Part shown: in pieces, positions 1 through 42,016 of the stretch | Numbering within the stretch: position 1 is the first letter of the stretch | How the letters are laid out: every line of letters begins with the position of its first letter | Assembly: GCA_018985235.1 (NCBI GenBank) | Contig: JADGIG010000022.1 | Coordinates: 1 to 42,016 of the forward strand | Source of the DNA: Sanchytrium tribonematis | Taxonomy: Eukaryota | Direction of reading: 5' to 3' | Length of the DNA: 42,016 nucleotides | Program-made: the position numbers and the translations under genes | The notes under the pieces: generated by a model | The model's database searches: none | Seen by the model: the letters and a program-made list of their open reading frames with translations, nothing else | Told to the model about the DNA's origin: nothing

Positions 1-688
1 CTTGCTCATAATATCTAAGTACGAAATAGGCTGTTTGAAATATGAGCCAGGCAAAACTTGAGAATAGCAATTCTTTAAAAATGCCTAAGGTTATGCTCAC
101 TGTGAAGAGTAGTTTAATGAGAATTGCCTGGAGAATAAAATATACAACAAAAGAAATTTGATAAAATGTCAAGCTATCAAATATATAACAAACTTTTCCC
201 ACTCTCTGAACTTTCGCAAAAAAAATGATGATCGCAATTATAACATGAATGACAAAAGCGCCTAGTAATACCAAATATCTAGTCTTTCTGAACATTACAT
301 AAGGCTTACCTAGGAACCACTCATATGTAATTGGAATGCAAGTATGCTCTAAATTGTAATCTACAGCGGATTTCATTGCTTTTGCTAATTTTGCTTCATT
401 AAAATGCCAAGCAAAATACACTGTCCACGACCGTAATAGAATGGGCAGGGAACATAGAGAAACATAAATATGTGAAGCCCAAAATGCTAAATCGCATGCA
501 TCTTGATGCAAATACAACACAAGCGTTATGATAAAATGCAAAACATTAAAAACTCCACCAAAAATGGAAATATCAGGTATTCTATTTTTAAGCTGTTGTT
601 TCCCTGAATTTAATGCAAATGATAAAATCATTATTAGTTGAAAAGGAGTTCCAATAATTAACATTAACAAAGCCAAAGAGTCAAGCAT
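1..688 (-). CDS. Multi-pass membrane protein, 7TM-RGS (GprK/RGS1-type) receptor-like; 3' end runs off the window
   Basis: Not in the ORF track. Manual translation from ATG at 688 stays open to base 1: MLDSLALLMLIIG...QQLKNRIPDISIF...ACDLAFW...ILLRSWTVYFAWHFNEAKL...TLGIFKELL. Six hydrophobic segments and loop motifs resemble 7TM-RGS proteins; an RGS domain is not visible in the window. Confidence 0.6.
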   Translation of the reverse strand, partial: MLDSLALLMLIIGTPFQLIMILSFALNSGKQQLKNRIPDISIFGGVFNVLHFIITLVLYLHQDACDLAFWASHIYVSLCSLPILLRSWTVYFAWHFNEAKLAKAMKSAVDYNLEHTCIPITYEWFLGKPYVMFRKTRYLVLLGAFVIHVIIAIIIFFAKVQRVGKVCYIFDSLTFYQISFVVYFILQAILIKLLFTVSITLGIFKELLFSSFAWLIFQTAYFVLRYYEQ

Positions 689-712
689 TTCCGTTTTATT
701 TAAACAAAGAGT

Positions 713-1798
713 TTACCCACGCAGTTGAATGTTGCATTCCGTTGCTAATATGTCTCTAATTTCTGATTGAACTTTGTTGATTTCCTCATTAGTCAGTGTC
801 CTGTCCCACGCCCTAAAGGTCAATTTGATTGTAATGCTCCATTTTTTAGCTTTCGGATGAAAAAATTTATCAGATACTTTTACTTCTTCGATGAGGTTAT
901 CAAAAGGCCTTATTGCATCGAATACAGAATTGATATGAAATTTCCCATTAATTATGGGGTCAAATTCAGAATCTGCCTCATTAATATAGAAAGAAATTTC
1001 TTTATAACAAGGTTGGAAATTGCTAAAAGGCTTAAATGCTTTTTGCTTAGGAACCGCGTCAACAACTACATCCGGGTTCATTATAAATTGGTTGTTAAAT
1101 CTTGGCTCATTTGTCCAAAACAAGCGTATATCTGGAATATTGTACAACAGCATACAAAGACGCTCAATTCCTATGCCACACGCCCACCCGATCTTACCAT
1201 TGTGAGGCGATTTTTGAATTATTTCCTTCCTTATGACTCCACTTCCTAATAGCTCCAGCCATTTCCCGTTTATAAAAGCTTCTAATTCAAAGCTTGGCGC
1301 CGTGAATGGAAAATAGGCATCCACCCATCTGAATTTTACGGTCGGAATGGTATTTTTGAAAAGATAGAGCATAAGTTGCTCAAGAAATTGTTTAAGATCC
1401 GCAACGACTTCAGTCTCATTACTACTTTCAAAAATCTTAATTGCATCCATCTGGTGAAATATGGGATAATGTGTTTTGTCAATTTCATCTTTCCTGTAAG
1501 TATCACAAATCCAGTACGCCTGCTTGTATTTTTTAAGCACATCCTCCTGGTGACATGTTGCGTGAGTTCTTAATACATAGTTGTCATTTATATAATATGT
1601 GTCACCTTTAGATCTACCAACATGATCTTTTGGAAACAATAAAGAATCGAAATTTTGTTGTACAGTTACTTTTGGGGGTGGAGCCGTAACTCTATCAAAA
1701 TTATTACTTGCCATATAACGATCAATAAAATTCACAATTTTTAATAAAGGTGCGTTTCCTGGTGTACAAAGCGGTTTTTGCAAAACTCTTTTCAGCAT
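713..1798 (-). CDS. MSF1: Mitochondrial phenylalanyl-tRNA synthetase (monomeric, C-terminal FDX-ACB domain)
   Basis: QQNFDSLLFPKDHVGRSKGDTYY, LRTHAT, YRKDEIDKTHYPIFHQMD, FPFTAPSFE, GIGIERL, DRTLTNEEIN. Likely start is MLKRVLQK at 1798; the longer ORF start overlaps the opposite-strand gene. Confidence 0.93.
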   Translation of the reverse strand: MLKRVLQKPLCTPGNAPLLKIVNFIDRYMASNNFDRVTAPPPKVTVQQNFDSLLFPKDHVGRSKGDTYYINDNYVLRTHATCHQEDVLKKYKQAYWICDTYRKDEIDKTHYPIFHQMDAIKIFESSNETEVVADLKQFLEQLMLYLFKNTIPTVKFRWVDAYFPFTAPSFELEAFINGKWLELLGSGVIRKEIIQKSPHNGKIGWACGIGIERLCMLLYNIPDIRLFWTNEPRFNNQFIMNPDVVVDAVPKQKAFKPFSNFQPCYKEISFYINEADSEFDPIINGKFHINSVFDAIRPFDNLIEEVKVSDKFFHPKAKKWSITIKLTFRAWDRTLTNEEINKVQSEIRDILATECNIQLRG

Positions 1799-1838
1799 TC
1801 TTAAATTAACTCTACAAACAAGGAGAAAATTAATTTGA

Positions 1839-3161
1839 ATGAGTAAAAATCCAACTCTGAAAAGGAAGAGAGAAGAGGGTGACGCAATTTTTATATCAAA
1901 AAAGAAAAGAAATGTATTTACCGAGATGCAACTAGAAAGCAAGATAAAAAGTGAAGATGATAGAACAAATTTACACTCTGATATTGTTTGTATCCCAAAC
2001 ACCTGGGACATCTATATACCACGGAAAACCAAGAGGAAAGTGCATGAAGTCTTGGATTTTAGCGAAATTTCTCACAATAATTTTAAAAAAGTCAAACCAC
2101 TTTCGAGCAGTCCTCTATTAGAAAGTAGCTCCACACTGAAAAATGAAGAATTGGTAGAATGTGCTAAAAAATCTGACTCGCCGCCGATTGCTGAGTCGGA
2201 AGTAGTTGTTACACAGGCTGTTGTTACTAAGGGACACGAAGAAGACATTTCTAAAAATTATGTAGCTAAAACTGTGGAAAAAAATAACAATGCGATTGGT
2301 GTTGAGCAGAGCAGTCCGGGAAATATTTCAAATTTGAATGAGGTCAAACCTGAAATTAAAAAATCCCCAATTGATACTGAGAACGGTTCGACTTTGGATG
2401 AAGTGCGAATAGATCCATCAAAAGATATATTGGAATTCAAAATGGATCAGGAAAAAGCTCCCGAAAGCAATTCTATTGAAGTTCCTGCAAAGGACAATAT
2501 GCACGATTCCCCTGATAACAGTGAACATGGACAAATAGACAATACAAATAATTCAGCAAATAATGCTTTCGCTACATTTAAATTTGGCGAGTCAAACATG
2601 AATTTTAATTTCGGAAAGAAGAATTCACCTAGTAAAATTGGTTCTGGTACTGCAGCACAATTTACTTTTAAGGGAGTCGATTCTGGGCCTAATATTAAAC
2701 CGAATCTTGCTGATAGTGAAAAAACATCGCAATTTAATTTTAAAGGCACAAACTTTGAGACTAACATGACACCAAATTTCACTAATACAGGGAAAGTAAC
2801 ACAATTTTCTTTTACTGGCATGAGCGGCAATACACAATTTCCATTTAATTCACTGGCTTCGCAACCCTATAATCATTTTACCACATCTCCCCCAAACAAT
2901 ACCGAAGATACAGAAATGTCAGTAGATCCACAGATTTCGCAAAATGCGACCAATGTGGTCAGCCCAATTCAAAATAGTGGTTTTGCTCAACCTCTATTGG
3001 GTAATCAGATTTTAAGTTTCGACGGATCATCTTCTGTGAATACAACTCCACCTCTGGGAATTTTTGGTCAGAGCACTGCTAATAATTCGTCAATTTTTGG
3101 AATATCCTCAAATAATTCCGCTTCCACAACAAGGAGACCAGCCAGAAGGCGAAACTTTTAA
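1839..3161 (+). CDS. Low-complexity FxF/FG-repeat protein, probable nuclear-basket nucleoporin (Nup1/Nup153-like)
   Basis: N-terminal basic NLS-like clusters, an acidic disordered middle, repeats FKFG, FNFG, QFTFKG, QFNFKG, QFSFTG, GIFG, SIFG, and a basic C-terminus RRPARRRNF. Confidence 0.6.
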   Translation: MSKNPTLKRKREEGDAIFISKKKRNVFTEMQLESKIKSEDDRTNLHSDIVCIPNTWDIYIPRKTKRKVHEVLDFSEISHNNFKKVKPLSSSPLLESSSTLKNEELVECAKKSDSPPIAESEVVVTQAVVTKGHEEDISKNYVAKTVEKNNNAIGVEQSSPGNISNLNEVKPEIKKSPIDTENGSTLDEVRIDPSKDILEFKMDQEKAPESNSIEVPAKDNMHDSPDNSEHGQIDNTNNSANNAFATFKFGESNMNFNFGKKNSPSKIGSGTAAQFTFKGVDSGPNIKPNLADSEKTSQFNFKGTNFETNMTPNFTNTGKVTQFSFTGMSGNTQFPFNSLASQPYNHFTTSPPNNTEDTEMSVDPQISQNATNVVSPIQNSGFAQPLLGNQILSFDGSSSVNTTPPLGIFGQSTANNSSIFGISSNNSASTTRRPARRRNF

Positions 3162-3231
3162 GCATCAAATAAATTGTACCATTTACAATTTATTGGCGCA
3201 TGTAGACAAAATGGAGTAAAAATTTACTAAT

Positions 3232-4318
3232 TTACAAGATTCCACTTTCTTTGAGCGCATTTTGCAAGATGGTGTCTTTAACAGCAGCAAAAACTAAATT
3301 AAACAAAAATACCAAGCCTGATATTCGACGTGTCAGTTGCGCAAGTCAAATGTGGATATATTTTAAGTTTAGCTCTATTTACATTAGAAAATTTTCCAAG
3401 GACATACTTCGTTGCTTTGTTAAAGTCGTCTCCGCCAGAATAATCTGGAAAATATTTCTCCAATGGAACTTGCGGTAATTTTGCCTTGAAAAGATCAACT
3501 TTGTTAAGAAACAAAATCATCGAAGATCTAACAAACCATCTCGAATTAATAACAGATTCAAATAATATGATCGATTCATTCATTCTGTTCTGTTTGCTAT
3601 CTTCTAGAAGTGATTGGTCATATTCAGATAAGGAAGTAATGAAAATGACAGATGTAACTCCTTCAAAACAATGAATCCATTTTTTACGTTCACTTCTTTG
3701 ACCACCAACGTCGAACATATGAATAGCCAGCTGTCCCATGTGAAACCTGGTTTCAACGATACCAGTAGTTTTAATACGAGCACGTAAAATATCTTGCTCA
3801 TTTGGTACATAATTGGATTGACAAATTCTCTTTACTTCAGAAAAGAAATAAGGAGCACTGTCAAGTAAATAAAATTCGCTTGATCTTTTCAATGCTTCCT
3901 GGACAACTGGATCAGCCCACAAAGAGGTAATAATATCCGCATGTTCTTGATTCAAGGAAAGTTGGTTGGTATCTTTTTGTCCTTCTGTCAATTCTTGAAA
4001 TCTTTTTGCTAATTTTTTGTTTTTTTCTACTCTCCAATTCAATCCAAGTTTTACCAACGCGTCAGTGAATAATTTGACACTCAATACTATATTGGCATAA
4101 ATTGTAGGTTTAAATGAAAGAGATTCTTGAGTATTATAACCATTCATATGTATGATTTTCATTTGTCGAACAATTGTGGATTTACCAGATTCACCAGCAC
4201 CGAGTAATAAAATTTTACATTCTCTTTTATACTTTTCAGCATCCCGTAAGAGCTGGTCTTCTATTTCTTGATTTCGTTTCTTTTGTCGTCGAATTTCACC
4301 AGAACATGCAGCTCCCAT
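3232..4318 (-). CDS. Heterotrimeric G-protein alpha subunit, fungal group III-like (355 aa, one intron)
   Basis: MGAAC lipidation motif, [21 protein letters not shown]. Splicing 3294-3312 restores the C-terminus RLVFAAVKDTILQNALKESGIL*. Confidence 0.95.
3294..3312 (-). other. 19-nt spliceosomal intron
   Basis: gtatttttgtttaatttag; removal restores the conserved G-alpha C-terminal helix. Confidence 0.95.
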
Positions 4319-4398
4319 ACTTCTCGCGTTTCAAAAAGTTTTAAAGCCTCAAACGGAAGCTAAAATTTTGAGACATTTATTTAAAGTGAGAATTTATT

Positions 4399-5491
4399 TT
4401 ACAATATGAATTTCTTGAAAAGTTCGGTTATTTTGGAGGATCTCGAAGAATTTGGTACAACATAGGGTTGTAAAATTTTAAGTTTGGAAAGGCTACTTAG
4501 GGATGCCCTATTGTCCGGATTTTTATAAAGCATTTCTTTGATTATTATATGATAAGAAGAAGTCTCATCGGGGTAATTAGGCTCTAAGCTCGCCATTATT
4601 TCATACAAATCAGGTAAATTATCCGCATCCCATGGCAAACAGCCATGAAATAAGCAATACAAGGTCACACCTAAGGCAAATATATCTATTTTAGTTCCAT
4701 CGAGCCTTTTCTCTCTCCTTACCTCTGGTGGTGTAAATGCAGGTGTGGTTTCTTTTGGAGAATCAATAATTAGTTGCTTTCCGGAGGGGACACATATAGA
4801 CATTCCGAAATCGGTTAATTTGATATTTCCATTAAAGCATACAAGAATATTATCCGGCTTAATGTCACAGTGAATAATTCGATTGGAATGCAGGAAAGAA
4901 ACAGCGTTTAACATCTGGCCAAAAACCCTTAAACATTCCGTTGTTTGCAATGGCGAGGTTTTCATTTGTGATTCAATATGCATAACTGGGCCCGCACATA
5001 ATTCGAATACTGAGTTAACATGAAGTACTTAAATAAACTGCGTCTGATTTTTGGTCATCTAAAACGTCATATAGTTTCGTTATTCTAGGATGCTCAATTG
5101 CTTTTAAAATTTTGATTTCGTTCTCTAGAGATATACCGTAACTCCAAAAAGCATGGCGTTTTAGTAGTTTTCTAGAGATTACTTTGCACGCATAATGCTT
5201 ATGATCTATTGTGTTCAAAACTTGTAAAACCTTGCTGAACGAGCCTTGTCCTATAGTATTTAAAACGATATACTGATTAATGATGTCATACTGTGCAATT
5301 TTTGATGTCAGTAAAAATTTCTGCTGAGTAGCGGGCGTAGAATGGGTACGTATATGATTTGGATCAGAATATCGTCTGATGCCATTGTAACTGGGAACTC
5401 TTATATGTTCCCTATGCTCACTTGGTCTATGTAAATTAAGATATGAGCTGTTAAGTAAATCTTTTGAATCTTGTACTTCTTTTTGTTCCAT
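4399..5491 (-). CDS. Ser/Thr protein kinase, CaMKK/Ssp1-like (357 aa, one intron)
   Basis: INQYIVLNTIGQGSFSKV, ACK, LYDVLDD...VYL|IFELCAGPVM across the intron, HCDIKPDN, DFG, TPAFTPPE. Confidence 0.85.
5010..5028 (-). other. 19-nt spliceosomal intron
   Basis: gtacttcatgttaactcag; joins the two kinase-lobe ORFs in frame. Confidence 0.95.
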
Positions 5492-5533
5492 TTTAGAAAA
5501 AGCCAATTTTCAAAACACGAATTTATTTTGTTT

Positions 5534-7958
5534 TTAGACATCCTGAATAAATATTTGTCTCACATGCTTCGCTTGAACCTCCAGATCAGATGTGCTTTGA
5601 CATAGGTCTAAAAATTTCAGCATCCAAGCACCCTTTAAATTTGTTGTCAGTAGTGGATTGTCAGCCACATGCGGGATTATGTCATTTATAAGACCCAAAA
5701 GAGATTTATAAAGCTGGACATCTCTCAGATAAACATCCTCTGCGCAATTATTGACAAATGTAACGATAAATGGCACTAGAGACTGGAGTATATTTGCTAA
5801 ATTAGTCGACAATACGCTTTGCTTTCATTGCCCATAGTAATTCTATTAAGCAATCCGCGGTAGCTTGGCGTAGCTCTAGAGTGAAATCAGAGTCACTTGC
5901 ATCTATAACAGTACTTGCTGTTGTTAAGATCGATGCTATGTTTTGTAAATAGGGTTCGAAAGAACTTCCCATAGCTGCAGCAAAATCTCCTAGACAAGTC
6001 AAAATAACAGGTTTGACAGACTTCTCCACTGACTGGCTTGTCAAGAGTTGAAATAGTGGTTCAATGAACTCCGAAAAGAATACGCTGGAACCATTCATTT
6101 TCGCAATGTCGCTCAGAAGAAATATTGCATTTCTTAATAAGGAGGGGCTTGTTTGCTGATTCAGAGACGACGAAATGTGCGATTTTAGTGTATTTAAGTA
6201 GCGCATGAATTTATCACCCATAACAAGAACGATAGTTCCCATAATTCGGAGACAATCTTCAGGAATTTTGGTAAAAGCCCCCATAAGTGTTTGCATTATG
6301 TTGTCAACAAGAGATATTTCTAAATTGTCAATTCTTGCAACAACCCTTTCTACTATACAACCCATGTTTTCCAGATGTTCAATAATCGCATTTGATTGAA
6401 TCGCAATATTAGATGTATTGGTAAAACTGCTCAGAGCCTGAGAGCCAATGTTTTCAATAACACCACGTTCACAGTCAGGAGAATTTAGAATGAAGGATTC
6501 TAAAGTTTCAGTTGCTGCTCTTCGAACGCGTGATGGCTCTTGAGGAGTGGGGACACCAGCCATTATAAGTAGACGACCAGAAAGTTTGCTTATAACCAAA
6601 GAACTTGTGGGCGGTTTGTTTGCAATAAAATTACCCAACCCAATACACGATAGTAATTTTACTGGTTCTTCTAATTCCAATCCTTGCTCGAAAGCCGATA
6701 CAATAGAAGCAAAATGGTCTGGGTGAACATAGTTCAATAACTTGTCACAGATAGATCCCAAAACCCAAACACAACTTTCCCGGACACCCGCGCTTTCACA
6801 ACCAACTAATCCAATCAATATTGGGAGCGCAGAATTCACTAAGTGTCCAATGTATTCTGGATCTGGACCATCCAATATGCAGCCGAATGCTGTAACGGCA
6901 CCCTCTTTTAATATCCAATCATTTTGTACAATGTTTGATTCAATGAAAGGGATAACTTCATTTGCTAGATCATTTTTGAGCAATTGCGCAAATAAAGTCA
7001 AACAATTTACAGCAGATGTATATATACACCATTCATCCTTGTCCACATCCTCACAATTTGTCAAAAGCCATGTTAAAATTGGAACAACATCTTTTAAATG
7101 AGTTTTTGCAAAATTCATCATTTGCTTGTCCTGGTATTGTGTAATATTGATTTCTTCATCGCAAATTGTACTCCAAAATTCAATGGCTTGGAGTGCTACC
7201 TGTTCGTCTTTATGAGTTACTCCGTATTGCATTGCAGCTGTTGTAAGACCCGACAAAGCATTTTTCATGTAAGGCTCCATAAATTCATAGTAAATCGTCA
7301 TGATTTTAACAAGACATTCAAAAGCTACAGTTCTAACTTCAGAGTCTTTGTATATACAACAAGTGCAAACAGTCTCCATAATGTAATTTCTCTCACCTTC
7401 AACCTGGAAGTTATCTTTAACGAAAGCAAGTGAATTATTCAAGGCTGCAATACTTGCTTTTTTCACTTTAATAGAATCGTGATTGGCTCCATAAATTACT
7501 GCAGTTAAAATTGGATTAGCGTATGCTTTTAAATATTCAGAATCGACCTTTTCACATATATAGCCAATGGAGCTTAACGCATTGGCTTTTTTACTGTCTG
7601 AATTGGGTGATTGTATTATTTGCATTAGCCTAGGTACCACCAACCAACTCTCAATTTCAACAGCCGCCATGCTTGATATTGCAATTGGAGCCATTGAAGA
7701 TTCCAACAATTCCAGCAAATTCTCGTGAATGGAATTGCGGATTTCAACATTCGTACCCAATATTTCTGTCGATCTTTTTTCGCAAATATTTTTTAATAAC
7801 AAGCAACAGCCACTTACAATTTGGTCATTTTTCTTAGCTTTAAATTCAATATTTATATAATCCAATCCTGCATTTAAATCTAACAATAGACCCTGAAGCT
7901 CTGCTTCTGCAGCAGCGTTTCCTTGGAGTGACTTGATTAAAACATCAGCAAATGACAT
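5534..7958 (-). CDS. KAP95: Importin beta-1 / karyopherin beta (801 aa, one intron)
   Basis: IGYICE, ILTAVIYG, ALNNSLAFVKDNFQVEGERNYIME, VALQAIEFWSTICDEE, AFGCILDGP, VKPVILTCLGD. Start MSFADVL at 7958. Confidence 0.92.
5797..5815 (-). other. 19-nt spliceosomal intron
   Basis: gtattgtcgactaatttag; joins the importin body to its last HEAT repeats (KAK-PNILQSLVPF). Confidence 0.93.
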
Positions 7959-8134
7959 TGTGTGACAATTTGACTCCAATTAAATTTGTGTTGAAAAGAG
8001 CAGCAATTGTATGGCAGCCATGCGTCGTGTTCTTAACACCTCACTGAATTCGACAGCATCTAGTTCACGGTTATATTTTAACGCAAATTTTAATTTAACT
8101 TAATATCGTTAAGACATTTAATTTATTTACATCA

Positions 8135-9243
8135 TCACATAATCCCAACATCCTTCAACGTATTGCTTACGATTGTATCTTTGACAGCATTAAATACGAC
8201 TCTTATGTTGCTAAATAAATTTAAATTACTTGGTATCCGTAGCACATGTTATGTGAGGGTATATTTTTAATTTTGCACGATTGACATTTGTAAATTTTGA
8301 TAAAATGTATTTCGCTGCTCTAGTGACATCATTTCCACCATTATAATCATCATAAAAATTTTCCAATGGAGATCGATCGAGTTTGTCTTTGAATGCGTCT
8401 GCTTTGTTCAAAAACAGTATAAGAGAGCTTTTTTGAAACCACCTCGAATTGATGACAGAATCAAATAGAGAAATCGATTCTTGCATTCTATTTTGGCTTG
8501 AATCCTCGAGTAGTGCTAAATCATAGTCTACAAGACTTACAAAAAATATCACGGAAGTAACAGCTTCAAAGCAATGGATCCATTTCTTTCTCTCACTTCT
8601 TTGCCCACCCACATCAAACATGCTATATCAGAAAAAGTTACTGTATGCTTAACCCTTGGACATTAAATTTTGTTTCGACTATTCCAGTCGTTTTTATCCT
8701 AACTCGTAAAATATCCTGTTCCGAAGGAACGTAGTTTTCATTGGCAATACGTTCCATTTCTTTAATATAATATGGCGTCGAATCTAACATGTAAAATTCA
8801 TTGGAACGATACATTGCCGTACTCGCAGAAGAATCTTCCCAAAGCTCTTTGATGGTTTCCATATGACTTTGTGTGAATTTCAATTCATCAGACTTTTTCA
8901 TATCCTCAAATTCTTGAAGTAGAGCCTCGCATTTTTGTCGGATTACATCAGAGGACCAGCCAATTTTCAGCTTATTTAAAATCCCATCATTGAGGAGCAT
9001 GATTCCAGTAAATATATTCATATATATTGAAGCCTTGAAGGCCAGGCATTCCTGTTTGGAGTAGCCATTCATATGCATAATTTTCATCTGTCTAACAATT
9101 GTTGATTTTCCAGACTCTCCTGATCCTAGTAGTAGTATCTTGGCTTCTTTCTTGAGATTTTCAGCATCTTTTTTCAAACCCTCTTCTATTTGAGAATTTT
9201 TTTGACGAGCAACATTTAAATCCGAAGAACTACACGCACCCAT
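8135..9243 (-). CDS. Heterotrimeric G-protein alpha subunit (356 aa, two introns)
   Basis: MGAC start, [53 protein letters not shown] after splicing. Confidence 0.95.
8211..8229 (-). other. 19-nt spliceosomal intron
   Basis: gtaatttaaatttatttag; restores the G-alpha C-terminus. Confidence 0.95.
8623..8641 (-). other. 19-nt spliceosomal intron
   Basis: gtaactttttctgatatag; phase 2 in the His codon preceding MFDVGGQ. Confidence 0.95.
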
Positions 9244-9304
9244 TTTAAGATTTGTTTCGAAACGCATAAACATATGGCTTTAATTATTTATTGTCAACAT
9301 TATC

Positions 9305-9748
9305 TCAAAAGGAAACCCAGCCCTTCCCATCGTTACTCTTACTCGCTCCTTTATTTATGACAATTGTAGATTTCAGTTGAAAATTACCATCTGGAAGATC
9401 AGCTATATCCTTTTCCTTATTTGGTGCAACTACGTTATTGGAGACACCAGACATTCTTTGTTGTAGCTCTATAGCATCACTTCTGTCTGCTAAACCGATT
9501 CCGCAAAAAAATTGCTTTCCGCCCTGCTCTAACTTGACAACAAAATATCTACTAGAATCTTTTACTGGTGTTAAAATCGATGCACTTTTACCATAGATTT
9601 CCCTCGTATATTGATTCACAAGCTCAAAATAAGATTTCTCAATCTGCAGTGTCCCTTCCCAAACACAATCAATAAAGTCTTGAGTTGAGTACGCGTAATT
9701 TCCATTTTTAATATTTATAGTAAAAATTTGAACGGGACAAACAAGCAT
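9305..9748 (-). CDS. NECAP: NECAP-like adaptin ear-binding coat-associated protein (PHear domain)
   Basis: WEGTLQI, DSSRYFVVKL, GIGLADRSDA and a C-terminal WVSF-COOH (WxxF) motif. Confidence 0.8.
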   Translation of the reverse strand: MLVCPVQIFTINIKNGNYAYSTQDFIDCVWEGTLQIEKSYFELVNQYTREIYGKSASILTPVKDSSRYFVVKLEQGGKQFFCGIGLADRSDAIELQQRMSGVSNNVVAPNKEKDIADLPDGNFQLKSTIVINKGASKSNDGKGWVSF

Positions 9749-9765
9749 TGACCTAAAAGTAGTTT

Positions 9766-10155
9766 TTACTTTAAAGATTTGATAATCTCATCTGTAAGCT
9801 CATTTAGCCAAGTAAGGAAATATTTGAATCCAAATAGTAGGCAAACAAATACCCCAAAAAGACCCATAAATGTGTAGGGATATAGATACACCATTATGAT
9901 AGAAACCAAAAACAAACCACTAGGAAGAGTCATGATAGCGTAATTACGCTGCCTTCTGGGTTGATATGTATCTATTGTGGTTGTATATCTTCGCTTTCGC
10001 CTACTTTTCATTTCAAACCGTATCTCTTTTTTAGTTTCATTTTTGATTGTATTTACATTTTTAACGTTTACTTGATCCTCTCCTTCAGTTTTCTTTGACA
10101 TTTGGGAAGTACCTTGCTGAATCATTTCCTCTAATTTGTGGTTCAACTCGTCCAT
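9766..10155 (-). CDS. Small hypothetical membrane protein (two C-terminal hydrophobic segments after a basic stretch)
   Basis: 129-aa ATG ORF filling the gap; hydrophobic hairpin at residues ~73-115. Confidence 0.6.
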   Translation of the reverse strand: MDELNHKLEEMIQQGTSQMSKKTEGEDQVNVKNVNTIKNETKKEIRFEMKSRRKRRYTTTIDTYQPRRQRNYAIMTLPSGLFLVSIIMVYLYPYTFMGLFGVFVCLLFGFKYFLTWLNELTDEIIKSLK

Positions 10156-10333
10156 AATTTTAAAAATTAAAAGGGGTTTTCTCCTTCATTTCAATCAAAC
10201 CTTACGACATATCCAGTGTATTGCGTAATATTGCAAAGGAAACTATATTTTCCATCAAGTATCACGCGCAACAATTTATGGATTTGGTTTTGTATATTGT
10301 GAATATTCTCCTGTGTGTCATAAAAATCAAAAT

Positions 10334-10943
10334 ATGCATTTGTTTGGAAGAAAACCACAGCCTAAAGACTCCATTCTTAAACTCAGGCAGACGTTGGACA
10401 TAATAGAAAAGCGGGAGTCGTATCTCCAAAATAAAATCAACAATGAAATGGTAGTAGCAAAACAAAACATTAACAATAAAAGGGTAGCATTAATGGCACT
10501 CAAAAGGAAGAAACAATATGAGCAGCAAATGGACAAATTGATGGGTGCCCGTATGACCATTGAACAGCAAGTTTTAGTGATCGAGAATGCGCAAGTCAAC
10601 TACGAGGCTATGCAGGCTATGAAGCAGGGTGCGCAATCTTTAAGCACTCTGCATAACAATATGAAAGTAGAGCAGGTTGACAAGGTTATGGATGATATAC
10701 GCGATCAAATGGATCTGGCAAATGAAATAAGTGATGCGATCGCACAACCTATGATTCAAATGGATGAAGATGAATTGTTAAAAGAATTGGAAGAATTGGA
10801 AGGCAATCAGCTCAGTGAAGAGCTTACTTCAGTTGGTCAAGTCAATGCACCTGCTGCTCCAAATACTCAATTGAAAAGTATATATAACTTATTTAGCTGA
10901 AGAAGAAGAATTAGAAGAACTAAAACAAGCCATGATGTTGTAA
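10334..10943 (+). CDS. SNF7: ESCRT-III subunit Snf7/Vps32/CHMP4 (196 aa, one intron)
   Basis: NKRVALMALKRKKQYEQQ, VDKVMDDIRDQ, EISDAIAQP, DEDELLKELEELE; splicing gives the terminal helix TEEEELEELKQAMML*. Confidence 0.93.
10878..10896 (+). other. 19-nt spliceosomal intron
   Basis: gtatatataacttatttag; restores the acidic C-terminal Snf7 helix. Confidence 0.9.
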
Positions 10944-10957
10944 AGAGTAAATTTTAT

Positions 10958-13900
10958 TTATTTTTGAATCAAAGAATCAATAATTTCATTGATTTCCTTT
11001 TTGCGGCTATCCAAATTAGTTTGAAATAGTCTGCTTAATTCTGTTCGAATATCTTTTTTAGAAACTTGCATCAAATCACTTGTACTTAAAATGCGATGGA
11101 CTTCTTGAATAAGTTCTTGATGGTTTGGAACTTCATCACCCATTTGCTGTGGACTAAAACTTTCATGATAACCCATGTCAACTTGAGATCCGTACATAGA
11201 CTGAGCCATCATTTCTTGATGCTGACGACTAGATATGACAGACCCATCTGGAAATTGGACCGGCTGCATAGGCATTTCTTGATATTGGCTTCCTAGCATC
11301 GAATCAGAGTAATTCATTGGAATGCCACTTGGCATAGGCTGAGACATGTAATCCATAGGTGGAATTTCATATGCAGAAGATCTGTAATCTGACTGTGATA
11401 TGCTGAATCCAGAGTTTCTATTGATTGCTTGCTGCTCCATTCCAGTGTGATGGCTAATTTGAGTTTTTCCTTCTTCGTCTTCCCATAAATCTTTCTCGTA
11501 ATCAGAAAATTTCTTATGTGGAATATGGGAAATGTCAAATAATTCATCATCTTTAGTATGAATTTGCTGCTTACTTCCTTCACCAATAACAATACGAGTA
11601 TTACCCCAACTAAAATCATCAAAATGCCAAAAACTGTAGATTGGAATAAAAAACCCAAATAAAGGCAATGCCAATAAGTAAACAAACATCCACATAATGT
11701 GCTGCCATTGTCTTCTCACAATAAATATAATAACTTGTAAACCATAAATGGCTGACAACATGATCAGAGAAATGATAGGAAACTGTTGAATGGTGGCCGT
11801 ACTGGAAACAAGTCCATAAATAACTTTTCCAATTAGATAGACTAGATACAAAACAGTCGCTGGTTGAATAATGGTACCAAATAAATCCAAAAACACAAAA
11901 AATCTCATTGAAAATATGCAAAAACCACACATATTATTCAAGGTAAGCAATTCGAATAAGTTATGGATTGTTGAATTAATCCATCTTCTTCTCTGTGATA
12001 ACAATACACTCCAAGATTCAGGCACGTGAGTCTCACAAACCGCATCAGGTGTAAATGTTGTTTTCATTTTTGGGAAATTTTTCAACATCAAAGTGGTCAA
12101 ATATCTATCTTCTCCGAGAGCCAACAGATTCTTTTTGTGAAGTGTATCCAGATTGATATCCGAATAAGCATCAACGATACTATCATGAATCAACAATGGC
12201 TGATTTTTGATTGGAGATCTTAACCGATACATACAAAAACAACCAGGCAAGCAAGTCACGGTTCCAAACATTCCTTCAAAAGCTTTGGATAAGTGATGAG
12301 AAATGAAGTATTCATAAGGCTGAATCATAGTTGCCCAACTTGCTTCTTCATTAGCCAATCTAGTTTCACCACAAGTTCCAACAACTGCCTTATCATTCGC
12401 CATAGTAGCAATCAATCTATTTAAAGAAAATGCATTTACGACTGTATCTGCATCCACATAAAACAAAAACTCATAAAAACTTGGATCAACACCAATCACA
12501 TTTTTCATTTGATGATACATTTCTAATTCTAAAGGTGACATTGGATTGTCAAAGAATACACGATTCAAAAATCTCATTAAAACCATTTGACTGTCTCTCT
12601 TACCTCTATTGCCAGGCTTAATCTTCTCATTAGGTTTTCCAACTTTGACAATGACTAAATATGGCACCAAATGACCAGAATGTTCGTAAAGCCCTGAAAA
12701 AACTTTGGCCATATTATGCTGCTTACTTCCTTCACCAACACTTTGGAAAGAGAGAGGCTCTGGATCCAAATTTGGATCAACACCCAAAATGTCAAGGACA
12801 ATTCTTGGCGTTGGTCGATCGTTACCACTACCAATAATCATACCATCACAAACAATGAATAGCAACTTTCGCTTGTCGTCATATTTCAATTCTGCTAAAG
12901 AATCAATCGTGCGCTTAAGACTTTCTTCACCTTCTGTGTAACATGGAACTTGCAAAATGACAAACTTGTCATAATCTTCTGGGTCTCCAGCAGATCTTAG
13001 AGGCAACGCAGCAGCAAATTTTACAGCAATAGTCAAGACTATCAAAGCGGATGCTGCTAATAATAAGGCACTTGTAAAGACACATTTATCTGATTGTCTT
13101 TCGTCCAACTTACCAGCAATAAACAAATTGTTAAAACAATCTCTGAGATCTTCATTCACGGACCATTGATCCATGAATTCAGGATCATTTGCGAAATCAC
13201 TACCTTTGTTCCTGTTAATCATACCTTCGAAATCTTGTAAAAAGTTTTTGCTTCCATCTTTGGTCGTGGCTGACTGAAAATAAACCGTGAAGTCGTAAAT
13301 TCTATCACCTAAAATAACCATATGTCTAGAATCTGTGTCCGCTACTGAGAGATCTCTAACCTGATTTCTTGAAAACCCCAAATGTGCAACAATTCCATAC
13401 GGGTCTTGCATATAAGTTTCTAAATTAGCTTCACCATCACCAATACCATTTTTATCTGCATTGTTGTAAATAGCCTTATGTTTTATTCTGATGGTTGAGC
13501 CTAACGGGTCATTAATTCGAACAAGGTCGAAATCATAATTGGCAAACTTACAAAAACCTCCAGGTGATCTACGGAAACCTTCTGTGACATCCTTTCCTGC
13601 AAATTGATCAACCAGGGCTGTGAACTGATGTAAATCGGGTCTAACTGACTTAAAATACTGTAAGTTGAAGATTGCACCATACACTGCCACTAAAGGGTAA
13701 GAATCATCAGTTTTAAATTGAAGTTCCTCCATGCTAAACATTTTTTGTTCTGGACATATAAGGGGAGCTAGACCAACGATAAAAAATAACGAAACAGCAC
13801 TCATCCAAAAAATAAGAATACATAAAGCCACTTTTTCTCTCCATGCCAGTTTAATGTCTTTACGTTTGGAATCAATGCAAATACAAAAAGAAGGGATCAT

Positions 13901-16324
13901 CCAGGTCAAACAATACACACAACAAAGCCATTTGCGTCTAGTAGAAGTCATTTTTTCTTCTTTCACATCATATTGGCCTGTTTGATTAATGTGGTTATGT
14001 ACTTCCAAACCTTTCATATCGTCTGCTCCTTGGTCACCACCGAGGTCTTGAAATTGATCTGTAAGTGCCATAGTAGATCCACGGTCGTCAATGCTTTCTT
14101 CTTCTTCGACTTCTACGAATGAGCGGTGAGCGTCAAAACTTAATTCAGATCGTTCGTCTTCTCCACCTCTAGATGAGCTAGTGCTTCTGCGTTTAGATGT
14201 CTCTTGACTTCTAATCTGGTCCTCAAAATATCTCCAACCAGCTTCGGTACAGTGAACAAATTCGTGGCCAATGAAAATTTGAGTTTGAAGCCAATCAAAA
14301 CCGTTAATGTAATTTTGAATACTTTCTCGTGCGCTACCTTGGGGCATCACGAATTCAGAATACTTATTAGCAAAATCATCAATGGAAATCTGAACCGTAA
14401 ATGGTGCCCTTGCTACCTGCTCTTGCTGAATCAAATCTGCAATTTTGAAAGATTTGACTTGATTTAATACACGTCGATCTTCGAAAAATTCAGCTTTGGG
14501 CTCATCAGACGGAGCAATACAAAAAATATACCAAGGAGACGTAGTTTCTAGTGTCTCAATAACATCTTCAAGTGATCCTAATAATTCAGATAACACAGTT
14601 GGATCAGCAGCTTTCTTTACACTTGGAGCTCTCTTTCGGCGAACGCTAGGCGTACGTACTGGCTTACTACCACCAAATCCACCAACAACAGTTTTTTCAT
14701 TTCGAGGATGAAATTTCACAGAAACTAATTTGTCCTGAAATAGATCGCTAACAAATGAACTTGGATTATTCTTGAAAAGTGAGATAAAGTCGGCAGATAT
14801 TGTTTCCAAATTCTTTTGGACAAACTCATTTGCTTCGTACACTACAGAACCACAATAATGGTCTACACCGAATGTGTTGGCTGTTTGAGTGGTAATATAG
14901 CCAGTCGTTTTAGTGTGATTTTTATGAATCAAATCAATCAAGTCATGAACAGTTTTGTTTGGATGATTTCTGCGAGTCTCTTGATTAACCAAGTGCAAAA
15001 TTCCATTTTCTTCATTGTTTAGCAAGCTCAATACTAATTGATTGTTGGATGTCAAATTTTTGATGTCTATAGGAAATCCATCTTGTTTCAATCTTTCATA
15101 ACGTTCCATTAAAGTTTTCCAGACAAAGTGTACTATGTTTTCATTGGTTGAATTTACGCAAAAATCGTAAAATTTTGATAGTTTCTTCTCTTTATGACCT
15201 GAAAAATTAAGAATCGCGATAATATTTGTAAATTCAGTCTTGCACAATCTATGGTTAATGGCTTCAACAATCCATGTGAACAAGAGACCGTACAAGGTTT
15301 TAGATAATGATTTAAGTTGAATTTTAGCGTCTTCCGCATTCAAAAATTTGGTGTAAACATCTCGACCGGAGAGTGCACTGGATGTCGTAAGTCCTTCAAG
15401 CAGGTCTTGAGAAGTGATCTCTAACAAGTCTGCAACAATATCTAATACATCAGTATTTTTGACTCGACATTGCTGATCTGCATGGTCCTTGGAATCTTCG
15501 AATTCGATCCTTGACAAGTGTAGAATTGAGGCAAGAAGTTGCCAAATTTTCATCTGAGTTTTCTTACCCATCCCGATAGATTTCATAGATGCTTGAAGAT
15601 CTTCAAATCTTACTTCATCGTTCCACTTTGGAATTGTGATTTGTCCTTGAGCTAAAATAGGGAAATGGTCGGGTGCTAATAAGTGGCACTTCTCTCGTAT
15701 TTCAGAGTCGGCCCCATTAAGTAAGTAATAAAACGCATGAAAGTTTCTTTCAGATGGCCCGAATGTTACCAATCTATCTTTGTCAAGCAAATAATCCAAT
15801 ACCTTCATTCCAATCATTTTGCCTCGTTCATTAAATTGGACCTCGGAAAAGAGGCCGTATCTAGAGCTGTCAACATCATCTTCAGTTTTAGCATTTCCAA
15901 ATGCCTCTAATACGGAAATGGCGGCCATCACTCTATTATGTGTCTTTTGGTCTTTCTTGGAATTCCCAGAAATAGCACAAATCTGTCTCAACACAGCATT
16001 GAGGTGCAGGGATTGACCAGCACCACTATCCCCAGAAAGTATGATTGATTGATCTTGCTTCAGTCGTCTTAAATGTAAATAGGCATTTGTAGCAATCGCA
16101 TAAACGTGAGGTTCAACTTTTGCCTCAATGTCCTTGTAGTTCTTAAAGTATTTCTTTTGAATCTTTTCATTAAATAGAGCATCTACATATTTGTGAGGAT
16201 GTAAGGCAACAATCAATGGACCCAGTTCAGTAAATATGTCGTCCTGGAAAAATCTTTGTTTCAATACATCCACAACATCTGCAGCCGGAACCTGCGTTAA
16301 ATTTCTCGGAGTAACGGAAGACAT
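10958..16324 (-). CDS. Chitin synthase with N-terminal myosin motor-like domain, cytochrome b5-like domain and C-terminal DEK-C domain (class V/VII type)
   Basis: Myosin motifs EPHVYAIA, LEAFGNAKT, ERNFHAFYYLL; WREKVALC; PCYTEG, GNRGKRDSQ, VDADT, TCLPGCF, LGEDRYLT, SQRRRW, FSWGNTR. Intronless; first ATG at 16324. Confidence 0.95.
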   Translation of the reverse strand: MSSVTPRNLTQVPAADVVDVLKQRFFQDDIFTELGPLIVALHPHKYVDALFNEKIQKKYFKNYKDIEAKVEPHVYAIATNAYLHLRRLKQDQSIILSGDSGAGQSLHLNAVLRQICAISGNSKKDQKTHNRVMAAISVLEAFGNAKTEDDVDSSRYGLFSEVQFNERGKMIGMKVLDYLLDKDRLVTFGPSERNFHAFYYLLNGADSEIREKCHLLAPDHFPILAQGQITIPKWNDEVRFEDLQASMKSIGMGKKTQMKIWQLLASILHLSRIEFEDSKDHADQQCRVKNTDVLDIVADLLEITSQDLLEGLTTSSALSGRDVYTKFLNAEDAKIQLKSLSKTLYGLLFTWIVEAINHRLCKTEFTNIIAILNFSGHKEKKLSKFYDFCVNSTNENIVHFVWKTLMERYERLKQDGFPIDIKNLTSNNQLVLSLLNNEENGILHLVNQETRRNHPNKTVHDLIDLIHKNHTKTTGYITTQTANTFGVDHYCGSVVYEANEFVQKNLETISADFISLFKNNPSSFVSDLFQDKLVSVKFHPRNEKTVVGGFGGSKPVRTPSVRRKRAPSVKKAADPTVLSELLGSLEDVIETLETTSPWYIFCIAPSDEPKAEFFEDRRVLNQVKSFKIADLIQQEQVARAPFTVQISIDDFANKYSEFVMPQGSARESIQNYINGFDWLQTQIFIGHEFVHCTEAGWRYFEDQIRSQETSKRRSTSSSRGGEDERSELSFDAHRSFVEVEEEESIDDRGSTMALTDQFQDLGGDQGADDMKGLEVHNHINQTGQYDVKEEKMTSTRRKWLCCVYCLTWMIPSFCICIDSKRKDIKLAWREKVALCILIFWMSAVSLFFIVGLAPLICPEQKMFSMEELQFKTDDSYPLVAVYGAIFNLQYFKSVRPDLHQFTALVDQFAGKDVTEGFRRSPGGFCKFANYDFDLVRINDPLGSTIRIKHKAIYNNADKNGIGDGEANLETYMQDPYGIVAHLGFSRNQVRDLSVADTDSRHMVILGDRIYDFTVYFQSATTKDGSKNFLQDFEGMINRNKGSDFANDPEFMDQWSVNEDLRDCFNNLFIAGKLDERQSDKCVFTSALLLAASALIVLTIAVKFAAALPLRSAGDPEDYDKFVILQVPCYTEGEESLKRTIDSLAELKYDDKRKLLFIVCDGMIIGSGNDRPTPRIVLDILGVDPNLDPEPLSFQSVGEGSKQHNMAKVFSGLYEHSGHLVPYLVIVKVGKPNEKIKPGNRGKRDSQMVLMRFLNRVFFDNPMSPLELEMYHQMKNVIGVDPSFYEFLFYVDADTVVNAFSLNRLIATMANDKAVVGTCGETRLANEEASWATMIQPYEYFISHHLSKAFEGMFGTVTCLPGCFCMYRLRSPIKNQPLLIHDSIVDAYSDINLDTLHKKNLLALGEDRYLTTLMLKNFPKMKTTFTPDAVCETHVPESWSVLLSQRRRWINSTIHNLFELLTLNNMCGFCIFSMRFFVFLDLFGTIIQPATVLYLVYLIGKVIYGLVSSTATIQQFPIISLIMLSAIYGLQVIIFIVRRQWQHIMWMFVYLLALPLFGFFIPIYSFWHFDDFSWGNTRIVIGEGSKQQIHTKDDELFDISHIPHKKFSDYEKDLWEDEEGKTQISHHTGMEQQAINRNSGFSISQSDYRSSAYEIPPMDYMSQPMPSGIPMNYSDSMLGSQYQEMPMQPVQFPDGSVISSRQHQEMMAQSMYGSQVDMGYHESFSPQQMGDEVPNHQELIQEVHRILSTSDLMQVSKKDIRTELSRLFQTNLDSRKKEINEIIDSLIQK

Positions 16325-16686
16325 GTCAAGTTCTTGCAATAGCTGAGGCTTTTATTAAAAATTGGATTAAAATCTGGCCAATAATGTGGCCCAATCAAAC
16401 TTGGTAATTGACTTAGATGATTTGTGGTTCTATATTTACAAGCCTATGCTGAAGTTCAATTTGATTCATATAATGTGAGATGATAAAATATTGTATCACC
16501 TTTTCTATCCTTATAAGCAATTCTATGCTGACTTCCATATCCAATTGACATTTATAGATTTCTGCTTATTGATAGAGACAGAGCATGTTGCATAAATAAA
16601 ATTTTGATGGAGCTCGACTTCATGACAAACCCTTGAGCTATGTACTATTTTATCTATAAATCCATATCATCTCCTTCATTTATACT

Positions 16687-16758
16687 AGCGAGGTGGAACA
16701 GTGGAAGTTCGCCAGGCTCATAACCTGGAAGTCGGTTGATCGAAACAACCCCTCGCTA
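16687..16758 (+). tRNA. Initiator tRNA-Met (CAT)
   Basis: Cloverleaf: acceptor AGCGAGG/CCTCGCT (A1-U72), anticodon arm CCAGG-CTCATAA-CCTGG, T arm GGTTG-ATCGAAA-CAACC (eukaryotic initiator T-loop); 72 nt. Confidence 0.95.
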
Positions 16759-16761
16759 TTA

Positions 16762-16768
16762 TTTTTTT
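16762..16768 (+). terminator. RNA polymerase III oligo-T terminator
   Basis: T7 run immediately downstream of the tRNA. Confidence 0.8.
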
Positions 16769-16798
16769 CTACTCATCTGTCACGTCTACTTTTGAAAC

Positions 16799-19700
16799 AT
16801 GTCATTCAGTGAACATGATGAAGTTATTCAAGGTAGACTGCGTCTTCAACGAGGTCTACAACTTGAAGAGCCTGTGGAACTTAATATTGGATTGAATGAA
16901 AAGAATTGGATGGACATGAATAGAAAACAGATCAAGGCATACGAATATTTGTGTCACATAGGGGAGGCAAAACAATGGATTGAAGCTTGTTCTGATCAAG
17001 AGCTTGGAGCAGTTGTTGATTTAGATGAGCAAATGAGAAATGGAGTTGTGCTCGCTAAGTTAGCTAAAAAATTCAAACCTGATATTGTTAAGAGAATATT
17101 TGGAGAGGATGTTAAATTACAATTTAGACATTCAGACAACATCAATTATTTTTTTGCATTCTGTAAAGCGATAGAATTGCCTGATGTTTTTGTATTTGAA
17201 TTAACTGATTTGTATGATAAGAAAAATATTCCAAAAGTTATTTACAATATCCATGCCTTGGCTCATTTATTGAGCTCCAAAGGACTAGCTCCTAGAATTA
17301 AAGACTTGCGTGGTAAATTAGAATTTACAAATGAAGAGTTGGAGAACACTCAAAAACAAATTGAAGAGATGAATCTTCCAGATTTTAATAATGCTGGTGC
17401 AGCTTTAGCTAAGGAAATGAAAATGAATCCATTCGAAACCATAGAACAGCACTTCAATGATAATAGTGATGACTTGGCTTTAATCCAAAGAATCTTTTTG
17501 GGAGCATTAGTGAGATCTCGATTCAGAAAACAAAAAGCTTTCTACAACAGTCAAATTGATCTTATTTTGGCAATACAATCCCATTATCGAGGACTGGTCG
17601 TTCGAAATAACTTTAAAAAAATCCGGGCTCATTTGGCAAATAACAAAGTTAATATTATATTTTTGCAAGCCACAATCCGTGGCCATATAGAGCGACAAAG
17701 ATTTTTACTGGTTAGAAAAAAAATTAAAGAATTTTTATCAACGTATGTCAAATTTCAGGCAAGAGTCAAGGGATTTCTCAGTCGCAGGAATTTTATTGGC
17801 CAATCTAGTTTTTACAAGGCCAAAGAGCGCGACATTGTTAAGATACAATCTAAGTATAAGGCCCATTATGTTCAGGGTCTTTTTAAGAAGCTTCACTCCA
17901 AAAATCCGAATTTTCAATCGATTCAGAAGTTTGGGCAATTCTTAGGAAACCATGAAATAGATTATCAAGAAGAAATGGATATGACAGAGAAAAGACAGGA
18001 CGTTATTAAAAACATTCGGGATATTGCCCAATTGGAACAGCTTATTACTGAATTGGATTTGAAAGTTGCTTTAATTGTGAAAAATAGAATATCTCTGGAG
18101 GACATAACGAAATTATCCGGAAAAGTCAAAAATTCAGGTAGCAATGGAGAATCAGCTAACGACAAGTCTAGTTTTACGATATTTAAAAGCTCTGATAAGG
18201 AATCCCGAAAGAAACAAGAATTGTATCAAAATCTGATGTACCTACTTCAAACCAATCCGTTATACTTGAGTAAACTTGTTTTGGAAATGCGACAAATGAC
18301 AAGCGAAACTGTCAAGAAGTTTATTGAGCAAGCCGTGCTTACAATTTATGGATACGCTCAAAATCCTAGGGAGGAATACCTTCTTCTCAGACTTTTTAAT
18401 TTGACTATCCATCAGGAGATAAATGACGTAAACGAACTGAGTGATTTTATCCGAAGTAATCCTCAATTTGTTAGATTGGTGGTCAATTATATTCGTGGTG
18501 CTAAGGATAGACAATTTTTGCAAACCGTCTTAAAATCACCGATTGAAGAGGTCTTTAATATTGATAACGATCTTGATTCAGATCCAATTAGCATCTATAA
18601 GAAAATTGTAACTAGAGAAGAGACAGAAACTGGACAAAAGTCTGCCAAAAAATTGGACATAACAAGAGAAGAGGCTCTACAGGATCCGCAAACCAGATCA
18701 GAATACGATGGAATGATGAGAAATATTCAATCGTTAGCAGATTTGTTTCTAGATAAAATTATATCATCCATACATAGAATGCCTTATGGTATTCGCTACA
18801 TCGCAAAAGAGGTAAAAAATGCTTTACAAACTAAATTTCCGAATGAAGATAAGATTAACATTCAAAGAATTATTGGAAATTTAATCTTTTTTAGATACAT
18901 AAATCCAGCAGTGGTAGCTCCAGAAGCTTTTGACGTAATTCCTAGCGACAAAACATTAAGCATGTCTCAGCGTAAAAATTTGTCTGAAATTTCAAAAGTT
19001 TTGAATCAGGTAAGTGTTGGTAAAATTAACGACAAGGACACTGAAGTTGCCACCAGTTACATTTCTCGGTGCTCTGCAAGATTTCTTAAATTCTTAGACG
19101 ACGTAACCAATGTAGTAGAACTTGAGGAAGCATTTCAAATTGATCACTATTCTGATTTTGCAAGAACAAAAAAACCTATTCTTTTCATTTCTCCAACTGA
19201 AATTGTTGGATTGCATAAACTTTTGATTGAATACAAACCCGCCTCTGAGGATTTCATAAACCATATTCTGAATGAACTTGGACCTGTGGAAGACGACTTA
19301 GATTCAATTTTGGCTAAAAAAACTAAAGAAATTTCCTTCACTTTGAACAGTAATCTTATTCCGCAGAGTGATGAGAGCGAGGAAATTGAATTAAAACAAT
19401 TATTTACCGAAACCAAGAGGCTCATTACTATTGTCATGAAAGTTCAAAGAGGAAAAAATTTAATTGACCTTTTAGAAAAACCTGTTAAGGATGAAGAAGA
19501 AAGAGCATATCAGTCCACTAAAAGTCATCACAGTTTAAACAATGTGCGCGACAAACCTATTCAATCCTTAATTAGTCTTTCAAATGTAAGGAAAGAAATT
19601 GTGGACAGTGTAGCAAGTAAGACTCAAATATCAGATATGTCTCTTACAGACATGAAAAAGCTTATTCAATTGAATTTAGTATTGCTTGAAGAAAAAGGGA

Positions 19701-20336
19701 AAACGAGCAAAAAAAGTGGTTATTCAGAGATTGTCGCATCCGTTGCCAAGGTACAAATTTTTAATTTAGGATATTGTCGAAAAAAATAAAAAAAGAGATC
19801 AACGTAAACAAGATTATTTGAAGTTAACCGAGACTATTGAACATTTAAAATCTAAATTGACTTATTTGGAATCTCAAAGGGACCAATACAAGACATATAT
19901 AGACAGTTGTTTAAATAGCATGCAAAATAAGAACAAGTCGAAAAAACAACCACTGCCTCTTACGAAACAATATTATCATCAGAAAAAAGTTCAGAAAGAA
20001 AGTGGAAGATTGCCACAATTTGGTTCTTACAAGTATACTGCTAGACAGCTGCAAGAAAAAGGTGTCCTTATTTCTATTGATCATCCCGAAGTATCGGTTA
20101 AACAATATGACAAGATCGATATCACTATATCCTCAGATGAAGCTGGTGTCTTTGATGTTTCAGTGTCTTATTCTCCAGTTAAGGGTCTAGTTGTTGTTCA
20201 AGAGAAAGAGCAAGTAAGATTGGACGACCTTTTGCAAAACCAATTCGAGGGCCAAACTGTTGTCGAGCTATTCGATATGGCGAAATGTAATATTAATCTA
20301 TTGATCCATTTGATTAACAAAAAGTTTTATGCATAA
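16799..20336 (+). CDS. IQG1: IQGAP (CH domain, IQ repeats, RasGAP-related domain, RasGAP_C; 1172 aa, one intron)
   Basis: AYEYLCHIGEAKQWIE, LQFRHSDNIN, DLYDKKNIPKVIY, IQ motifs, YGIRY, FFRYINPAVVAPE, FGSYKYTARQLQEKGVL, NINLLIHLINKKFY. Confidence 0.95.
19751..19769 (+). other. 19-nt spliceosomal intron
   Basis: gtacaaatttttaatttag; phase 0, gives VAK|DIVEKNKKRDQR in frame with the downstream ORF. Confidence 0.95.
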
Positions 20337-20346
20337 ATAATGTTTC

Positions 20347-21576
20347 TTATTTACTCTTCTTTTTCTTTTTCTTCTTTTTCGTTTTGGTCTCCCTATCACT
20401 CATGTCTGAATAATTATACTCATTTTGCGGTCTAACTTGGACTTGTTGCATCTGATATTGCATTTGTTGCATTTGCATTTGTTGTTGAGCCTCTACTTGC
20501 CTCCTATACTCCAACTGCTCGTATTGCTGCTTGTATTGCATGAGTTCTTGCTCCCTGATTTTCATTTCCTCGATTTCTCTCTGTCTTTGGGCTAATTCCA
20601 GACGTTGTTGATCACGCTCAAAATCCATACTGAAGTTTCGACCACTTCCAGCACCTCTTTCAACCAATTGAGCAACGCCTGATTGTGAACGCCCTGTTAG
20701 TTGATATTTCATTTGCTTTTTCTGTTGTTCTCTTTGCTCAAGAACGCCAACTAAACCAGGGTTTGATTTTCTATTTTGCTGTGTCATCGCCTGAGTGTTA
20801 ATAAAAGGACCAGTCTGAAATTGTTGAGGATATTGATTCGGCATTTGTTGTTGTTGTTGATAAGGGTTGTACAAGTTGGGATTACTAAAAGGCATGGGAG
20901 AGACATTGTTGACAGGAAAACCTGTCATTGACTGCGGATATTGATAAGGATTAGGACTTGGTGCCATACTAGGTGCAAAAGGCCTGTTTTGCAACGGAGC
21001 ATTTGAATATACTTGAGAGCCTTTGTAAGCGACAGGCTCATCATCGGAAGAAACTTGGTTGCCTTTCTGGACAGGTAAAGAGTCAAAACTTCCCGAACTT
21101 GTGGATGAAGATGAAGACGATGATTCACTTGAACTACTTTCAGACGAAAGGTTAGCATCGCTGGAGCTGTCACTCGAAGACTCGCTGCTACTAGAATCCT
21201 TCTTTAATTTACCGGATCCTTTATTAGGATCCATCTGATTAATATTAATTAGCACTTTTTCGGTGGTTTTTGGGGATTTGTTTTTCACAGGAGCGCTTGA
21301 TTCACTTGAAGAGGAAGAGCTTGAGGATGAGGAACTTGAATCGCTTGAAGATTCTGAGTTGCTTTCGGAGTCTGAAGAGCTTGAGCTTTCTGAGCTACTT
21401 TCAACTTTTGCTTTAGGTTGTTTTGCCGGAATTTGTTTGGGGACCATTTTTTTAGCAGCAATAGGTTGTTCTTCGACTTCATCAAGGCTAATTATGGAGG
21501 AATCTTTAGATAAGCTAGATTTTGAATCTGTGTCTGACTCCAACTCAGAACCAGAAGATAGTTGTTGCCGATTCAT
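20347..21576 (-). CDS. Intrinsically disordered protein: Ser/acidic tracts, P/Q/N/Y-rich middle, Q-rich coiled coil, poly-Lys C-terminus
   Basis: 409-aa ATG ORF with strongly patterned composition; no family recognised. Confidence 0.7.
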   Translation of the reverse strand: MNRQQLSSGSELESDTDSKSSLSKDSSIISLDEVEEQPIAAKKMVPKQIPAKQPKAKVESSSESSSSSDSESNSESSSDSSSSSSSSSSSSESSAPVKNKSPKTTEKVLININQMDPNKGSGKLKKDSSSSESSSDSSSDANLSSESSSSESSSSSSSTSSGSFDSLPVQKGNQVSSDDEPVAYKGSQVYSNAPLQNRPFAPSMAPSPNPYQYPQSMTGFPVNNVSPMPFSNPNLYNPYQQQQQMPNQYPQQFQTGPFINTQAMTQQNRKSNPGLVGVLEQREQQKKQMKYQLTGRSQSGVAQLVERGAGSGRNFSMDFERDQQRLELAQRQREIEEMKIREQELMQYKQQYEQLEYRRQVEAQQQMQMQQMQYQMQQVQVRPQNEYNYSDMSDRETKTKKKKKKKKSK

Positions 21577-21606
21577 AAACTCTTCAAGGAGAAATTTGAA
21601 AACAAT

Positions 21607-24438
21607 TTATTTTTTACCAAACCTATGTAGAAGTACTCCCTCAATGGTCTGATTTTGATCGTCAGCTTCCTGTAATTCTTTTAAACTTTTTTGATCAAGC
21701 AAAAAATATGTAGTAAAATTTTCCCTTAATTTAACGACTTTAATTATGGCATCTTCATGACAAGCAATTAATTTGACGTCAGCGTTTGCCACATTTTCGA
21801 GTGGATGATTTGGCCAAGTCTTGACGAATTGTTCGAGAATTTCTAAATCAGATTCCAAAGGAATACAATCTTCTTGTCGAAATTGCCGAACAGGGTATGC
21901 ATTTCCAATTATTACGCTTTGGACAAAATCGATGATTGCCTGACAAACAATCACCTCTAAGTGATACTGCTGAGTAGCATCTAAAGGAACTGAAGTTATC
22001 CTTTGTTTGCAAAATGATGCCTTATCAAGAAAAGATTCCATTCTATAGTCATGAATTGTAGGAAAATAAAATGTTTCCCTAAAATTGGGAGCCACAATTT
22101 CTAGCAGTTTATCTGTGAAGTCTTTAGAAAATTCTGTAAAAGCTAGATCTAGTCTAAAGTATAATGATTGATAGACACCATAAAAAACAATTTTTGAATT
22201 ATTTTCAAAACAATTTTTTTTGACTTTCCTACAAACTCGCTTCAAACCTTGAAGTAAAAAACAATAGTTTGAATATTGGATTAAATACTACGTTAGAATG
22301 ATATATACATTTGAAATTGGCTCTTCTATACGCAATTTTGAGCCAGTGACTTTCCTTAATGGATTTTTAAGATAAAGTCTCGCTAAATGGTAGAAACTGG
22401 GACCTAAGCTTAAAATTAAATAACATGCTGTTTTTCTAGTCAACGACTTCACGTCTAATTTGCAAAACATATCTACAATTCTATTGACGAATAGTAAGAA
22501 ATTATACACTCCATCGGTCCTTAAATCTGAGAATAAATCCAGTTGATCTTTTTCATAACATTGCTGACCTATTCCTATCAATTTTGATGTCTCTTCAAAT
22601 ATCCAATTTTCCAAACAACTAAGAAGAAACCAACTTAAATCTACATTTCTGACATCTATTGCGTATTCTTGAAGCGCTCTTCCCATGAAAATGTGGATTT
22701 CATTCACCTTGTCACAGCATTGCTGAAATATTGAGCCAAAAGCTTTAATAGTCACTTTCGGGGTCTTCTCAAATATAGTTGAACACAGATTGTGAACATG
22801 CCTCCTCCAAAATAATTCTGGTCTCACAAATTTCGAAAGTGCTTCAAATCTTACACTCCAATCCTTAATAAATGTAGATTCTATGGCTTCTAGAAATAAC
22901 AATATTGTGTTTTCATCAAAATCTGAATTCGACGGTATTAAGATTTGAGTCAATTTAGCAATATTACGCTCACTTGCTTGTTTCATGATTAATTCCATTA
23001 ATCTGGAAATACTTGCTTTAACCCATTGCTCCTTTAGGCCTGAAATTGCAGAATTTTCGTAGGAAATCATAATTTCATGGCTAAATTCTACTGTTAATAA
23101 CAATTCACAGGTATCCAGATATAGTGTCACTATGTCGACACAAATGTCGCTTGCAAGATGATACTCTGTCACGATTTGTTTAAATAGTATATTTAGGTAA
23201 TACTGAGCAACTAAAGGACTTAACTTTACATTTGAAGCTGATTTATCCTCAAGCAGAAATTTAAATTGAGGCTTGATTAGTTCAAAATCAATGATCTCGG
23301 CGGAATAAAGTGCTAAGAAATTGCCCCATAATATCTGTCTGGGATGTAAGCAAAACAAATCACAAAACCATTTTATAAAAGGCTTATATTCCGAATCTTC
23401 GCATGACCAGCCATCGTTTTTAAATAAAGCAAGTTGTACCTTGCGAATCTCTGCGAACATAATCGATGTTAAAAACCCATGGTTCGTGTCTTGTTGAGAA
23501 AAATTAAACTTGAAAATCAATTGCATCCAGCGCATAAGCGTATCTAATACGCTATCATAATACGAGTTCTCGCCTAAAAATAAGTCTAGTATAGTAAATG
23601 CTTCATTTATGATTTCATCGAATTGAAGCGAGATGATTTTATCATCCATCTTTTTTATAATAATTGTTGATTTTTCTAGTAAAACAAATGCTAAAAGTTT
23701 AAATTGCCTGTCAGACCACTCTTTGTTTGACCGAAAATGTCTCGCTAAGACAAATTTTAGTAAAAATGGATCCTTGTTTAAGACGCAATAAGTCATTAAA
23801 ACACTTGAAAACTCTTCAATATTTTGGGTGCTATTGATATCGAGATTAATTGTTGTCGAGTCCATATTTTGATTTAATGGCACTATAGAATAATATTCTG
23901 CTAATTCAATACTCTTTTTCTTATTAATCCCATAAAACAATCTGATTTTATCACTTATTACATATTTTATATTAAAATTTGGCTTATTAAACAATAAAAG
24001 GCCTAGTAGTAGCTCAAAAGTGCCTAATTGCAGATCCTTAGTCGTTAAATTTGTACCTTTTTTGAAAAATTTATAATATTCAATTTTATCGTAATCAATT
24101 AAAACTTCAAGAACATTGAGGTGGGTAAAATTGGTTTCTTCTACTTCTGTAAATTCTTTGGAGTCACTTTCAGAAAGAGGAGACTGCAATAGTTGTGATT
24201 TTGCCAGTAACAGACTGGGTTTTTGAACAGGCATTGTAAACCATTCAACAGGTATTGCAAATTTTTCACTGCTTTTACAAAAAGAAACCAGCTCTTTGTA
24301 ATTGATCTTATAATCAAACGATTCATAGCCTTTAGGAATAGTTGCAGCACCTGATTCTATGCATTTTTTCAAAAGTAAATTCCCGAGCTCTTCAACTAAA
24401 TCGACATTAGATAGTGCTTTGCTTTCATTTTTTTGCAT
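21607..24438 (-). CDS. Large hypothetical protein, probably alpha-helical (936 aa, one 21-nt intron)
   Basis: Two same-frame ORFs separated only by the TAG that ends a GT-AG intron with a CTAAC branch site. Confidence 0.7.
22288..22308 (-). other. 21-nt spliceosomal intron
   Basis: gtatatatcattctaacgtag; same 5' and 3' geometry as the 19-nt introns; phase 0. Confidence 0.85.
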
Positions 24439-24622
24439 TTTTAAACAAGATCAATTTGGGAAGATTGTTTGAAAATTGTTTTGAAATCAGCATTTAATTG
24501 AAAAATTTATTACGAAATTCCACTTGTATGGCTTTAAAATAGCACCGATTCCAAGGAGTTGCTTCACATTTTATATTTCAGTTTGTTTTATTTACAATTT
24601 GATAATTAGGCTGAAACATAAA

Positions 24623-25453
24623 ATGGAACTTGAGAAACAGGCTAGACAAAAATTGACTGGTTTTGGTTGGTTTGGCAACAAATATGCGGATGCGGCTGAT
24701 TTATTTTCTCAAGCTGCTAACCAATACATTATCGACAAAAATATGGAAAAAGCTACGGAAATGTATGAGCAAAGCTATCACAATTATATGCAAGCGCACA
24801 TGGAAGAAGACGCATTCCAAGTCGTTCAAAGCATGCTAAAGATTCTGAAAAAGGATCCAGAAAGTAAAGGTGAGGACAAATTATTAAATTACTCTGATAA
24901 ATTGATCCAACACCTTCTACAAAAGGGCAGATTTCATATGGCTGCAAACTTTGCAAAACAATTAGCGGAGGCTCATCATGATAATGCGGTCAAGATCAAA
25001 TATTATCTCAAGGCAGGTGAATGGTATGAGCAAGAAGATGCCAAGGCGTTGGGCATGAAATGCTATCATCTCCATGCAATGGCCTTGATGACCGACAAAC
25101 AATACGAATTGGCTCTAGCCAAGATGGAATATATATCCAGTAATGCTTTGAATGATAACTTGCAAAAATACATGGTGAAGGAATATCTGTTTGTTGCTTT
25201 AATTATCGCAATGAATTTAGACGTATTACTATTGAATCAAAAAATGCAAGAATACTCCAACATGGATCCATCATTTGCACAAACTCGCGAATATAAATGT
25301 ATTGAGCAATTGTCGAAATCCCTGGAAGAAGGAGATAGCGAGCAGTTTTCGACAGTATTGAGGCAGTATGACCAGCTATCTAAACTTGATGAGTTCAAGA
25401 CGAACCTTTTATTGAATGTTAAACAAAATATGGAGAAAGAAACATTTGCTTAA
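24623..25453 (+). CDS. SEC17: Alpha-SNAP (soluble NSF attachment protein)
   Basis: KYADAADLFSQAANQY, GRFHMAA, AGEWYEQED, KYMVKEYLF, DPSFAQTRE, YDQLSKLD. First ATG at 24623. Confidence 0.92.
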   Translation: MELEKQARQKLTGFGWFGNKYADAADLFSQAANQYIIDKNMEKATEMYEQSYHNYMQAHMEEDAFQVVQSMLKILKKDPESKGEDKLLNYSDKLIQHLLQKGRFHMAANFAKQLAEAHHDNAVKIKYYLKAGEWYEQEDAKALGMKCYHLHAMALMTDKQYELALAKMEYISSNALNDNLQKYMVKEYLFVALIIAMNLDVLLLNQKMQEYSNMDPSFAQTREYKCIEQLSKSLEEGDSEQFSTVLRQYDQLSKLDEFKTNLLLNVKQNMEKETFA

Positions 25454-25506
25454 TAAATTATTACCCCTGATTTTGCTGAAACCCAAACTTTTAACGTTTT
25501 TCAGGA

Positions 25507-27006
25507 ATGATCGCGTTTCTAATTCTGCCTATGTTTCTTTTTATTATGAGTACATTAGTATTGTTTTATAAATTTATGTGGTACGTCTTGATAGCAATTA
25601 ACTCTTTGCTTTTAATTTACACTGCAATTTACCTAAGAATGGTCTTCAAGCAAAAAGAGACAATAGAATTGGAACTTAAGAAGCCTTCTGAAAGTGGCAA
25701 TCATTACATTGTAATTCCAATTTATAATGAGGATTTTGGAGTATTAAGAAGTACTATTCAAGTTTTGTCGGAGCACGAATTCGCCCAGGATTACACTATT
25801 GTTTTTGCTTTAGAAAGCAGAGATATTAAGAAAAACGAGTACATGAAAAACCTGAACTCTTTTTTTGGTAATATGGTCCATGAGCATGGTACTGTTACCG
25901 AATTTGCTAGTCTGATTTTTAAAAGAGCACTGGTGACTTATCACCCAGAGGAGCTCATAAAGGGAAAGCATATGAATTTGAATTATTGTTTGAGACAGGT
26001 ATACAAATTCTGCAAAACTGATAATGCTCTAGTGACTGTGACCGATGCAGATGCACACATTCCCAATTTATATATCAATTATGTCAGCCGATTGTTTAAA
26101 CAAGCTAGATCCAAGTACATAATGTTTGCTCCCTCAACTTTGTTTGCTCAAAATCCATCGTGTGTTCCGACTCTAGTCCGCGTCAAGGATGCCAGCTGGG
26201 CAATTGGACATATGACTTCCTTGTCTCATTCTAAAAAAATTATGCCTTTAAGTAGCTATTCTCTGCCATTAGAATTAATTCACGAAATTGAGTACTGGGA
26301 CTGCACTGAGTATGGATTTGGAGAAGATAGCGCCATGATGTACCGCGCAGTTCAATATACTGAAAAACATGAAATTAGTTTTGATTTACAGGCAGTCTTA
26401 ATTCCTTTCAATTATTTAAATGTAAATACAGGTAGCTATTGGGAAACCATTAAAGAGAGATATAAACAATCACTCCGACACAATCTCGCATATTTAATGC
26501 TAGAGTTATCTATTTACAAAGCTTTGGAAATCAAAACTTTTAGAATGTATGGTCTGGTGGGGTCTTACTTTGAATGTGTTATCATGACTTTGTTGCTGGG
26601 TTGGATATGGCTGGTTGCAGGAATTTGCTGGTATGAATCCTTCCAAAATAGGCCTAATATCAATAGCGGCCTTCTTGAATATATTTTTGAACAAAATGTG
26701 GCTTTTTATTGGAGTGTTGTTTTACTTAAATTTCACTCTGTCTGTATATTATTAATATTGCCCTGCATTGCACTTGTTTATGACTTGAATCATTATTTTG
26801 TAGGAAAATTTAAACTTTATGGATTGGCCAAATACTCTCCTCACTCTATGCTGGCTCATTTTGATATTTGGTTTTTTCCTTTGTCTAGTGTGACTCTTAT
26901 AATGACTGCAGGTATCCACTCTGCATATAATATTTTTAAGCAACAGATGAATAAGTTCAATGGTTATGAATATGATTTTATGGTTGATAGTAGCAAGAAA
27001 TTATGA
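25507..27006 (+). CDS. Membrane-bound family 2 glycosyltransferase
   Basis: VIPIYNED, KGKHMNL, DADA (DxD), GED, QSLRH (QxxRW-like), N- and C-terminal transmembrane helices. Confidence 0.8.
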   Translation: MIAFLILPMFLFIMSTLVLFYKFMWYVLIAINSLLLIYTAIYLRMVFKQKETIELELKKPSESGNHYIVIPIYNEDFGVLRSTIQVLSEHEFAQDYTIVFALESRDIKKNEYMKNLNSFFGNMVHEHGTVTEFASLIFKRALVTYHPEELIKGKHMNLNYCLRQVYKFCKTDNALVTVTDADAHIPNLYINYVSRLFKQARSKYIMFAPSTLFAQNPSCVPTLVRVKDASWAIGHMTSLSHSKKIMPLSSYSLPLELIHEIEYWDCTEYGFGEDSAMMYRAVQYTEKHEISFDLQAVLIPFNYLNVNTGSYWETIKERYKQSLRHNLAYLMLELSIYKALEIKTFRMYGLVGSYFECVIMTLLLGWIWLVAGICWYESFQNRPNINSGLLEYIFEQNVAFYWSVVLLKFHSVCILLILPCIALVYDLNHYFVGKFKLYGLAKYSPHSMLAHFDIWFFPLSSVTLIMTAGIHSAYNIFKQQMNKFNGYEYDFMVDSSKKL

Positions 27007-27081
27007 TGAATATCGCTTTAATTGCTCAAATAAATATCTTGGCCGAAAATTCTCAGAAAAAAGCCACATTCAGAGTTTTTA

Positions 27082-28456
27082 ATGAATTTTGAATTAAAGA
27101 AGTTCAATCCTTTTAAAAAGAAAGCAGCCAGTGAGAAATTGACCACTAACAGAAGTATTGAACAAGTAAATTTTAAAGATTCAGAGTCAACCTTAAAATT
27201 ACCAATTGACATCAGCGCCAGTACCTTACTTAAAGAGGATGAAAGCTATCCGATAGGTGGTGTAGCTGAGCGTGAGAAAAGATTTCAGGAGGTGTTGGAT
27301 ATCCTTTCTGGGAAAAAATTAAAAAAAGAGCTTGAAAAATATAAATTACTGAACTTTTTAGGAGATGGTACATATGGTTTTGTGTTGGCTGGGATTTGCA
27401 AAAGACATGGTGAAGTTGCAATTAAGTTTGTATTTAGACACAAAGTTAATACTAAAAACTGGGTTCATGACAAAAATCTTGGCTTTGTATCAAACGAAAT
27501 TCATTTTTTGTCAAAACTGCATCACCCAAATATTATCAAATATATTGAACACTTTGAGACACAGGACTACATAATCATAATTACCGAAATGTTTGGTTGT
27601 GAATGGAAACCTGGTTCAAAACACTTTCAACCAAATGGTATCAATGAAGGAATCAAATTGGTCGACGATAAAAATATTTTTAAGCCGGGTAGCTCTGATG
27701 AACATACACTTACATCTTTAGACTGGAATTCAAAGTCAAAGCTGAAACCCAGAGTCTCTTGTGATTTGTTTGAATGTGTAGATGCACATGAATATTTACC
27801 TGACAGAACCATCAGAAAAATATTTTCCCAATTAGCGTCTGCTATATTGTACCTCCAAATGAATAACATCGTTCATAGAGATTTGAAAGACGAGAACATT
27901 GTGGTGGACGAGTTTTATAGAATAAGATTGATAGATTTTGGTTCTGCTAGCTTCATTCCGGATGATCCAAAACAATATTTTGATAGGTTTTTAGGCACTG
28001 TAGACTTCGCAAGCCCTGAAATCCTGAAAGGATGTCAGTATAGAGGCCCTGAAGCCGAAATGTGGGCTTTAGGTGTTATACTTTATGTTTTGTTTTCCAG
28101 AAACATACCATTTAGAAATTTGAGAGAATCGGAAAGGGCGAATTTTGATGTTCTTCCAAGAATGAATTCTAGTATTCGTTATTTACATAGACGTAGTTCA
28201 TCTTCTGCGACGAATGCTGGAGCCAAATCTGTATAAAAGAGCCACAATATTTGAAATAATTGCCCATCCGTGGCTAAGGGGCGAAGGAAGTTGCTTGACA
28301 GAGGAGGAAATTAAGACTTCACAATCAGAGATAAAGAAAAGCGGACATTGGAACGGATCAATACCTTTAGTTCTTAGGCATGAAAATTCACCCAAACTAT
28401 CCGAAATTTTAAAAACTCACGCTACGAATCACGCAATGGAATCGATTATGGAATAA
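27082..28456 (+). CDS. Ser/Thr protein kinase, PASK/PIM-like catalytic domain without a PAS domain (451 aa, one intron)
   Basis: LGDGTYGFV, VAIKF, DLFECV, HRDLKDENIVVD, LIDFGSA, GTVDFASPEILKGCQYRGPE; splicing restores NVVHLLRRMLEPNLYKRATI. Confidence 0.88.
28172..28190 (+). other. 19-nt spliceosomal intron
   Basis: gtattcgttatttacatag; restores kinase subdomain XI. Confidence 0.93.
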
Positions 28457-28517
28457 ATTAGCATTAATAAATTTAAGACACTCAATTTATTAATATTATA
28501 CCTGAACAGGAGCTAAA

Positions 28518-29888
<1,371 letters not shown>

Positions 29889-29903
29889 TTATACTTTTCT
29901 CCA

Positions 29904-29933
29904 CCAATCAGCTGTCATGACGTAATTGATTGG
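29904..29933. promoter_or_regulatory. Putative bidirectional promoter core: inverted CCAAT boxes flanking a CRE-like site
   Basis: ccaatca-gctgtca-tgacgta-at-tgattgg between the divergent tubulin and heme-fusion genes. Confidence 0.45.
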
Positions 29934-29987
29934 GCTATATCCGTTAGAATAGTATAATATTATGCTAAAAACGTCTAGGTGTCTCAA

Positions 29988-32537
29988 ATGGCTCGTGAAG
30001 CGATTGAAACGACCGTCTTGTTTATTTTTGAATCTTTAATAGCATCAGAAGAATTTTGTTTTTTCAAAGGGATGCAACAAATATTCTCAAATATTGTTGA
30101 ACGCATTCCAACTGACACCATCGATAAAATTTCTATTGAAAACTGTAAATGTCATGTGTTTTTTTCACATCCTTGGTTGCCTTATGTTCTATTTGATGAG
30201 AATTCCGTTCAATTGCAATTTTATAATTTGCACCTCGACGTTTTGATGCAATTCCAAGAGGCTTTTGAGTGTCTATCATCATTTCGTGCCAAAAATAATC
30301 CATCAATCATCGCCGGGTTTATTGTAGGTTTAGCTGAGTGTTTCCAGATTGAAGATGCAAGTATTGAATCATTAGACAGAATGTTACTCTCTCGAAAAAT
30401 TCATGGCAATATTCAATCATTGTTTAAGCGCACTACCGATCGCGAAGACAATCATTTAGCGACGCTTGATAGGTTAAACGGAGTTTTAAATGAGAATTTT
30501 GTAAATTTACCAAATTTACCTTATATTGTGCAAACTATTTATGGAGTATTGCAGCCAAGACCACCAATTTGGCTTCACAGACAAGCGGGAAGATACTTAC
30601 CGGAATACATGGACCTTAAAGGTACAAAAAATTTCTTAGAATTGACCGCTTCTCCCTCAACTGCATCGACTATAACTCTTCAGCCTATATGGAGGTATGG
30701 AGTAGATGCAGCTATCATTTTCTCAGATATAATGGTAATTCCACAAGCTCTCGGTATGACTTTGGAAATGAGACCCGGTCCCTATTTTCCGCATCCTATC
30801 GCTGTTGAGAAAGACGTTGATGACTTGGTTTATAATCCGATAATTTTAAATCACGTTTATGAAGCACTTAAGCAAACTAAAAAAGGCCTTACCGAATATG
30901 ACACAAAAACTTACGGCACACATCATACTGCCCTAATTGGTTTTTGCGGTGCTCCATGGACAGTTATGTCTTACATGGTTGGACGCGAAAAGTCTGTAGA
31001 TTTTCTGAAACAGAATCCCGAATTATCGCACAAGATGCTAAGAAAACTCTGCGATGTTGCTGTTGATTATCTTTGCAAACAAGTAGAGGCAGGTGCGGAT
31101 TTGGTTCAAGTATTTGATTCGTTCGTAGGAGAGTTACCCGATGATTTGTATATTGAATTTGAAAAGCCATATCTTTGTGAAATAGCGGAAAAATTTTCAA
31201 AAAGATGTCCTACCTCTCCAATTCAGTTATTCCCTCGAGACTTGAAGCCTAGTTTAATTTTAGATCTAGCTAAAAATTCAAAATACTGGACATTTAGTGT
31301 TTCTCAAAATTTTCAGGAAGATTCTATTAAACAATTCCCACTTTCTACTTGCATTCAAGGTAATTTGGATCCTGATCACATGTATTTGGACGAACAGATG
31401 ATTAGAGAAAAAACCTGTAAGATGGTTTCGATGTTCAAAAATTCGCTACAATCCATTAGAGCAAGATATACTGTTAATTTAGGACATGGTACAAAGCCCG
31501 ATATGGATCCAGTGAAAGTCGGTTATTTTATTGACGAGGTCCGATCTCTTTTTCTAGGTACACGTAAATCACCGCTAGCTTTAGCTCAAGCAATGAGCAT
31601 ACAAAGTTGCTTTCTCAAATCTCCATTTACCATCAAGACATTCGAATGTGTCACCAAGGGTGACAAGGTTCTCGATAGATCTCTCAGTGAAATTGGCGAC
31701 AAAGGATTGTTTACACGTGAAATAGAAAGCAAAATTTTAGAAGGTAAAATTGATTTTGCTCAACATTCATTAAAGGACCTTGAGACTAAATTGCAGCCTG
31801 GGCTTTCTATTGGTGCTTATTCCAAAAGATGTAATGAATTTGATTGCATGATATTTTCTTCTGTTCAAAGTTGGAAGAATATGAACGACTTGCCTAATGG
31901 TGCTATTATTGGTACCAGCTCACTACGAAGATCCGCTTTTGTGACTCACAATTGGCCCCACTTGGTTGTTAAAACTATAAGAGGAACTGTTGGAACACGT
32001 CTCAGAAAACTTTTAGTAGATAAGCAGTATGATGCTCTTATACTCGCGCAAAGTGGCTTAGAAAGATTATTTGAGTATGATAAGGATCTTGCAAACTCGC
32101 TGCCAGGATTCCAGAAAGTTGAACTGAGGACATTTTATGCTGCTGGGCAGGGATGTATAGCTCTCGAATTGTCTTCAGCAAATTATTCGCTCTCAAAATG
32201 TCTCAAGACATATGTGGAACTTCCTGAGGATGCTATAAAAGTCCAAAGTGAAAGGAAAGTTTTAGAGGCAATTGAAGGTGGATGCCAAGTACCATTTGGA
32301 GTCCGATTGGATAAATATGATATGAAATGTAATCAGTATTCAGAGGCTAAATTATTACAACGATTTTCTCCCTCTTTTAGAGTACCTGAAAATTTTCAGT
32401 TTTCATCTTATGTCTACGACTCAGAATCGATGACATTTGAACAATTTGAAAATCTAAATTTTCATGATATGCTTCTGGAATTGAAAAAAACCAAAGCCAT
32501 TGAAAAAGTTAAGACTGCAAGGAATAAAAATTGTTGA
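29988..32537 (+). CDS. Fusion protein: unknown ~190-aa N-terminal domain + uroporphyrinogen decarboxylase (HemE/HEM12) + porphobilinogen deaminase (HemC/HEM3)
   Basis: UROD: PIWLHRQAGRYLPEY, DAAIIFSDIMVIP, LIGFCGAPWT, QVFDS, QGNLDP, NLGHG. PBGD: GTRKSPLALAQ, GDKGLFTREIE, HSLKD, GTSSLRR, GQG, EGGCQVP. Confidence 0.93.
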   Translation: MAREAIETTVLFIFESLIASEEFCFFKGMQQIFSNIVERIPTDTIDKISIENCKCHVFFSHPWLPYVLFDENSVQLQFYNLHLDVLMQFQEAFECLSSFRAKNNPSIIAGFIVGLAECFQIEDASIESLDRMLLSRKIHGNIQSLFKRTTDREDNHLATLDRLNGVLNENFVNLPNLPYIVQTIYGVLQPRPPIWLHRQAGRYLPEYMDLKGTKNFLELTASPSTASTITLQPIWRYGVDAAIIFSDIMVIPQALGMTLEMRPGPYFPHPIAVEKDVDDLVYNPIILNHVYEALKQTKKGLTEYDTKTYGTHHTALIGFCGAPWTVMSYMVGREKSVDFLKQNPELSHKMLRKLCDVAVDYLCKQVEAGADLVQVFDSFVGELPDDLYIEFEKPYLCEIAEKFSKRCPTSPIQLFPRDLKPSLILDLAKNSKYWTFSVSQNFQEDSIKQFPLSTCIQGNLDPDHMYLDEQMIREKTCKMVSMFKNSLQSIRARYTVNLGHGTKPDMDPVKVGYFIDEVRSLFLGTRKSPLALAQAMSIQSCFLKSPFTIKTFECVTKGDKVLDRSLSEIGDKGLFTREIESKILEGKIDFAQHSLKDLETKLQPGLSIGAYSKRCNEFDCMIFSSVQSWKNMNDLPNGAIIGTSSLRRSAFVTHNWPHLVVKTIRGTVGTRLRKLLVDKQYDALILAQSGLERLFEYDKDLANSLPGFQKVELRTFYAAGQGCIALELSSANYSLSKCLKTYVELPEDAIKVQSERKVLEAIEGGCQVPFGVRLDKYDMKCNQYSEAKLLQRFSPSFRVPENFQFSSYVYDSESMTFEQFENLNFHDMLLELKKTKAIEKVKTARNKNC

Positions 32538-32559
32538 TTACCCCTTTTGAAATTGCAAA

Positions 32560-34518
32560 ATGCTGAAGTATTTGCGCAACCAACAAAAAAATCAGCAAAA
32601 GAGATTAGAAAGAATAAAAGTCTATGAATCCAAAGAAGAGTCAGAACTAAACGAAGATCAGAAAAGTTCTATTAGAGAAATACCAAGAATTGAATTTTAC
32701 CTAGGCAAGTTGACAGAAATGATGCAATTGATGGAAGCAGAGGAATCTGAACATGTTGAAAAGATCAAAAATCTTCAAGAAGATGTCGATAGGGTCAAAT
32801 TAGAATTACAGGAAGTGCAAATAACAACTGAAAACGAGAGGCTTGTGAAAAAAATCCTATATATGATTCTAAGACTGTATAACATGCCACTAACTGAACC
32901 AGAACTGGCTACGTGTCAATCTTTAGAGCGTCAGATCAATTTGGATAAAAATGGGTATTCAACATCAGATGTTATCGACAGACTAAAAAAAGAAGAACAT
33001 TTTTTGACTGTTCTTTACACAAGATATTTCAAAGATAGTTCTATGAAAAATTCTAAAGATAAGGCCGTGGTTGGATCTTCTTGGAATATTTCTGAAGGAA
33101 AATCTATGTTCTCAGCTACCACGCTTCCCCAACAACTTAAGAACAAAAAGCTTTTGATTCACTTCGCAGGTCCTCATGGGACTGACATTATTCACGCATG
33201 CGTAGAAAGCTTGTCGGAATTAAGTGGTAAATTCGATTTCTCATTGCACGATATAAGCATTCATCGAGCGTGGCATGATGTACAAGTGGTGATTTGTTTA
33301 ACTGTATCACAGTTAGACTCGCAACTCTTGTTGGACAAGTTTGATCAAATGGCAATTGACTGGCACGGTCAATATCACATTCAAGTTTTAGATAATGCGG
33401 AATATCAATTTAATAGTGCCCCTTACCCTAAGAGATCAAAATACTTAGTCACCGTATTAACAAAAAACAGAGATGTTAATGCGTTTGATGTTTTATCCTC
33501 TCTTACTAGCTTTATTTCTGTATGCCTAGGAAACAAAGTCAGTATTGAGATAATGAAATCACTTAATAGGGATAACACTGCATGGGACATCAGAGTAAGT
33601 TGCGAAAAGGACTATTATTCAATAAGGAAGGCTTTATTTTCCGCTTTAAAAGAAAAAGGGATGGGAATTGATGTGGCAATCACTCCTTTGACGGTGTACC
33701 GAAAGCAAAGAAGATTGATTGTCTTTGATATGGACAGTACTTTAATTCAGCAAGAAGTAATTGACGAATTGGCTCGGGAATACGGTGTTTACGAAAAGGT
33801 TCAAGAAATTACACATCAAGCAATGGCTGGAAAATTAGAATTTAAAGACTCCCTTAAAAATCGCGTCGAAATGCTAAAGGGCGCTCCAATTTCTATTATC
33901 GAAAAGGTTAAGCAACGAATTCGTTTGACTCCAGGAGCTAAAGAATTATGCTTTCTGTTGAAACGTCTTGGATTTCAAATTTGTGTCCTAAGTGGTGGTT
34001 TCGAGCCATTTATTGAACATTTGCAAACAATTTTACCTATAGATCATTATTTCGCGAATAAATTTACCTATGAAGAGGTTGACGGAGAGCAAATAATATC
34101 TGGAGTTCATGGAGAAATAGTGGACGGAAATAGAAAAGCAGATTTAATGAAAATCCTTGCACAAGCGCACCATTTATCTCTGAGTCAGGTAATATGCATC
34201 GGTGATGGTTCTAATGATATTCCGATGCTTAAGGCAGCTGGTTTAGGTATTGCGTTTAAAGCGAAAGACGTTGTCCAAGCTGAAATCGAATCTAAATTGA
34301 GCGGTAGTCTATTAGATGTCATGTATCTCATGGGCTATGATCAAGACGAGATCGAAGAACTCTTGGCCCAAGAAAATTTTCACGGTGTTCACTTAGGACA
34401 CCAAAAATCTAGAAGGCCTTATAAATCTTACAACAAACCCAAAAATGTAAATGAAAAAGGAAAAGACAATTTGGATCACAAAAAGCATTCCAAAAAGGCA
34501 CACAAGAAACATGATTAA
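32560..34518 (+). CDS. SER2: Phosphoserine phosphatase (ACT-like domains + HAD domain) with a coiled-coil N-terminal extension and a basic tail
   Basis: RLIVFDMDSTLIQQEVIDELA, ITHQAMAGKLEF, LTPGA, LSGGF, IGDGSNDIPML, GLGIAF. Confidence 0.9.
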   Translation: MLKYLRNQQKNQQKRLERIKVYESKEESELNEDQKSSIREIPRIEFYLGKLTEMMQLMEAEESEHVEKIKNLQEDVDRVKLELQEVQITTENERLVKKILYMILRLYNMPLTEPELATCQSLERQINLDKNGYSTSDVIDRLKKEEHFLTVLYTRYFKDSSMKNSKDKAVVGSSWNISEGKSMFSATTLPQQLKNKKLLIHFAGPHGTDIIHACVESLSELSGKFDFSLHDISIHRAWHDVQVVICLTVSQLDSQLLLDKFDQMAIDWHGQYHIQVLDNAEYQFNSAPYPKRSKYLVTVLTKNRDVNAFDVLSSLTSFISVCLGNKVSIEIMKSLNRDNTAWDIRVSCEKDYYSIRKALFSALKEKGMGIDVAITPLTVYRKQRRLIVFDMDSTLIQQEVIDELAREYGVYEKVQEITHQAMAGKLEFKDSLKNRVEMLKGAPISIIEKVKQRIRLTPGAKELCFLLKRLGFQICVLSGGFEPFIEHLQTILPIDHYFANKFTYEEVDGEQIISGVHGEIVDGNRKADLMKILAQAHHLSLSQVICIGDGSNDIPMLKAAGLGIAFKAKDVVQAEIESKLSGSLLDVMYLMGYDQDEIEELLAQENFHGVHLGHQKSRRPYKSYNKPKNVNEKGKDNLDHKKHSKKAHKKHD

Positions 34519-34528
34519 TAAATGTTTA

Positions 34529-35098
34529 TTAGCAATTGCAACTTTCTTGTGGGGTTGTCGTGGTGATTTCGACGCGCACTTGCTCCCTTTTAGAATCAGG
34601 TGCTGATGGCAATTTTTCTGTAATTAGATAAAACAATTCTTTGACATTGTCTCCAGTCTTTGCCGAGCATTCACAAAATATGGCATTATATTCTTCTGCT
34701 TTTTTCATAGCTACTTCTTTTGGAACTTCTTTGTTCGAGAGATCTGTCTTATTACCAATAATTGCGAGTATGACATCTGAGCCTCTCTCAGCAAGTATTT
34801 CAGCTACCCAATGTTCAACTTGTTCGTAGGAATTTCTATCAGTGGTATCGTAAACGACAACTGCAACACTGCTGTCTCGAATATAAGAAGGGACTAATGA
34901 TCTAAATCTTTCCTGTCCAGCTGTATCCCATAGCTGTAATCTGAGAGTCCTATCGTCTAAATACATTGTTTTTGACAAAAAATCAATGCCAATGGTCGCT
35001 TGATAATTGCTTTCGAAAGTATCATACATGAATCGAGTTATTATTGATGTCTTACCGCTTCCTACATGTCCCAAGAAAACTATTTTGAATTTTTGCAT
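34529..35098 (-). CDS. YPT6: Rab6/Ypt6 GTPase
   Basis: [57 protein letters not shown]-terminal CNC. Confidence 0.95.
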
Positions 35099-35233
35099 TT
35101 GAAAAACTACAAACTAGGAGGTTTACCATGAATCTCAAAAAAGCTTGATAAATTAATATTGTTAGAGCTTAGGAATAGCTTGAAAAAGATGATTTTTCCT
35201 ATATTTATAGGCCTAATTTGTTAGAAATAGTTC

Positions 35234-36848
35234 ATGAATTCAATTAAATCAATTCTTTGGATAATTGGTAATGTTATAGGAACAAATATAGACTATTCTC
35301 TAAAGATTGGAGTGTTAGCGTGGGTGCTCTTTATATACCATTTGATTCAGCATTTTAATTGTGAAAGTAATATGTATGACCAAATAAAAACCGGAAAGAT
35401 TGATTCTGACATTATTGGTCAAAAAACAATTGGAAATTTTAAGATTATAAAAGATACCTTTTTTGCTCACAGATTTGAAATTATATTTGTGTTTGGGAAT
35501 ATTATGGCTCAATTCGATTCAGATTCATGGAGATTTTATGATAGCGCCCTACTATATATAATTGGGTTTGGCAGCTCAAAGTTTAATTTCCATCCAGTAT
35601 TTTTTTCTATATTGTGCTTAAGTCTCGGGATTAGTTTGTACTTTTTGTTTCTGGAGCCGCTAAGTCATGTTTTGTGGCATCTACTACTTACTGGAATTCA
35701 ATCGTCTTCTTTTATTTATTTTTCTAGAAAAGTATCTCTATTTTACTTGTCCGTGATGCTCTTTATAGGCACTTGCTTTTTTGTTCATGCTGTCCGAATT
35801 TTTCCACAGAAAGACAATTTGCTGGAAAGTGATTCTGTAATTGAGGATCTGCTTACAATGGATATTCCTATTTTGACTCTACTACCAGCTGCTTTCGAGT
35901 TACTATTTTTGATTAAAACATGCTTGGATTTGACCCTCCAGGAATTATTTTTAAATTTTATACTAGCTGAAATATTGAAGTTTTTGCAACTTCAAAAATT
36001 CTCAATTTTACTCAGTGTTGTTTGGTTTCTAACAATTGCAATTTACCTGAAATCTTATTCCGACGACCTTGATATCTTGCAGACTTTTAACTTGACTAGT
36101 AAGCAATTATTCTACACATTCATTATATTACTGCTTTCGACTACTATGTTTTGCTTCAATACCATGATCGACGAAGACAGGCTAATCAAATACAGGTACG
36201 GGTTTGTCAATAATTCAGAGGACCATTTTTTGGAGAATCGGAAATGGTAAACATTTTTAATGTAGGTCTATTAAAGCTGATCACAAGAAATATATATTGC
36301 TGGGGAATATGAATCACTTTGTTCATTTTGCCAATGCAAAGAGTATTTATTTCGAGAAATTAGAAAATGCAAGTTGTAAATCAAGCTTGATAATTTTCCC
36401 ACCAGGATTGACAGGCTGCAATTGCGAAAATCTGCTACTTTGCGGTATGACTCAATCTAAATATAATGGTTTTTATACTGTCTTGAGATTTGAACCAGAA
36501 TTATGGAGTTTGGACGATCCCTGTGAGTTACCGCTGTTACTTGATGGCAAAACAGAAAGCTCTTTTCAAAACAGATCTCTCTTAAGAAATGACAAAATAG
36601 TTCAGAAAACTAATATATTGAGGAATTTAGACCACAAATGCTTCGATTCTAACTTACATCGAATTGAAACTTATCGTGCAACAAGTTTAATTGATTGCAG
36701 TGGAATATGTAGACAAACAAAGTCTTGCGTAGCTTATACGTATATTAATTTGGCCTGTGAAGTATTCAACACCATAACCAGAATGAAGTCTTGTAATGGA
36801 ACTTCAAATGTTATTTTGGAGAGGTACAGGTGTGAAAAGCTAACATAA
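35234..36848 (+). CDS. Polytopic membrane protein with C-terminal Cys-rich PAN/Apple-like domain (531 aa, one intron)
   Basis: A hydrophobic 338-aa ORF joined in frame to the next ORF by a 19-nt intron (NRKW-SIKADHKK); C-terminal CSGICRQTKSCVAYTYINLAC. Confidence 0.65.
36247..36265 (+). other. 19-nt spliceosomal intron
   Basis: gtaaacatttttaatgtag; matches the consensus and restores frame. Confidence 0.88.
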
Positions 36849-36929
36849 ATTAGGGCAATTGTTGTAATAAATCCAAATCATTTGCTTATGATAACGACCT
36901 CAAAAAATTTACTTTCACTAGCCACTTTT

Positions 36930-38056
36930 ATGGGAGCCATTTGTTCTTCAACAGAACAGAAAAAGTCCCAAGTTATTGATAAACAACTCGCGATTGATGC
37001 AGAGAAATATAAACAGGAAGTAAAATTATTATTATTAGGCGCGGGAGAATCCGGTAAATCTACTATTGTTCGACAGATGAAAATTATTCATATGAATGGA
37101 TATCCACCTAAAGAAGCTATTTTATTTAAACCCGTTATTTTTAACAATATAATTCTTAATATGTCACTATTTCAAGACGGTTTGGATTCAATGGGATTAA
37201 AATGGAAGAGACGCGAAAATGAAAAAACTGCGAACGACCTTCATCATGAATTTGGAAGACACAAAATCCAACAAGATGACAGAAGACTATCTACACTAAA
37301 TGAGCAAATAGTTTTATCATCCAAACATGCTGTGACTTTAAAAAAATTATGGGAGGATCCAATTGTTAATGAAGCTATGAGTAGGCGAAATGAATTTTAT
37401 TTGCCTGATAGTGCTCAATATTATTTTCAAAATATAGAAAGAATATGTTCATCAGATTATACACCTACTCCAGAAGATATTTTGAGAGTGAGAAAGAAAA
37501 CTACAGGAATTGTCGATACTAGATTTAGAATGGATAAAATTAGAGTTCAGTAATTTATAATAATATAGCATGTTCGATGTTGGCGGCCAAAGAAGCGAGA
37601 GAAGGAAATGGATACATTGTTTTGAGGGCGTCACAATGGTCATTTTTGTTACCTCTTTAAGTGAATACGATCAAACCTTATTGGAAGATGCCAGAGTTAA
37701 TCGCATGGTTGAGTCCATATCTCTTTTTGATAGCGTGGTGAATTCCAGGTGGTTTAGCAGGTCTTCTATGGTTGTTTTATTGAACAAAATTGATATATTT
37801 AAGGAAAAATTACTCATTAGTCCTTTAAGGCGATTTTATCCTGATTTTGACGGGGATCAAGATCCTAGCTTAGCTTGCAAATTTATATTATCAAAATTTA
37901 CAGCCGTGAATAGAGCCAAACTCAAAATATACCCGCACGTCACTTGCGCCACTGATACTAAAAATATAAAACTTGGTACCAAATATTAACGTAGTTTTCG
38001 CTGCTATTAAAGACACTATTTTGCAAAACTCTCTGAAAGTGTCAGGAATATATTAG
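36930..38056 (+). CDS. Heterotrimeric G-protein alpha subunit, group III-like (362 aa, two introns)
   Basis: [52 protein letters not shown]. Confidence 0.95.
37550..37568 (+). other. 19-nt spliceosomal intron
   Basis: gtaatttataataatatag; same position as the 8623-8641 intron in the paralog. Confidence 0.95.
37976..37994 (+). other. 19-nt spliceosomal intron
   Basis: gtaccaaatattaacgtag; same position as the 3294-3312 intron in the paralog. Confidence 0.95.
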
Positions 38057-38135
38057 CCTAAATAAAAACTGATTTAATAAATTCGAGTTTATAAATCGGA
38101 TAAAGAAAATAAAAGTCTCCTTTGTTTTATTTAAA

Positions 38136-38505
38136 ATGGCTCACTCGGATACACATTCTAATGACTCTGTTTCTAAAGATTTGGGAGCTGTACCTGTAGC
38201 AGAGAAAGAAAGCAACGTTGCAATGCCTGTTCCCGAAGAAGAGCCGGTTTCTGAGCCTGTAGAACTTGCAACTGTGGGATTTGATGCTAGGTATTATATA
38301 TTGACATAGATTCCCAAATGTAAATCAAACCAGAAATTGCTGGCAAAATTATGTTGATTACTTTAAATGTGTAAAGCACTTTGGATCGGAAGAAGGTGTT
38401 TGCAAGGTCTTAAAAAGAGCATACGCTGATCTGTGTCCAACAGAGTGGACCGAAAAATGGGATGAACAAAGAGAATCCAACACTTTTCCAGTTAAAGATT
38501 TGTAA
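38136..38505 (+). CDS. COX12: Cytochrome c oxidase subunit 6B (116 aa, one intron)
   Basis: Not in the ORF track. Spliced translation: ...TVGFDAR|FPNVNQTRNCWQNYVDYFKCVKHFG...C...LCPTEWTEKWDEQRESNTFP. Confidence 0.95.
38291..38309 (+). other. 19-nt spliceosomal intron
   Basis: gtattatatattgacatag; restores the conserved FDARFPN. Confidence 0.95.
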
Positions 38506-39489
38506 TTAATAAATCTTTGGCAAATTAAGTCTTGGTGATATTGGTATTGTTCCATCTGCTTTATATTTATAGGCGTTTTTTTCCAGTTTATCTAAATCAT
38601 AAAAATAATTGACCATCGCACCCAGAGAATTTAGCATACCACTATTAGACTGATTAGCCCTGGGCCAAATCTCGAATAAGATTGCTCCATTTTGGAGATG
38701 AAAATTTGCTACGGGACATTTACAATACTTTCCTCTTTTTTCAGTTAGTAAATAATTTTTGGCTTGCGCCTTAGTCATCATTGGACTTTGTAAACACGAT
38801 TCAATTAAATTCTTCTGCCGAAGCCAAACTGAAAATTTGGGTATTGGACTGAGAGTGTAAAATTTTTCTGTTTTAAATTTTTTCTTAAGAAAAATTACAG
38901 CTTGGGAAATAAGAAGTTTACCAAGTCCGATACCGGTTAGATAATGATGAGGAGATATAATTGAGTAAAAATTTGCAACCGATGTTTCTAAGCTTTTTGA
39001 AATTAGAAGCTCGGACACATTCTGAGCCATTTTGTCGCTGAGTCCAATTTTCAAGTAAGCTAGCACTGTGTTTTCCATAAGCGGATGGAATGCAGCAAAT
39101 ATTAGCTTATTTCCACTGAATCTGTTTTCCAAAAGATCATGAACGCTAATGACTGGATGATTACTTTCATGCTGCACTATTTGATCCAATATTTTGCTTG
39201 AACTAGAAGAGTTCAAGATTTTAAAATTTAATTTGGGTATAAATTGCCTCTTGAGCACTTCATTAAATTGATTTTTGAGCTTACTTTCGCTCGAAATTAA
39301 TGAAGCTTCGTAACATTTAAAAAAGTTGTAGATTAGAAAATCATCCATCTGCAAATATACTTCTTCGAGGTCATTTAGATCTGTACTTTTGAGAAGGTCG
39401 CTTATCTGTGCAAAGCTCAAGCTGTCTGCATTCTGAATAATTGATTTGGGCGAGGTATATCTGATATATCGTTGAAATATTTTGAACAT
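38506..39489 (-). CDS. MLYCD: Malonyl-CoA decarboxylase (catalytic domain, short N-terminus)
   Basis: FYSI, GIGLGKLLI, TLSPIPKF, PVANFHLQNGA, SLGAMVNY; start MFKIFQRY resembles a mitochondrial presequence. Confidence 0.88.
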   Translation of the reverse strand: MFKIFQRYIRYTSPKSIIQNADSLSFAQISDLLKSTDLNDLEEVYLQMDDFLIYNFFKCYEASLISSESKLKNQFNEVLKRQFIPKLNFKILNSSSSSKILDQIVQHESNHPVISVHDLLENRFSGNKLIFAAFHPLMENTVLAYLKIGLSDKMAQNVSELLISKSLETSVANFYSIISPHHYLTGIGLGKLLISQAVIFLKKKFKTEKFYTLSPIPKFSVWLRQKNLIESCLQSPMMTKAQAKNYLLTEKRGKYCKCPVANFHLQNGAILFEIWPRANQSNSGMLNSLGAMVNYFYDLDKLEKNAYKYKADGTIPISPRLNLPKIY

Positions 39490-39536
39490 ATGGATATGTA
39501 AATGTTTCAAAACTTTTAAGGTCAAGACAACATTTA

Positions 39537-40197
39537 TTACAAGTCGTCATCATCTTCAGGTAGAGGCTGTGCTGCAGCTTGCTCAAGTTCTCGGTTGTAT
39601 TGCTGCATCAAAGCAGAGTCCACCTGAACCTCAGGAGGCTGTAAAGCAGGAGCAGCAACAAAGTCCAATTGATTATTTCCAACCAATTTTCTAGCCAAAT
39701 ATAAGAACGGCTTTTCAAAGTTATAGTTAGATTTGGCACTGATGTCATAATATTGCAAATTCTTTTTTCTATGGAAAGTGATACTTTTTGCTTTTACTTT
39801 CCTGTCCTTTAGGTCGACTTTGTTACCGCAGAGAACGATTGGAATATTCTCGCAAACTCGAACCAAATCACGATGCCAAGTAGGAACGTTTTTATAAGTA
39901 ATTCTTGAGGTGACGTCAAACATAATTACACCGCATTGCCCACCAATGTAATAACCATCTCTAAGACCACCAAACTTTTCTTGACCAGCAGTGTCCCAAC
40001 AGTCAAAAACCAATTCGCCAAAGTTAGTATGAAATGACAAACTACGAACTTCTACTCCAACCGTTGCAATATATTTCTTTTCAAATTCTCCAGTAACATG
40101 ACGTTTGACAAAGGTAGTCTTTCCAGTGCCTCCGTCGCCAACTAGAACCAATTTAAAGTGACTAAGTTAATAATAAGTACGGTGTTTGTGCAGCCAT
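39537..40197 (-). CDS. GSP1: Ran GTPase (213 aa, one intron)
   Basis: [40 protein letters not shown]-terminal EDDDDL. Confidence 0.98.
40162..40180 (-). other. 19-nt spliceosomal intron
   Basis: gtacttattattaacttag; links ATG at 40197 to FKLVLVG. Confidence 0.93.
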
Positions 40198-40327
40198 CTC
40201 CAGTATCAAGGGGAACTCTGAGAATCTTGTAAATGAAAAGCTGGTTAAAAACGAAGCCAGCCTAAATTAAATTTATCTTTATTATCTGAGTTGAGTGTTC
40301 ATTATACTGAAAGTAATAGATTTATTG

Positions 40328-40627
40328 TCAATTATTTGAGAATCGAATTAAAAATTTGTCTTCTAGTACATCTGCTATTTGAAAATTTGTCGAATCTTCA
40401 TCTAAATCGATAATCTTAGTGGTGCCTCTGTTGTCATCATCAATCTCATTGTCTTTTGCGCCTTTTGATTGATTTTCTTTTTCTTTTTGTTGTTTTTCGT
40501 TCAGTTTTGCCAGTTCTAATCTAAATCTCAATCCCAACAAAGGCTTCTTTCTTATTTTTTCAATCTTCGAAATAAGAGATTCTAAATTGGGTATTTTTTT
40601 AACCGATAAGTCGGTGTCAAAATTCAT
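40328..40627 (-). CDS. Small charged hypothetical protein (99 aa)
   Basis: ATG ORF with hydrophilic composition, followed by AATAAA; fills the gap between genes. Confidence 0.5.
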   Translation of the reverse strand: MNFDTDLSVKKIPNLESLISKIEKIRKKPLLGLRFRLELAKLNEKQQKEKENQSKGAKDNEIDDDNRGTTKIIDLDEDSTNFQIADVLEDKFLIRFSNN

Positions 40628-40772
40628 GGCCTAGGAATTACTGATAATCAATCACAATATTACGATTATCTTATAAGCTCTAATTTTCTTGCGGATTGTA
40701 TCATGCGTTTAAATTATGAAAAACTGTTGAAAATCATTGTCCGTGTCAGACGTGTACATTTGAAACACATAT

Positions 40773-42016
40773 ATGATGGAATCATCTCTCAACATAAATT
40801 CGAGAGAAGAATTGGAAGACTATTTGATCAAGAGCTTGAAAAATGACAAGAATTATGTTCAATTAAATGACTCTATATATATATGTACAAAAAATATTGA
40901 CTTTAATGAGACGTTAGCAAGTCAATATTCAAAATCTTACAAGGACACTTCTCTTCACAAATGGTTAAACGAGCCAAATATCTTCAAATTAGCTAATGAC
41001 ATGTATTTAACGATGCGTCGTACTTCCAAGGATCAATGTTTAGCACTGTTCGGAAATGATGATAAAGTCGAGCAAATATATCACCTGTCTCAATATTTGG
41101 GGACATTGAGTGGACAAACAAGTCGAACCAAAAAGTTGGCATCCAGATTTATAGGCGCAGTTGATGTTTTGACGGCACTGTCTACAGTGAGTGGTGATCG
41201 CCGTTGTGGATTTAATTTTCAATTTCAGTTTAATGGCACAGGTAAATGGGTTGGAGCTTTCGTACAGGAGGGGCCATTTGACTCAATAAGAGTTGTGAAT
41301 TACAACAAAGGATTAAGAAATTATGACATATTCTACTATTTATTGGCGGGAGTTGGAGAAGAAAATAAAGTTAAGTGGCATTTAGGCGATCCAGCACAGT
41401 ATAGGTTGACTGTGGGTGACATTAGTCCAAAAGACAAGTCTCAATTTGAAAAGCTCAATAGTTCCTTGGAGAAACTAGGTTTTTCTTCTGAAATGATAAC
41501 TTTATTTTGGCAAACTTTTGCTGGAATATTACATTTAAGTAATGTCAATTTTACGGTCAGCGATACCTCAGCTCATCAAAAAGTGACTCTCGCGGCCAAT
41601 CAACATGATCTTGAGCTTGCAGCATCTCTACTTGAGGTTGATCCAAAATCTATCGAGGCTTCATTAACAGTCAAAACTACTATAAACCATGGAGGTCCTG
41701 TAACACAGTTATTGAATATAAAGGATTCAGAATCTCAGAGGGATTTAATTATTCGTCAATTGTATACTATCTTATTTTCTTGGGTCATTGAATTTGCAAA
41801 CAAAAAATTGGGTAGTTCCGAGTTTGCTAATTCTATATGGGCATTAGACTATATAACAGTTAATGCAAAAGATAGACAAAATGACCTTTTTTCTTTCTTA
41901 AATAATAGCTTATATGAAAATCTATTGCGACTTTTTACAGAGAAAGGGGTTAATGAATATTTAAATTTTCAAAAAAATGAAGGTAAAAATATAGAGTCTA
42001 CTCTGCCAGTTGATAC
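40773..42016 (+). CDS. Highly degenerate myosin motor-like domain, probably the N-terminus of a second myosin-chitin synthase; runs off the window
   Basis: Not in the ORF track (no stop). Manual translation: EPNIFKLANDMYLTMRRTSKDQC, RNYDIFYYLLAG, FWQTFAGILHLSNVNF, QLYTILFSWVIEFANKKL, collinear with the motor domain of the 10958-16324 gene. Confidence 0.8.
   Translation, partial: MMESSLNINSREELEDYLIKSLKNDKNYVQLNDSIYICTKNIDFNETLASQYSKSYKDTSLHKWLNEPNIFKLANDMYLTMRRTSKDQCLALFGNDDKVEQIYHLSQYLGTLSGQTSRTKKLASRFIGAVDVLTALSTVSGDRRCGFNFQFQFNGTGKWVGAFVQEGPFDSIRVVNYNKGLRNYDIFYYLLAGVGEENKVKWHLGDPAQYRLTVGDISPKDKSQFEKLNSSLEKLGFSSEMITLFWQTFAGILHLSNVNFTVSDTSAHQKVTLAANQHDLELAASLLEVDPKSIEASLTVKTTINHGGPVTQLLNIKDSESQRDLIIRQLYTILFSWVIEFANKKLGSSEFANSIWALDYITVNAKDRQNDLFSFLNNSLYENLLRLFTEKGVNEYLNFQKNEGKNIESTLPVD

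What the first reader, a model, noticed from the sequence alone, without database searches (positions are those of the whole stretch)
3294..40180. Ruler-like intron code: GTA ... T-x-A-Y-x-YAG with the branch A fixed at -6 and no polypyrimidine tract
Seen: all 14 introns begin GTA, with positions +4 to +6 unconserved. Their last 9 nt are ttaatttag, ttaactcag, ctaatttag, tttatttag, ctgatatag, cttatttag, ttaatttag, ctaacgtag, tttacatag, ttaatgtag, ataatatag, ttaacgtag, ttgacatag and ttaacttag. T at -8, A at -6 and a pyrimidine at -5 are invariant, so a degenerate YTRAY branch site is fused to the acceptor. In the 21-nt intron the extra bases lie 5' of the branch site. Inference: a 14-nt lariat loop and 5-nt tail; intron recognition relies on distance rather than long U1/U2 pairing. 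Established: Stentor tiny introns also carry an A at -6, so this would be convergence.
Basis: partly seen in the sequence, partly recalled or inferred. Interest (0 to 1): 0.85.

Follow-up and report, generated by a model that had tools for sequence, protein, structure and literature searches.

The report
Nineteen-base introns in a sanchytrid fungus
Genes in this stretch of what is likely an alga-parasitising fungus (a sanchytrid) are interrupted by 19-base inserts with intron-type ends, shorter than the fungal introns in the papers read here, and they are likely cut out by the ordinary splicing machine using an adenine six bases from the end plus their near-fixed length, a design already known from the ciliate Stentor and, for the end part, from the yeast Yarrowia.

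Summary
The window has 14 GTA...TNAYNYAG inserts of exactly 19 nt and one of 21 nt, one more than reported. In six genes' junctions tested against homologues without any motif, the 19-nt cut scored best every time. The organism is likely a sanchytrid fungus close to Amoeboradix gromovi. Unspliced protein tails of relatives show the same intron sites at 19 or 20 nt, with A at -6 forced in 3 of 3 readable cases. The interpretation needs correcting. The branch region fits a normal U2 helix (76 of 90 pairs), and U2AF2 is annotated in the relative. The weak part is the donor: +5 G in 0 of 15. Length looks informative: 18 motif decoys lie inside coding sequence, none at 17-22 nt. Branch A at -6 without a pyrimidine tract is known (Yarrowia, Stentor); 19-20-nt introns in sanchytrids were not found in my paper searches. 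No RNA data exist here, so splicing and branch point are inferred. The scan noted similar, longer short introns in Rozella and Neolecta, none in sanchytrids.

The parts
3294..3312 (-). 19-nt intron, G-alpha paralogue 1, phase 1
   Evidence: best of 20 GT/GC-AG candidates against homologues, gapless to Blastocladiella G-alpha; relatives break at the same site
5010..5028 (-). 19-nt intron, protein kinase, phase 1
   Evidence: Pkinase profile 1-72 before, 75-258 after; one of 3 motif-blind candidates
5797..5815 (-). 19-nt intron, importin-beta-like gene, phase 1
   Evidence: best of 36 candidates against a profile of 50 homologues; Pfam 59-321 then 320-383
8211..8229 (-). 19-nt intron, G-alpha paralogue 2, second intron, phase 2
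   Evidence: best of 14; orthologue P0255 lacks the intron and matches the spliced product; 20 nt in three relatives
8623..8641 (-). 19-nt intron, G-alpha paralogue 2, first intron, phase 2
   Evidence: best of 28; Pfam 2-185 then 185-320; same site and phase as a 662-nt intron in unnamed locus L001
10878..10896 (+). 19-nt intron, Snf7 gene, phase 1, 15-codon last exon
   Evidence: frame; A. gromovi orthologue breaks at the same site, tail fits 20 nt; junction not fixed by alignment
19751..19769 (+). 19-nt intron, IQGAP-like gene, phase 0
   Evidence: joins 985 and 188 codons; RasGAP_C lies in exon 2; 5 motif-blind candidates at this break
22288..22308 (-). 21-nt intron with in-frame stop, gene without Pfam match, phase 0
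   Evidence: only motif-blind candidate, joins 714 and 226 codons; no homologue tested
28172..28190 (+). 19-nt intron, protein kinase, phase 1
   Evidence: Pkinase 84-212 before, weak 236-263 after (E 0.068); 6 motif-blind candidates incl. a second 19-nt one 6 nt downstream, so the exact cut rests on the motif
   Evidence: motif and length only; spliced and unspliced tails are both 4-5 codons
36247..36265 (+). 19-nt intron, membrane-protein-like gene with weak PAN match, phase 2
   Evidence: only motif-blind candidate, joins 338 and 194 codons; two separate genes not excluded
37550..37568 (+). 19-nt intron, G-alpha paralogue 3, first intron, phase 2
   Evidence: best of 18; Pfam 1-185 then 185-323
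37976..37994 (+). 19-nt intron, G-alpha paralogue 3, second intron, phase 1
   Evidence: best of 9; 19 nt in relative P0250, compatible with 19 in P0128, P0129, P0251
38291..38309 (+). 19-nt intron, COX6B/COX12, phase 2
   Evidence: exon 2 matches COX6B from profile position 2 and has no Met of its own; only motif-blind candidate
40162..40180 (-). 19-nt intron, Ran GTPase, phase 2, after five codons
   Evidence: exon 2 aligns from residue 11-13 of solved Ran chains and its first Met is about 80 codons in; splicing supplies MAAQT

Best explanation
These inserts are likely ordinary major-class (U2-type) spliceosomal introns, shrunk to 19 nt (19-21 in this window, 19-20 in relatives) in what is likely a sanchytrid fungus, and likely recognised from the 3' end: U2 snRNA would pair with bases -11 to -5 and bulge out the A at -6. 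Shown: the inserts, their ends, their length, that removing them restores conserved proteins, that relatives carry them at the same sites, and that the -11..-5 stretch fits the canonical U2 sequence. Inferred: the A at -6 is the branch nucleotide, giving a 14-nt lariat loop and 5-nt tail; the AG is fixed by lying 5 nt after the branch; the donor, reduced to GT(A) with no +5 G, is chosen mainly by lying 13-15 nt upstream of the branch A inside an AU-rich stretch, because only about 2 nt separate the usual donor helix (+1..+6) from the branch helix. So the 'ruler' would act between branch point and donor, while U2 pairing is normal.
For: Homology fixes the 19-nt cut as best in 6 of 6 junctions tested, among 9-36 candidates each; all six have GTA, T-8, A-6, Y-5. 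Intronless orthologue P0255 matches the spliced product. Of 12 relatives' ORFs that stop or shift at these sites, 5 give an exact length (19, 19, 20, 20, 20), 2 fit 20 nt with A-6 and T-5 (25 nt also possible), 3 fit 19 nt, 1 is uninformative, 1 does not fit; in the three exact 20-mers the codons force A at -6 and Y at -5. U2 fit 76 of 90 at register -6, 26-58 of 90 at the six other registers; unconstrained positions 46 of 60 vs 28.4. Donor match to AG|GTAAGT: +4 5/15, +5 0/15, +6 9/15, exon -1 G 5/15; +5 G excluded in 8 of 11 informative relatives, open in 3. 18 full-motif decoys of 14-60 nt lie in sense coding sequence, none of 17-22 nt, including a 25-nt one with a perfect GTAAGT donor in a conserved G-alpha exon. 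A. gromovi annotation lists PRP8, SF3B1, BBP, U2AF1, U2AF2, U1-70K, LUC7L3, PRP16/22, PRP17, ISY1, DBR1 but no SLU7, PRP18 or U1C; Slu7 is reported unnecessary when branch site and 3' site are 9 nt or fewer apart (PMC10158995).
Against: No RNA run was listed, so neither splicing nor the branch point was observed. The lack of decoys at 17-22 nt is not significant by itself (about 2.3 expected from 18 over 47 lengths). Introns are also much more AU-rich (15% G+C inside) than the window (about 35%), so composition may do part of the work credited to length. P0249 fits neither 19 nor 20 nt (22 with the motif, 17 without), and P0273 has G at +3. The relatives' introns cover only 4 sites and are orthologous, hence not independent origins. 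Absences in the eggNOG table are weak: only about half the proteins are annotated and the proteins are unspliced fragments. 3 of the 15 introns (22308, 36247, 28531) rest on frame or motif only.
Confidence: 0.78

Rival explanations
1. Same introns, but recognised by altered snRNAs rather than by distance: U1 and/or U6 have changed to pair with an AU-rich donor (for example U at +5), as U1 has in Entamoeba, and the uniform length is only the floor reached under deletion pressure.
For: +5 is T in 9 of 15 and never G; T is forced at +5 in 3 relatives. Co-evolved U1 in Entamoeba (10.1101/2022.06.08.495308, abstract).
Against: +4 to +6 vary among three or four bases, near the interior composition, so no new consensus exists for an snRNA to match; Stentor keeps a canonical U1 end and U2 GUAGUA with tinier introns (PMC9505925).
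Confidence: 0.15
2. Recognition rests on low G+C and the branch-AG motif, with mis-spliced decoys removed by nonsense-mediated decay; length is a by-product.
For: Interior G 5%, C 10% against about 35% G+C overall; relatives vary by 1 nt at the same site and one may be 22 nt.
Against: 14 of 15 have exactly the same length; AU-rich 14-nt decoys lie in coding sequence, though these may simply be too short.
Confidence: 0.2
3. The breaks are assembly errors, pseudogene frameshifts or non-spliceosomal events (recoding, endonuclease-type removal).
For: No RNA evidence; public proteins for these genes are recorded unspliced.
Against: Single inserts of one length with GT-AG ends in essential genes; relatives break at the same codons with diverged insert sequence but kept A-6; same site and phase as a long intron in L001; contigs of run X1 show no difference across 10 of the 15 inserts in listed pieces (X1 may be the source, so not independent).
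Confidence: 0.03

Closest known systems
Stentor coeruleus 15-16-nt introns (PMC9505925, parts 1-2 of 6 read)
   Same: Near-fixed tiny length, GU-AG, AU-rich, branch A five bases before the end (5-nt tail), extra base goes into the loop
   Different: Stentor is a ciliate, 15-16 nt, with no strong branch consensus reported; here 19-21 nt with a clear YTRAY fit and a 14-nt loop
Yarrowia lipolytica anchored branch sites (Irimia and Roy 2008, PMC2483917, passages)
   Same: A fungus; no 3' pyrimidine tract; 2 nt between TACTAAC and AG, which puts the branch A at -6 by my count
   Different: Yarrowia introns are long (median 204 nt in that table) with a strong ACTAAC and a GTGAGT donor; here tiny, degenerate branch, donor GTA only
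Chlorarachniophyte (Bigelowiella natans) nucleomorph 18-21-nt introns (PMC6009652, passages)
   Same: Same length range, AU-rich, little beyond GU-AG at the donor, length suggested as a recognition cue
   Different: No discernible branch A there; an endosymbiont remnant nucleus, not the main nucleus of a fungus; far higher intron density
Mikrocytos 16-17-nt introns (PMC10245619, passages)
   Same: Parasite with uniform ultra-short introns
   Different: Rhizarian; highly conserved intron sequence and a spliceosome of 17-19 proteins; the sanchytrid relative keeps many more annotated factors
Encephalitozoon cuniculi introns, 22-76 nt (PMC3629993, passages)
   Same: Fungal relative, very short GT-AG introns with a branch motif
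   Different: Longer and variable in length, strict donor and branch motifs, few introns; independent lineage

Membership tests
Major (U2-type) spliceosomal introns | GT...AG ends interrupting a reading frame | tested here: met
   15 of 15; best-scoring cut in 6 of 6 homology tests
Major (U2-type) spliceosomal introns | Branch site able to pair with U2 GUAGUA with a bulged A | tested here: met
   76 of 90 pairs at register -6; free positions 46 of 60 vs 28.4 shuffled; tested against the canonical motif quoted in PMC9505925, not this organism's U2
Major (U2-type) spliceosomal introns | Extended donor complementary to U1/U6 (+4 to +6, notably +5 G) | tested here: not met
   +5 G 0 of 15, +4 A 5 of 15, +6 T 9 of 15; typical of the class rather than strictly required, weak donors also occur in the known tiny-intron lineages
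Major (U2-type) spliceosomal introns | Spliceosome genes present | tested here: inconclusive
   Core proteins annotated in the relative A. gromovi; not testable in this genome; snRNAs not seen
Major (U2-type) spliceosomal introns | Removal from RNA through a lariat branched at the predicted A | not testable with these tools
   no RNA holder listed
Minor (U12-type) introns | Conserved RTATCCTT donor and TCCTTAAC branch (motifs recalled) | tested here: not met
   position counts show neither motif
Ultra-short fixed-length introns (Stentor, Mikrocytos, nucleomorph type) | Length under about 25 nt within a 1-4-nt range | tested here: met
   14 of 19 nt, 1 of 21 nt in the window; 19 or 20 nt in the 5 relatives with exact length; only 42 kb examined, longer introns elsewhere in the genome not excluded
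Anchored branch-point introns (Yarrowia, Trichomonas, Giardia type) | Fixed branch-to-AG distance, no 3' pyrimidine tract | tested here: met
   A at -6 in 15 of 15 and forced in 3 of 3 readable relatives
Anchored branch-point introns (Yarrowia, Trichomonas, Giardia type) | Strong branch consensus (ACTAAC/CTRAC) and strong donor | tested here: not met
   branch is degenerate (C at -9 in 5 of 15, C at -5 in 6 of 15) and the donor is GTA only

The most novel reading that the evidence does not exclude
Sanchytrids have the shortest introns of any fungus or animal, and a spliceosome remodelled for them: it has given up donor pairing beyond +3 (no +5 G), lost Slu7, Prp18 and U1C, and places the 5' cut by counting 13-15 nt back from the branch A, a branch-first ruler evolved inside Fungi.
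Probability: 0.3. Interest if true: 0.8.

Novelty: new member of a known kind. Interest (0 to 1): 0.58.

Why it matters
It adds a fungal phylum to the short list of lineages with introns near the physical minimum for splicing, 3 nt below the 22-nt floor given for E. cuniculi and below the 22-nt median of the shortest animal introns. Unlike the nucleomorph case the branch site is readable, and the relative seems to keep a fairly complete spliceosome, so the question of how a large machine folds a 14-nt loop becomes testable in an opisthokont. Practically, the published sanchytrid proteins were predicted as plain ORFs on genomic contigs (PMC8371127 methods) and all 10 unspliced window ORFs looked up are in the public collection letter for letter. 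With about 0.38 introns per kb of coding sequence and 13 of the 28 genes modelled here split, public sanchytrid proteomes are partly fragments, which can bias gene-loss claims; a simple 19-21-nt rule would repair them.

Tried and rejected
No RNA holder listed; this is no evidence either way. Laying run X1 showed no joint across an intron and no paralogue intron; it is DNA and may be the source. Metagenome scan for a fixed 19-nt G-alpha intron: 0 matches. Second scan with variable length: 2 loci, both the same long-intron G-alpha gene of an unrelated eukaryote with no 19-nt peak; chance matches, used only for intron position. Cluster look-ups for 10 ORFs gave a usable relative for Snf7 only. 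The representative search for importin-beta gave no close relative but supplied homologues. Candidate breaks from the motif-blind scan that I rejected: 17-nt GT-AG at 9769-9753 (A at -8; would fuse a membrane ORF to a DUF1681 ORF that has its own Met near the profile start; gaps of 10-30 nt between genes are common here), 36824/36830-36853 (would fuse a PAN-like ORF to G-alpha), 29922-29978, 21580-21636, and candidates within uninterrupted long ORFs. Paper search was too loose to inform. Loss of U2AF2 was looked for and not found in the relative.
Full report
What the window is. A gene-dense eukaryotic stretch: about 35% G+C, 93% coding, 28 genes in my model with most gaps under 200 nt. Pfam names three G-alpha paralogues, two kinases, importin-beta, Snf7, myosin-chitin synthase, IQGAP, SNAP, beta-tubulin, Rab, Ran, COX6B and others. 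Its SNAP protein is 84% identical to an Amoeboradix gromovi protein and at most 39% to the other hits outside two close relatives; G-alpha 1 is 97% identical to A. gromovi, then 63-67% to Blastocladiomycota. A. gromovi contig NODE_18 carries orthologues of G-alpha 1, Snf7 and G-alpha 2. The organism is therefore likely a sanchytrid (Sanchytriomycota, algal parasites, sister to Blastocladiomycota; PMC8371127 and PMC10459994, passages). I leave the species unassigned.

The observation. All listed acceptors are present. The pattern GTA...NTNAYNYAG occurs 14 times at 19 nt, against 0.85 on average for other lengths and 1.35 in shuffles. Because the motif was read from these sites, I tested without it. 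First, every GT..AG cut of 12-60 nt that joins two long open frames: 19 nt is the commonest length (9 cuts at 8 breaks; next 5). Second, at five G-alpha breaks and the importin break every GT/GC..AG cut within 45-60 nt was scored against homologues: the 19-nt GTA cut won 6 of 6, among 9-36 candidates, and the G-alpha junctions align without gaps. Five more are backed by domain continuity or a missing start (kinases, IQGAP, COX6B, Ran), one by an orthologue breaking at the same place (Snf7), two by frame only and one by motif only.

Relatives. No DNA of relatives was obtained. But public sanchytrid proteins are unspliced ORFs, so their last residues are translated intron. Of 14 relatives' records fetched for these sites, one lacks the intron and matches the spliced product (P0255), one is a fragment (P0256, dropped), and 12 were analysed, assuming a GT donor at the orthologous position. 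Five run on into the shifted next exon and fix the length: 19 nt (P0248, P0250) and 20 nt (P0131, P0138, P0254). In the three 20-mers the codons force A at -6 and a pyrimidine at -5; in the two 19-mers -5 is forced to T and -6 is free. Two A. gromovi tails end Leu-Ile-stop and Leu-Met-stop, which is T-8, A-6, T-5, TAG for a 20-nt intron (25 nt is the alternative). Three stop after four residues, as a 19-mer with TRA at -8..-6 does. One is uninformative. One (P0249) fits neither 19 nor 20. A at +3 is forced in 10 of 11 informative tails and G in one. So the clade uses about 19-20 nt, the 3' anchor is kept, and extra bases enter on the 5' side. These records cover four intron sites only. One G-alpha intron shares site and phase with a 662-nt intron of an unrelated metagenome eukaryote (L001), which suggests old introns that shrank rather than new insertions.

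Mechanism. With A(-6) bulged, bases -11 to -5 form 76 of 90 possible pairs with the canonical U2 motif; other registers give 26-58; the four positions not used to define the motif give 46 of 60 against 28.4 in within-intron shuffles. The donor is the degenerate part: +5 G in 0 of 15, +4 A in 5, exon -1 G in 5. In a 19-mer the branch helix would take positions 9-15, leaving two bases after +6, which may be why +4..+6 pairing has lapsed (inference). The motif alone cannot define introns: 18 full matches of other lengths lie in sense coding sequence, among them a 25-nt one with a perfect GTAAGT donor inside a conserved G-alpha exon, and none of 17-22 nt (about 2.3 expected, so suggestive only). 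Introns are also AU-rich (15% G+C inside). Best reading: U2 and branch-binding proteins find branch plus AG as one unit; the donor is the GT(A) 13-15 nt upstream. In the A. gromovi eggNOG table (supplement file 4 of PMC8371127; its sheet appears complete, the S. tribonematis sheet is cut early, long cells may be cut) PRP8, SF3B1, BBP, U2AF1, U2AF2, U1-70K, LUC7L3, PRP16/22, PRP17, ISY1 and DBR1 are present; SLU7, PRP18 and U1C were not found by KEGG number, KOG number or, for the first two, name. The KEGG and KOG numbers are recalled; those that hit were confirmed by the rows' own descriptions. Slu7 is reported dispensable at branch-to-AG distances of 9 nt or fewer (PMC10158995), so its absence would fit, but annotation gaps explain it equally well.

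Comparison with what is known. A fixed branch-AG distance without pyrimidine tract is described for Yarrowia (2 nt between TACTAAC and AG, i.e. A at -6), Trichomonas and Giardia, and most fungi lack the tract (PMC2483917; PMC6679479). Stentor has 15-16-nt introns with a 5-nt tail and canonical U1/U2 motifs. Mikrocytos has 16-17 nt, the Bigelowiella nucleomorph 18-21 nt without a visible branch A, E. cuniculi 22-76 nt, Vairimorpha 24 nt at the shortest among seven, myxobolids a median of 22 nt. So the design is a known kind. I found no report of it in sanchytrids: searches 'sanchytri + intron' (9 papers), 'amoeboradix + splic' (6), 'sanchytri' since 2021 (40 of 60 listed), tiny-intron searches (30 of 50 and 30 of 87 listed), all by listing; in the genome paper and the TPPP paper the word intron occurs only in a reference. 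The genome paper's main supplementary PDF and one table could not be read, subscription papers are not searched, so a prior mention is possible.

What I saw of each paper. Passages: PMC8371127 (plus searches in supplement file 4), PMC2483917, PMC10245619, PMC6349667, PMC6009652, PMC3629993, PMC6679479, PMC10158995, PMC8476143, PMC9730499, PMC10759460. Sections: PMC9505925 parts 1-2 of 6, PMC13644364 part 1 of 3, PMC10459994 part 2 of 5 and passages. Abstract and outline: 10.1101/2022.06.08.495308. The scan's own notes hold similar ruler readings for Rozella (25-32 nt) and Neolecta (about 36-38 nt), unchecked here, and none with the word sanchytrid.

Verdict. Real feature, soundly supported at DNA and protein level, unobserved at RNA level. 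Known kind of intron, apparently new lineage and at the short extreme for fungi, with a practical consequence for sanchytrid annotation. Interest 0.58.

Noticed in passing
window 29988-32537 (+): One 849-aa ORF carries both uroporphyrinogen decarboxylase and porphobilinogen deaminase domains: a fusion of two haem-pathway enzymes, preceded by about 180 unassigned residues.
   Followed up: no
window 3232-4318 (-), 8135-9243 (-), 36930-38056 (+): Three G-alpha paralogues in 42 kb with different intron sets; the last intron is phase 1 in paralogues 1 and 3 but lies a few codons earlier, phase 2, in paralogue 2, and one relative has lost it (P0255).
   Followed up: partly
window 713-2011 (-) and 1839-3161 (+): The open frames of the phenylalanyl-tRNA synthetase gene and a low-complexity ORF overlap head to head by 173 nt if their first Met codons are used; true starts not determined.
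   Followed up: no
window 38505-38506: Stop codons of COX6B (+) and the malonyl-CoA decarboxylase-like gene (-) abut with no gap; several other gaps are 10-30 nt, so transcripts must overlap.
   Followed up: no
window 9753-9769 (-): A 17-nt GT..AG stretch with A at -8 between two same-strand ORFs; treated as intergenic, but it would be an exception to the rule if spliced.
   Followed up: partly
window 10958-16324 (-) and 40773-42016 (+): A 1788-aa intronless myosin-motor chitin synthase and a second, divergent myosin-head ORF running off the window end.
   Followed up: no
window, all 15 introns: Phases are 1 (7), 2 (6) and 0 (2), unlike the usual excess of phase 0 (recalled); in phase 1 the branch-site TRA of a 19-mer is an in-frame stop, which would mark retained introns for decay.
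   Followed up: partly
public collection: Unspliced ORFs of this window, with translated intron tails, are deposited as complete proteins in EukProt-sourced records.
   Followed up: yes
window 16686-16759 (+): A tRNA-Met(CAT) gene in the largest intergenic gap.
   Followed up: yes

What the first reader, a model, noticed from the sequence alone, without database searches (positions are those of the whole stretch)
29988..32537. Seamless UROD-PBGD (HemE-HemC) heme-pathway fusion with an extra unknown N-terminal domain
Seen: one 849-aa ORF has ~190 aa of unrecognised sequence, a complete uroporphyrinogen decarboxylase (RQAGRY, FSD, LGHG) and, with essentially no linker (GYFIDEVRSLFLGTRKS), a porphobilinogen deaminase retaining HSLKD, SSLRR and the cofactor Cys (GGC). 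Established: these enzymes act on either side of uroporphyrinogen III synthase (HemD/HEM4) and are separate genes in model fungi and animals; without UROS, hydroxymethylbilane cyclises to the dead-end isomer I. Inference: a metabolon-type fusion, in which the N-terminal domain might be a very divergent UROS, a docking domain, or a captured neighbouring gene.
Basis: partly seen in the sequence, partly recalled or inferred. Interest (0 to 1): 0.75.

Follow-up and report, generated by a model that had tools for sequence, protein, structure and literature searches.

The report
Three-part heme enzyme fusion in fungi
One fungal gene joins two heme-making enzymes end to end behind a front piece that is likely a worn-out, inactive copy of a third heme enzyme, and the same layout turns up across one early branch of water-living fungi.

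Summary
One uninterrupted 849-aa ORF carries an intact uroporphyrinogen decarboxylase (UROD, aa ~175-519) running directly into an intact porphobilinogen deaminase (PBGD, aa 520-849). It is not a one-off. Its nearest named relative is from the sanchytrid Amoeboradix gromovi (58%), and orthologs occur in five Blastocladiomycota genera, all with the same junction length. In those orthologs the N-terminal domain is a decayed coproporphyrinogen III oxidase (CPOX/Hem13; HHalign 99.7%) lacking most invariant residues. The window's ~172-aa domain is most likely a further-eroded relic of it. It sits in the same place in an orthologous protein, yeast CPOX is the top structural match for a low-confidence model (Z 6.6), and a weak profile signal exists, but Pfam, HHalign and HMMER do not detect it. 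Nothing supports a divergent UROS. Amoeboradix has a separate HEM13. So the gene is likely a bifunctional UROD-PBGD with a pseudo-CPOX cap that still needs a separate UROS. UROD-PBGD fusions also occur in a choanoflagellate and unnamed metagenomic proteins, one with an intact CPOX. No report of the fusion was found in ten literature searches, but three relevant papers could not be read.

The parts
29988..32537 (+). Single ORF, 849 aa: CPOX-like relic + UROD + PBGD
   Evidence: orthologs
29988..30503 (+). N-terminal domain aa 1-172, likely an eroded, inactive coproporphyrinogen III oxidase relic; 39-43% identical (aa 33-172) among three sanchytrid-type proteins
30171..30473 (+). aa 62-162, the part that aligns weakly to the CPOX profile; the conserved RGIGG strand falls in a gap and the R262-bearing segment is not aligned
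   Evidence: 0, 0 and 3 of 500 shuffles reach the score; aa 1-62 give no signal
30510..31544 (+). UROD (HemE/Hem12) domain aa ~175-519; R198, R202, D247, Y329, S378, H500 align to human R37, R41, D86, Y164, S219, H339
   Evidence: model matches UROD at Z 41.6, rmsd 1.9, 326 aligned
31509..31565 (+). Linker-free junction: predicted last UROD helix (508-519) runs into the first PBGD strand (520-526)
   Evidence: NLGHG-to-G[ST]RxS spacing is 22 aa in 14 of 14 blastoclad/sanchytrid-clade proteins and 25-30 in the 15 other fusions measured
31545..32534 (+). PBGD (HemC/Hem3) domain aa 520-849; R526, K596, D597, R647, R648, R665, R671 and cofactor C766 kept; human Q153 and N169 replaced by F651 and T667
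   Evidence: model matches E. coli HemC at Z 31.6, rmsd 2.3, 283 aligned, 518-849
28518..29864 (-). Neighbour: beta-tubulin, divergently oriented, 123 bp upstream; context only
32560..34518 (+). Neighbour: HAD hydrolase (phosphoserine-phosphatase-like by recalled resemblance), 22 bp downstream; context only

Best explanation
This is one gene encoding UROD fused without a linker to PBGD, both with their catalytic residues and so predicted to be active, behind a ~172-aa domain that is likely an inactive relic of coproporphyrinogen III oxidase, likely inherited from a three-enzyme CPOX-UROD-PBGD fusion in the common ancestor of Blastocladiomycota and Sanchytriomycota. The PBGD domain would make hydroxymethylbilane and release it. 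A separate, probably unannotated UROS would cyclise it to uroporphyrinogen III (inferred). The UROD domain would decarboxylate that, and a separate Hem13 would do the oxidase step (annotated in Amoeboradix, inferred for this organism). The fusion would work by co-expression and proximity, not by direct hand-over. The relic is conserved among sanchytrids and is likely kept as a structural or assembly cap.
For: Orthology: the window's UROD groups with P0002 and Amoeboradix inside a 12-row blastoclad clade at 100/100, and the junction spacing is identical in 14 of 14. Of 11 close relatives (P0002-P0012), 8 hit PF01218 at the N-terminus, 4 of them above the gathering score. Eight of these N-termini match 19 intact CPOX domains at HHalign 99.7%, E 8e-26. 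An independent CPOX HMM shows graded erosion: 83, 71, ~41, 33, 30, 30, 24 and 20.5 bits, then 3.3 (P0011) and 2.9 (Amoeboradix). The nine relics keep 13-23 of 54 near-invariant CPOX positions and none keeps the R262 or D400 equivalents. An AlphaFold model of aa 1-185 built from three sanchytrid-type rows only ranks yeast CPOX first of 48,161 chains (Z 6.6, rmsd 5.5, 119 aligned). Leishmania CPOX is rank 10 and bilin reductases (same fold, recalled) take ranks 2, 3, 6, 7 and 9. Custom profile score against CPOX is 22.8, reached by 0, 0 and 3 of 500 shuffles; against HemD it is 10.3, at null level. The Amoeboradix annotation lists a separate HEM13 (E 3e-105) and a single UROD/PBGD row, the fusion (PMC8371127 supplement rows). 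An intact CPOX-UROD-PBGD protein exists (P0141/P0013).
Against: Standard tools do not link the window's N-terminus to CPOX: no Pfam hit, HHalign probability below 1%, HMMER -2.1 bits, phmmer against PDB nothing relevant, Foldseek nothing at E 0.001. The model has pLDDT 48, and Z 6.6 is within the range that chance folds reach and is tied with unrelated rows (Mediator subunit Z 6.0). The custom test was built after HHalign failed, with gap costs I chose (two settings). The window's sequence alone is matched or beaten by 10 of 149 unrelated segments, and the sanchytrid profile does not match the blastoclad relic profile (7 of 60 shuffles). The organism's own genome was not available, so its HEM13 and HEM4 were not seen. 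No activity or transcript data.
Confidence: 0.7

Rival explanations
1. The sanchytrid N-terminal domain is unrelated to CPOX: the relic was lost and replaced by a lineage-specific docking or targeting domain.
For: No significant match by Pfam, HHalign, HMMER or Foldseek. RWD, MotA-C and Mediator folds score within about 1 Z of CPOX.
Against: Same position in an orthologous protein. CPOX is ranked first without any CPOX row in the input. A motif resembling CPOX YVEFNLLYDR is present in P0002 and P0003 in the right order. No free-standing homolog of the domain was found among 84 shorter candidates.
Confidence: 0.17
2. The fusion makes uroporphyrinogen III by itself: the N-terminal domain, or the PBGD-UROD interface, replaces UROS.
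For: KOG4132 (UROS) is 0 in all 4 sanchytrid and blastoclad genomes of the PMC8371127 table, and in both choanoflagellates. No HEM4, COG1587 or K01719 row was found in the Amoeboradix annotation. The full model suggests a fixed UROD-PBGD orientation (pTM 0.71).
Against: No HemD signal. The table's zeros are unreliable: Dictyostelium and Acanthamoeba also score 0 but have HemD entries in the PMC4870792 supplement. UROS is poorly conserved and often unannotated (PMC13564367).
Confidence: 0.06
3. The N-terminal domain is still an active CPOX, making the protein trifunctional.
For: The window has D161-R162 where human D400-R401 align. Intact triple fusions exist (P0141).
Against: The domain is 172 aa against about 295. 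The RGIGG strand is gapped and the R262 segment is unaligned. The DR pair is DK and DY in the two closest relatives. A separate HEM13 is annotated in Amoeboradix.
Confidence: 0.04
4. An assembly or gene-calling artefact joins two or three neighbouring genes in a very compact genome.
For: Intergenic gaps here are tiny (22 bp downstream), and no RNA run was available to check.
Against: The same architecture and junction length occur in independent genomes of six named genera. There are no stops, and the window's 19-nt introns would break the frame.
Confidence: 0.02

Closest known systems
Blastocladiomycota CPOX-like/UROD/PBGD proteins (KAI9143088.1 Paraphysoderma, KNE57841.1 Allomyces macrogynus, KAL7750783.1 Sorochytrium, KAJ1507812.1 Coelomomyces) and Amoeboradix EP00835_P002773
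   Same: Domain order, 22-aa junction spacing, UROD clade (100/100), non-catalytic-looking N-terminal domain
   Different: The window's N-terminal domain is shorter (172 against 246-395 aa) and no longer detected as CPOX. Database names for these proteins mention only UROD or 'hypothetical protein'.
Intact CPOX-UROD-PBGD triple fusion in unnamed metagenomic records (P0141/P0013; P0295/P0254 with decayed UROD)
   Same: Same three domains in the same order; sister group in the UROD tree at only 80/74
   Different: CPOX is complete with its invariant motifs; junction spacing 25; source organism unknown; common origin neither shown nor rejected
UROD-PBGD fusions of other eukaryotes (P0143 Barroeca monosierra; unnamed P0144-P0147, P0173, P0188; probably Monosiga XP_001749392.1, whose eggNOG groups include both COG0407 and COG0181)
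   Same: UROD followed by PBGD with a short junction
   Different: No CPOX-like cap in the three N-terminally complete ones (P0143-P0145); junction 3-8 aa longer; they do not group with the fungal clade in the best trees
Bacterial heme-gene fusions: HemC-HemE (Propionicimonas and similar), HemD-HemE, CobA-HemC-HemD, HemF-HemE
   Same: Pathway enzymes joined in one chain
   Different: Reverse order or other partners; they fall among bacterial sequences in the trees; independent
Stand-alone human/yeast UROD (Hem12), PBGD (Hem3), CPOX (Hem13)
   Same: Folds and catalytic residues of UROD and PBGD
   Different: Separate genes; pull-downs gave no evidence of complexes among the cytosolic enzymes (PMC13564367 passage)

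Membership tests
Uroporphyrinogen decarboxylase (PF01208) | Full-length TIM-barrel URO-D domain | tested here: met
   279 bits, profile 7-345 of 346; Z 41.6, rmsd 1.9, 326 aligned
Uroporphyrinogen decarboxylase (PF01208) | Active-site R37, R41, D86, Y164, S219, H339 (roles recalled) | tested here: met
   All six align; positions
Uroporphyrinogen decarboxylase (PF01208) | Activity and homodimer formation | not testable with these tools
Porphobilinogen deaminase (PF01379/PF03900) | Three-domain HemC fold including the C-terminal domain | tested here: met
   Z 31.6, rmsd 2.3, 283 aligned over 518-849; PF03900 alone is below its cut-off
Porphobilinogen deaminase (PF01379/PF03900) | Cofactor Cys, catalytic Asp and arginine cradle (roles recalled) | tested here: met
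   C766, D597, R526, R647, R648, R665, R671; Q153 and N169 replaced
Coproporphyrinogen III oxidase (PF01218) as an active enzyme | About 295-aa domain with the invariant PTxHxNxR, RGIGGxFFD and RRxRYVEFNL motifs | tested here: not met
   172 aa; no Pfam hit; motifs gapped or eroded; blastoclad relics keep 13-23 of 54 invariant sites
Coproporphyrinogen III oxidase fold (as a relic) | CPOX-type antiparallel sheet flanked by helices | tested here: inconclusive
   Top match yeast CPOX, Z 6.6, rmsd 5.5, 119 aligned, from a pLDDT-48 model; tied with other rows
Coproporphyrinogen III oxidase fold (as a relic) | Orthologous position occupied by a recognisable CPOX domain | tested here: met
Uroporphyrinogen III synthase (HemD/HEM4, PF02602) | Sequence or fold similarity to HemD | tested here: inconclusive
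   No signal against a 28-row bacterial HemD profile or Pfam; UROS is too divergent and the model too weak for this to exclude it
Uroporphyrinogen III synthase (HemD/HEM4, PF02602) | Isomer III formation from hydroxymethylbilane | not testable with these tools
   Needs an isomer assay or hem4 complementation

The most novel reading that the evidence does not exclude
The protein is the core of a cytosolic heme assembly line: the dead CPOX domain is a pseudo-enzyme dock that recruits the separate Hem13 (CPOX is a homodimer) or a cryptic UROS onto a rigid UROD-PBGD scaffold. In the boldest form, these fungi need no canonical UROS at all.
Probability: 0.15. Interest if true: 0.78.

Novelty: new variant of a known kind. 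Interest (0 to 1): 0.52.

Why it matters
It is a natural single-chain version of the cytosolic heme enzymes, for which no complexes were found in mammalian pull-downs (PMC13564367 passage). That makes it a direct handle on whether PBGD, UROS, UROD and CPOX act as an assembly and how isomer I is avoided. It offers a graded series of enzyme-to-pseudoenzyme decay, from intact CPOX through recognisable relics to a near-invisible one. It is also a candidate shared gene-fusion character for Blastocladiomycota plus Sanchytriomycota, alongside the BeGC1 fusion (PMC8371127 passage). Automated annotation hides it by naming these proteins UROD only. The individual chemistry is ordinary.

Tried and rejected
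No whole genome is held, so HEM4, HEM13 and stand-alone HEM3/HEM12 could not be searched in this organism. No RNA holder was listed. ESM Atlas gave no usable hit for aa 1-175, and a second query could not be run. A shorter-protein search for the N-terminal domain gave 0 of 84 candidates. HHalign of the three sanchytrid-type N-termini against blastoclad relics, intact CPOX and HemD found nothing significant. Foldseek found nothing at E 0.001. No HemD chain is among the 50 VIA rows shown, which does not exclude it. Residues 1-62 match none of four profiles (152-478 of 500 shuffles reach the score). The idea that the intact triple fusion is a giant-virus gene got no support: viral scans with P0141 and P0144 found no relative, nor did a metagenome scan, so their source stays unknown. 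A motif scan of metagenome contigs gave one stand-alone UROD. Origin tests were uninformative. UROD: fungal-vertical p-AU 0.38, single origin of all fusions 0.28. CPOX relics with fungal CPOX 0.24, with the intact triple fusion 0.37, long branches throughout. PBGD: blastoclads plus sanchytrids at 53/88. Earlier findings of the scan: none.

Full report
Observation. window:29988-32537(+) is one 849-aa frame. Pfam finds URO-D at aa 181-520 and PBGD at 522-732, with a sub-threshold C-domain hit at 750-772 and nothing on aa 1-180. Alignments to the human enzymes show all six recalled UROD active-site residues, and the PBGD cofactor cysteine, catalytic aspartate and arginines; two conserved positions differ (F651, T667). 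A full-length AlphaFold model (12 rows, pLDDT 74.5, pTM 0.71) matches UROD at Z 41.6 and HemC at Z 31.6. It shows the last UROD helix continuing into the first PBGD strand, while aa 1-180 are mostly under pLDDT 50. The pTM suggests a fixed orientation of the two enzymes; that is inference.

Setting. The window is a gene-dense, 31-40% GC eukaryotic sequence with beta-tubulin, myosin-chitin synthase, G-alpha genes and IQGAP. Of eight ORF breaks tested, five have a 19-nt GT..AG intron that restores a plausible frame. One DNA run holds the region in one contig, but it may be the source.

Relatives. A search limited to 466-1486-aa proteins scored 7,993 candidates, found 217 and listed 120. Twelve of the 120, the query included, have UROD followed by PBGD. 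They are P0002 (unnamed, 60%), P0003 (Amoeboradix gromovi, Sanchytriomycota, 58%), Paraphysoderma, Allomyces, Sorochytrium, two Blastocladiella species, Coelomomyces, two further unnamed proteins (41-45%) and P0013. Five more have the reverse order, one named Propionicimonas. A profile search of 1.84 billion representatives found 39,598 proteins at E 0.001 and listed 150; I scanned 30 of these plus P0141 against Pfam. This added eight UROD-then-PBGD proteins, one named as the choanoflagellate Barroeca monosierra. Among everything held, 37 proteins have both domains, 31 in the window's order; none of the ORFs of 89 viral and prokaryotic loci does. The spacing from NLGHG to G[ST]RxS is 22 aa in 14 of 14 blastoclad/sanchytrid-clade proteins (four are Allomyces near-copies) and 25-30 in the 15 others measured. 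In a 58-row UROD tree (LG+G4; L007 and L057 left out) the window groups with P0002 and Amoeboradix (100/100) inside a 12-row blastoclad clade (100/100). The PBGD tree agrees only weakly (53/88). The gene is therefore an ortholog of a lineage-wide fusion.

The N-terminal domain. Eight of the 11 close relatives hit Pfam Coprogen_oxidas there, four above the cut-off; P0002, P0003 and P0011 do not. Their profile matches 19 intact CPOX domains at 99.7%, and Paraphysoderma hits human CPOX at E 6e-15. They keep 13-23 of 54 near-invariant positions and lack the equivalents of human R262 and D400. The human numbering is inferred from the alignment plus recall. The catalytic role of these residues rests on a title in a reference list; the paper was not held. 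For the window's own domain, standard searches are blank. Three weaker lines point to CPOX. First, its position in an orthologous protein. Second, a model built from three sanchytrid-type rows alone (pLDDT 48) ranks yeast CPOX first among 48,161 chains (Z 6.6, rmsd 5.5, 119 aligned), with Leishmania CPOX tenth; by the tool's own note, such a Z can be chance. Third, a long-gap profile alignment of my own scores 22.8 against CPOX, reached by 0, 0 and 3 of 500 shuffles, while HemD scores at null level. That test was devised after HHalign failed, and the window's sequence alone is matched by 10 of 149 unrelated segments. Together I put CPOX descent at about 75-80%. The domain is 39-43% identical among the three sanchytrid-type proteins, against 64-68% for UROD and 50-52% for PBGD, so it appears to be maintained.

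Rest of the pathway. In the supplement of PMC8371127 (rows seen) the Amoeboradix fusion is annotated simply as UROD, and a separate HEM13 is listed. The KOG table gives CPOX 1, 2, 2, 1 and UROS 0, 0, 0, 0 for Amoeboradix, Sanchytrium, Allomyces and Catenaria. ALAD, PPOX and ferrochelatase are present in all four, and the siroheme methyltransferase in none. The UROS zeros are weak evidence: Dictyostelium and Acanthamoeba also score 0 yet have HemD entries elsewhere, and UROS often escapes annotation. The Sanchytrium sheet was cut when stored and two supplementary files were unreadable; these may bear on HEM4.

Mechanism. Shown: one ORF, two intact-looking enzymes, a conserved linker-free junction, and a decayed CPOX in blastoclad orthologs. 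Inferred: activity of both enzymes, CPOX descent and inactivity of the window's cap, separate UROS and Hem13, and a structural role for the cap. Hydroxymethylbilane cyclises to isomer I without UROS, UROD accepts isomer I, and CPOX accepts only isomer III (PMC13564367 sections 7.5 and 9.1 read, 7.6 passage). Direct channelling from PBGD to UROD would therefore waste precursor, so proximity and joint expression are more plausible. With no siroheme branch detected, all uroporphyrinogen III could go to UROD, which may have permitted the fusion (speculation).

Origin. An intact CPOX-UROD-PBGD protein exists in unnamed metagenomic records (P0141/P0013), as do relatives with intact CPOX and decayed UROD (P0295/P0254). 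They are sister to the fungal clade at only 80/74. AU tests reject neither a fungal-vertical origin nor a single origin of all fusions. The origin is unresolved.

Literature. Ten searches returned no listing that describes this fusion. Seen as passages: PMC11914136, PMC8233740, PMC7242693, PMC9730499, PMC10459994. PMC5115734 had no occurrence of the terms. Seen as passages plus supplement searches: PMC8219788, PMC4870792, PMC8371127. Seen as passages plus two sections: PMC13564367. Not held: Leonard and Richards 2012 on fungal gene fusions, the 2022 review of haem pathway history, and Stephenson 2007; the first two could mention it.

Verdict. A real, lineage-wide and apparently undescribed variant built from known enzymes, with the unknown domain most likely a CPOX pseudoenzyme and not UROS. 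Interest 0.52.

Noticed in passing
window ~8622-8640, ~37551-37569, ~5000-5020, ~19765-19785, ~28180-28200: Five of eight ORF breaks tested are repaired by a GT..AG intron of exactly 19 nt, two of them at the same codon in two G-alpha paralogs. That is unusually short and uniform for a fungus (recalled comparison). 'Intron' occurs only in the reference lists of PMC8371127 and PMC10459994. No RNA check was possible.
   Followed up: partly
P0295, P0254, P0156 (unnamed ENA proteins): P0295 and P0254 have a CPOX with intact motifs (P0254 only its C-terminal part), a decayed UROD and a PBGD. P0156 has an intact UROD with a ~115-aa extension and lies on a contig of the same listed length as P0254. 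This may be reciprocal decay of a duplicated triple fusion.
   Followed up: partly
P0012 (Allomyces javanicus): A paralog with the CPOX relic and UROD but no PBGD, suggesting fission or truncation after duplication.
   Followed up: no
L002:9914-12027; L007:3719-6366: Viral contigs carry separate adjacent heme genes: hemC-hemE on a 400-kb contig, and hemE, a hemB-like ORF and hemC near phage baseplate-like genes (hemB and baseplate labels by recalled resemblance).
   Followed up: no
window 32560-34518: HAD hydrolase (Pfam aa 385-561) with a long unrecognised N-terminal region and a basic tail; possibly another fusion or two merged genes.
   Followed up: no
window 3299-4318, 8226-9273, 36888-37989: Three G-alpha paralogs within 42 kb, plus a myosin-motor chitin synthase at 10958-16324.
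   Followed up: no
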